DNA of 64,000 nucleotides from Squalus acanthias. Taxonomy: Eukaryota. The stretch covers positions 73,408,001 through 73,472,000 of the forward strand of contig CM059430.1 of NCBI GenBank assembly GCA_030390025.1, in the 5' to 3' direction. The position numbers were made by a program, and so were the translations under genes. A model generated the notes under the pieces. The model saw nothing but the letters and a program-made list of their open reading frames with translations, was not told the origin of the DNA and did no database searches. Every line of letters starts with the position of its first letter. The stretch's first letter is position 1. Shown here piece after piece: positions 1 through 64,000 of the stretch.

Positions 1-302
1 TTATTTTATATCTATGTGTATTTTGGGGGGCATTCCCATTCATTCCCATTAATCCGTAAATATGGAATCCCCACATGTATGAATGCGGATGCTCTTCTGT
101 CAGGCGTTGGACTGGCCAACGTGATGGCAGGAGAACTTCCAAACCGCGTGCACATGAGATATGTGATCCTCTCCCCGCGGGTACCCGGAGAGCCCCAGGA
201 TCGCGAGTCTCCGTGGTGCCAAAGGCCCCAGGTACCTGGGCATTTTATTTTCGGATCGGAGGAATTTCCCTGCGGGAAGTCTCCGACCGAAAATTCAGGG
301 CC
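1..302 (-). mobile_element. End of a Harbinger-like MITE cut by the window edge
   Basis: Ends ...cgaaaattcagggcc, resembling the GGCCC..AATTTT termini of the other MITEs. Absent at the homologous position 63590. Confidence 0.55.
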
Positions 303-718
303 ATGACTTCAGTAAGTAAGGTTTTTTTTAGACAGGAAATGAACAGACATGAGCCCATGAATTTCCTCGGAGCTGCCCCGCGCCCCACCCACCCTCCCGC
401 CCGTCATCGCAACTTCCGCTCTGACATCGACGGGTAATTAGTTTATTCCGAGGAGAAGCTCATAAACTGCCCTTGTCATACGCTCAAACTCAAAATTTTA
501 CACCGATCTCCCACCGATGTTTCTGCAAAAGACCTGGGCACCCCTCAGGAATCCACGGCCAAACTGCTTAATAAATATATTTATATAAAGGTTTGCTTTC
601 ACGAAATAGTTAAATGTTGAGCAGCTGATTACCAATGACTGTTAGTCATAACCTCTCATTACGTGGTGCTTCATTTCTTTCGTTACTATTTGTATCAGTG
701 ACGGTGAACGATTCAGGC
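303..718. repeat. Diverged copy of 63590-63998 (probable paralogous intron)
   Basis: Colinear shared blocks: gacaggaa.tgaacagacatgag, ggagctgcccc, gggtaattag, gatctcccaccgatgttt, taaatgttga, ctatttgtatcagtgacg. Confidence 0.8.
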
Positions 719-900
719 TACTGATGCATTCCCGTGAACTTAACTAAATGTTTTTATAATGGGAATCTTTTTTAATGGCACATTTGGGATAGCGTAATTT
801 ATAATGTTACTGTATCACCTTGATTTGTTTAACATTAATCCGAGGTACTGGAAGGTTTGGTGGGTAAACTTCCCATCCAGAAAAGAGCTAATACACAAAT

Positions 901-1623
901 GGGATGGATTTTCCAATCGGAGGCTTCCTGCGTGCGGATGCCTCCGATCGGAAAAAAATATATGCACTTACCTGCTGGCTCCATAGTTCCCGAGACTTGA
1001 GATCCTGGGCCTCTGCTCTACGAAATGCGCAGAGTCCCAGGTATCCCAGGGGCGCATGCGGTTCGCAAGCGACCCTGGGATCACGTTGGCCATGGGGAAC
1101 CAATCAAAGAAGGGAATCCTCCTTCACACATTTGACAGGTCCTCTGTTCACGGATCAGACAAAAGTATGAATGGTGATCAATTAAAAACACAGTAAAACA
1201 TTCAATATATATTAGTTAACAACACATTAAATTAAATATTTTAAAAAAAATTAAATTTTTTGAGAAAATCATTAAAGCTTTTGAGCGGGTCTAAAATAAA
1301 CTTACCTTTTTTAAAGCTATTTTAAAATTATAAATGAGTGAAAACATTGTTTTTCAAACACTTATCCTGGTAAAAGCAGGTCTTACGCCTTCTTTTAGTA
1401 AGCGTAAGATTTTTAATGGATTTCAGCTTGCGGAAGTTGTGCTGAAAGCGCAACTCCCTGCTCGCGGAAGCCCTTTGCCCGGGCAGGCGGATGATGTGTC
1501 AAGAGGATTCTTGACAGATCGCAAGTGCCGGGTTTTAGTGCATGCCTGAAATCGGCACTTGCAAGGCTCCTACGGGTGAGTAAACACCTCCTACTCACCC
1601 GTGGGGGTCCGAAAATCCGACCC
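901..1623 (+). mobile_element. MITE family B (PIF/Harbinger-like)
   Basis: TIRs gggatggattttc / gaaaatccgaccc, AAT duplicated on both sides, internal homology to 49871-50618. Confidence 0.8.
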
Positions 1624-2127
1624 AATAATAGAATAATGTGCGCGTATGGTTGCCCCTTTCTTCTGCTTTACCTTATGGGGACGATCCCGCAAACATCTGA
1701 GAAATGCTCTAAACCGCCGCAGACATTGCAACCTGACTTTCGCAACGGGAGTGGAGGTCTTCACTCAGAGACTCGTAGAATGTCCGTGGAGTTTCTGAAG
1801 CAGAATTTCACATTTTGGTGCATATTCCTTATGTGCTCATTCTTTCATGGGGACACGACGATTAACACCCGCCTGTGCTATGGGAAGGGACAATAAAAAA
1901 GCTCTTCTACTTCTAATATCTGGACAAATGTCCGTGCTGTAAACTGCAGGTTGCGGTCCGTCTTTTCCGTGTGTGGAAATGTCACCCGAAATCCTTTAAG
2001 CTGGTGCATGATGAATAGATACTCACAAAGCACAAACTGGGGCCGGCCGTCCATGTTGACGGATCTCAGCAGAGTCAACATTTTCTGCAAAGACCGAGGA
2101 AAACGGAAAAACAAGCATACTAATTAC

Positions 2128-2433
2128 CTGAAATGTGCATAAGATGATGAACACTGGCTACAGTCTGGAGAGAGATGTGTGATACCTGACATGTATAATT
2201 CGTTCCGCTCCGCAAAGGACCTCTTTCATTGAGAATACTGGAAACTTCAAACATTCGCGCTGGATTCCGTTTTTTCATTTGTTCCGTGCCCGTCAGGATT
2301 TCCGATCCATTTTTATACCAACTGATGTTTAGCTTTTCCGGGAAAAACGAAGCCGTTTTACACACAAGAGTCAAAGAAGGCGATGGCTTATTTCTAAACA
2401 CGATAGTTGAAATCCGCAACGGCGTCGGAGGAA
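2128..2433 (-). CDS. Gene A exon: C1-set Ig domain
   Basis: Acceptor ttttttcaacag|TT, donor TCAG|gtaatt, 306 bp, phase 1-1. C1 motifs LTLVCKTASFFPEKLNISWYKNG, FEVSSIL and YTCQVSHISL (YxCxVxH). Confidence 0.92.
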
Positions 2434-3789
2434 CTGTTGAAAAAATAGAAATCAGTTGTTATTTAAACTTAATGGGGGTGAAATTGGTCTTGAACTGTAG
2501 CATAAAACTGTCGATAACATATCAATGGAAAGTAAATTCTGACGGGGGTTGGGGGAGGGAGATCGGATTGTTACTTCACTGTAATTGCACTAGGGATGGC
2601 CGACTTCAGTTATGTAGGGAAACTACAGAAACTGGGATTCTTCTCCTTAGAGGCAGAGAATATTAAGTGGAGGTTTAATAAAGGCGTTCAAAATGAGAGG
2701 GGTTTTTTGATAAGGTAAATAAATGGAAGCTCTAAATGCAGACTGGTCGTTAACCAGAAGACACAGAATTAAGGTGAGATCAGGAGGTTATTTTTAAGCA
2801 GCGTGATATTATGAACTGGAATTATTATGACAGGAAATGTGCCGCTTTATGTTGATTTGTAGAAGATTGTCATACGGATCTTCAATTTCCGCTGAGTGTT
2901 TCTGATCTCCCATCATAACCTCGGCTGAAAATCTCCTGCCCGAGAACCCCTTAGAAAATCTAGGTCACGTGAGTTGGGATTCTGATGGTTCTATCCATTT
3001 ATTCTATTTGAATTTGGATTATTAAATGTGTTTTTTCTCTTTTAAATGCCAGTATGGAAATTTTCTCAACACTTTATCTGGTGAGGCATTCCATAGACTA
3101 AACACCTTCTGTATAAAAATACATCCCAACCACGTCCGTCGTTTTTTTTGGTGATGATGCTAAATTTATCACCTTTGGTTATCCACTTACTAGGCAGTGT
3201 AAATTGCATTTTCTTACTTACTTTTCAGAATCCTTCATCATTTAAAACACCTGAAAAAGATCTCGTGTTAACTTTAACTGATCTGGGCAAAGTGGCCTAA
3301 TTTCTATAGCATTTTCTTATTACCTTACTCTCTCATCCCCTATATCAATTTAGTGCTGTTTAACCCTCGCAATGAACTTGACATCCTCCCCAATGTAATG
3401 CCCCCAAACTTGTACACATTTTACTAACTGGAGTTTACCCATGAGATTTGTATATGATTCAGTAAAACAAAAGCATTTGGTGTCAATTCTTCGATATAAA
3501 GAAGCCTAGGGACCTGAAAATCTGCATGAGTTCGATTGGTTTCGTGCCTCTTCTCCAGCAGGACATGGGCAGTGAAACTTTGCAAAGGGAGAGTTTCTGT
3601 CATTTAGATATTTCTCCAGGGGTTGAGCTGGTAAAGGCGTTACAGTGGGAGATATGGTAAATCTCCACTATAGCTGGGGCCTACAATTTGACGTTTTTAC
3701 AGCTTTGCTTATTCCTCTTGGCATATTATCAAACTTTGTATCGGAACTTGGAAATGGATCTGCTGTTCAATTTGCTTTTTATTTGTTTT

Positions 3790-4170
3790 TAATTCATTCG
3801 AGGCATGTGATCGTCTTTGGCACGTCTGGCATTTATTGTCCATTCTTAATTAACTTATAAAAGTGGGGGTGAGCGGTTTGATACTACTGAAAGGCTTTCG
3901 AACTGCTTCAGAGGGCGATTGAGATTGAACCACATTGGTAAGGGACTAGAGCCACATTTAGGCAAGATCGGGTAAGGAGTCGAGTTTCCTTCCCTAACGG
4001 ATATTGGTGAACGAATAGGATTTGACGGCAATCCACTTACATCATAATTTATTTCCATATGTTTCTGCTAAATTCAAATTTTCAAACTGTCAGGGTGGGA
4101 TTTGAATCATTCCCAGGATTACTAGTCCAGGGCCTAGATTGCTATACCAGTAAAATAACTGCCACCCCAC
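3790..4170 (-). mobile_element. tRNA-derived SINE, degenerate
   Basis: Reverse-complement similarity to 31400-31710 (ggattactagtccag, gggatttgaa, tttccttccctaa) and a LINE-derived tail. Confidence 0.6.
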
Positions 4171-4231
4171 TGTATCTAATGCTTTTAATCTCATTTTTCT
4201 TCCCCACAAAATGAACATATATCGACACAGT

Positions 4232-4885
4232 GGCCCAGAAATTAAAGACTGAGTGTTGACGCGGGGGTAAGGCTTCCCCGCGATCTCTCACTCCGCGTTG
4301 GATTTTTCAGATCCAGCTCGCACGAACTTGATGTTCTGGACATCAGCTGGGCAGTGCTTGCGTATCTCACCGGCGTAGTGAATTCGTGCGAGCTGTGGGA
4401 TCACGTGACTCAGTTAGAGCCAATGGCAGCACACCATCTTCCATTCATAAGTTTCACAGAAGTGCTGTGAAAGCTATGAATCTTACACACCCCCAAAATA
4501 ACAGCTAAACCTCAATTAAATAACAAAAAACCATCACATTCATAAAATAAGTATAGTTAAATAAATTAACCATTTTAAATAAAAAATTAAATTTTTGAAA
4601 AAATTTATAATCTTTTAAAAAGTTATAAAAATAAACTTACCTGTCTTTAAAGTCTCTAAAAAAGATATACCTGTTAAAAAAAATTCAAAATTATACTTAA
4701 TTCACTACTTACCTTGTTAAAAGTGGGTCTTACTCCTCCATTTTTCATTTCTAAAATCATCCGTCCTGACCTGCGCGTCCAAAGCACTAAGTGCACAGCG
4801 TGAGCACAGACTGTAGCGCGCACACGGTGCACCGAGGAACCGCCCCCAGTGCGTACTCTCGCGTCGCGGGACTAATTTTTGGGCC
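4232..4885 (+). mobile_element. MITE family A (PIF/Harbinger-like), in the V-C1 intron of gene A
   Basis: TIRs ggcccagaaatt / aatttttgggcc, AGT target duplication, homologous to four other copies in the window. Confidence 0.88.
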
Positions 4886-5149
4886 AGTATATTTTATTTG
4901 ACTGGTTCTAATTAATCTTCTTACCTATCTATATCCTCAATAAGTTATATACAGTATTCTCTACAGTGAACCACATCTCCCTATTCTGTCTGTTCTATCA
5001 ATTTTTAAAGCGTGGCCGTGCAAGTGGTGTTCTCCCAATTTACACCTTATCGTCTGGGCCCGGTAATTGCGCCGGCCTGCCGCAGTGTCTGACATCAAAT
5101 AAAAGGAAACTCTAAATGGGAATGAATTGGCGACACGTCCGTCACCGCA

Positions 5150-6070
5150 CTTGGTGTGCCAATCAAGCGGGCTGCTTTGTCATGGATGGTCTCGAGCTTC
5201 TTGAGTTTTGCTGGAGCTGCACTCATCCAGGCAAGTGGAGAGTATTTCATCACACTCCTTACTTGTGACTTGTAGCTGGTGGAAAGGCTTTCGGGAGTCA
5301 GGAGGTGAGACACTTCACGCGGAATACCTAGCCTCTGAACTGCTGCTGTTGCCACATTATTTATGTGGCTGCTCCAATTATGTTTCTAGACAATAGTGTC
5401 TGCCCAAGATGTTGATGGTGGGGGATTCGGCGATGGTAATGCCGTTGAATGTCAAGGGGAGGTGGTTAGACTCTCGCTTGTTGTAGACTACATTGCCTGA
5501 CAATTCTGTGGCGCGAATGTTACCTGCCTCTTATCAGCCCAAGTCTGAACGTCGTCCAGGTCGTGTTGCATGCAGGCATGGAATGCTTCATTATCTGAGG
5601 AGTTGGGAATGGCGCTGAACAATTTGCAGACCTCAGCGAACATTCCCATTTCTGACCGTAAGTTGGAGGGAAGGTCATTGACGGTGGGCCGAGAACACTG
5701 CCTTGAGGAACTCCTACAGCGATGTCCTGGGACTGTGATGTTTGACCATTAACCACCACAACCATCTTCATTTGTGCTAGGTATGACTCCAGCCAGTGGA
5801 GCGTTTGCTCCCCCGGTTCCCATTGATTCAGTTTTACTAGGGCTCCTTAATGCCACACTAGGGCAAATGTTGCCTTGATTTCAAGGGCAGTCACTCTCAC
5901 CTCACCTCAGGAATTCAGCTCTTTTATCCATGTTTGGACCAAGGCTGTAATGAGGTCTGGAGCCAAGTGGTCTTGGCGGAACCCAAACTGTGCATCAGTG
6001 AACAGGCTATTGATGATTAAGTGCCGCTTAATAGCACTGTGAATGATACCTTCCATCAGTTTGCTGATGT
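5150..6070 (-). mobile_element. CR1-clade LINE RT fragment
   Basis: Broken frames with QFGFRQDH and [10 protein letters not shown]; same family as 33492-35947. Confidence 0.85.
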
Positions 6071-6613
6071 TGTTACGGTAATGAATGGTTAAACACATAT
6101 TGAGAAGGAACTAGCATTGAATGAATAAATTACCTTTACTGATGTTACATTTCTACCTTTCAATGAATGGCTTTTAGTGAGTTTTTTATTATTGTGGGAT
6201 CTCTCCCATTTGGCATGCTTGGCACCGGACACTCAATGGCAGCGTGTCATGCGTTGTATGTGATCCGCAATTATCTTTAGGGGGGTTCTCGGTCGTCCGT
6301 TTTAAACAGCGAGGATGGGCCACGGAACACCCGAGAATAAAAGAACGCGTTACTTGCATCAGTTTGAGAAATCTCATGTAATTGGTTTCCTCACGTTTTT
6401 CTATTGCAGAAGCCGGGTTCTGGAATTATTGTAATTAGATTGCACGGTGAAAGGAAGCAGGGAAAATATTCATTTAATTTCCTACGACGAAACTGGAGAA
6501 CTGTCAATCTGTGACATGTGATTAGATTCTGAGTGCAGCAGCAGTTACAGGGCCGTGTGATTTAAATCTATACAGAATGTTACTGCACATACATATACCG
6601 GCGCTTGAGTTTA

Positions 6614-7402
6614 NNNNNNNNNNNNNNNNNNNNNNNNNNNNNNNNNNNNNNNNNNNNNNNNNNNNNNNNNNNNNNNNNNNNNNNNNNNNNNNNNNNNNNN
6701 NNNNNNNNNNNNNNNNNNNNNNNNNNNNNNNNNNNNNNNNNNNNNNNNNNNNNNNNNNNNNNNNNNNNNNNNNNNNNNNNNNNNNNNNNNNNNNNNNNNN
6801 NNNNNNNNNNNNNNNNNNNNNNNNNNNNNNNNNNNNNNNNNNNNNNNNNNNNNNNNNNNNNNNNNNNNNNNNNNNNNNNNNNNNNNNNNNNNNNNNNNNN
6901 NNNNNNNNNNNNNNNNNNNNNNNNNNNNNNNNNNNNNNNNNNNNNNNNNNNNNNNNNNNNNNNNNNNNNNNNNNNNNNNNNNNNNNNNNNNNNNNNNNNN
7001 NNNNNNNNNNNNNNNNNNNNNNNNNNNNNNNNNNNNNNNNNNNNNNNNNNNNNNNNNNNNNNNNNNNNNNNNNNNNNNNNNNNNNNNNNNNNNNNNNNNN
7101 NNNNNNNNNNNNNNNNNNNNNNNNNNNNNNNNNNNNNNNNNNNNNNNNNNNNNNNNNNNNNNNNNNNNNNNNNNNNNNNNNNNNNNNNNNNNNNNNNNNN
7201 NNNNNNNNNNNNNNNNNNNNNNNNNNNNNNNNNNNNNNNNNNNNNNNNNNNNNNNNNNNNNNNNNNNNNNNNNNNNNNNNNNNNNNNNNNNNNNNNNNNN
7301 NNNNNNNNNNNNNNNNNNNNNNNNNNNNNNNNNNNNNNNNNNNNNNNNNNNNNNNNNNNNNNNNNNNNNNNNNNNNNNNNNNNNNNNNNNNNNNNNNNNN
7401 NN
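6614..7402. other. Assembly gap (N run)
   Basis: Continuous Ns. Confidence 1.
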
Positions 7403-7461
7403 AGCTATCATTATTTCTGAGTACATAAACGACATTTAGATTTGTATGACACGCCACTTAC

Positions 7462-7782
7462 CATATACAACTAGTTCTATGCCGCATCCGTCAACAAACA
7501 AGAATCTCCTGCAATTAAATCTGCAGCGATAGACGCCGGAGTCATTTACACATACATTCTGAAGATGCAGATAAAAAGTTCCAAACGGTAAAATATGCGA
7601 TTCGGTGCGATTGTCGGAGGTTATTGCGACAGTTGAATTGTAAACTTCCTTCCTCCAATAAACAGTTATATTCTCGTTCGTCATAAAGCCAGTTAAGTTT
7701 CCTCGTAAGCTAACATTCCCGCCTCTGATCACCGCAACAGAATTAGCGAAGTGAGTAACAGTCAGAGGAACAACTTGGGAAA
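7462..7782 (-). CDS. Gene A exon: V-set Ig domain with germline-joined J-like motif (VJ type)
   Basis: Acceptor tttcttacag|TT, donor TATG|gtaagt, 321 bp, phase 1-1. Motifs GGNVSL, VYWRK, LHLQNVxxNDSGVYRC and DGCGIELVV (GxG-xx-L-x-V). Confidence 0.9.
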
Positions 7783-7965
7783 CTGTAAGAAATAGATATT
7801 GCATCAGAATATTTACTATGAATACAGTGTGTTGCGAACTGGTAAATAGCAGAACAAAGCACAATACGGCAATGTAAGTGAAACAATTAATGAACAATTT
7901 TTGTATATTTGTCCACAATTCTCTACTCCAGAACCGGACCTTGTTCTATGAAATCAGTCAAATAC

Positions 7966-8032
7966 CTGTGCAGAAAATCCCCATCGTGGCACAATACAGA
8001 AATAGAATATTCCGAATCAGAACTGAACCCAT
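7966..8032 (-). CDS. Gene A exon: signal peptide (MGSVLIRNILFLYCATMGIFCT)
   Basis: ATG at 8032, 22 codons with a hydrophobic core, then phase-1 donor ACAG|gtatt. The phase matches the V exon acceptor about 180 bp downstream. Confidence 0.8.
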
Positions 8033-8497
8033 AACTGAGTTGAGCTTTGCAGCTACTCCGATAAAACAACTGTTACAATGATGTGCATGGATGTAACTCA
8101 TTTAAGCGGTAATATAGCCCACAGAGGATGTGGGCTGTGCCGAGTGTCTGAACAGCCCTCAGTGCGCAGCGTTTCGGTTCGCTGTTCCACTACTGCAACT
8201 CTCACACGGAAATTTAGAAAGCACAGATTAGTTCAACGCACAGATAGAAATAAAATTGCTTTAAAATCGGCTTATACTCGTGATTTCAATATCTGAAGAG
8301 CAAAACTCACATCTCTATAGCTCCTCTTGGTTAAAAATAGGGCAATATAAAAGGATATCCCCGAATGTAAGGTCGGAAAACGACTTACAACAGGCAGCTG
8401 TAAACTGCCAGCGGAAGGCGAAGAACTTGTAATGGAACAATATACGGAAATACTGTGCAAGGGAAATATTTTGAGAAAGCTTGTAAAGGCAAAATGC

Positions 8498-8602
8498 GAG
8501 TGAGAGAGAGAGACATAAAGAGAGTGAGAGAGGGGAGGCGGGAGAGAGAGAGAATGAGAGAGAGAGGGAGGTAAGGGGAGAAAGGTAGAGACGGAGAGAA
8601 GA
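8498..8602. repeat. GA-rich degenerate microsatellite upstream of gene A
   Basis: Purine tract of gagagagag/gggag units. Confidence 0.8.
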
Positions 8603-9659
8603 AGACCGGGAAATTATATCCCGAGTGCAAGTGGGCTTCGTAGATTTCCGGTAAATAACAATTTCAATTTACTCGTATTTTTCTGGAACGTTTGTCAACC
8701 CTTTTGTGAGATAAGGCTGCACATTGTAAATTTAGGTGTAGCAATTTGTGAAGTCCATTTGGTGTGTGTTTCAGAGATAAACCAGCTCAATGTCTGTCTA
8801 AAATAGAACATGAGCAGACAATGAACTATTGGTGAACCTGGCACAACGTGTGTTACTTAGCGCATAATTTAATCTGAGATTAAAAACGTTAAATGTTTGA
8901 CCTGCTGGTACAGAGCAAAGCTTCAATCAATTTGATCTGCTCCTTGCATGTGGCCTTTACCAGACAAATTAGATAATCACAATTCATTTTTGAAACAGAT
9001 GGATGTGTGTGACGCAGTTCAACATCAGACATCTTCAAAGTATCTTAAATAAATTGGTTAGAAGGGGATATTTTGTTGTTCCTCACAATTTACCGAAAAC
9101 ACATGTCAAAAAGTAATTGGTTAATCGGCAAAATAACTGTAGATTTTAATGGAACAGATTCACATGACGCTCTAAACGCTAGGCCAGTTATCTAGACATA
9201 CATAATAAGAAGTATATCGCAGACTGTTAAAAGAATTTCAACGTTACTTTCCCTATTTTCTCTTTCTTATGCAATCTTCTGAGCACCTAATAATTGCACA
9301 AGCTGAATTATAATTCCACGGATAATAGAAAGTTCTTGATGCCTTGACAAAATGTCTAATCTTAGATCCCCCACTTTCAAAACCCCGTGCGTCTTTGTAA
9401 GCTATCCAAACGTGACTGGGCGGGGAATCAACAGCCTAGCCTAATTCCATATTAACGAGCGGATTTGCCGGGAGGTTCCCGGTCATGCGTCTGTCCTCAA
9501 GAAAATGAAACGGCCTCAATTACCCTATATGCCATTTCACCGGTATTCCCGTTCATCTTCTGCCAAACTGCAGAGGATCGAAGGGATTTTGGTGTGCAGC
9601 TATTAAAACCACTAAAAGCTAGTCGACATGTACACTTGTAATCAAACAATTAACGGAAT

Positions 9660-10330
9660 GCTGGGCGTCCTGATTTCAAACCTGAATGGCCTAGCTCTAA
9701 TTTTAAGGACGTACCCTTTAGTTCTCGATTCCTGCAGCACAGGAAATAGTTTCTCTGCATCGACCCCATGGAATCGCTTCATAATATTAACCACCTGAAC
9801 GAGATCACCCCTCAAACATTTAAACTCAAAGGAATACAAGCCAAGTTTATGCAAAGTCACTCATAATTTAACACAATAAACCATTCTGATGAATCTACGC
9901 CGAGGCCAGCATATATCGTTCCTGGGGAGCAGTGCACAAAATTGAACGCAACACTCCAAATGGTGTCTGACCAAGGTTCTGCACAATTGCTGCATAACTT
10001 CCGCCGTTTGTTTCCCATACCTTGAGATAAAAAGCCAACATTACATTGGCCTGTTTGATTACAATTTGTTTTGTTCATTAGGTTTTATTGATTTGTGTAC
10101 ACGGACACATAAATCGCTTTGCTCCTCCTCAGGTCCTGGACTCTCGACTTTAAGAAAATATTCTGATTCATCCTTCTTAGATTTAAATTGAAGGACTTCA
10201 CACTTTCCCAGATTTGAAGTTCACCTTCTATAATTTAGCCCACTCACATCATCTGTTTAAGTCCTATTGTTTCATGCTCCCATCTGAACAACATACTGTG
10301 CCTACCAACTTAATGTCACCTGCAAATTTG
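9660..10330 (-). mobile_element. Old CR1 3' fragment
   Basis: LGLYSFEFKCLRGDLVQV resembles the CR1 ORF2 C-terminus. Confidence 0.75.
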
Positions 10331-10344
10331 GATATACAACAACA

Positions 10345-13300
10345 TGATAGAATCATACAATCATAGAAATTTACAGCACGGAAGGAGGCCATTTCGACAA
10401 ATCGTGTCCGCGCCTGGCAAGCAAAGAGCTATCCAGCCTAATCCCACTTCCCGGGTCTTGGTCCGTAGCCCTGCAGGTTAGAGCATCCCAAGTGCTAATC
10501 CAAGTACTTTTTAAATGTGGTTAGGTTTGCTGCCTCTGCCACCCTTTCAGGCATTGTGTTCCAGACCCCCACAACCCTCTGGGTCAAGAAATTTCCCCTC
10601 AAATCCGTCTAAATCTTCCACCAATTACTTTAAATCTGTGCTCTCTGGTTTTGACCCCTCTGCTAAGGGAAATAGGCCCCTTCTATCCACTTGATCTATG
10701 CCCCTCATAATTTTATACACATCAATAATGACCCCCTCAGCCTCCTCTGTTCCAAGGAAAACAGACCCAGCTTTTCCAGTCTTTCCTCATAGCTGAGATG
10801 CTCTACTCCAGGCAGCATCCTTGTAATAACCTCTGCACCCTCTCTAGTGCAATCTCATCTTTCCTGTAATGTGGTTACCAGAACTGCACGCAGTACTCTA
10901 GCCGAGGCCTAACTAGTGTTTTATGCAGTTGTAGCATAACCCCCTTGCTCTTGTATTCTATGCCACGGCTAATAAAGGCAAGCATTCCCTATGCCTTCTT
11001 AACCACCTTATCTACCTGGCCGGCTACCTTCAGGGATCTGTGGACATGCACTCCAAGATCGCATTGATCCTCTGCACTACTCAGTGTCCTACCATTTAAT
11101 GTATATTCCCTTTCCTTGTTAGCACTCCCCAAATGCATTACCTCACACTTCTCGGGATTCATTTCCATTTGCCAGTATTCTGTCCACCTGACCAATTTAA
11201 TGATATCTTCCTGCACTCTACAGCTTCCTTCTTCAGTATTAAACACACAGCCGATTTTAGTATCATCTGCCAACTTCTTAATCATACCCTCTATATTCAA
11301 TTCTAGATCATTGCTATATACCACAAAAAGCAAGGGACCCAGTACTGAGCCCTGCGGAACCCCACTGGAAACAGCCTTCCTGTCATAAAAACACCCATCA
11401 ACCATTACCCTCTGCTTCCTGTATCCGAGCCAGTTTTGAATGCAACTTGACAATTTGCGCTAGATCCCATGGGCTTTTAACTTCGTGAGCAGTCTGCCAT
11501 GTGGAACCTTATGAAACGCATTTCTAAAATCCATATACACTGCATCAAACGCACTACCCTCATCTATCGTCCTTGTAACCTCCTCAAAAAATGCAATCAA
11601 GTTTGTCAGACACGACCTTCCCTTAACAAATCCGTGCTGAATATCCTTGATTAAACCGTGTCTTTCCAAATGAAGATTTAACCCTTCCTTCAGATTTCTT
11701 TCCAATAATTTTCCCACCACCGATTTTTGGGTGACTTGCCTGTAATTACTCGGTATATTCTTTCTCCCTTTTTAAACAAGGGTACCACATTAGCAATCCT
11801 CCAGTCCTCCGGCACCACAGCTGAAGCCAGAGAGGATTTAAAAATGCTGGCCAGGGCCTCTGCTATTTCCTCCATTGCTTCGCTTAATAGCCTGGGTTAC
11901 TTTTCAGCCAGGCATGGGGATTTATGCACTTTTAAAGCTCCTACATCGCTTAATACTTCCTCTCTCATATGTTTATTTCATCTAATATTTCAGACTCCTC
12001 CCCCCTGCTAGCAATATCTGCTTCGCCCCACTCCTTTGTGAAAACAGACGCAAAGTATTCATTAAGAAGCCTACCGACGTCTTCCGCCACCACACACAGA
12101 TTACCCACATGATCTCCAATAGTCCCTACCGATTCTTTAGTTATCCTCTGACACTTAATATATTTAAAAAACATCTTTGGGTTTTCCTTGATTTTACTTA
12201 CCAAGAATTTTTCATGCTCTCACTTTGATTTCCTAATATCCTTTTTAATTGCGTCACTGCACTTTCTGTACTCCTCTAAAGATTCTGGAGTATTTAGCCC
12301 ACGGTATCTATACCTATCAAACTAATGTAATCGCAGTTAATATTGGGATATTTGAAATCCCCTACTATTACTACCCTAGAGTTTTTGCACTTCTCAGAAA
12401 TGTTTCCAAATATTTGTTCATCTATCTCCCTCTCACTGTTTGGGGGTCTGTAGTATACTTCTAGCAGTGTGATCGCCCCTTTTTTGTTTTTCAATTCGAC
12501 CCATATGGCCTCGTTTGATGATCCCGCCAACATATCATCCCTCCTCACAGCTTTAATAGTTTCTTTAATCAATACCTCGAACCACCTCCCTCTTTAACTT
12601 CCTCTCTATCCCGTCTGAAAATCCTGTAACCAGGAATTTTGAGCTGCCATACCTGCCCCCCTTTCAGCCACGTCTCCGTAATAGCTATAATATCATTGTC
12701 CCAAATATCTACCTGTGCCCTCAGCTCATCTGCCTTGTTCGCTATACTCCTATATTGAAGTATATATCATTTAGTGCAAGCAAATCTCTTTGTTGTGTAC
12801 TTTCTAGCCCTTGATTCCTCTGTCGTTCCAATTTAATTTCTACGTTTTTGTTTTCCAATTCCAGTTTTTCTTCCCTCCATATTGATTCTATAATTAGGTT
12901 CCCAACAACCTGTCAAGCTACTTTAAAACCTCCCCAACAGCAGCAGCAAACCCTCCCAAGAGGATATTGTTCCCGTTCACGTTGAGTTGCAACCAGTCTG
13001 GCTTGCAGAGGTCCCATCACCCCCGGAAACGGTTCGAATTCCCCAGGAATCTAAAGCCCTTCCTCCTACACGATCTCTCCAGACACGCATTCATCTGCTC
13101 TATCTTCCTATTTCTGTACTCACCGGAGATTACTAGCTTGGATGTCCTGCTTTTTAACCTCTTTCCTAGCTCCCTGAACTCTGCCTGCAGCACCTCATCC
13201 TTCTTCCTACCTATGTCGTTGGTACCGATATGGACCACGACCTCTGGCTGTTCACCTTCACCATTTAGAATTCCCTGCAGCCGTTCAGTGACATCCCTGA

Positions 13301-13865
13301 CCCTGGAATCAGGGAGAAAGCATACCATCCTGGAGTCATTTCTGTGGCCACGGAAATGCCTGCCTGGTCACCTAACTATTGAATCCCTTCTCAGTATTGC
13401 TTTCCTTCTGCTCTCCACCTCCCCCTCCCCCCCTCCCCCCCCGTGCAGCTGAAACTTCCATGGCGCTGTGGGCTTGGCTCTGGCTGCACTCCACAGAGGA
13501 ACCATCGCCCTCACCAGCAGTCAGTACCGATTACTGGGTGTTGAGCAAGATGGGGTCAGGGGAATCCTGCACTACCTGCCTGGTCCTCCACTTCTGTCTG
13601 TCGGTCACCCATTCCCTCTCTGCCTGCACACTCTGAAGCTGCGGGGTGACCAAGTCCCGAATCGTGCTATCCACGTAGGTCTGTGCCTCGCGGATGCACA
13701 GCAGTGACTGCAGCCACCGATCAATTTCCGTAACCCGGTGCTGGATCTTCCGTAGTTGGTGACACTTCACGCACATGTGGTCGTCCAGACAACAGGAGGT
13801 GCCCACGACTTCCTACATGGCACAGGATGTGCATTCCACGGTTGTGAGCTGCCCGGCCATACCTC
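10345..13865 (-). mobile_element. Near full-length decayed CR1 LINE (ORF1 Zn-finger/esterase, APE, RT) with an internal deletion near 12310
   Basis: [57 protein letters not shown]; ctatgatt-type tail. Confidence 0.92.
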
Positions 13866-14122
13866 TAATTAACAGACTATTTACTAACCTCGCTGGAATA
13901 AACTTAAAAATTATAAGAAAGCCAAGTCAACAAAAAAATAGTGCCAACTGCGTGTTGTTTTCTCGTAGAAAGCTTTCCAAGAATTCCAACGTGCTGATCA
14001 AAAATGGAAGCCCCGAATAAAAATACCGCACAGAGGCCAAAGAAGATAGGGACCAAATCATAAAATGCTGGATATATTCAGCAGCTCATGGTCTATCTAT
14101 GGTTACAAAAGACAAAATTGAG

Positions 14123-14660
14123 AGGTCGCACAACACCAGGTTATAGTCCAACAGTTTTATTTGAAATCACAAGCTTTCGGAGCTATCGATTTGCTCCTTC
14201 CTCAGGTGAAGTAAATTAGATACAGAATCTCCAAAGCATATATAGATGGAAAACAAAGCATGTGTACTTTACAATTGCAGACCAATAAATTAAATCATCC
14301 TGACTATCTGCCGAGGTGTGATAAAGTTAATTAAGTCAGCCAGGAAGGTACCACATCAAAGACATAGCAAGATACAACTGAGACAATGAGGTGTAGTCGC
14401 AGGGGTTCTAACGTGTCAAAAGCTGCCGTCTGTATGTAAAACGAAAAGCTTTAACATTTTTACTTTTACTGGGAAATTTTTACTTTTACTGGGAATCACA
14501 TCTGTGAACAAGCTAACGATGACTCGAGTCCGGATCACGTCATGTATCGTGACATAAACCCAAGATCCCGATTGAGACCGTCTTTATGAGTGCGGAACTT
14601 GGCTATCAGTTTCTGCTCGATGATTTTGCGTTGTCGTGTGTTTCTAAGGTCAAAAGACAA
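14123..14660 (-). mobile_element. Penelope-like element 3' fragment (end of GIY-YIG ORF plus terminal region)
   Basis: QRKIIEQKLIAKFRTHKDGLNRDLGFMSRY at 14535-14635, then a terminal motif CTGAGGAAGGAGC..GCTCCGAAAGCTT..AATAAA. Confidence 0.8.
14171..14205 (-). ncRNA. Minimal hammerhead ribozyme-like motif
   Basis: CUGAGGA-A-GGAGC(9-nt loop)GCUCC-GAAA-GCUU: core boxes, perfect 5-bp stem II, palindromic AAGCUU. Confidence 0.6.
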
Positions 14661-16145
14661 GCCAACGATTCTGATGTGAACACTTCGTCCACTAATGACA
14701 ACTATTCCACACTTGTACAATTGACCAGCCTGTTCTCTCCAAAGGTACTGCTTAATTTTCTAGGCGTTACTACATTTTCTGCTTTTGCTGTAGATTTCCA
14801 GAATCTCTAATATTGTTTCACTCGATTGGGATGGGATTGAAGACGGATTTCGAAAATCGGGTGAGGGTTAGATGGGTAAGTGCGGTTTAGGCAAAAGCAC
14901 TAAAATATAGAGCCACGAAAGCTTAATTCTGACCTAAAGACAATCAAGGGAGAGCTTACAGAGGAAGCTTGAATTGGATCTGCATAGAGCATGCGCATAC
15001 ACTAACATGCAGGGATGGTGCTTTCTGAAACGGTGAACGATCTAGACCATGAAGCAATCTATAACGTCTGGTTATAAAATTGAAGATTCTGCAGGACGAG
15101 AGCTCAAGCATGGGGTGACTTAATGTGGAATACGATGCAAATAGCTAACCCTTTGGCGATTTTATGTTTAAGTAAGTCGGAGCTCGCGGCATTCAAGAAG
15201 TCGAAAGTGGAAGTGACGTAAACGTTAATGAGCGTTTTCGTGGTGATTAGCATGCAGTTTTATAACGCCGTGGCTATTGAAAATGTAGTCCCTGTAATTG
15301 TTTTAAGGAAGAGTCTGAAGTGCACCTCATGCATCACCGAGAATGTTCACTCTTGAATTCAGTTCAAATGAACAGCCAGGTAAGAGTCTGGAATTAGAGC
15401 TAAGGCGTGGACCTTTGTTTTGGAGACCTTACCGCAGAGCGCAAAATACTCACAGTCCCCGCATTGTGCTCTCGCAAATACACGTCACAGTGACTTACAC
15501 TATTCGAGATAACTCATAACATACTTAACGATCTTGAACTTCAAAACCCATTCATCAAATTCAATTAAATATTACTGATTTGACGCAGGATATTTTTCAT
15601 GCTCAACATCTTCAAATAAATAACATTGTCAAAACCCCAATGGAAAGAGTTGCGGTTTTTGACTGAAGATCACTTCTGGGAAATTGTGCTTTTACTCTCG
15701 CTAGGTTGAGTAGGCTGTGTTGTACGACGGGCTTTTTTTCACACATCCTTTTTTGGTTGGCATTCTTTGTTTGAAGCGTCAAACAGTCGCTGATTGCTGA
15801 ATGTTGCATTTTAAGTGTAAATGCTGAACTAAAGGTCGCCTATGTTAGTTAAACAGATAGTAGAATTTCCTGGGAATTTTACGAGCTCCGCAAGAACAGC
15901 AACAGAGGATCGGCGGAATCCCTGGAGATACAGTTGTTTTTAATCTTTAACGAGGTTCTTCTCGTCTTCCGCCGAAGTTACCGGGCACAATCGGGAAAGC
16001 CTGGCGGAAATTCCAAAATTGTGATAATTTTCATGTACACGTATGTAAGACACCTGTCCTTAGATGTATTTATGAGATTACAAAGAATGACATAGAAACC
16101 TGCCGATCGGCCCAACTGGTTTATGCCGGTGTTAATGCTCTACAT

Positions 16146-16260
16146 AAAGGTCATCGACCTGAAACGTTAACTCTGTTTCTCTCTCCACAGAAGCTGCCTG
16201 ATCTGCTGAGCATTTCCAACATGTTCTGTTTATATTTTAAGATTTTTAGCATCCCCAGTA
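16146..16260 (+). mobile_element. Penelope-derived terminal repeat fragment with truncated hammerhead-like motif
   Basis: aggtc-atc-gacct-gaaacgtt followed by aactctgtttctctctccacag; the CUGANGA box is missing. Confidence 0.55.
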
Positions 16261-17431
16261 TAGATTCCTGGGCTTTTTCTATCTGCCTTTTGAAATATAG
16301 GAATAGTTAGCTGTCTTCAAGTCCGCTGACACTATTCCCTGTTCTTAAACGTCTAAGATTATTATTATTCTTTCAACAGAGTTCCTTTTAAATATAAATT
16401 CGATTAAATAATGTTGTGTAATTTCCTTTTCAGCTATTCTGCTCAGGTCCCGACTGCTTTTTGGCCAATTCATCAAACTTAACCGCGGGTGTGAAGCTTC
16501 CCCATATGAGCCCTAAATCTCGGCATGGAACCGTTGGAATGAGCAAGCTTGGCATCCAAACCCAGAAAATGAATTGTTGGCGATATGCAGCCAACGCATA
16601 GATCTTTATGTATAAGAAGAAAATTAGAAAAATAAACATATGCTGTTTGCATTAGAAGAATTGATAAGAATCTTGGAGATGATTGGAAATTGAACAAGCG
16701 ATTGGACAGGCTACATTTGGAATATTACGTGACCTTCTGGGTAGACCATGCTAAGAAGAATATTATAACCAAGTTACGAACAGTGAAGATTATTTTAGCG
16801 AAGGGTTGATCAAATGGAAATGCTGTTCATTCATCTATATATTAATGTAATTGTGTCCAGTAATTTTTCATTTGGAACTGATCAAGAATTCAAGTGATTA
16901 ATATTTTAAGTTTTTCATCAATTTATATGCTTGCAATAACTGAGGCATTGTTATAATTTCCACAAATCTAAATTTGGGATCTGCTTCATGTAAAACAATA
17001 AATGCAGAGGTAAATAGAATAAAAAGTATCACCATGCTACAAAAAAGGTGCTGTGGATATTTTATATACAGATAATTTTTTTTAGAGCAGTTGAATTTCC
17101 CCTGTGAGATGGACAGATCTTGTAACTTGTAGGTGCGAATGTGTATGTCGATGGAACAGCACCTTATTGATTATTCATCTTTTAACTTCACAGAGACATT
17201 TGCGAGGTGTGAAATATAAATGACGGTTAGGTGTCTGTAAAGATGAAGGTGATTATATGGATACATAAAATGAAATGAATATATTCTAGAGTGATGGAAC
17301 ACAACCACCGCACAGGAGTGTTAAATGCGCTTGAGACTTCATGAATATTTGTAATGCTTTTTCGCATAAAGATTTGATTGAGAGATAAATCAGGATGTGT
17401 AAAACAAAAGTCATTACCAGGGGACATGAAA

Positions 17432-18270
17432 GTAACATAAAGAACATAAGAAATATGAGCAGAATTACGCCATTCGGCACATGAAGCCTGCTCCACCATT
17501 CAATAAGATCATGGCTGATGTTCTACCTCAACTCCACCTTCCAGAATTATCCCGATTTCGCTAGGTTAAATTTGCATCCAAAATATTTCTTGACTATATT
17601 CAACGACTGAGCAAGTTCAGCCCTCTGGTGTAGAGAATTTCAAAGATTCACAATACTGTGAGTGAAGAAAGTTCTCCTTATCTCACTCCTAAATGACCGA
17701 TCCCTTATTGTGAGACTGTGACCCTTAGATATAGACTCCCTAGCCAGGGGAATCATCATCCCAGCATCTAACCTGTCAAGCCCCTTAAGAATTTTATAAT
17801 TTCATTGAGATCACATCTCATTCTTCTAAACACTATAGAATATAGGCTTAGTTTCCTCAATCTCTCCTCATATGGCAACACCCACCCCCCAATCCCAGGA
17901 ATCGGTCAAATGACTTCCGTTGCTCTCCCTCTAAGGGAAGTGTAACCATCCTTTGGTTAAGAGACCAAAACAGTCCACAGTGCTACAGATATGGTCTCAC
18001 CAAGGCCCTATTTAATTGCAGAATGACTTATTTACATTTATGCTCCTATCATTTTGTAATAAAGCCTAACATACCATTGCTGTACCTGCATGTTAACTTT
18101 CTGTGATTCATAGGATTACATAGGATATATGGTACAGAAACAAGCCATTCGGCGCAAACAATGCAAGCCGACATTTATGCTCCACTCGAGCCTCCTCCTG
18201 TCTTTCCTGATCGAACTATATCAGCATAACCCTGTCTTCCATTCTACCTCATATGCTTATCTAGCCTACC
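17432..18270 (-). mobile_element. CR1 3' fragments (two)
   Basis: aacataagaacataagaa tail and CR1 3' sequence; a second tail (cataggatt) near 18108. Confidence 0.8.
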
Positions 18271-18274
18271 ATAG

Positions 18275-19305
18275 CCTTTCCAGTGGGGTTCCGCAGGGTT
18301 CAGTACTAAATCCATTGCTTTTTGTGTATATATCAATGATCTGGACTTGAATATAGGGGGTATGATTAAGAAGTTTGCAGATGATACTAAAATCAGCTGT
18401 GTGTTTGATACTGACGAAGGAAGCTGTAGACTTGAGGAAGATATCAATATATTGGTCAGATGGGCAGAACAGTGGAAATGGAATTCAATCTGTAAAAGTG
18501 TGCGGTAATGCATTTGGGGACGGCTAACAAGGAAAGGTAATACGCATTAAATGGTAGGACCCTGAGTTGTGTAGAATTACAAAGGGACCTTGGAGTGCAT
18601 GTCCACAGATCACTGAATGTAGCAGGCCAATAAGATAATGTGGTTAAGAAGGCATACGGAATGCTTGCCTTTATTAACCGTGGCATTGAACACAAGAGCA
18701 GGGGGGTTATGTTTCAAATGTATAAAACACTAGTTAGGCCTCAGCTAGAGTACTGCGTGCAGTTCTGGTCACCGCATTATACGAAAGATGGGATTGCACT
18801 AGAGAGGGTACAGAGGAGATTTAAAAGGATGCTGCCGGGTGTAGAGGATCTTCGCTATGAGGAATGTCTGTATAGGCTGGGTCTTTTTTTCCTTGGAACA
18901 GAGGAAGCTGAGGGAAGACCTTGTTGAAGTGTATAAAATTATGGGGGGCAAAGATAAAGTGGATAGAAAGGGCCCATTTCCCTTAGCAGACGGGTCCAAA
19001 AACAGGGGGCAGAGATTTAAATTAATTTCTGGAAGGTTTAGAGGGGATTTGAGGGGAAATTTCTTCACCCAGAGGTTTGTGGGGGTCTGGTACTCCCTGC
19101 CTGAAAGGTTGGTAGAGGCAGGAACCTTAACCACATTTAAAAAGTACTTGGATGAGCACTTGGGATGCTCTAACCTGCAGCACTGCGGACCAAGCACTGG
19201 GAAGTGGGATTAGGCTGGATAGCACTGTGTTGGCCGGCGGTGACACGATTTGCAGAAATTGCTTCCTTCCGCACTGCAAGTTTCTCTCATTCGATCTATG
19301 ATTCT
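18275..19305 (+). mobile_element. CR1 3' fragment
   Basis: [36 protein letters not shown]. Confidence 0.9.
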
Positions 19306-21990
19306 AAATGCATCTATATTGTTTGCCTCAACTACTCCCTGTGTTGGCGAATTCCACATTCTCACCACCCTCTGGATAAATAAGTTTCTCCTGAATTTCC
19401 TATTTGATTTCTCGGTGACTATCTTATATTAATTGTCTCTAGATATGCTCTTCTGTATCTACTTTATCAAACGCTTTCATAATTTTAAAGACCTCTTGAA
19501 GGTGACCCCACAGTCTTATCTTTTCAAGAGACAAGACACCCAGCCTGTTCCTCCAATCCTGATAGGAATAACCTCGCATTTCAGGTATCATCCTTGCAAA
19601 TCTTCTCTGCACCCTCTCCAGTCCCTCTCATTTTTTTTTATAATATGGCGACCAGCATTGTACACAGAGCTCCAAGTGTCGTCTAACCAAGTTTCAATCC
19701 ACGTTTAGCATAACTTCACTATTTTTCAATTCTATTGCTTTAGAAATAACCTCAAGCGCTTGGTTTACTTTATGTGGCCTTGTTAACCTGTGTCGCTACT
19801 TTTAGTGATTTACGTATTTTTACTCTGAGAACCCTTTGCTCCTTTACCTCACCAAGACTCGAACCCTCCAAGTAATAAGTGACCTCCCTATTCTACATAT
19901 CAAAATGTAATACCTCACATTTATCTGTGTTGAAATTCATTTGCCAATTATATGCCCATTCTGCAAGCTTATTAATTTACTTCTGTAATTTCTTGCAGTC
20001 CTTCGTGTACAAGGACATCCAGGTCCCTCTGAATACCAATATTTCCACAAATGTCAACATTTCCAAATTATTGGGCTTTTTATTTTATATTCGAAGTTGG
20101 AACAATTCACATTTCTCTACGTAATATTTAATTTGCCATGTTCATGCGCACTCTTTTAAACTGTCTATATCCCTTTGCATCTACTTTGTGCCATCTTCAC
20201 AACTTTTTTCCCACCTGGGCTGGTGTCGTCAGCAAATTTGGAAGCATTACGCTCGGCCTCCTCATTTAAGACATTGGCCCAGAAATTAAACAGTGAGGTT
20301 TCCCGCGGGGGTAAGGCTTCCCCGCGTGATCTCACTCCGCGCCTACCTTTTTCCACCGGGCCCACACGAACTTCAGTCTCAAGGCCTCTCCCACATGCAA
20401 CTGTGCCGTGTGTGCGTATCCCAGAGGCGGAATTAGTTCATGCGAGCTCTGGGATCACGTGATTCAGTTAGAGCCAAAGGCAGCGCACCATCTTTCATTC
20501 ATAGTTTTGACAGCAAGGGCTGTCAAAGCTATGAATCCGACACCTCCCCAAAAGAACAGCTAAACCTCAATTAAATTTAAAAAAGCCATCACATTAATAA
20601 AATAAGCATAGTTAAATAAATTGACAACTTTAAACAAAAAATTAAATTTTTGAAAAAATTTCAAATCTTTTTAAAAGTTATAAAAATAAACTTACCTTTC
20701 TTTAAAGTCTCTAAAAAAGATAAACCTGTTGAAAATTTTTAAAATAACTCTTAATTAACTACTTACCTTGTTAAAAGGGGGTCCTACGCCTGCTTTCTTT
20801 ATGTGTAAAATCTTCAATACTTACGTGCGCGTACAAAGCTGAAAAAAATAACTAAGTGCACTGCGTGCGCGCAGCCTGTAGCGCGCACGCGGTTCACTTA
20901 GGAACCACCCCCTTTTGAATTCACGAAGTGCCGGTTTCCCGCGCATGCGCAGTGCATGCAGGAAACCGGCAATTGGAGATCGAATACGCGAGAGTACACA
21001 GTGCGTACTCTCGCGTATTAGGTCTAATTTTCGGGCCATTGATATAGATTGCAAATAGCTGAGCCCAAGGACTGATCCTTGCCATACCCCGCAAGTGACA
21101 GCCTGCCAAACCGAAAATGATCCATTTATTCATACTCTCTCTTTTCTGTCTTTTAACCTAACGTCAATCTATGCTAATATATTACCCCCGATCCCATGAA
21201 CCGTAATTTTGTGTAATAAACTCTTGTGTTGAACCTTATCGAACGTGTTTTTCAAAATGTAAGTAAAACACATCCACTTGTTCAAATACAATCTCCCTTT
21301 CATAAATCCGTGTTGACTCTGCCCAATCTTAATATAATTTTCTAAGTGCGCTGTTATTATGTACCTAATAATAGATTCTAACATTTTCCCTGCTACTATT
21401 GTCAGGCAAACTGGTCTATTGTTTCCTTTTTTCCCACTCCCTCCTTTCTTGAATAGCGGGGTTACTTGTGCTGCCTTCCACTCTGCAGGGAACGTTCTAG
21501 AATCTGTTGAATTCTGGAAGATCAAAACCAATGGATTCACTATCTCTGTAGCCATTTGTTTTAAAACCCTAAGATGCAGACAATCGGGTCCTGGGGATTT
21601 GTCGTCTTTTACTCCCATTTATTATTCCAGTACTATTTATTTACTAATACTAATTGATTCAAGTTCCTCATTCTCACTAGACACTTCGACCCCCTTTTTA
21701 AAATGTTTTTTATGTCTTCTTCCATGAAGACAGATGCAGTGTATTTGTTTAAAATCTCTGCCATTGTTTTATCTCCCATTATAATTACTTCTGTCTCTGC
21801 CTGTAAGGGACCCGCGTTTACTTTCGCTTATATCTTCTTTTTTGCATACCTAGAGAAGTGTTTACCATCTGTTTGTATTTTACTTGCTAATTATTCTCAT
21901 ATTCCCTTTTCTCTCTCTTTATCAGTTTCTTGGTCATCCTTTGCTGAATTCTAAAATCCTCCCAATCCTCAGGCCAACTATTTTTTTTGG
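19306..21990 (-). mobile_element. CR1 fragments interrupted by a MITE
   Basis: KSPGPD..H.RVLK, QHGFMKG and FADDT in broken frames. Confidence 0.85.
20276..21037 (+). mobile_element. MITE family A copy nested in CR1
   Basis: ggcccagaaatt...aattttcgggcc with ATT duplicated; removing it restores the CR1 sequence. Confidence 0.9.
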
Positions 21991-22964
21991 CACCATTAGG
22001 TAATGGAGAAACAGAACAGGATTCGAAATAAACAATATAAAAAGTAATTGCTGGGACAGAGAGCTCAGAATTGGATAACATCTGATCAGGCTACAACTTT
22101 ACTTTTAACGTGTGTAGATTATCCTGTAAACTCGTATGAATTTGCCAGAAGTTCCACTGTTAATTGTTGGTACCGAATGTCCATAATAGTTATGATCAGA
22201 TGCTGAATAAATCTGTGAATATTTACCTATAATGCTGTGAATCTTATTATTTTGAGGAACAACTTATCATTAAGAACATGCATCCTCTAAGAGTTCAGTT
22301 CAATTCTCAGGAACAAAAGGGCATATTGAGGAAGAAATGTTTGAAATCTTACTTTCTTTATCATTGGAGGAACAAAGGATAATGAGAAGTTCTTATTATA
22401 GACAATTTTAAGGGTGTAAACTTCGATCGAGATAGGTTTACTTTTGAGACTGAAACAGAAATAAATGGAGCTGTAATTCCCAGACACTAATATGTTCAGG
22501 AAAGTGAATCTGCTGTAAAAATGGGACGATGACTTTCAGCAATGCAAAGGATACCTGGGGGCTCAGCTGATAATTTCAGCGGAGTATTCGTTCAACTCAT
22601 TGAATGAATGGATATCGGGAAAAGCTAAGGTCCCTCATTTACGATCACCTGTGAACCAGAAACGACAATTTGGTGCAAAGCGATTCAGAGCAATCAGAAC
22701 TTCGTAGGGTTTCACTTGCGCTTCATTGTCATCCCGAAAAAGGCAGGAAGGTGTTTGTCCACTGATGATTGCTAGATTATAAATTACTTCTTTAGAAGAC
22801 ACGGTTAGGATCTTGACTCTATCGAAACTGCGGGTTGACTTGACAAGCATGCAAATGTGAAAATCACAAAGAAATAATGTTTCGTTGAATATAAATATCG
22901 TTATTTATTCAGAAAATGTGTCTCGTGATGGCAGCAGGTGCAATGTGTAAGCACACTGTTATAT

Positions 22965-23215
22965 TAGAAACATAGAAACATAGAATCTAGGAGCAGGAAT
23001 AGGCCATTCGGCCCGTCGAGCCTGCTCCGCCATTCAATACGATCATGGCTGATCATCCAAAATCCAAAACTGTGGGAGGAAACCGGAGCACCCGAAGGAA
23101 ACCCACGCAGACACGGGGAGAATGTGCAAACTCCACACAGACAGTCACCCGAGGTCAGATTCGAACCCGGGTCCCTGGAGCTGTGAGGCACCAGTGCTAA
23201 CCACTATGCCACCGT
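22965..23215 (-). mobile_element. HE1-type V-SINE head joined to a CR1 tail
   Basis: Reverse complement of the SINE at 42248 (A/B boxes, V domain) followed by a ctatgttt repeat tail. Confidence 0.8.
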
Positions 23216-23464
23216 GTTGCATGCGTTATTATGTGCAATCCTACTGGTTCACTGCATTTTCATTTGAGTTTTCGAGGCACGTCGCATCATGTTGTCTGGA
23301 AGTAAAACAGGCTTGGATCTAAAGCGGAAGGTGGAGCGATACGAAATGCTGCATTTCCTGAGCCCCAAATATGCATTGATACCTGCAATCAAAAAGTGGC
23401 CTAAGAACTGAATCTTAGGCTCGAATCGAGCATAGTTCTAAGATCTCAAGTTGAAGCTAAGGGG

Positions 23465-26400
23465 ATAGAAACATAGAAACATATCAGACAGGAGCAGGAG
23501 TAGGCCATTCGGCGCCTCGAGCCTGCTCCGCCTTTCAATGCGATCATGGCTGATCCTTCAAATTCAGTACCCTGTCCCTGCTTTCTCCCCATATCCCTTG
23601 ATCACCTTAGCCTTAAGAGATATATCTAACTCCAACTTGAATATATTTAATGATTTGGACTCAACTGTCTTCTGTGGTAGAGAATTCCACAGGTTCACCA
23701 CTCTCTGGGTGAATAAATTCCTCCTCATCTCAGTCCTAAATGGCTTACACCTTACCTTTAGACTGCGAACCCTGTTTCTGGACTACCCGCCATCGGGAAC
23801 AGCCTTCCTGCATCTAGTCTTTTAGTCCTGTTAGAATTTTATAAGTTTCGATGAGATCCCCTCTCGTTCTTCTATATTCTAGTGAATACAAGCCCAATCG
23901 ACCCAATCTCTCTTCATACGTCATTCCTGCCATCCCAGGTATCAGTCTGTTGAATCTTCGCTGCACTCCCTCCATGGTAACAACATCCTCCCTCTGATAA
24001 GGCGACCAAAACTGCACACAATACTCAAGGTGTGGTCTCACCAAGGCCCTGTACAACTGCAGCAAGACATCCTTGCTCCTGTACTCGAATCCTCTCGTTA
24101 TGAAGGCCTACATAGCATTTGCCTTCTTAACCGCCTGCTGCACCTGCATGCTTATCTTCAGCGACTGGTCCACAAGGACACCCAGGTCTCCTTGCACTTC
24201 CCCTTTTCCCTTTCTATTGCCATTCAGATAATAATCTGCATTCCTGTTTTTGCCACCAGAGTGAATAACCTCACTTTGTACTGCATCTACCATGCATCTG
24301 CCCAATCACCCAACCTGTCCAAATCATAGTGGAGTTTCTCTGCATCCTCCTAACAGCACATACGCCCACCCAGCTTTGTGTCGTGTGCAGACTTAGAGCT
24401 ATTACATCTAGTTCCATCGTCTAGATCATTAACATATATTGTGAATAACTGGGGTCCTAGCACCGATCCCTGCGGTACCCCTTTAGTCACTGCCTGCCAC
24501 TAGGAAAAATGCCCGTTTATTCCAACTCTTTGCTTCCTGTCTGCCAAACAGTTTTCTATCCAAGTCAGTACCTTACCCCCAATCACATGTGCTTTAACAT
24601 TGTACGCTAATTTTTTATGCGGGACCTTATGGAAAGCCTTCTGAAAGTCGAAATACACCACATCCACTGGTTCTCCCTTATCTATTCTAACAGTTACATC
24701 CTCAAAAAATTCCAGTAGATTAGTCAAGCATGATTTACCTTTTGTAAATCCATGTTGACCTGGGCTGATCCTGTCACTTTTTTCCAAGTGCTCTGCTATT
24801 ACATCTTTTATAATGAACTCTAACATTTTGCCCAATACTGATGTCAGGCTTACCTCTCTATAATTGCCCGTTTACTCTCTACCACCTTTTTTTAAATAGT
24901 GCGGTTACATTAGCTACCCTGCAATTCATGGGAACTGTTCCAGAGTCTATAGAATTTTGGAAGATGACCAGCAATGCATCTACTATTTCTAGGGTCACTT
25001 CCTTAAGTACCCTAGGATGTAGATTATCAGGCCCTGGGTATTTATCCGCCTTCAATCCCGTCAATTTCCCTAACACCATTTCCCTACAAATACTGATTTC
25101 ATTCAGTTCCTCCCTCTCATTCGACACTATGTTCCCCGACATCTCAGGGAGGTTATTTGTGTCCTCCTTTGTGAAGACAGAACCAAAGTATGTATTTATT
25201 TGGTCTGCCATTTCTTTGTTCCCCATTATAAATTCCCCTGATTCTGACTGCAGGGTAGCTCCGCTTAACTTCACCAATCTTTTTCTCTTCACATACCTAT
25301 AGAAGCTTTTACAGTCAGTTTTTATGTTCCCTGCAGAGCTTACTCTCATACTCTATGTTTTCCCTCTCTTAATTAATCCCTTTTTCCTCCTTTGCTGAAT
25401 CCTAAACTGCTCCCAATCCTCAGGTTCGCTGCTTTTTCTGGACAATTTATATGACTTCGCCTTGGATCTTATGCTATACCTAATTTCCCATCTAAAGCCA
25501 CGGTTGCGTCACCTTTTCCGTTTTATTTTTATGCCAAACCGGGATGAACAAATTCTGTAGTTCATCCATGTGATCTTTAAATGTTTGCCATTGCCTATCC
25601 ACCGTCAACCCTTTAAGATACGTTCCCCAATCCATCCTAGCCATCTCGCGACTCATACCATCGTGGTTTCGTTTATTTAAATTCAGGACCCCAGTCTCTG
25701 AGTCAACTACTTCACTCTCCATCTTAATGAAGAATTCTATCATATTTTGATCGCTCCTCCCCAAGGGGCCGCACACAACTAGATTGCTAATTAATCCTTT
25801 CAAATAACATAATACCCAGTCTAAGATGTCCTGGTCTCCAGTTGGTTCCTCGACATATTGGTCCAGGAAACCAACCCGTATACACTCTAGGAATTCCTCC
25901 TCCACAGTATTGTTAATAATTTGATTAGCCCAATCTATATGCAGATTAAAGTCACCCATGATAACTGCTGTGCCCTTTTTGCACGCATCTCTAATTCCCC
26001 GTTTAATCTCATCCCCAGCCTCAGCATTACTGTTTGGGGGTCTGTATACAACTCCCACTAACGTTTTCTGCCCCATGGTATTTCTCTGCTCTGCCCATAC
26101 AGATTCCACATCATCAGAGCTAATATCCTTCCTTACTATTGTGGTAATCTCCTCTTTAACCAGCAATGCTACCCCACCTCCTTTTCCTTTTAGCCTGTCC
26201 TTCCTGAATATTGAATACCCCTGTTTGTTGAATTCCCAGCCTTGGTCACCCTGGAGCCATGTCTCCGTAATCCCAATTACATCACATCCGTTTACATCTA
26301 TTTGCGCAGCTAATTCATCCACCTTATTACGAATGCTACTTGCATTAAGACACAGAGCCTTCAGGCTTGTTTTTGGAACAGTCTTTGACCATTTAGAATT

Positions 26401-27760
26401 ATTGTTTATTGTGACCATGTTTGATTAACCCCCTTGATTTCTCTGCCTTCCTTTTTTGCTTTTCGCCTTCCTGTCTTGTGTTTCTATTCTTGCTTCGCTT
26501 TGCTCTGACTCCCTGCACAGTTTCCCAACCCCCTGCCATTTTAGTTTAAACCATCCCCAACAGCACTATCAAGCACTTCCCCTCGGACATCGGTCCCGGT
26601 CCTGCCCAGGTGGAAACCGTTCAGTTTGTACTGGTCCCACCACCCCCAGAACCGGTTCCAATGTCCCAGGAATTTGAAACCCTCCCCCTTGCACCATTCT
26701 TCTATCCACGTATTCATCTGAAATATCTTTCTATTTCTACTCTGACTAGTACGTGGCACTGGTAGTAATCCTGAGAATACTGCCTTTGAGATCCTATTTT
26801 TTAATTTAACTCCTAACACCCTATATTCAGCTTTTATTAACTCATCCCGTTTTTTACCTATATCGTTGGTTCCTATATGCACCACGACAACTGGCTGTTC
26901 ACCCTTCTCTTCCAGAATGCCCTGCAGCCACTCCGAGACATCCATTACCCTTGCAACAGGAGGCAACATACCACCCTGGAGTCTCGTTTGTGGCCGCAGA
27001 TACGCCTATCTATTCCCCTTACAATAGAATCCCCTATTACTATAGCTCACCCGCTCTTTTTCCTCCCGTCCTGTGCAGCAGAACCACCCATGGTGCCAGG
27101 AAGTTGGTTGCTGCTGCCCTGCCCCGATAAGCCATCTCACTCACCAATATACAAAGTGGTATAACTGTTTGAGAGGGGGATGGCCACAGGGGACCACTGC
27201 ACTACCTGCCTGTGCCTACTACTCTGCTTGTCAGTATCCATTCCCTTCCTGCCTGTGCAGCCTTTACCTGCGGTGTGACCAACTCATTAAACGTGATATC
27301 CACGACGTCCTCAGCATCGCGAATGCACCAGTATGCATCCATTCGCAGCTCCAGCGACGCAATGTGGTCTGCCAGTAGCTGCAGCTGGATACACTTCCTG
27401 CACACATAGTCGTCAGGGACACAGGAAGTGTCCCTGATTTCCCACATAGCGCAGGAGGAGCACACCACGGGGCCGAGCTGTGCGGCCAGGACTTACCCTT
27501 TAAATAATATAAATAAAATTAAATCAAATCAATACCACCAATTAAACTAAAATTAAATGAAATATTCAAAGGCCCTTGTTTACTAGCACTCCCCGCTACA
27601 CCACAGAGACCTTACAAACTATAGCCACAAAATTAAGACTTTCTAAACGTTTTAAACTATTAACATTAACTGTCAAACTATAGAGTAGTATAAATACTCA
27701 CCTGGCCGTACTCACCCAATCAGCTGCTTCCTCTTGCCCACGTCACTTTTTGCATCCTGA
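23465..27760 (-). mobile_element. Full-length decayed CR1 LINE
   Basis: ORF1 CSSCAMWE..CRKC plus HIGTND esterase (27468-26541); APE domain ITETWL/YRPP/MGDFN (26418-25492); RT motifs; ctatgttt tail. Confidence 0.95.
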
Positions 27761-28587
27761 CGTGGCTCTGGAATGCCGTCGCCCGTCTATGAAATTGGTA
27801 AGCCTCTGGTCAAGTTTTACACTTCTCTCGGCTGCCCACCCAGTGTCCATACCCTTCCCTTCCACTAGCTGATGCTAGACAAATTCCTCGTCCTCAGCCT
27901 CGTTAATGTTTGCACTGCATGTGTAACCTCTTCCCCAATGCCATGTGCAGCCGGAGACTCACCGCCCTGTTCAGCCTGTGTGTGCGAAGACAGCTGCCGG
28001 AATGAAACTGTAAACATTTACTTGGTGAAGCACGATCTGCCACATCACAGAAGCTGATATTCCGCTTGCACCTTACAGTTTTAAATATACAGCTGGACAG
28101 AGCAACTCCCTTTTCCTCAATCTAATTTCTGATTGGGCATCAGACAATGAACTGCCACCACTGATTCCCAGCAAGTGTTTGACCATTTCCTCTTGCTCCG
28201 ATAATGCCCTCAGTGTGCAACACCAACGCCGGTCATGGCACGCTCTCCGGCATTATGTGCCATTTTACTCTAAATTGATAACAGAATTGAAAATAAAACT
28301 TCGCTTTTTGCTGCAGAGATCAACTGCCTGCATTGGAGTCAGGATATTGTTCACTAATTGAAGTTTCACATCTCAGATCTGTGGAGTACAGATAAGATGT
28401 TTACAATCACAATAGGTGTCCCTGACCGGCTCCAAAGCCTTTGAATTTTAAGACTGGCTCAGATGCCTGAATAATTAATTCACTTCACAACAGTTATGCA
28501 GCTAAACATGTTTTAAAAGAGTAAAGTTAAATTTTACCAAATTTTCCATTTGACATTTCTAATAATTGTACAACCTTGGCAGATGGT

Positions 28588-28780
28588 TTTGTTCCACTGT
28601 CCGTGGGATGGTTGGTTTAGTGCTAACAGACTGTGCAACTGCTGTCCAAGCAGTCATTTGTCGTTTGAGTGGCGCTCTGGCCTTAGCAGTCCCAATGAGC
28701 CACAAGTGCTTCACCACAACCTCATTGAGGTGTGTGCTGATGTCATCGTCATTCAAATTCTGAGCCCTCTTCATCATCAC
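28588..28780 (-). pseudogene. Myb/SANT-like DNA-binding domain fragment, typical of Harbinger transposon ORF2
   Basis: MKRAQNLNDDDISTHLNEV...LIG...AWTAVAQSVS...PRTVEQ fits the trihelix Myb-like pattern (R..nF...E...L ... W..VA..V ... RT.EQ); truncated before the last helix. Confidence 0.75.
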
Positions 28781-29429
28781 AACTTTGTTTGATCCTTCTA
28801 TTTCAATTTGCTGTTTAATTTAAATTATTGAAAATTATTTCAAGTGTTTAAAACTCTTTGAAATGCTTTAATTCTCTTTAAAAATCTTTAAAACTTTAAA
28901 AAAATCTTTAAAACCATGTAAAATTCTTTAAAATTTCTAAAATTTTGCAAAAGTTTTTTAACACTATAAAAAGATCTTATCATTAAGAATTAAAGTTGTT
29001 TTCAATGCTGAAAAAAATCTGGGGGCGTGGCCTGTACAAATGTGAATTTTGACAGGTCTTGTGGGCGGGTCTTACTTACGAAGGAAATGCTCGGCTCCGC
29101 GCACGCTGCGCTCCTGCAGACTCAAAGCGCAACTCTCCGGGTGGGGACCGACTTCAAGAAGGCGCGGCTTTATTTTGGCGGTCGGGGGCGTTCACCCGCC
29201 ATTTCTCTCAGTGCAAGGTAGTGAAATGATAGTAGCCATTTCAGTCTCCCCAATTCTCTCTTATTCCCAACTGACTATCAAACCATTATGAACCCACGAT
29301 GATCTGGATAAATTCATTGGCGTATTCAACAGCTCCGCTATTAACTGATGACATTTGAACTCCACTTGCTTCCCCCATATCGGCTGATATTTTTACTTAT
29401 TTCCTCTTCCCATGTAGCGTCCCCCTCAA

Positions 29430-30705
29430 ATCTACCGTCATCACCTACTCCTCAAAAATAAACCCATTGACCCCTCTGTCCTTGCAAACTACCATCGTTT
29501 AACGTGTCCATCTTTATCATAACCCATGTTTCAACCCCTTCAATTAGGTTGCGTTTCCAGCACTGAAACGGCCCTTATCAAAGTCACAAATGTAATACTC
29601 TGGGACTGTGATCGTGGTAAGCTATGCCTCCTCATCCTTCTGAAGCTTTCTGCTGCCATTGAAACAGTTGACCGCACCATACTCCTCCAACTCCTCTCCG
29701 GGGATGATCATCTCGGTGGGACTGCACTCGCCTGGTTCCATTCTTATCTAGCCATTCGTAATGAGTCACCTGCAATTCTTGTCTTCCCTCACCGTTATCT
29801 CTGGCGTTGCCTAAAGTTCTATCCTTGGACCCATCCTTTTTTCCCTTTTACATGCTGCCACTCTGCGACATCACCTTAAAACATAACGTCAGTTTCCAAA
29901 TGTAAGCTGAAAAAAAAAACAGCTCTACATAACAGCCACATCACTCGATCACTCCAATGTCTCTAAACTGTCACATGCTAGTCCGAAATCTAGGACAGGA
30001 TGAGCAGACATTTCCTCAGACTAAATATTGGGATGACGAAAGCCACTGTCTTCAATCCCAAGCCATAAACCCCGTTTCCTAGCCAACGATTCAATCCCTC
30101 TGCCTGGCAACTGTCTGAGACTGAACTAAGAGCGCTTACTTCCACCTGCACAATATCACCCGATTCTGCCCCATCGCAGCTCCTATGTGCTGATACCCAC
30201 ATCCATGCCTTTGTTACCTCATGACTTGACTATTCCAATGCACTCCTGGCTGGCCTCCCATTTTCTAACCTCCATAATGTTGAGCTCTTCGGAAACTCTG
30301 CTGCCCATATATTATCTCGCACCAAGTCCTTTTCAGCCATCACCTCTGTGCTCGCTGGCCTCTCTGGAAGATCCTACAGCCCTATATCCGTCCGAGTACA
30401 CGGCGCTCCTCCAATTGTGGACTCCTGCACAGCCCCGATTTTAATCGCTCCTCTATCGGCCGACGTGCCTTATGCTGCCGAGGCCCTAAGGTCTGCAATT
30501 CCCTCCCTAATCCGCTCCGCGTCTCTACCTCTCCTTCCTGCTTTAAGATGCTCCTGAAAACCGACTTCTTTGACTAACCTAACCTAACATCACCTTTTCC
30601 GGCTGGATGCCAAATATTGTTTGACAACTCACCGATGAAGCGCCTTGTGACATTTTACTATGTTAAAGGCACTATAAAAATAAAAGTTGTTTCTGTTGTT
30701 TTTGT
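29430..30705 (+). mobile_element. L2-clade LINE 3' fragment
   Basis: STETALIKVTNVIL...LILLKLSAAIETVDRTILL...ALAWFHSYL; 3' end gaagcgcctt...gttaaaggcactata followed by gtt repeats. Confidence 0.85.
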
Positions 30706-31399
30706 TGTGTCCTGTTGCAGAAAATATAAGGCTCTGATAGTAGCGTCAAAATGTTCTCTGCTTGAGAGTCTGCGGAACTTTAAATTGCACAAAAAGCACA
30801 AAGCATGTTCGGCATTTTCTCTCGCCAGTTCTCCATTCAATTTTACCCGTTCCCCTTTGGCGCTAATGATTTCTTTCACAGTGCATTACTGTGTGATATA
30901 ATTACTGTTATTAAGTGAGCCCTTGCCTCTTCCAATGATTCCACGCCCTTCCATGTTACTTAAAGCAATGAAATCTGCAAATCTCAAGGTATATGGATCT
31001 GTCGTGATATCTTACCACTAGGGAAGCATGCAATACTCCTTCGATTTTGTCGCCCGCATTTTTTTCTCTCCAAAACATTCTGGGACATTACAGTATCAGC
31101 ACACACATTTGAGATGGGCTCAGATTCTGAGATTGATTACAAAGATGTATTAAACAGGAAACATTCTGAATCTCTTAAGTTAGTATATAAAGGCAGGATT
31201 AAAAGGGCTCGCCTTTTAAATATTCATTCTAACTTTGAAATCATTGAATGTGCAGTCGGTTTAATACAGTCTACAGTAGGTTGCAGCACTCACTTTCCGT
31301 TCATTTCACCAAAAAAGACTTTGGTTCCAACGCATTTGCGGTTCAGTGCTTCTCTCCCTCGGCTCTGCTTTTAGATAATGTTTCACTTTAGTCTTTGAA

Positions 31400-31710
31400 C
31401 GGTAGCGTAGTGGTAATGTTACTGGGCTAGTAATCCAGAAACTGAACTAATGATTCAGTGAAGTGAATTCAAATCCAACACGGTAGCTGGAGAATTTAAA
31501 TTCGGTTAATTAATAAATCTGGAATAAAAAGCTATTATCAGTAATGTTAAACGTGAAAATATCGGATTGTCGTAAAAACCCAGTTGGTTCACTAATGTCC
31601 TTTAGGGAAGAAAATGTGTCGTACTTACCTGGTCTGGCATTTATGTGACTCCAGAACCACAGCAATGTGTCTGACTCTCAACTGCCCTCTGAAATGGGCA
31701 AACAAGCCAT
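31400..31710 (+). mobile_element. tRNA-derived SINE
   Basis: ggtagcgtagtggtaatg (A box), attcaaatcc (B box), body ggttcactaatgtcctttagggaag. Confidence 0.7.
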
Positions 31711-31814
31711 GACGAATAAGAATAAAACCGGACGGGGACGGGTAAAATTGAATGGCGAGACTGGATGCCGACCATGCTTTATGCTTTTTCTGTAATTTCA
31801 AATTCCCCACACTC

Positions 31815-33491
31815 TCTGCATCTGTCTTCACAAAGTAGAAAGGTGAAGCAGACGTTGCTATAAGGGAGGAGGAGTGTGAAATATTAGACGAAATAAACAT
31901 AGTGAGAGAGGAAGTATTAAGGGGTTTAGCAGCTTTAAAATTGGATAAAACCCGGGCCACTTTGAAATGTATCCCAGAATGTTAAGCGAAGGAAAAGAGG
32001 ATATAACAGAGGCCCTGACCATCATTTTTCAATCCTCTCTGGCTTCAGGTGTGGTGCAGGAGGACTGGAGGACTGCTAATGTGGTACCCTTGTTTAAAAA
32101 GGGAGTAAAGTATAGGCCGTGTAATTACAGGCCAATCAGCCTAACCTCGGTGGTGGGAAAATTATTGGAAGGAATTCTGAAGGACAGGATAAATCTTCAT
32201 TTCGAAAGACACGGATTAATCAAGGAGAGTCAGCACGGAGTTGTTAAGGGAAGTTGGTGTCTGACAAACTTGATTGAATTTTTTGAGGAGGAAACAAGGA
32301 GGTCAGCGGAGGGTAGTGCTTTTGATGCAGTGCATAGGGACATTAACAAGGCCCTTGATAAGGTTCCACATGCCAGACTTGTCACGAAGTTAAAAGCCCA
32401 TGGGATCCAGTGCAAAGTGACAATTTGATTCAAAACTGGCTCGGATTCAGGAAGCAGAGGGTAATGGTTGGTTTTGTGACTGGAAGGCTGTTTCCAATGG
32501 TGTTCCGCAGGGCTCAGTACTAGGTCCCTTGCTTTTTGTTGCATATATCAATGGATTGTAGGGGGTATGATGAAGAAGTTTGCAGATACTAAAATCGGCT
32601 GTTTGTTTGATACTGAAGTAGGAAGCAGTAAACTGCAGGAAGATATCAATAAATTGGTCAGGTGTGCAGAACAGTGGCAAATGGAATTCAATCCGGAGAA
32701 CTGTGAGGTAATGCATTTGTGGAGTGCTAACAAGGAAAGGGAATACACATTAAATTGTAGGACACGGCTAGTGTAGAGGAACAAAGGGACCTTGGAGTGC
32801 ATGTCCACAGATCCCTGAATATAGCAGGCCAGGTAGTTCAGGTGATTAAGAAAGCATACGGAATGCTTGCTTTTATTAGACGTGGCATTGAATACAAGAG
32901 CAGGGGGGTAATATTTCAAATGTATAAAACACTAGTTAGGCCTCAGCTAGAGTACTGCGTGCATTTACTTGTCACCACAATACAGGAAAGAGGTGATTGC
33001 ATCAGGGAAGGTACAGAGGAGATTTACAAGGATGTTGCCTCGAGTCGAGAGTGTTAGCTATGAGGAAAGTCTGGATAGCCTGGGTTTGTTTCCCTTGGAA
33101 CAGATGAGTTTGAGGGAAGACCGTATTGAGCTATATAACATTATGAGAGGTCTAGATAAAGTGGATAGAAAGGACTTATTTCCCTTTGCAGCGGGGTCAA
33201 AATCCAGGGAGCACCGATTTTAAGTAATTGGTATACGGTTTAGAGGGGATTTGAGGGGAAAATTCTTCAGCAATATGGTTGTGGGGATCTGGACCTCACT
33301 GCCTGAAAGGGTGGTAGAGGCAGGAACGCTAAACACTTTGAAAAATAACTTGTATGTGTAACCTGCAGGGCTACGGACCAAGAGCTGGGAAGTGGGATTA
33401 GGTTGGATAGCTCTTTGTTGGCCGGCGCGGACACGATGGACCGAAATGGCCTCCTTCCGTGGTGTAACTTTCAATGATTCTATGATTCTAT
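31815..33491 (+). mobile_element. CR1 5'-truncated copy
   Basis: NYRPISLTSVVGK, RT motifs, atgattct repeat tail. Confidence 0.92.
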
Positions 33492-35947
33492 GACTACCCA
33501 GCATCGAACTAGGCATTGGCTACGGACAAAGCAACGGCACAACCAGCCCAGTCGACCCTGCAAAGTCGTCCTAAACAATATCTGGTGATCTGTGGGACCA
33601 GTGGGAGAGGTCTGCCACAGACTAGTCAAGCAAGAGCCTGACATATTCATAACCACAGAATCATACATTTCAGCCAATGTCCCAAACTCATCCATTACAA
33701 TCCCGGGGTATGTCCTGTTCAACCGACAGGACAGACCCACAAGGGGTGGCGGCACAGTGGTAAACAGTCCGTAAGGTGTGTCTCTGCGAGTCCACAACAT
33801 TTGTTCCGGACCACATGAAGTGTCATGGCTTCATGCCTAATATGGGCAAGGAAACCTCCTGCTGATTATCACATACCGCCCTCCCTCAGCTGAGGAATCA
33901 GTACTCCTCCATGTTGAACACCACTTGGAAGAAGTACTGAGAGTAGCAAGGTCACGGAATGTACTCGGGGTGGGGGACTTCAATGTCCATCACCGATTGT
34001 GGCTCGGTAGCACTACTACTGACCGAGCTGGACGAGTACTGAAGGACATAGCTGTCAGTCTGGGCCTGCGACAGGTGTTGAGAGTACCAATACGAAGGAA
34101 ATACCTACTTGACCTCGTCCTCACCAATCTACCTGTTGCAGATCTATCTGTCCATGACAGTGTTTGTAGCAGTGACCACGGCACAGTCATTGTGGAGAGG
34201 AAGTCCCGACCTCACACTGAGGACACCCTCCGTCGTATTGTGTGGCACTACCAACTTGCGAAATGGGATAGATTCAGAACAGGTCGAGCAGGTCAAAACT
34301 GGGCATCGGTGAGGCGCTGTGGGGCCATCAGCAGTAGCAGAATTGTATTCCAACATAATCTGTAACCTCATTGCCCGGAATATCCCTTACTCTACCATTA
34401 CCATCAAGCCGCGGGGCCAACCCTGGTTCAATAAGGAATGTAGAAGAGCATGCTAGGAGCAGCACCAGGCATACCAAAAAATGAGGTGTCAACTTGGGGA
34501 AGCTGCAACACCGGACGACATGCATGCTAAAAAGCGGAAGCAGTATGCTACAGACAGGGCTAAGCCATCCCACAAACAATGGATCAGCTCAAAGCTCGGC
34601 TGTCCTGTCACATCCAGTCGTGAATGTGGGTGGACCATTGCACAACTAACGGGAGGAGGAGGCTCCATGTATATCCCCTCCCTCAATGATGGTGCAGCCC
34701 AGTACGTTAGTGCAAAAGACAAGGCTGAAGCGTTTGCAACCTTCTTCAGCCAGAAGTGCCAACTGGATGATCCATATCGAACTCCTCCTGAGGTTCCCAC
34801 CATCACAGAAGCCAGACTTCAGCAAATTCGATTATCTCCACGTGATATCAAGAAACGGCTGAGCTCGACTACATTCCGCCTGTCGTGCTGAAGATTTGTG
34901 CTCCAGGACTAGCCGTGCCTCTATCCAAGCTGTTCCAGTACAGCTACAACACTGGCATCTATCCGACAATGTGGAAAACTGCCCAGGTATGCCCTGTCCA
35001 CAAAATGCAGGAAAAATCATAACCGGCCAATTACTGCCCCATCAGTCAAATATCATTCATTAGCAAAGTGACGGAAGATGTCATCGACAGTGCACTTACT
35101 TACCAACATCCTGCTCACTGATGGCCAGTTTGGGTTCCGCCACTGCCACTCGGCTCCCGACCTCATTACAGCATTGATCAAAACATGGACAAAGGAGCTA
35201 AATTCCACAGGAGATGTGACAGTGACTGCCCTTGACAACAAGGCAGCATTTTAACGAGTGTGGCATTAAGGAGCCCTAGTAAAACTGAAGTCAATGGAAA
35301 TCGGGGTGGGGGGACGCTTCACTGGCTGAAGTTATACCTAGCACAAAGGAAGATGGTTTTGGTGGTTGGATATCAATCATCACAGACCCAGGATATCGCT
35401 GCAGGAGTTCCTCTGGCCAGTGTCCTCGACCCAGCCATCTTCAGCTGCTTCATCAATGACTTTCCCTCCAACATAAGTTCAAAAATGGGGCTGTTCACTG
35501 ATTACTGCACGGAGTTCAGTGCCCTTCACAGCTCCTCAGATAATGAAGCAGTCCATGCCTGCATGCAGCAACACCTGAACGACGTTTAGGATTGGGCTGA
35601 TAAGTGGCAGGTAACATTCCCGCCACACAAGTGCCAGGCAATGACTCTCTGCAACAATCGATATGCTAAACACCGTCCTTTGACATTCCAAGGCGTTACC
35701 CTCACCGAGTCCCCCATCATCAACATTCTGGGGGTCACCACTGACCAGAAAATGCATTGGACCAACTACATAAATATTGTGGCAGCAAGAACGGGTCAGA
35801 GGCTCGGTATTCTGCGGCGAGTGTTTCACCTCCTGACTCCGCAAATCCTTTAGACCATCGACAAGGAACAAGTAAGGAGTGGATGGAATATTCTCCACTT
35901 GCCTAGACGAATGCAGCTCCAACAATGCTCAAGAAGCTCGACACCAT
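33492..35947 (+). mobile_element. CR1-clade LINE ORF2 (host); continues at 37682-37705 and 40554-40965
   Basis: PDIFITTESY, VGDFNVHH, LDLVLTN, SDH and RT motifs; resumes colinearly after two insertions. Confidence 0.9.
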
Positions 35948-37681
35948 ACAATATACATTAATGATCTAGATAAGGGAACTAAATGTAATATCTCCAAGTT
36001 GCAGATGACACAAAGCTGGGTGGGCGTGTGTGCTGCGAGGAGCATACCGAGAAACTCCAGGATGATTTGGACAGGTTGGGTGAGTGGGCAGAAGCGTGGC
36101 AGATGCAATATAACGTGGATAAATCCGAGGTTATCCACTTTGGTTTCAAAAACAGAAAGGCAGACTATTATCTGAATGGCAATAGATTGGGAGAAGGGGA
36201 AGTGCAACGAGACCTGGGTGTCCTTGTGCACCAGTCGCTGAAGGTAAGCATGCAGGTGCAGCAGACGGTGAAGAAGGCAAATGGTATGTTGGCCTTCATA
36301 GCGAAAGGGTTTGAGTATAGGAACAGGGATGTCCTGCTGCAGTTGTACAGGGCCTTGGTGAGACCACACCTTGAGTACTGTGTGCAGTTTTGGTCGCCTT
36401 ATCTGAGGAAGGATGTTCTTACCATGGAAGTTGTTCAGCGAAGATTCACAAGGCTGATACCTGGGATGGCAAGAATGACATATGAAGAGAGATTGGGTCG
36501 ATTGGGCTTATACTCGCTGGTGTATAGCCAAATGAGAGGGGATTTCATCGAAACATATAAAATTCTGACATATCTGGACAAACTAGATGCAGGAAGAATG
36601 TTCCCGTTGGTCGGAGAGTCCAGAACCAGGGTTCATAATATAAGGATAAAGGGTAAGCCATTTAGGACAGAAATTAGGACGATTTTCTTCACCCAGAGAG
36701 TGGTGAACCTGTGGAATTCTCTACCACAGAAGGTAGTTGAGGCCAAGTCATTAAATATAATGGCCCAAAAATTCGTGAGTGAGCCTTCGTGCGAGGGTAA
36801 GGCCTCCCCGCGATCTCTCACTGCACGCTGGCTTTTTCAGTCCGAGCTCGCACGAACTTGATGTTCTGGACAGCAGCTGTGCAGGGCTTTCGTATACCAC
36901 AGGCGTAGTTAATTCGTGCGAGCTGTGGGATCACGTGACTCAGTTAGAGCCAATGGCAGCACACCATCTTTCATTCATAGCTTTCACAGCACGGCTGTGA
37001 AAGCTATGAATACTATACCCCCCCAAAAGAACAGCTAAACCTCAATTAAATTTTAAAAAAATCACGTTAATAAAATAAGTATAGTTAAATAAATTAACCA
37101 TTTTAAACAAAAAATAACATTTTTGAAAAAATTTAAATCTTTTAAAAAGTTATAAAAATAAACTTACCTGTCTTTAAAGTCTCTAAAAAAGATATACCTG
37201 TTAAAAAAAATTCAAAATAATACTTAATTAAGTACTTACCTTGTTAAAAGAGGTTCTTACTCCTCCTTTCTTTATGTCTAAAATCGTCCATGCTTACCTG
37301 CGCGTCCAAAGCACTAAGTGCACTGAGTACGCACAGCCTGTAGCGCGCACGCGGTTCACCTAGGAACCGCCCCCTTTTGAATTCACCAAGTGCCGGTTTT
37401 CAGCGCATGCACGGTGCATGCAGAAAACCGGCAATTGGAGACAGAATACGCGAGAGTACACAGTGCGTACTCTCGCGTAGCGGCACTAATTTTTGGGCCA
37501 TTGAAGAATGAGTTAGATATATTTCTTCAAGATAAAGGTATCAAGGGATATAGGGAGAAGGCAGGTACAGGGTACAGAATTTGGATGATCAGCCATGATC
37601 TCATCGAATGGCGGAGCAGGCTCGAGGGGCCGAATGGCCTACTCCTGCTCCTATCTTCTATGTTTCTATGTTTCTATGTTT
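35948..37681 (+). mobile_element. CR1 3' copy nested in the host LINE
   Basis: 277-aa RT C-terminal frame, ctatgttt tail, CAT on both flanks. Confidence 0.92.
36762..37499 (+). mobile_element. MITE family A copy nested in CR1
   Basis: ggcccaaaaatt...aatttttgggcc, AAT/ATT flanks. Confidence 0.9.
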
Positions 37682-37705
37682 CATCCAGTACAAAGCAGTC
37701 CACTT

Positions 37706-40553
37706 TACACTAAAAAAGGAGGGGGAGGATTCCGGTGACGGGAAATTTAGAAATCTAAAGAGTAAGTTCAAGGCAATAGAGCAGTGTAGCTATTTGGTCA
37801 AAATAAGCAGAGTATTAAAGGAAGGGACAGAGAGTTTCATGTTAGCAGTGCAACAGAAAATAAGGTCAAAGCAGGGAAAAATGTTCAAAATTTTTAATTC
37901 AATTCTCTGTATCTGACTGCACGAAGTATTTGTAACAAGATAAATGAACCGTTGGCATAAATAGATATGGATGTTTTTTTCTATTTGCCATTACAGAGAC
38001 ATGGTTGAAAGTCGGCCACGTTTGGGAACTAAATGTTCCAGGGTACTTGGCGTTTCGAAAAGACAGGCAGAATATAAAAGGAGGGGGAGCAGCCCTGATA
38101 ATAAAGGATGACATAAGGAGAGTAGCGAGAAAGGATCTCGGTTCGGAAGATCAGTAGGTAGAATCAGTATGGATGGAGATAAGGAATAATAAGGTGCAGA
38201 AGTCACTGGTAGCAGTAGTTTATAGCTCCCCTAACAGTTGCTATACCGTTGAACAGCATATTAATCAAAAAATTGTAGGAACTGGCAACAAAGGTAATGC
38301 AGAAATCTTGGGCTACTTTAATCTTCATATAGACTGGACAAATCAAATTGGCAAGTGTAGTCTTAAGGACCAATTAGTGGAATGCATTCGGGACAGGTTC
38401 CTAGAACAATATATCATGGAACCGAACACGGAACAGTTTATTTTAGATCTTGTACTGTGAAATATTTCATAATTATCAACAAAAATAGATTCCGTTGAGA
38501 AACATAAACTCTACGGGAAAAGTGATCCAACCGTGGTTAACTTAAGAAGTTAAGGATTGCAATAGATTGAAAGAAGAAGCTTATAATGCTGCAAAGAATA
38601 ATAGCCATCCTGAGGATTGGGAGAGTTTCAGACACCAGCAAAGGTTGAATAAAAAATTGATTTAAAAAGGAAAAAATAGAATATGAGAGAAAACTAGCAA
38701 GAAATATAAAAGCAGATTGTAAGAGTTTCTACAAGTATGTAAAAAGGAAAAGCGTAGCAAAAGTAAAAGTTTGTCCCTTAGAGGCTGAGACAGGAGAAAT
38801 TATTATGGGAATAAGGAAATGGCAGAAATGTTAAACACATATTTTGCATCTGTCTTCACATTAGAAGACAATAAAAGCATACCAAATATGATGGGGAATC
38901 AAGGACCTAATGAGGTCAGGACCTTAATGCAATCAATATAAGTACAGAAAAGCTACTAGAGAAAATAATGGGACTAAAAGGCAACAAGTCCCCTGGACCT
39001 AATGGCCCACATCCTCGGGTTCTAAAAGGGTTGGCTGAAGAGATCGTGGATGCATTGCTTTTGATCTTCCAAATTTCCCTAGATTCTGGACTGGTCCCAG
39101 ACGATTGAAAGGCAGCAAATGTAACACCGCTATTCAAGAAAGGAGGGAGAGAGAAAAACAGGGAACTGCAGGACAGTTAGCCTGACATCAGTCTTCAGGA
39201 AATGCTGGAATCTATTGTAAAGGAAGTGGTTTCACATCACTTAGAAAATCAGAACATATGTAGCAGATTCAACATGGTTTTATGAAAGGGAAATCATGTT
39301 TGACAAATTTATTACATTTTTTTGAGGATGCAGGTAGCAGGGTAGATAAAGGTGAACCAGTTGATGTAGTATATTTGAATATCCAAAGGCATTCGATAAG
39401 GTGCCACATAAAAGGTTAAACAAGATTAGGGCTCATGGGGCTAGGGGTAATATAGTAGAATGGATAGAGGATTGGTTAACTGACAGAAAACAGAGAGTAG
39501 AGATAAACGGATCTTTTTCAGGTTGGCAGGCTGTAACTATTGGGTGCCACAAGTATCGGTCTTGGGTACTCAGCTATTTACAATCTATATTAATGACCTA
39601 GGTGAAGGGACCGGTTGTAATGTATCCAAGTTTGCTGATGATACAAAGCTAGGTAGGACAGTAAGATGTGGGGAGTACACAAAGAGTCTTCAAAGCGAAA
39701 TAGATAGATTAAGTGAGTGGGCAGTAAGGTGGCAGGTGGAGTACAATGTAGGGAAATGTTAGATTATTCACTTTGGTAAGAAGAATAGAAAAACACAATA
39801 TTTTTTAAATGGTGAGTACGTTTCAAATATTGGTGTTCAGAGATATGTGGGTGCCCTTGTGCAAGTAACACAGAAAGCTACCATGCAGGTACAGCAAGCA
39901 ATAAGGAAGGCCAATGGCATGTTGGCCTTTATTGCAAGGGGTTTGGAGTATATGATTAAGGAAGTCTTGCTGCAAATGGACAGGCCCTTGGATGGACCAC
40001 ACCTGGAGTACTGTGCATAGTTTTGGTCTCCTTATCTAAGGAAGGATATACTAGCCTTGGAGGCAGTGCAACGAAGGTTCAGTAGATTGATTCCTGGAAT
40101 GAGAGGGCAGTCCTATGATGAGAGATTGTGTAGAATGGGCCTATACCCTATGGAGTTTAGAAGAATGAGAGGTGAACTCATTTAAAAATATAAGGTTCTG
40201 AAGGGGATTGACAGGGTAGATGCTGAGAGGTTGTTTCCCTTTGCTGGAGTGTCTAGAACTAGGGGGATTGGTCTCAGGATTATTAGTATGCCATTTAAGA
40301 CTGAGATGAGGATTAACTTCTTCACTCAGAGGGTGATGAATCGTAGGAATTCTCTGCCCCAGAGGGCTGTGAATGCTGAGTCTTTCAGTATATTCTAGGC
40401 TGAGATAGATAGATTTTTAGACTCAAGGAATATGGAAATCGGGCGGGAAAGTGGAGTTGAGGTCCATGATCAGCCATGATCTTATTAAATGGTGCAACAG
40501 GCTCGAGGGGCCGTATGGCCTACTCCTGCTCTTATTTCTTATATTCTTCTGTT
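37706..40553 (+). mobile_element. CR1 copy (APE+RT, decayed) nested in the host LINE
   Basis: APE and RT remnants (FADDTKLG), CR1 3' end, CTT on both flanks. Confidence 0.9.
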
Positions 40554-40965
40554 CTTGATTGGCACCCCATCCACCACATTAAACATTCACTCCCTCCACC
40601 CGCGGCGTATCAAGGCTGCAGTGTATACCATCAAAAAGATGCACTGCAGCAACTCGCCAAGGCTTCTTCAGCAGCACCTCCCAAACCCGCGACCTCTTCC
40701 AATTAGATGGACAAGGGCAGCAAGCACATGGGAACATCACCACATCCAAGTTCACCTCCAAGTCACACACCATACTGACTTGGAAATATATGGCGTTCCT
40801 TCATCATCGCTGGGTACAAAATCCTGGAAATTACTAGCTAATAGCACTCTGGGAGTACCTTCACCACACGGCCTTCAGCGGTTCAAGAAGGGTTCTCAAG
40901 GCCAATTAGGGATGGGCAATAAATGCTGGCACTGCCAGCGATGCCCACATCCCGTGAATGAATAC
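40554..40965 (+). mobile_element. 3' end of the host LINE
   Basis: LIGTPSTTLNIHSLH...YTIKKMHCSNSPRLL and tail gggatgggcaataaatgctggc. Confidence 0.88.
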
Positions 40966-42247
40966 ATTTTTGGGGGAATAATTTCATGCGAAACATTGCG
41001 GATTCCGGTTGATATAAAATAAATCATATTTATATTGCAAACCTCCATGTATCTTGCTATCTCCGACCATTTCCGTCTATTCCACAGATTCCCAATCCCC
41101 CAATTCCCTTCAAACCCAAAATTCCACCTCTCCTGTAACTACTAGCAACTCTTTGGCAACTTCATCTACAGACCTGTGGACAACATCCACTTGGACGCTG
41201 ACAATAACCAGCTCTGCAACTTCACCCTGTCTTTTCAGCGCTCCACTGATGGAACATGTCGTATTGCTTGTCCACAACATCCAGGCTTGGATGAATCGTA
41301 AATTTCTCCAGCTAAAGACCAATACAAATTTAACGCTATTGGTGTAGATCAACTTGAGTTCCAAATTCTTCCAAGACATCTGTCTATCGCTGTATGATCG
41401 ACTGAAAGAAATAGATCTTGGAGAGTAGCGCAACATGAACGCTCGGAAATCAGCAGGCCATTTGACATCCCACCCGAAATACTTAATCATTGAATTGAAA
41501 TGGTTCGGTTTCAAATATGGTACCACTTAAGGATAAATTCACCACTCCCCTTTTATGTTTATTAGTACAGCACATTGAGGTAGATTTTCTTCTTCTCGGA
41601 CTGTGCTGAAAACGCCAGATTTTCATTCCAATGAATTGATCAGAATGGACATAAGACGGGTTTTATAAAAGTGCGATCCTCCCGGCATGATTGTGCCCCC
41701 TCCTGCACCTTCCGGCGATATTAAGGCCCTCCGCCTCATTTATTTTTCCTTTTTTCCATGAAAAATTAAATACATCGAGCACATTCCCACGATCCCTGAT
41801 ATGGATATGTTGATTAACCTCGGTAAAAAAATACATGGCTGCATATCTCGGCAGCTCTTTGATTGAACGATGTATGCATTAATGCAGACATACATGAATA
41901 AAATATAATACCCCGGAATTTGCGTTCAGCTGCGAAGCAAAGTCATTCGCTGCTGGCCCAAAGAATGCTGCCGACAGAGTTGTTGCGATCTCCGTGGCGA
42001 GAAGTTTGCCTCTTTCACATAATGGGGAAAGGCTCGAGTACTCAGTTGTGACAGTAAAGGACTCTCTAAGCAGACAATCACATTGCAGAATTCTCACAGA
42101 GATCGAACCATGAAGTGAAGAAGGAGGTGTTCCTTTCTTTTTCCATCGTTGTTAGCTTCCAGGAGAGCAGGAGCTAAAAAGCTGCACCAGAGGGGACACA
42201 GAACCAGCGGTGAGTATTTCTACATCCAGTCATTAAAGTCAAGTTTT

Positions 42248-42562
42248 GGGCAACATGGTGGCAGAGTGGTTAGCACTGTTGCCGCAGAGCGCCAGGGACC
42301 CGGGTTCGAATCCGGACACGGGTGACTGTCTGTGTGGAGTTTACACATTCTCCCCGTGTCTGCGTGGGTTTCCTCCGGGTGCTCCGGTTTCCTCCCACAG
42401 TCCAAAGATGTGCGGGTTAGGTTGATTTGGCTATGATAAATTGACCCTTAGTGTAAGGGGTGAAATACGTGGGGTTACGGGGAAAGGGTGGGATATGTGT
42501 CGGTGCAGGCTCGATGGGCCAAAATGGCCTCGATCTGCATTGTGGGGATTCTGTGATTCTGT
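42248..42562 (+). mobile_element. HE1-type V-SINE, complete
   Basis: tRNA head (tggcagagtggttag, ggttcgaatcc), V domain gtgtctgcgtgggtttcctccgggtgctccggtttcctcccaca, gattctgt repeat tail. Confidence 0.9.
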
Positions 42563-42564
42563 AA

Positions 42565-45500
42565 AAGTAAGGTCTCTAGTTTAGAGTCGGCAGTGTTTAA
42601 AGGAAAGTAAGGTCCCGAGTGTATTTAAAAGGAGTAAATTAAGTGTCGGACATGGTGGAGCAGCTTGGCAGCGTGGAGTGCTCCTCCTGTGCTATATTGG
42701 AAGTCAGGGACACTTTTGGTGTCCAGGGCGAACACATGTGCAGAAAGTGTCTCCAGCTGCAGCTACTCGAAATCCGCCTTTCGGCGCTGGTGCTGCAGCT
42801 GGAGTCACTGTGGAGCACCCGCGAAGCTGAGAACTTCGTGGATAGCACGTTTAACAAGTTGGTCACACCGCAGACAGGTAATAGGTGACCACCAGACAGA
42901 GCAATAGATCTCGGCAGGTCGTGCAGAAGTCTTCTAGGTCAATCTCCCTCTCCGACAGATTTTCCGTTTTGGATACTGATGGGGGAGATGGTTTCTCAGG
43001 GGAATGCAGCAAGAGCCAATTCCGTGGCACTAGGAGTGGCTCAGCTGCACAGGAGGGGAGGAAAAAGAGTGGGAGATCAATAGTTAAAGGATATTCTATC
43101 GTAAGGGGAACAGATAGAGGTGTCTGTGGCCGCAGACGTGACTCCAGGATGGTATGTTGCCTCCCTGGTGCCAGGATCAAGGATGTCACTGAACGGCTGC
43201 AGGGCATTCTGAAGGTGGAGGGCGAACAGTCTGAGGACGTGGTTCACATTGGTAGCAACGACATGGGTAGAAAGAGGGATGAGGTCCTGCAACAAGAATT
43301 TAGGGAGCTAGGTAACAGATTAAAAAGCAGGACCTCAAAGGTTGTAATACCTGGATTACTCCCGGTGCCGCGTGCGAGTGAGTATCGCAATAGGAGGATA
43401 TAGCAGATGAATGCGTGGCTAAAGAGTTGGTGCAGGAGGGAGGGCTTTAATTTCCGGGATCACTGGGTCTGCTGCTGGTGAAAGTAGGACCTGTACAAGT
43501 TAGACGGTTGCCCCTTAACCGGAACGGGACCACCATCCTTGCGGGGAGGTTTGCTAGTACTGTTGTGGGGGGGGCGGGGGAGGGGGTGGGGGTTAAACTA
43601 ACTTGGCAGTGGGATGGGATACCGAGTGGAGCTCTAGTAGGGTGTGATGCACAGCCAAATATATTGGAATAAACAAGTCAGCCTGGAAGGCAGAGCAAAT
43701 ATGTAACGGCACAATGAAGTATGGCAAGGCTGGATGGCATTTATTTTTTATGCAAGGAGTCTTGCGAGTAAAGGCAGATGAATTGAAGGTGTTGATGAAC
43801 ACATGGGAGTACGATATTGTTGCTATCACAGAGACATGTTTGAGGGAGGGGCTGGACTGGCAGCTCAATATTCCGGGGTACAGATTCTTCAGACGAGACA
43901 GAGGTGGGTGGAAAAGAGGAGGGGGTGTCGCAATATTAATCAAGGAATCAATTACTGCTGGAAGGAGGGATGATATCTTAGCAGGTTCTTCTTGTGAGTA
44001 CATATGGGTACAGCTTAAAGACAAAAAGTGGGCAAGCACTTTGCTGTGAGTGTACTATAGATCCCCAAACAGTCAGGGGGAGATAGAGGAATAGATAATA
44101 GGCAAATCTCAGAGAAGTGCAGAAATAATAGGGTAATAATAGTAGGTTATTTCAACTTCCCCAATATTAACTTGGATAGTCAAAGTGTGAAAGGCTTAGA
44201 GGGTGCGGAATTCTTAAAGTGCATCCAGGAGAGCTTTTTGAGCCAGCATGTATAAAGTCCTGCAAGAGAGGGGGCGGTACTGGACCTAATTTTAGGGAAT
44301 GTAGCCGGGCAACTGGGAGAAGTGTTAGTTGGAGAGCATTTTGGTGACAGTGATCATAATTCGGTGAGATTTAAGGTAGTCATGGAAAAGGACAAAGATG
44401 GACCGGAAATAAAGGTTCTAAATGGGGGAAGACCGATTTTAATATGAAAAGGCAGGATCTGGCAAAAGTGGACTGAGATCAGCTACTTGTAGGAAAATCC
44501 ACATCAGAGCAGTGGGAGTCTTACATAAAGGAAATAGAGAGAGTACAACGGCAACATGTTCCCGTAAAGGTCAAGGTGGGAAACAACAAGCCCAGGGATC
44601 CCTGGATGTCATGGGATATGCGACAATCGATTAGGAGAAAAAGGGAGGCTTTTGGCAGATACAAAGGATTAATAACAGTGGAAGCCCTAGAAGAGTATAG
44701 AAAGTGCAGGGGGGTAATTAAAAAATAAATTAGGAGAGCGAAGAGGGGGCATGAAATAACACTGGCGGGCAAAATAAAGGAAAATCCCAAGTTGTTTTAT
44801 AACTATATTAAGGGCAAGAGGATAACCAGGGAAAGAGTAGGGCCCATTAGGGACCAAAGTGGCAATCTGTGTGTGGAGCCAGAAGATGTCGGTGGGGTTT
44901 AAAATGAATATTTTGCATCTGTGTTCACTATGGAGAGGACGATGTCGGAATAGAAATTTGGCAGGGGGATTGTGATATACTTGAAAAATTAGTATTGAGA
45001 GGGAGGAGGTACTAGCGGTTTTAGCGGGCTTAAAAGTGGATAAATCCCCAGACCCTGACGAGATGTATCCCAGGCTGCTTTGTGAGGCAAGGGAGGAGGT
45101 TGCAGGGTCTCTGACACAATTTTCAGAAACTGTCTGGCCACAGCTGAGGTGCCAGAGTACTGGAGAACAGCTAACGTAGTACCATTATTCAGGAAGAGTA
45201 GTAGGGATAAACCAGGGAATTACAGGCCAGTGAGCCTAATATCAGTGGTAGGGAAATTAATGGAAAACATTCTGAGGGACAGAATTGGTTTCCATTTGGA
45301 GAGGCAAGGATTAATCAAGGATAGTCAGCAGGGATTTTTCAGGGGGAGACCATGTCTGACAAATTTGATTTAATTTTTCGAGGGAATGAATAGGTGTGTG
45401 GATGAGGGTAGTGCAGTTGATGTGGTCTACATGAACTTCAGTAAGGCTTTTGACAAAGTCCCGCATGCGAGACTGGTCAAGAAGGTAAGAGCCCATGGGA

Positions 45501-46620
45501 TCGAGGGCAACTTGGCACATTGGATCCAACATTGGCTTATTGGCAGGAGGCAGAGTGTGATGGTCGAAGGTTGCTTTTGTCACTGGAAGCCTCTGTCCAG
45601 TGGTGTACTGCAGGGTTCAGTGCTGGGTCCTCTGCTGTTTGTAGTGTACATTAATGATTTAGATATGAATGTAGGAGGTATGATCAGTAAGTTCGCAGAT
45701 GACACGAACATTTTTGTGGTGATAAATAGCGATCAGGGTCAGCTCAGGCTGCAGGACGATATAGACGGGTTGGTCAGATGAGCAGAACAGTGGCAAATGG
45801 CATTTAACCCAGTAAAGTGTGAGGTGATGCATTTTGGGAGGATTAACAAGGCAAGGGAATACACAATAGGACCCTAGGAAGGACAGGGGATCAGAGGGAT
45901 GTTCGTGTGCGTGTACGTAGATCCCTAAAGGCAGCTGGACAGGTAGATAAAGTGGTTAAAAAGGCATATGGAATACTTGCCTTCATTAGCCGAGGCATAG
46001 AATATAAGAGCAGGGAGGTTCCGATGGAGCTGTACAAAACGCTAGTTGTGCCACAGCTGGAATACTGTGTGCAGTTCTGGTCGCCACATAATAGGAAGAA
46101 TGTGATTGCATTGGAGAGGCTGCAGAGGAGATTCACCAGGATGTTACCTTGGCTGCAGCGCTTCAGCTATGAAGAGAGACTGGACAGGCTGCGGTTGTTT
46201 TAATTAGAGCAGAGAAGGTTGAGAGGGGACCTGACTGTTGTTTACAAAATTATGAGGGGCATAGATAGGGTAGATAGAAAGGAACTTTTCCTCTTAGTAG
46301 TGGGGTCAATAACCAGGGGGCATAATTTCAAGTTAAGTGGCAGGAGGTTTAGAGGGGATTTGAGGAAAAACTTTTTGACCCAGAGGGTGGTTGGAATCCG
46401 GAAGTCATTGCCTGAAAGGGTGGTAGAGGCAGGAACCCCAACAATATTCAACAAGCATTTAGATGAGCACTTGAAACGCCCTGCATAAAAGGCTACGGAC
46501 CAAGTGCTGGAAAATGGGATTAGAATAGACAGGGCTTGATGGCCGGTGCGGACACGATGGGCAGAAGGGCCTCTTTCTGTGCTGTATAACTCTTTGACTG
46601 TATGACTCTATGACTCCATG
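42565..46620 (+). mobile_element. Full-length decayed CR1 LINE
   Basis: ORF1 CSSC..CRKC and HIGSND, APE and RT motifs, ctatgact repeat tail. The 5' UTR may begin near 42150, before the SINE. Confidence 0.95.
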
Positions 46621-47068
46621 CTTTTATTCTGACTTTTAAAAATTGTTACAGACAGCAAAACTTTCGGGCTTCACATGGGGTAAGGTTAAACCTGAAATAA
46701 ATATGGACAACCGTTTAAAAATGTATATAATTTTAAATCTTCTTAAAAATTATATTTGTTATCATAATGGGGAAATTTGTCACTCCAGAAAATTAAGATT
46801 AGTTTTTCAGCGTCTTAATATTTGTTGAGATAACAGTACACTGTAAAACCCCTGTTACACCTAATCCATCAAGACCTAATTTTTAGTGGGGTATTTAACA
46901 GTGATATTAACGTAGAAAAGCGCAACTTTTCGTCAGTTTAACTGATATCACTGATTAAATTGATTGGCGGCTATAGCGGTATAGCGCAGCCAGTGTCGGA
47001 GCAGTGAATGACTGACCGCAATGTCAGTATTTCCGTTCAGATGCGAGGTCCAGTTTCAAAAAGACAAT

Positions 47069-47797
47069 GGCCCAAAAATTCGTGAGGAAGCCTTCGTGCG
47101 AGGGTAAGGTCTCCCCGCGATCTCTCACTGCGCGTTGGCTTTTTCAGTTCCAGCTCGCACGAACTTGATGTTCTGGACAGCTGCTGTGCTGGGCTTGCGT
47201 ATCCCACCGGCGTGCGATCTGTGGGATCACGTGACTCAGTTAGAGCCAATGGCAGCACACCATCTTCCATTCATAGCTTTCACATAAGTGCTGTGAAAGC
47301 TATGAATACTATAGCCCCCCAAAAGAACCGCTAAACCGCAATTAAATTTTTTAAAAAACCATCACATTAATAAAATAAGTATAGTTAAATAAATTAACCA
47401 TTTTAAATAAAAAATTAAATTTTTGAAAAAATGTAAAATCTTTTAAAATGTTATAAAAATAAACTTACCTGTCTTTAAAGTCTCTAAAAAAGATATACCT
47501 TTTAAAAAAAATTCAAAATAATACTTAATTCACTACTTACCTTGTTAAAAGTGGGTCTTACTCCTTTTTTTATGTGCAGAACCTTCCGTACTTACATGCG
47601 CGTTGAAACCATTAAGTGCACTGCATGCGCGCAGCCTGTAGGGCGCACGCGGTTCACTTAGGACACGCCCCCTTTTCCGTTCACCAAGTGCCGGTTTTCA
47701 GCGCATGCGCAGTGCATGCAGAAAACCGGCAATTGGAGACAGAATACCCGAGAGTACGCAGTGCGTACTCTCGCGTAGCGGCACTAATTTTTGGGCC
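47069..47797 (+). mobile_element. MITE family A copy
   Basis: TIRs ggcccaaaaatt / aatttttgggcc, AAT duplicated. Confidence 0.9.
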
Positions 47798-48379
47798 AAT
47801 AACAGCGAACACTTAGTTCCGCGTTACTACCCAGAGCAAAACCGGCCCTATATTAAATGGCGATTTCGATAACCTTCATGAAAAGGACATCTATGAGAAC
47901 AAGTCTGCATAATGCAGTTATAATTTTGGATTGGCGTTCCGGTAGAGACCACTGAAACAACCGGGGTAACTACAAACTTATCCCAGCTGTACAGGATGCG
48001 AATCTGCTAATTAATTTACTGCAGATGGAGTGCACAATTCAATCACGTTAACCGATCAGCTTTCGATTCTAATGGAAAACAATTTTGCTTCATCAAAAAC
48101 TTTAAATTTCATGATTGTTTTATTGAAGCAATTCAATAACAAAACATAGACAAATACTTTTCAAACAGCTGCAGAACGCTTTAGGCAAGGCTCAATAAAA
48201 GGAAAAAGATTGGCAAATTACTCAAGTAAAATATTTAACATAATAAACTTTTTAAACGTTATTCCGGAATTTTTTTCATGAATCAAAGTATAACGTTTGG
48301 CAATATTTCAGAAAGGAGCTGGAGAACTTTTGAATGACTCGCTTAGTTCCAGTGTCCACAGCAGAGCAGCGGAGATAGT

Positions 48380-49125
48380 GGCTCGAAAATTAGACCAAAT
48401 ACGCGAGAGTACGCACTGTGTACTCTCGCGTTTTCGGTCTCCAATTGCCGGTTTCCAGCATGCACTGCGCATGCGTGGGAAACCGGCACTTCATGAACTC
48501 AAAAGGGGGCGGTTCCTAAGTGAACCGCGTGCGCGCTACAGGCTGCGCGCACGCAGTGCACTTAGTGCTTTGAACGCGCAGGTAAGCATGGAAGATTTTA
48601 CACATAAAGAAAGGAGGCATAAGACCCTCTTTATACAAGGTAAGTAGTTAAGTATTATTTAAAAAACTTTTCAACAGCTTTACTTTTTTAGAGACTTTAA
48701 AGAAAGGTAAGTTTATTTTTATAAATTTTAAAAAGATTTTAAATTTTTTCAAAAATTTAAATTTTTGTTTAAAGTGGTTAATTTGTTTAACTATAGTTAT
48801 TTAATTAAGGTGATGGTTTTTTTAAAATTTAATTGAGGTTTAGCTGTTCCTTTGGGGGTAAGTTGTATTCATAGCTTCGACAGTTCTCCTGTCAAAACTA
48901 TGAATGAATGATGGTAAGCTGCCATTGGCTCTAACTGAATCACGTGATCCCAGAGCTCGCACGAACTAACTGCGTCTGTGGGTCACGCAAGGACTGCACA
49001 GCTGCATGTGGGACTGGCCTTGAAACTAAAGTCCGTGTGAGCCCGGAGGGAAAAGGTAGGCGCGCAGTGAGAAAACGCGGGGAAGCCTTACCCCGCAGGA
49101 ACGCTCCGTGTTTAATTGCTGGCCC
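48380..49125 (-). mobile_element. MITE family A copy, inverted, just downstream of the gene B stop
   Basis: Reverse-complement homolog of 20276-21037, AGT/ATT flanks. Confidence 0.88.
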
Positions 49126-49267
49126 ATTTTATCAACGGGAACAGTGTGACGCCTTACAACTATCTTCTACACCGAGTATCACTTTTTTCTGAACCACTGA
49201 TACAGGAAATGTAAAAAAAGACTTATCTCTTTCCCTCGACTGACGCTCTCGATAATCAGCGACTTGC

Positions 49268-49459
49268 TCAGCGGTAGATTATATTGTCACATTTATTTGT
49301 TGCATGATTGTTCGATCCGATCACCCTTTTCTGGTTTTTGAACTGAACCTGCCCGTACACTATGGGCTCCTCTTGCCGTTTCGTTTTTGTATATCTCTTC
49401 TGACTGACGAAATACAGCGCACAGTAAGTCAGCCTTTCTTCAGCTACCATTTGCGGAAT
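49268..49459 (-). CDS. Gene B terminal cytoplasmic exon with ITIMs LTYCAL and IVYGQV
   Basis: Phase-0 acceptor cacttctacag|ATT, frame IPQMVAEERLTYCALYF...EEPIVYGQVQF...IIYR ending in TGA. Two (I/V/L)xYxx(L/V) motifs. Confidence 0.78.
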   Translation of the reverse strand: MPQMVAEERLTYCALYFVSQKRYTKTKRQEEPIVYGQVQFKNQKRVIGSNNHATNKCDNIIYR

Positions 49460-49779
49460 CTGTAGAAGTGTTCAGAAATAGCGTTAATATTCTGTCTTCA
49501 AAAGCCTGCGGATTCCTACCTCAAACAATTTCGGATATTACTGCATCGGATGAGGCAAATGCGAAATGCGAGAACCTACCACAACTTCTCTCACCATCCT
49601 GAAGCGACTCATGCATACCCTGCTGCACCTCAAACCTGAGCCACGTTACCACATTCACCTGAACATACATGGGGATATATGTTATGTATAGACGATTATG
49701 ATAGTGAAATAACAACATAAACTTCAGCCAGAAAAGGTTCGTGTAAGTATGAAACTGCTTCCAGTAGTAGAAGTATCGC

Positions 49780-51240
49780 TAAACAGATTTAAGGTAATTG
49801 GCAAAAGAGCCAGAGTTTAGATAAGGAGATATTTTTTAACACAGTAAGTTATTATGATCTGGAATATATTGGCCCATATTTTAAGATCGCAGGGCTCCCG
49901 CGGGCGGAGGCCTGCGATCTGGAAAAATCTGAGCCCTTACCTGAGGGCTCCCCGGACGCGCACAATTCCGATGCAGGACCTCACCAAATTCCAAGTGCGC
50001 AGGGCCCAGGTATCCCAGAGGCGCATGTGATTCGCAGCGTCCCTGGGATCAAGTCGGCCATGGGGAACCAATCACAGAAAGGAATCTCCTTCCATACAAA
50101 GACAGGAAGACCTGTCAAATATATGAATCAAGATCAATGAAAAAACTTAGTAAAACTTAAAAAAACAAATTTTTAAACTCACTCTTTTAAAATTACTTGA
50201 AATTACAATAAATTAAGTTTAAAAAAACAAATTTGAAAAAAATAATTAAAGTATTTTACGGTGCTAAAAATAAACTTACCTTTTTTAAAAAGTATTTTTA
50301 AATGATAAATCAGTGACAACATGTTTTAAAACTTTTTTTTCTACTCTCATCCTGCTAAAATCAGGCCTTACACCTGCTTTTAGCAGGCGGAAGAATTGTA
50401 AGGGTTTTCTGCGGGCGGAGGATCTCCAAAAAGCGGAACTATCTGCCGGCAGAAGCCCTTCTCCAGGGCAGCCCGAGGGTCTGTCAAGCGGATTCTTGAT
50501 AGAGCGGAAATACCGGTTTTCAGCGCATGCGTTGTGCATCCCTGAAACCGGCATTTCCGATGTCCTACGGGTGTGTGCACAGCGGGTAGCCACACAGAGT
50601 GCTCGGAGTTTCCGGCCCATTGTCTGAAGCAGTGGTGGAAGCAGATACGATAGTACATTTCAAAAGGAAATTAACTATGCGCTTGAAAAGGAAAATACTA
50701 TCAGGGTTATGGAGAAAGTGAAAGGGAGTTTGAATAATTTGATAGCTTTCCAAAGAGATGGCACAGGTACGATCGGTCGAAAGATTCTTCTGTGTTGAAA
50801 GATTCTATGATTCTATGATAAGCCTGTTAACAAGGAGCACATGCAGAGTCTAACATAAGTGTAATGCTCGAATACAATACCAGTGTGAGACAGCAAATAA
50901 GTTTAAGGGGATATTTAATGACGGCTTTCAAGATCATAAAGGGTTGTGTTCCAGTAAATAAGGAGATTTTTTTTCCACTGAGAGAATAATTGGTAACAGG
51001 TGGACACAGATATAAAGTAATTCTCAAAAGAGCCGTAGCTGAGATGATGAATAAAATGTTACGCAGCAAGTTATTATGATCTGGAATGCACTGCCTTAAA
51101 GAGTATTGGAAAGAGATTCAACAGTAAATTTAAAAACGAATTTTAGTAATTACTTATTTTGAGAAAATTTCAGGACTGTGGGGAAACGGCAGAGGAGTGA
51201 GACTAGTTACATAGCTCTTTCAAAGAGCCGACCCAGGTTG
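49780..51240 (+). mobile_element. Old CR1 3' relics
   Basis: Two occurrences of ttattatgatctggaat with CR1 3'-end-like context; gattctat tail near 50800. Confidence 0.65.
49871..50618 (+). mobile_element. MITE family B copy nested in a CR1 relic
   Basis: ATT duplicated; shares cccaggtatcccag..gcgcatg..ccctgggatca..ggccatggggaaccaatca with 901-1623. Confidence 0.82.
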
Positions 51241-51254
51241 GAAGGACGAAATAT

Positions 51255-54200
51255 GAACATAGGAAATAGGAGCAGCAGTAGGCCATTCGGCTCCTGGAGC
51301 ATCCTCCGCCATTCAATAAGATCATGGCTGATCTGATCTTGGCCTCAACTGCAAATTCTTGCCTGCTCCCATAACCCTTGAATCCCCCGTTTTTCAAATA
51401 TCTGTCTATCTCCGTCTTGAATATATTCAAAGACTCAGCCTCCACAGCTCTCTGGTGTAGAGAATTCCAAAGATTCACGACCCTCTGAGAGTAGAAATTA
51501 CTCTTCATCTCCGTTTTAAATGGGCGAACCTTTTTTCTGAAACTATTCCCCTCGTTCTAGATTCCTCCACGAGGGGAAACTTTCTCACAGCATGCAACCT
51601 GCCATGCCCCCTCAGATTCTTATAGGTTTCAATAAGATGATCTCATTCATCTAAATTCGAATGAGTATAGTCCCAACCTGCTGAACCTTTCCTCATAAGA
51701 CAACCCCATCAACTCAGGAATCATCCCAGTGAACCTTCTCTGAACTGTCTCCAATGCAAGTATATCCTTCCTTGAATAAGTAGACCAAAACTGTATGTAG
51801 TACTCCAGGTGTGGTCTCAACAACGCCTTGTACAAGTGCAGCAAGAATGTCCCACTTTTATACTCCATCCCCCTTGCAATAAAGGCCAACATTCCAATTG
51901 CCTTCCCAATTATTTGCTGTACCGGCATGCTAACTTTTTGTGTTTCATATACGAGGACACCCAGATTCCTCTGTACCGCAGCATTCTGTAGTCTTTCACC
52001 GTTAAAATTATATTTTGTTTGTTATTCTTCCTACCAAAGTGGATAACCTCACATCTTCCCACAATACACTCCATCTGCCAGATTTTTGCCCACTCACTTA
52101 ACCTATCTATATCCCTTTGCAGACTCTTTGTGTCCTCCTCACAACTAGCTTTCCCACCTATCTTTGAATAATCAGCAAAATTGGCAACAGTACGCTCGGT
52201 CCATTCATCCATGTCATTAATACAGAGTGTAAATAGCTAAGACCCCAGCACTGATCCCTGTGGTACAACACTAGTTACAGTTTGCCGACCTCAAAATGAC
52301 CCATTTATCCCGACACTCTGCTTTCTGTTAGTTGGCCATTGCTCTATCCATTTAAATATATTACCCCCATTACCGTGAGACCTTATCTTGTGCAGTAACA
52401 TTTTATGTGACGCCTTATCGAATGCCTTCTGGAAATCCAAATACACTACTTCTACTGGTACCCCTTCATCTCCCCCTGCTCGTTACATCCTCAAAGAAAT
52501 CTAGTACGTTTGGCAAAAAAGATTTTCCTTTCATAAAACCATTTGACTGCTTGATGGTATTATGATTTTCTAAATGTACTGCTACTACTTCCATAATAAT
52601 GGATTACAGCATTTTTCCAAAGACAGATGTTAGGCTTACTGGCCTATAGTTTCCTGCGTTCTGTCTCCCTCCTTTCTTGAATAGAGGCGTTACATTTGCG
52701 GTTTTTCAATCCTTTGGGACCTTTCCAGAATCCAGGGAATTTTGGTAGATTACAACCAATGCATCCACTATCTCTGCAGCCACTTTGTTCAAGAACCTAG
52801 GATTCAGGCCATCCGGTCCAGGGGTCTTGTCGGACTTTAGTCCCATTAATTTGACTAGTACTTTTTCACTAGTGTTAGTCATTGTTTTAAGTTCCTCCTT
52901 CATTTTTGCCCGTGGATTATGTACTTTATTGGGATGCTTTTAGTGTCTTCTACTGTGAAGACAGATACAAAATATATGTTCAATGTCTCTGCCACTTCCC
53001 TGTTTCCAATTATTAATTCCCCAGTCTCATGCTCTAAGGGACCAACGTTTACTTTAGCTACTCTCTTACTTTTATATACCTGCAGAAGCTCTAACTGTAT
53101 ATTTTAATAATTCTTGCTAGTTTAATCTCATAAACTATCTTCATCCTCTTTATTTCTTTTTAGTCATACTTCGCAGTTTTCTAAAGATTTCCCAATCCTC
53201 TGGTATACCACTAGTCTTTGCAACATTGTATGCCTTTTCTTTCAATTTGATACCATTCTTAACTTCCTTAGTTAGCCACGGCTGGTTCATCCTTCTCGTA
53301 GAGTCTTTCCATCTCACTGCAATATACCTTTGCTGAGAGTTATAAAATATGCCCTCAAATGTCTGCCACTGCTTATCTACCGTCTTACACTTTAACATTT
53401 TTCCCAGTCCATTTTCGCCAACTCTGTCATCATACCTTTGTAATTGCCTTTATTTAAGTTTAACACACTATTTTCAGACCCAATCTTCTCACCCTCAAAC
53501 TGAATGGGAAATTCTATCATGCTATGATCACTCTTCCCTAGAGGATCCTTTACTATGTGATCATTAATTAATCCTGCCTCATTACACATTAGCAGATCTA
53601 AAATACCCTGCTACCTGGATGTTTCCCCTCCACAACGTATTGTTCTAATAAACCATCCTGAATATACGCTATCAACTTGTACTCAGGTCTAGCTTTGCCA
53701 ATTTGATAGTCTATATGCAGTTTGAAAGCGCCCATGATTTTGCAGTGCCTTTCTTACAAGCCCCCATTTTGTCTTGATTTATACTCTGCCCTATTGTGTA
53801 GCTAATGTTAGGGGACCTGTAGAGTACTCCCATCAGTGGCTTCTTTCCCTTACTATTTCTTATTTACATTCAAACTGATTCTCCATTTTGATCTTCCGAG
53901 CAAATATAATTTCTCACTACTGTACTGATGTCATCATTTATTAACAGAGCTAATCCACTTCCTTTTCCTTGCTGTCTATTCTTCCGAAATGTTAAATACC
54001 CCTGAATATTTAGTTCCCAGCTTTGGTCTCCTTGCAACCACGTTTCTGTAATGGCTTTCAGATCATACTCATTTATACATATTTCTGCCGTCAATTCATC
54101 TATCTTGTTACAAATGCTGCGAGCATTCAGATAAAGAACCTTGAATGTTTTAAAATTTTCCCCCTACACTTAACCAATTTGCCAGTAAAATCTTATGTTT

Positions 54201-54350
54201 GTACATTCTGTCCATTCCTGTCAGACTCTGGTTATCATTACCCCATTCACTATCCTGCATTATTATCTTGTCCTTTCTCTTTAACTTTGTAAAGTTCCCC
54301 CACCTGAATCCTCCCCCTACTATTTAGTGTAAAGCCCTCTCTACAGCCCT
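51255..54350 (-). mobile_element. CR1 copy (APE+RT, decayed)
   Basis: AITETWLQGD, LGKSDH, KTPGPDG, LLRPHLEY motifs. Confidence 0.92.
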
Positions 54351-55882
54351 AATTATTCGACGAATGGTTTCCTTCTGTTCTGTTTGTTTAAATGATTCTA
54401 TGTAATTATGTGATAAGTTGTTAAAGACCACACGAAGTATCTAACTGAAGTATATGTCGCGTATGCCATACCAGTGTGCAATAGCGGAGCTTGACAGCTG
54501 TTTCAGCAGGGGAATTTTTTACACATTTGGATTGATTTAATTAATTGCGCCCAGCGATTGCTTTTTGAACGAACGATATACAGGTTAGCGGTAGGGAAGA
54601 TATCTCATTCAGATCAAAATTGCGATCAAGCTGTGCTACACACGGAGACCTGGGAGTGTGAAAATATCAGGTTTTTTCTCTCATTGGTGCCGAAGTCAAC
54701 TTTCTCAACTCGGCATTAATAAGGCAATAATAGCTTCAAAATGGGGTTGGTAATCTTACCGCCGTTATAAACAGACTGGCTGGGCAGAGCTCCTGCCTAC
54801 TCAGGTGCTAGGTCCTTTTAAGATGCAAATCGTAGTCGTATATGTGCAGAGGACCCTTATTGCCATTTTAGGACCTAACAGTGTGGAGCTTGTGCCCTGC
54901 ACTCGCCAACCACTTTTACTGGCTAAACGGCAAACGTTTCTCCAAAAAGGCCGGTTGCTCCTCCTCGGTCTATAAAAAACAATCTATGACGCTGCTCTTC
55001 AAGTTTTCCGCTTTCAGAATCGCAACCTCCACTCCAGGACTTAAATTGCTGCGCTGGGTATTTTCCGCCTACCCCTCTGATAATACACCATCCTGAATCC
55101 GGTCGAAATGCATCGACATGTCCCTCTAGGTCGAGCAAAGCGCCGCTTCTATTAAAATGAAGCCAAAGCATCAAAATGGTTCAGGGTTTTGTCCTGCCGG
55201 ATTGGGCCCTCCGCTGACACAAAGGTTAAACATTACCCCAAAGATTGCGCAAGCGAATATGCAGTTAATTGTTGTTGGAAACAGTTGGGGAAGGCAATGG
55301 GTAACGTTTTACTCAGTGCACGCCTGTCAGTTCAGTGTTTAAGACTCGCAAAATTATGTTAGACACACATCGGGGCAAAGGTAATATAGTATTTTATCTT
55401 AACCATAGATAAAATGGAAATTTCACTGTGAATATACTATCCTATTCCGTCATTATTTTACAAAAATAAAAGCGGTTGTCGGTTTCCAATCGGATTAATC
55501 TCCCTAATTGCTGATCAGTCCACATTTTGGAATATGAGAGAGATGCTGTTTGGACACACGAACGATAAGAGAATCGATGGGGGTGAAAGTTGTAAAACTG
55601 TTGAAGTGTTACGATGCAATTGCGTTGTGGTGCAAGACGAATTTCACGCTATAATTCTAAAACAACGGGGAGTAAATTGGTCTGGGGTGTACTCTTACTG
55701 TTCAAGAATAGCAGGCTGTTACAACTGAGACAATCATTATATACGCTGCAGATTGGGCGGCTACAAGCAATGTACGAAAAAAAAATGCTTCAAACACACA
55801 TTGGTTTAAAAATATATTAAATTGTGTTACACATATATGATGCAGGAAATAGTGTTACATTTAGATATGGAATTATCAATAC

Positions 55883-56091
55883 CTCCGCGTGCACTTCGTT
55901 CGTTTTCATCTGCTTGGGGTTTGAACGCTTCTCGGGGTCAGTAAACTTCACAGTTGCATAGGTGAGTTGTTCATCTGTGACGCCTTCCTGAACCTGCAAC
56001 TCTACTTGCACAATGTTCATTATATTATAGGACAGATTGAGATCGGTTGTAGAATTTAAATTGAATCGTGATACTTGCCGGGGTTCCATTT
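55883..56091 (-). CDS. Gene B exon: cytoplasmic exon 1 with ITIM LTYATV
   Basis: Open frame ...VTDEQLTYATVKFTDPEK...EVHAE. Phase-1 acceptor aattttag|AA at 56091 fits the TM exon; alternative acceptors would start the exon at 56004 or 55993. Phase-0 donor GAG|gtattg, or read-through to the stop at 55817. Boundaries uncertain. Confidence 0.68.
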
Positions 56092-56779
56092 CTAAAATTC
56101 AATAGTGTTTTATTTAATTGCTGTTCATAAATAGTGTTTATATATATTTTTACTTTGATACCCGCTCATCGATGTAACTTACACTTATTCTCAATGCAGA
56201 ATTGCTAATGACCCCCAACTAGAATGTTATATTTGTATTGGTAGCATAATTTAATTCAAAAATGCACATCTCTCCGTAGTGCCCGTATGTCTTTGACTAT
56301 TCATTAAAAGGTCACGTTAACTCGCTCCCAGTTAGGTGCATTGTTCGTCTTATTATGAAAAAACAGTAGAAGTTTTACTCTTTTGGACTTCTTCATGTAG
56401 ATTATTTTCTCTTTCGCGAATTTCATTTTCAACGGTATAACAGGAGGATTATACATCCGCACAGGAAAACCCTCATTGGCCTCCCTGATTCTGTAACCTC
56501 CTCCAACGTTGCAGCCTCTGAGAACTCTGTCTTTCTCCAACTCTGCCTTATTTTGCATCCCGTATTCATTGACCACATGGCTGACATCTGTGCCGTTAGC
56601 CCATTAACCCTAAGCTCTGGAATTCACTCATTTATCAATCGGCTTCTGCACCACCCTTTGCTCTTTTAAACCTATCCTAGAACTCGCCTCTTTGATCAAG
56701 GTTTTGGGAAGCTCTCTTATTAACGCCAACTTTTGCACCATGTCAATTCTTGACAGGCTAAGCTCCTTTGAATCAAAGA

Positions 56780-58610
56780 AACAAAGATTCATGATGCACA
56801 GGATGAGGACAGTCTGTCCATCGTGCTGGCTTTTGGTAGAGCTATTAATTTAGTTCTACTCCCACCCTCTTTCCCAATAGCCCTGTTATATTTTTCCCTT
56901 CAACTGTTTGTCCAATTCCCTTTTGAAAGTTTCTGTTGAATTTGATTCCACCACCCAATCAGTCAGTAGATTACAGATCACAACTCGCTTGTTTCCTCAT
57001 GGCGCCTCTGTTTCATTTGCCTATCACCATAAATATATGCACTCTGATTACCGACCCTTCTGCCACTGGAAACAGTTTCTGCTTATTTACTGTATCAAAA
57101 CCATTCCTGACATTGAACAGCTCTATCAAACCTCCTCTTTATCTTCTCTGCTTCAATGAGAACAACCACGCTTGTGCAGCTTCTCTAAGGCATGGATATC
57201 TTTGCTAAAGTGTGCTGCCCAGAATTGAAAACAATACTCAGGCTGAGGCCTAACCAGTGTTTCATACAACTTCCTCGCTTTTCTAATCTATGCCTTCTCA
57301 ACTTATGTTGGCACCTTCAACTATTTGTCTACAAGCACGCTAGGTCTCCATGCTCCTGTAACCATTTAAAATGTATGATTTATTGTACACTGCCTCTCCG
57401 CATTCTTTGTACCAAAATGTATCACTTAACACTTCTCTGCATGACATTTCATCTACCATGTGTCTGCCCATTTCAATAGCCTTCGTATCTGTTCACGAAA
57501 GCGGTTACTATTGTTATCTTTGTTTGTTACATTTCGGAGCTTCCTGTCATCTGCAAACTTTGAAATTATGGCCTGTTTGCAATGTCCAGGTCATTTATAT
57601 ATTTCAAAAAAAGCAGTTGTCCTTAAAACCGACGCCTGGGGAACACCGTTTTATTTTTCCCTCTGCAACACTACCCTCTGCATTCTGTCCCTTGGCCAGT
57701 TTTGTATCCACATGGCCATTGTCCCTTGAATTACATGGGCGTTAAATTTGCTAACAAGTCTAGTATGTGTTACTTTGTCAAATGCCTTTTGAAAGTACAT
57801 ATACACAACATCAACCACACAACCCTCATCAACGCTTTCTATCACTTCAACAAAGAAATCGATAGAACTCGTTAAAAACGATTTCCCTTTAACAAATCTG
57901 TGATGATTTTTATTAGCCAATACATTTTTTAATGCCAATTCAGTTCGTCCGGGATTACAGTCTCTAAAAGTTTCCCCACCATAGATGTTAGGCTAACTGG
58001 CCTGTAATATCAGGGTTTATAACTCTCCCCTTTTTTAGGCAGCTGTGTAACGTTTGCAATCCTCCTGTACTCTGGCACCACCCCACCTCTAAGGAGAATT
58101 TGGAGATTGTGGCCAAAGCCTTGGCAATTTCCACCCTGACTAGAATGTCTCCCATCCGGACCCGGTGAATTTTCAACTTTGATGACTGGCCAACTTTTAA
58201 GTATCTTCTGTTTATGTATTTTAATCCTCCCCAATATCGCTGCTACTTTCTCCGTTCGTGCTACATTGCAGCATTCTCTTCTCCAGTGAAGAGACCTTAA
58301 ATTTCTAATGTTATACCTCAGTCATGCCCTCTGACTGCACAGGATTTTTTCCTTTTTGGATCCTCATCGGTCTCACCCTTCTGCTGACTTAACTGTTACT
58401 ACTGATATATTTATAAACTGCATTTGTGTTCACTTTTAATTTAGCCGCTAATGTATTCATATTGTCTGTTTTTTAGATATCCTCTACCCTCATCAACCCT
58501 TTCCGTTTCTTCATCAAATAACTCAGTCAAGTTAATCGGATACGATTTGCCTTTAAGAAATCAGTGCTGACTTTCATTTATTAGCCCATACTTTTCAAAA
58601 AGCCAATGAA
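56780..58610 (-). mobile_element. Older CR1 fragment(s) in a gene B intron
   Basis: SPGPDGRH and VDVVYMYFQKAFDKV. Confidence 0.82.
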
Positions 58611-59781
58611 GCTTCTTGATATGTCTTTTCATCATCAAAATAATTACATCAATTCAAATTGTTGCTGCACGCGTGGGCTGCATCTTGAAATGATTCAGCG
58701 GAAAATGTTGGCTTGGTGAAGCCAAACGGTGGAGGAATGTTTTAACATGAAGCCAGAATAGATTACCTAGAGACACAGTGGAGGCCATAATTGTCAGTAA
58801 TTCTGAAAAGAAGACGGGTAGCTTTCCTCGTAAGATGTCTTGACGCATTACCATGATTTCCGCCATTGTTCTCCTGATATCTAGCGGCAATTTTGGAAGG
58901 AATCTGCTAGAATCCCACAGAAATAGACGAGTTAGTTAAAACCCGCTATTGACGTGTTTTTCTGGGGAATTTGCCAATCTTGCACTGAACGTACAGGGCA
59001 TGGGTAATATATCGAAGTATTTCAGGTTCTACAGGGGCATGGTCAACCGAGGAACAGCAAGAACTACCGAGAACACGGCTGCAGCTGCTCGAGATTCCTA
59101 AACACCTATTAAGGGACAAGAATATTCTTTTGCCCCACAAGAAGGTCAGGGCACTTGAGTCCACTCAGGTGCTGAAATATAGCAGACTCCTTCGGCGCGA
59201 GATTTATTGAACACCTAAGGAAATGGCGTAAATGGCAAGAAGCAGCTGTTAACTCAGATTCTCAAGTTCTTGGGCAAAAGGAAGCATAATCAAGCAGAAA
59301 TTCTCCCCCCAAGTAGCTGTCAGTTTGTATTCGAGAGTTGTACGTCTTTTAAGGGCGATTAGTAAATTGGGAGGAGAAATTCGAATGAGTTCTCCCGACC
59401 CTCCACATAATAATTGCAGCACCTCCCAAGGAAAATGGCATAAACAGCAATTTTGAGCCAGTTATGCTCTTTCTCTGTTTGTTAATTCAGATGCCCACTG
59501 AAGTTATGTCGAGGGACTGACATGATTTCCATGAAATTTCATAGCCCATCTGTCCAAGGTGAGTTACAGTAAAACATTCCGCAAAATTTATCTCCTTCTC
59601 CAAAAGCCACATTAGCCGGATGCATAAATTGTCTGATTTACAGAAGAATCAGCAACTTTTCTTTAATCTGATCGAATCTGTTTATCTTCAAAGGTGCAAC
59701 TTTTTTCTTCCGTTTATTGTTGATTTAATATTTTGCAGATGCAACAAATCATGATTACAATAAAGAAGATTTGAATAATAC

Positions 59782-59895
59782 CTCTAAATCTAGGCAATTT
59801 AAACAGTTTAAATTTAATGACCACAGATAGTAGAATTATCAGTCCAATTCCGAGACAGAGAAACATGTACAAGAGTGGAAAGCCACTGTCGATAT
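59782..59895 (-). CDS. Gene B exon: transmembrane segment (DIDSGFPLLYMFLCLGIGLIILLSVVIKFKLFKLPRFR)
   Basis: Acceptor tttattttgcag|AT, donor AGAG|gtatt, 114 bp, phase 1-1. About 20 uncharged hydrophobic residues followed by a basic stop-transfer stretch. Confidence 0.82.
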
Positions 59896-60112
59896 CTGCA
59901 AAATAAACAGAACTGTCACTCAAAACCTAACCGATCAGTAACAATTATAGTATTAATGATACACGACTCGGATAATGAAAACTCTTACTCTGATGGGAAA
60001 GGAAATATAAGATTTATACCGCAATAAAATATATTAAACATAACTGTCTGCGGGGTTCTCCCTTGATCTCGCCATAAGATTAGCAGGAGGCCAGTGGAAC
60101 ACCCACAAAAAT

Positions 60113-61545
60113 CATAGAATCTTAGAAATTTACAGCACAGAAGGAGGCCATTCGACCCATCCTGTCCGTGCCGGTCGACAAAGAGCTATCCAGCCTAATC
60201 CCACTTTCCAGCACTTGGTCCGTAGCATTGTATTTTACAGCACATCAAGTGCATATCAAAGTAATTTTTAATTGTGATGAGGGTTTCTGACTCTACCAAC
60301 CTTTCAGGCAGTGACTTTCAGATCACCTCCACTCTCAGAGTGAAGACATTTCTCCTGGAATCCCATCTAAACCTCCTACCAATTACTTTAAATCTATGCC
60401 CCGTGGTAATCGACCCCTCTGCTAAGGGAAATAGGTCCTTCTTATACATTGTATCCTGGCCCCCCATAATTTTATACACCTCAATTAGTTCTCCCCTCAG
60501 CCTCCTCTGTTCCAAAGAATACAACCCCAGCCTATCCAATCATTCCTCATAGCTAACATTCCCCAGCCCAGGCAACATCCTCGTAAATCCCCTCTGCACC
60601 CTCTCTGGTGCAATCACATCCTTCCTGTAATTTGGTGAACAGAAATGCACGCAGTATTCTAGCTGCGTCCTAACTAGTGGTTTATACAATTCAAGCATAA
60701 CCTCTTTGCTATTATATCCAATGCCTCGCCTAATAAAGGCAAGTATTCCGTATGCCTTCTTAACCACTTTATCTACCTGACCTGCTATCTTCAGGGATCG
60801 GTGGACATGCACTCGAAGGTCGCTCTGATCCTCTGCACTTCTCAGACTCCTTCCATTTATTGTGCATTGCCTTGCCTTGTCAGTCCTCCTCAAATGCATT
60901 ACCTCACACTTCTCCGGATTGAATTCCATTTGCCAATGTTCTGCCGACTTGACGATTCCATTGATATCTTCCTGCAGTCTACAGCTTTCTTCTTCATTAT
61001 CAACCACACAGCCAATTTTTTGATCATCTGCAAACATCTTAATCATGCTTCGTACATTCAAGTCCAAATCATTGATATATACCACAATAATTAAAAAACC
61101 CTCTACGGAGCCCTGTAGAACACCACTGCAAACAGCCTTTCAGTCACAAAAACATCCTTCGACCATTATCCTTTGTTTCCTGCCTCTGAGCCAATTTTGG
61201 ATCAAACTTGCCATTTTGCCTTGGATCCCATGGGCTTTTACTTTCGTGACCAGTCTGCAATGCGGGATCTTATCAAAAGCCTTGCTAAAATTCATATAGA
61301 CTACATCAAACGTACAGCCCTCATCGACCCTCCTTGTTACCTCCTCAAAAAATTCAATCAAGTTAGCCAGACACTAACTTCCCTGAACAAATCCATGCTG
61401 ACTGTCCCTGATTGAACCATTCCTCAGAAATGTTTCCAATACTTTTTCCACCACCGAGGTTAGACTGACTGGCCTTTAGTTACTCAATCTATTCCTTTGT
61501 CCCTTTTTAATGAACATCACCACGTTAGCAATCCTCCAGTCCGGC
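60113..61545 (-). mobile_element. CR1 5'-truncated copy in a gene B intron
   Basis: [34 protein letters not shown]; tail at 60113. Confidence 0.92.
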
Positions 61546-63589
61546 AGAAATGGCAGCATCCCAAGGAAAAAAATAGTTTAAATATCCATTTTTAATTCTC
61601 TACATTATTTCTCTAAAGTTTCTTTGATCTCAAGTCCGAACTGATGGTACTAAACAGTGGAGCCCAATGAAATTGCAGTTCCATGATCTCTACACAACCT
61701 GTGTCAATTGTCTTTGTTTGAATGTTTCTCTCGCTCTCTCTGCTATTCTACTTCTGTGTCCTTTTATATCCCCTTTTGTTGTCTGTCCTTAAGATACTTT
61801 TGCTCTCTCTCGGCACTCTTCTGCATCCTTCTCTGCATATATGCTCTATCACTTGCTGTCAAATGTGATGGGTGGCACAGTGTTTTTTGAACGAGAACAT
61901 TATTGACTAGTGTTTGAAGGGTGCACATTGGATGACTTTACAGGGACACTCTGGCCCTTACTGGCTCCTTTCCCAGCCTCAAAACAATTATTCATCCCCA
62001 CACATTTTACTTCGCTAGCTTCTCCCAAGTGTTCGTTTTTCAACCGAAACCTTCCCTTTATATCACTCCTCACTCAGATCCAAACACCCTGCCTCTTCCT
62101 TATTGAAATATCCATTCAGCCACTAAGTAATCATGTCCACTTGCTCCCATTACATGTAACCTGACATGCTTTTCAGCTGCTCTGCACTCCAATTCAATCC
62201 TGCTGGCTATCGGGTGAGCGGTCTAAGGCAACCTTAAACTTTGCTAGTTTCCTCCCTCCGACTATTGTAATTCTTTTCTATTCCTTTCCTTCGATGATGC
62301 TGTATTTGGTTTGAAAAGTGAAAATACTTTTGAAATAAGCCACGTCAGCATAAGCGAAGTCAAAAAATGACAGCTCTCTCTAACTATGTCTCTGGCCCTA
62401 ATTTTGACTTTTATCTCTGTGCGAAACATGGGCAAATGCGAATCGGTCGACCGTTTTCACCTCAATCGATTTTGTGCTGATTTGCTATCACCCATTTTTA
62501 GCTGTGCGAGTAGATATAAAATTACCCACTCTGTCTCTGATGTCGCACATTTTAGCATGTAGAAATTCTGTCTCACATCTGTGATAAATTAGCATTTATA
62601 CTTTATAAATGTCAAGCAAGCATAATTCACAGTTAGCATTAGTGTGACTCGAAGTTCAAAGGGTTATTCTTTTGAAAATGAAATTCATATTAACCTGAAG
62701 AATTACTCTCTTCTGTCCCTCGGTTATACCACTCTCTCCTGTGTACCTTTCTCTCTCTCAATCTCTGACATAAGCCTTTCTCTCTCATGCACTGTTCCTC
62801 AGTTTAATAAACTTTCAAAACATAATGGACCATTTTAAACCAAACACTAATATCGTTGTGTAATATTTTTTGTAATATCCCACTTCGCTCTCTCGCTCGC
62901 TCACACACATATAAACACACGCGTGGTCGAATCAAGTCAATCGCTTTTTAAACACTTAATATAAACTTTTCAATAATGAATATTCCAACATTATTCCTTT
63001 TTCTGGATGAATCAACAACTGATTAAATGCTGCAGAAAGACGGCACACGCTCAGAAAGCATGGCCTGAAGTCAGCTCAGAGAGCGACATTTCATGGCAAA
63101 ATATCAATTCAAATCTTTTTTTTCTGTGACTGGCTGAAGAATTCAAGTAATAGCTTAATGAAGGCAATCAGAGATGGATAGGCAACTCAATTAATACTTC
63201 TCATCATGCTTTAGTGAAATATCTGATTTTGAATTTGAATATTGTATAATCCGTTAACTTGACTTTAGACATTTTATTCGCTGCACTACAAATGGAAGAT
63301 CAACATTTTTCAGCTTAAAAAACTGACAGATAAATTTGAGTGATTGCTCGGGAAAGCTATTTCCTCATCAAATCGTGCCATTACAGGGTCAGGTTTAAAA
63401 AGTAATTGTGTACAGCTTATTCCATTCGTCCGCCATAACTTCTGCGGAAGAGCCGTGAAATTCAGTATTTCCTGGATTTCCTCGGCTATTCCCACGAAGA
63501 TATGGCGGACGAGTGGTTGAGCCCGGCTGAAACTCATGCCATTGTAAATGTGCAGCGAGCATCGCGTAATGTTAATCGGTGACAAAAAT

Positions 63590-63998
63590 ATGACATCAAT
63601 AAGAAAGGGTTTTGTCAGACAGGAAGTGAACAGACATGAGAGGAGTTGATTTCCGCGGGAGCTGCCCCAACCACCGCATCAACCGCTCTTACATCGGTGG
63701 GTAATTAGCTTAATCCGGGGAGAAACTCAGAATCAAGCTTTTTCAGCCCTCTTCATCCGTCTTTGCACAAAATGTTCCACTGATCTCCCACCGATGTTTG
63801 GACACCAGAAAAGGACAATCTCTCATAAATCCCTGGTGAACAGTTTTAGTAAATATATTCATATAAACGACTGAAGTCACTGAACAATTAAATGTTGAAC
63901 AGTTGTTCACCGATGACTGTTCGTCAGAACTTCTAATTACGTGAAGTGATTCATTTTTATCGTTGCTATTTGTATCAGTGACGCTGAAATACATCAGG
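63590..63998. repeat. Diverged copy of 303-718 (probable paralogous intron)
   Basis: Same colinear blocks in the same orientation, offset about 63.3 kb. Confidence 0.8.
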
Positions 63999-64000
63999 CG

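What the first reader, a model, noticed from the sequence alone, without database searches (positions are those of the whole stretch)
303..63998. Window ends are homologous, defining a duplication unit of about 63.3 kb
Seen: 303-718 and 63590-63998 align colinearly in the same orientation but are clearly diverged. The first lies 3' of the C1 exon of gene A and the second 5' of the TM exon of gene B. Inference: both are the C1-TM intron, so gene B's C1 exon should lie about 0.7-1.5 kb past the right edge and gene A's TM exon a few kb past the left edge. Retention of this block while the flanks were remodelled may point to an intronic regulatory element (ETS-like ACAGGAA[A/G]T is kept in both copies).
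Basis: partly seen in the sequence, partly recalled or inferred. Interest (0 to 1): 0.7.

Follow-up and report, generated by a model that had tools for sequence, protein, structure and literature searches.

The report
Tandem immune-receptor genes with swapped halves
The two ends of the window are the same stretch of intron in two neighbouring copies of a shark-type immune-receptor gene, within a 14-copy array whose members are mosaics of outer and signalling halves, likely made by misaligned crossovers; the stretch itself is ordinary intron with no special conservation.

Summary
The homology is real (70.8%, E 1e-50) and both copies lie in the C1-TM intron of tandem V-C1-TM receptor genes on the minus strand. 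Both predicted exons exist: gene A TM 1.5 kb left of the window; gene B C1 3.0 kb right (not 0.7-1.5 kb). The block is no transposon: 13 loci, all within 0.77 Mb. But it is not a retained island: A and B align over about 25 kb, the block (79.5% by substitutions) is no better kept than other non-coding parts (76-81%), and the ETS-like 9-mer is unremarkable and absent in an outgroup paralog. 63.3 kb is only the offset at this marker (array spacing 15-159 kb); the whole window lies inside one younger two-gene cassette. The copies are mosaics of three ectodomain and three tail lineages with junctions in this intron, fitting a three-gene ancestor expanded by unequal exchange that put two ectodomains on an arginine-bearing, ITIM-less tail. 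Gene B and all six such tails are disabled; 2 of 14 copies look intact. The scan noted this family, and a similar chimera, on other DNA before.

The parts
303..718 (.). Block A: part of the C1-TM intron of gene A (ectodomain lineage A)
332..340 (+). ACAGGAAAT, ETS-like 9-mer; exact ACAGGAA[A/G]T in 11 of 13 copies; not specially conserved
2128..2433 (-). Gene A C1-set exon, open, AG/GT, phase 1-1
   Evidence: (Pfam C1-set E 3e-11)
7462..7782 (-). Gene A V-set exon with the J-like G-x-G strand in the same exon; open; lacks the usual B-strand cysteine
   Evidence: (V-set E 9e-7)
7966..8032 (-). Gene A leader exon (ATG at 8032)
8173..8202 (-). Best-conserved 30-bp non-coding window between lineages A and B (97%), 140 bp upstream of the ATG; candidate promoter element
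49349..49459 (-). Second tail exon of gene B (82% to gene A's second tyrosine-motif exon at about W-10144..-10034); bounds by offset, frame not checked
55883..55993 (-). First tail exon of gene B, phase 0-0, with ITIM-like LTYATV
59782..59895 (-). Gene B TM exon, no charged residue in the membrane segment (tail lineage I)
60112..61552 (.). Dispersed repeat inserted in gene B's C1-TM intron (LINE-like by appearance, not classified by a tool); the B/R hybrid junctions of two other copies fall in its counterpart
63590..63998 (.). Block B: same part of the C1-TM intron in gene B (ectodomain lineage B); gene B is a pseudogene (V frameshift, two stops in C1, both exons beyond the right edge)
63619..63627 (+). 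ACAGGAAGT, the copy of the 9-mer in gene B
1..64000 (.). Whole window lies inside one younger two-gene cassette (front half of gene A + spacer + gene B; about W-310 to W67-103k) that recurs at 90-92% identity

Best explanation
The two window ends are the same piece of C1-TM intron in two neighbouring paralogs of a V-C1-TM receptor array, which likely grew from three ancestral genes by unequal exchanges that broke inside this intron. Shown: homology over the whole gene, 13 block copies all between C1 and TM positions, three ectodomain lineages (A, B, X) and three tail lineages (U, I, R) in the order A-U, B-I, A-R, B-I, B-R, A-R, B-I, A-R, B-I, A (V only), B-I, B-R, B-I, X-R, and two junction sites in the intron. 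Inferred: an ancestor A-U, B-I, X-R; a homologous crossover between A and X about 490 bp from the block duplicated the cassette and made the A-R hybrid; a non-homologous join near the TM exon made B-R; later rounds multiplied both. Inferred further: U and I tails are inhibitory (ITIM-like motifs), the R tail (membrane arginine, tyrosine motifs lost) would be activating, so the exchanges would create paired receptors. The block is passively inherited intron.
For: Colinear A/B homology over about 25 kb at 66-86% in unique sequence. 14 matches at 13 loci, all C6:73.408-74.173 Mb, all same strand, each 5' of a TM position and 3' of a C1 position where those exons survive. A control 1-kb piece of another intron hits the same 13 gene copies at 77-81%. 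Block identity A x B 79.5% against 76.4-80.7% for seven other non-coding segments. Trees of tail and of block+C1 reject each other (AU p 5e-38 and 7e-90, 13 shared copies). Three A-R copies share one switch at W-187/-185 inside a stretch where the parents are nearly identical; two B-R copies switch within about 0.3 kb of the TM exon. As the model predicts, the outermost halves are single-copy: no other copy of tail U above 81% genome-wide, and ectodomain X has no close copy among the 14. Arg codon in 6 of 6 R tails and in 0 of 5 I tails that keep a TM exon; first-motif tyrosine in 5 of 6 I tails and 0 of 3 R tails that keep the exon; a shared stop in the second tail exon in 3 of 3 R tails found.
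Against: All 6 R-tail copies are disabled, and only 2 of 14 copies have all five scored exons intact, so the array may be mostly neutral decay; dN/dS between lineages is 0.4-0.9 in 12 of 14 pairs and above 1 in two V pairs, on few sites. The R tails are one clade, so Arg and tyrosine loss are one event, not six; an outgroup paralog has both Arg and the ITIM, so Arg is probably ancestral. No phase 1-to-0 linker exon between TM and the first tail exon was found in gene A, gene B or four other close copies, so an in-frame ITIM tail is not shown even for gene A. Non-chimeric controls also gave chi-square 31-47 at W1041 (two above their permutation maxima), which I put down to a misaligned repeat; chimeras gave 162-268 in 6 of 7 tests and 43 in the truncated copy. 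Three stretches of the array (73.972-74.056, 74.072-74.098, 74.128-74.164 Mb) were not fetched. Long gene-conversion tracts could mimic some junctions.
Confidence: 0.85

Rival explanations
1. The block, or the ETS-like site in it, is an intronic enhancer kept by selection.
For: Exact 9-mer in 11 of 13 copies; the best 20-50 bp window around it is in the top 1.4-2.3% of non-coding windows; within-lineage A identity of the block is slightly higher (94.3%) than other non-coding parts (90-93%); GGAAGTGAAC is one base from an Ets-IRF composite site (consensus recalled, not from a call).
Against: 20% of 4566 9-bp windows are as conserved as the motif; the 30-bp peak ranks 14th of the non-overlapping peaks in 4734 columns, about what any 400 bp holds; 9% of 400-bp windows equal the block. 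The motif is not at the homologous place in the outgroup paralog at 73.206 Mb, where only the other half of the block aligns. It occurs 6 times in the window, four of them outside the blocks. Most carriers are pseudogenes.
Confidence: 0.06
2. The window is one fixed 63.3-kb tandem unit whose ends are the block.
For: Median spacing of block copies is about 64 kb; old 70-80% homology also covers parts of the spacer (W27.8-49.6k against the 3' flank of gene A), so gene plus spacer was duplicated.
Against: Offsets vary from 43 to 81 kb between homologous markers, spacings from 15 to 159 kb; the younger 90-92% unit spans both blocks and extends to W67-103k.
Confidence: 0.07
3. The block is an old dispersed transposon that inserted independently near both ends.
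For: 58% of the window is dispersed repeat by an opposite-strand test; the genome search warns that it skips very common words.
Against: All 13 loci are in the array at the same intron position and strand; 0% of either block has an opposite-strand hit in 614 kb.
Confidence: 0.02

Closest known systems
Chondrichthyan V-C1-TM proteins auto-annotated 'tyrosine-protein phosphatase non-receptor type substrate 1-like' / 'SIRP beta-1-like' (P0001 Heptranchias, P0002 Callorhinchus; relatives in Heterodontus, Mobula, Leucoraja, Chiloscyllium)
   Same: One V and one C1 domain, TM, tyrosine-motif tail; 54% and 51% identity to gene A's C1; a gene next to the array has a V exon 80% identical to P0001.
   Different: This subfamily's V lacks the B-strand cysteine (10 of 10; 3 of 3 more distant members have it). 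The database names are automatic and inconsistent (SIRP-, B7H6-, tapasin-, Ig-lambda-like).
Mammalian SIRP family (SIRPalpha, beta1, gamma)
   Same: J-containing V plus C1-set ectodomain, clustered genes, ITIM and charged-TM forms (SIRP features recalled); SIRPalpha and gamma are among the PDB hits of the C1 (E 1e-11, 3e-9).
   Different: One C1, not two; Arg near the start of the TM, not Lys; Ig heavy-chain and UrIg2 chains score higher than SIRP; orthology, synteny and CD47 binding untested.
Paired-receptor clusters reshaped by recombination (CEACAM1/3 and Xenopus ceacam; KIR, Siglec, SIRP named in the same paper)
   Same: Like ectodomains on inhibitory and activating tails in one cluster, produced by recombination (PMC5112662, passages read).
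   Different: In Xenopus ceacam the exchange is conversion limited to the V exon between oppositely oriented genes; here whole 5' halves with tens of kb of flank move between same-strand genes, coupled to duplication, and every hybrid is now broken.
Non-rearranging VJ-C1 genes of the MHC paralogons (UrIg, NKp30, PRARP)
   Same: Unsplit V exon with J-like strand next to a C1 exon; UrIg2 is the top PDB hit of the C1 (E 6e-16, summed over several domains); these genes are discussed in PMC10751288 (passages).
   Different: Here a family of over 100 loci with ITIM-like tails; MHC linkage not tested; neither PMC10751288 nor PMC12227049 holds the word SIRP.

Membership tests
Tandem paralog array / segmental duplication | Colinear, same-strand homology across exons and introns | tested here: met
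Tandem paralog array / segmental duplication | Copies confined to one cluster at the same gene position | tested here: met
Fixed 63.3-kb duplication unit | Constant offset and period | tested here: not met
   offsets 43-81 kb, spacings 15-159 kb
Dispersed transposon | Unlinked copies on both strands | tested here: not met
Conserved intronic enhancer | Higher conservation than neighbouring non-coding DNA | tested here: not met
   79.5% against 76.4-80.7%
Conserved intronic enhancer | Motif kept in more distant paralogs | tested here: not met
   absent at the homologous place in the one outgroup where the block partly aligns
Conserved intronic enhancer | Open chromatin or reporter activity | not testable with these tools
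   needs ATAC-seq or reporter assay
Paired activating/inhibitory receptors | Near-identical ectodomains on tails of opposite type in one cluster | tested here: met
   A and B ectodomains each occur on ITIM-type and on Arg-type tails, by sequence only
Paired activating/inhibitory receptors | An intact activating member | tested here: not met
   6 of 6 R-tail copies disabled
Paired activating/inhibitory receptors | In-frame spliced ITIM tail | tested here: inconclusive
   tail exons open in gene A, but no linker exon found; no RNA holder listed
Paired activating/inhibitory receptors | Opposite signalling, adaptor binding | not testable with these tools
   needs cell assays
SIRP family | J-containing V-set plus C1-set domains | tested here: met
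SIRP family | V-C1-C1 ectodomain (recalled) | tested here: not met
   one C1 exon between V and TM
SIRP family | TM lysine in activating members (recalled) | tested here: not met
   Arg instead
SIRP family | Orthology by phylogeny or synteny; CD47 binding | not tested
   no tree with mammalian SIRPs was built; neighbours of the cluster not examined
Non-rearranging VJ-C1 genes (UrIg, NKp30, PRARP) | Unsplit V exon that includes the J-like G strand | tested here: met
   one 321-nt exon ending in G-x-G-x-x-L-V-V-Y
Non-rearranging VJ-C1 genes (UrIg, NKp30, PRARP) | Canonical B-F strand cysteine pair | tested here: not met
   B-strand Cys absent in 10 of 10 subfamily V domains
Non-rearranging VJ-C1 genes (UrIg, NKp30, PRARP) | MHC or MHC-paralogon linkage | not tested
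   not examined

The most novel reading that the evidence does not exclude
Cartilaginous fish carry a little-described family of over 100 non-rearranging VJ-C1 paired receptors in which the C1-TM intron is a recurrent exchange point: inhibitory receptors' ectodomains are grafted onto an arginine-bearing activating tail, each graft coupled to a cassette duplication, giving short-lived activating twins under pathogen pressure. This array records two such grafts (plus a V-exon graft nearby) in a subfamily whose V domain has dropped the canonical disulfide.
Probability: 0.3. Interest if true: 0.65.

Novelty: new member of a known kind. Interest (0 to 1): 0.33.

Why it matters
The finding as written is ordinary: two tandem paralogs share an intron. 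What the follow-up adds is a readable history of how an immune-receptor array in a cartilaginous fish grew and shuffled ectodomains onto different signalling tails, the process known from mammalian and frog paired receptors. If the R tail was a working activating module, the process reaches back to the oldest jawed-vertebrate lineage in a family built like a germline-fixed antigen-receptor chain. The weight is lowered because every hybrid here is broken and no expression is shown.

Tried and rejected
RNA: no RNA holder listed for leader+V; three same-species runs laid on 1900-6600 at 80% covered repeats and next to nothing of the C1 exon: uninformative. Protein search with the V exon against longer proteins: 0 of 99 candidates passed. 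Profile and fold searches of the V gave generic V-set hits and did not rank SIRP against NKp30, VNAR or TCR (model pLDDT 73). One search used exon bounds that were off by 1-13 bases, so its frame flags and dN/dS are invalid; one search is the corrected run (only the DNA printed is used). Linker-exon search with a polypyrimidine and donor filter found no candidate in 6 of 8 subfamily copies examined and one weak candidate in each of the other 2. Literature: 7 searches (listings only) showed no paper on this shark family; PMC12227049 and PMC10751288 and PMC5112662 were read as term passages only; a 2019 J Immunol paper on VJ-C1 genes (recalled) is not held, and subscription papers are not searched, so 'undescribed' is weak. 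Assembly artefact rejected: copies differ by 5-12% with many private indels. The 789 N at 6614-7402 lie in the V-C1 intron and were not interpreted.
Full report
Setting. The window is G000:C6:73408001-73472000 of a 3.7-Gb genome. All named homologs are from sharks, rays and chimaeras, so I infer a cartilaginous fish. W below means window coordinates extended past the edges. I fetched 614 kb of contiguous sequence around the window, two further pieces of the array and 12 more distant loci.

The observation. 303-708 aligns with 63590-63988 on the same strand at 70.8% over 421 columns, E 1e-50. The two 9-mers are there. A genome search gives 14 matches at 13 loci, all on C6 between 73.408 and 74.173 Mb and all on the same strand: three at 92-93%, the rest at 71-73% or partial. 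Neither block has any opposite-strand hit in 614 kb, whereas 58% of the window has. It is not a dispersed repeat.

The genes. Gene A (minus strand): leader 8032-7966, V 7782-7462, C1 2433-2128, TM W-1519..-1632, first tail exon W-6435..-6545, all open with AG/GT ends, and a second tyrosine-motif exon near W-10034..-10144. Pfam calls the two domains V-set and C1-set. Gene B: leader W75080-75014, V W74830-74509 (frameshift), C1 W67311-67006 (two stops), TM 59895-59782, tail exons 55993-55883 and about 49459-49349. So both predicted exons exist; gene B's C1 is 3.0 kb past the edge because of repeat insertions, and gene B is a pseudogene. The C1 exon finds 150 scored matches of 540 candidates, 129 of them in three blocks of C6 (61.1-62.8, 67.4-68.2, 72.4-76.9 Mb; my count; pieces and pseudogenes included), so this array is one subfamily of a very large cluster.

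No conserved island. With flanks in hand, A and B align colinearly from W-8938 to W15930 against W54448 to W79103, offsets 61.4-67.3 kb; the block looked isolated only because it is the one part present twice inside the window. Counting substitutions between lineage A (5 copies) and lineage B (8 copies), the block is 79.5% identical; seven other non-coding segments are 76.4-80.7%, C1 80.6%, V 72.6%, leader 87.2%. Nine percent of 400-bp windows match or beat the block. The 9-mer is exact in 11 of 13 copies, but 20% of 4566 9-bp windows are as conserved. Against my reading, the best 20-50 bp window around it is in the top 1.4-2.3%; yet it ranks 14th among non-overlapping 30-bp peaks in 4734 columns, and in the outgroup paralog at 73.206 Mb only the other half of the block aligns and the motif is not there. 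A control kilobase from the TM-tail intron hits the same 13 copies at 77-81%. The best non-coding peak is at 8173-8202, 140 bp upstream of the ATG.

No fixed unit. Spacings of the 13 block loci are 63.3, 74.6, 51.4, 62.5, 76.6, 15.2, 16.9, 37.8, 66.4, 76.0, 158.5 and 65.0 kb (my arithmetic). After masking repeats, old 70-80% homology also links the spacer W27.8-49.6k to gene A's 3' flank at offsets of 43-59 kb, so gene plus spacer was duplicated long ago and 63.3 kb is today's gene-to-gene distance at one marker. The younger duplications are different: chains at 90-92% run W-310..67354, W2852..99568 and W7405..102919 onto three places further right, and a shorter one onto a fourth. They carry the front half of gene A, the spacer and all of gene B. 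The window therefore sits inside one copy of a two-gene cassette that begins about 0.5 kb from block A.

Mosaic genes. Sliding identity and segment trees give three ectodomain lineages (A, B, X) and three tail lineages (U, I, R). Left to right the 14 copies read A-U (gene A), B-I (gene B), A-R, B-I, B-R, A-R, B-I, A-R, B-I, A (leader and V only), B-I, B-R, B-I, X-R, with one distant family member between the last B-R and B-I. The tail tree and the block+C1 tree of 13 shared copies reject each other (AU p 5e-38, 7e-90). The three A-R copies switch from X-like to A-like at W-187/-185 (chi-square 268, 220, 43), in a stretch where the two parents are nearly identical. The two B-R copies switch next to the TM exon (chi-square 162-253); there an R-type intron is joined without homology to the repeat that B carries at 60112-61552, at a different point in each copy, and the two tails are sisters with 100% support, so one join and a later deletion is likely. 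Three non-chimeric controls gave 31-47 at W1041, in a repeat at the end of the aligned data, two of them above their permutation maxima, so the permutation test alone is not clean.

Mechanism (inferred). Start with A-U, B-I, X-R. Because the genes read tail-first along the plus strand, a crossover between the C1-TM introns of X-R and A-U yields A-U, B-I, A-R, B-I, X-R: the observed left end, right end and cassette. A join between an R tail and a B ectodomain yields B-R. Further unequal crossovers and deletions give the rest. The model predicts that the outermost halves stay single: tail U has no copy above 81% in the genome and ectodomain X none among the 14.

Signalling (inferred). R tails have an Arg codon early in the TM in 6 of 6 copies, I tails in 0 of 5 that keep the exon, U has none; the first tyrosine motif is kept in 5 of 6 I tails and in U, and lost in 3 of 3 R tails that keep the exon; the second tail exon has a shared stop in 3 of 3 R tails found. 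An Arg at this place is typical of receptors that pair with FcR-gamma (recalled; also the lead in e1-9129839). Limits: the R tails are one clade; one outgroup has Arg and the ITIM together and another has Cys, so the R lineage specialised by losing tyrosines; all six R copies are disabled and only gene A and the B-I copy at 73.87 Mb have five of five scored exons intact; no phase 1-to-0 linker exon was found between TM and first tail exon; no RNA evidence was available. dN/dS between copies is 0.44-0.86 in 12 of 14 pairs and 1.3-1.8 in two V pairs, which fits weak constraint or decay.

Comparison. It works like a paired-receptor cluster reshaped by recombination (PMC5112662, passages). It resembles SIRPs in domain types and tails but fails two recalled SIRP features (one C1; Arg, not Lys) and orthology is untested, so I do not file it as SIRP. 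It shares the unsplit VJ exon with UrIg, NKp30 and PRARP (PMC10751288, passages). Seven paper searches listed nothing on this family; the library lacks most subscription journals. Earlier notes of this scan describe the same family and a similar C1-TM chimera 11 Mb away; my mosaic analysis preceded those look-ups, and I did not check their loci.

Verdict. Observation confirmed; intron placement right; fixed unit and enhancer not supported. An ordinary paralogous intron in a tandem array, with a well-resolved history of ectodomain-tail swaps: new member of a known kind, interest 0.33.

Noticed in passing
window 7462-7782 (-) and nine subfamily V exons (alignment A1): The V domain lacks the B-strand cysteine in 10 of 10 subfamily members; 8 of these have a Cys in the J-like G-x-G strand, and three outgroup copies lack the F-strand Cys as well. 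The model still folds as a V-set domain. A replacement F-G disulfide is a guess; distances were not measured.
   Followed up: partly
window 8173-8202: Best-conserved non-coding 30-mer between lineages A and B (97%), 140 bp upstream of the ATG, next to GAACCGAAAC on the gene strand, which resembles an interferon-response site (consensus recalled). A better regulatory candidate than the intronic block.
   Followed up: partly
L080:900-2180 (G000:C6:72.9999-73.0012 Mb): A gene 0.4 Mb left of the array has an A-type leader and V (85% amino-acid identity to gene A) on a distant C1 (51%): a third exchange, this time in the V-C1 intron.
   Followed up: partly
G000:C6:61.1-62.8, 67.4-68.2 and 72.4-76.9 Mb: 129 of 150 scored C1 matches lie in three blocks of one contig, many with a V exon 1-3 kb upstream: a family of over 100 V-C1 loci.
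   Followed up: no
L056-L057 and L055 (G000:C6:73.865-73.883 Mb): The B-I copy here has five of five scored exons intact but has lost the tyrosine of its second tail exon; best candidate, with gene A, for a working gene.
   Followed up: partly
window 10347-12278, 18276-19306, 20262-26361, 31814-40546, 42661-54334, 57198-61552: At least five families of dispersed repeats, both strands, 64-89% between copies, fill the spacer and introns; not classified.
   Followed up: no
window 908-1581 and W64164-66408: A related repeat sits just beyond both blocks (also at 49878-50576 and elsewhere) and accounts for part of the different block-to-C1 distance in genes A and B.
   Followed up: partly
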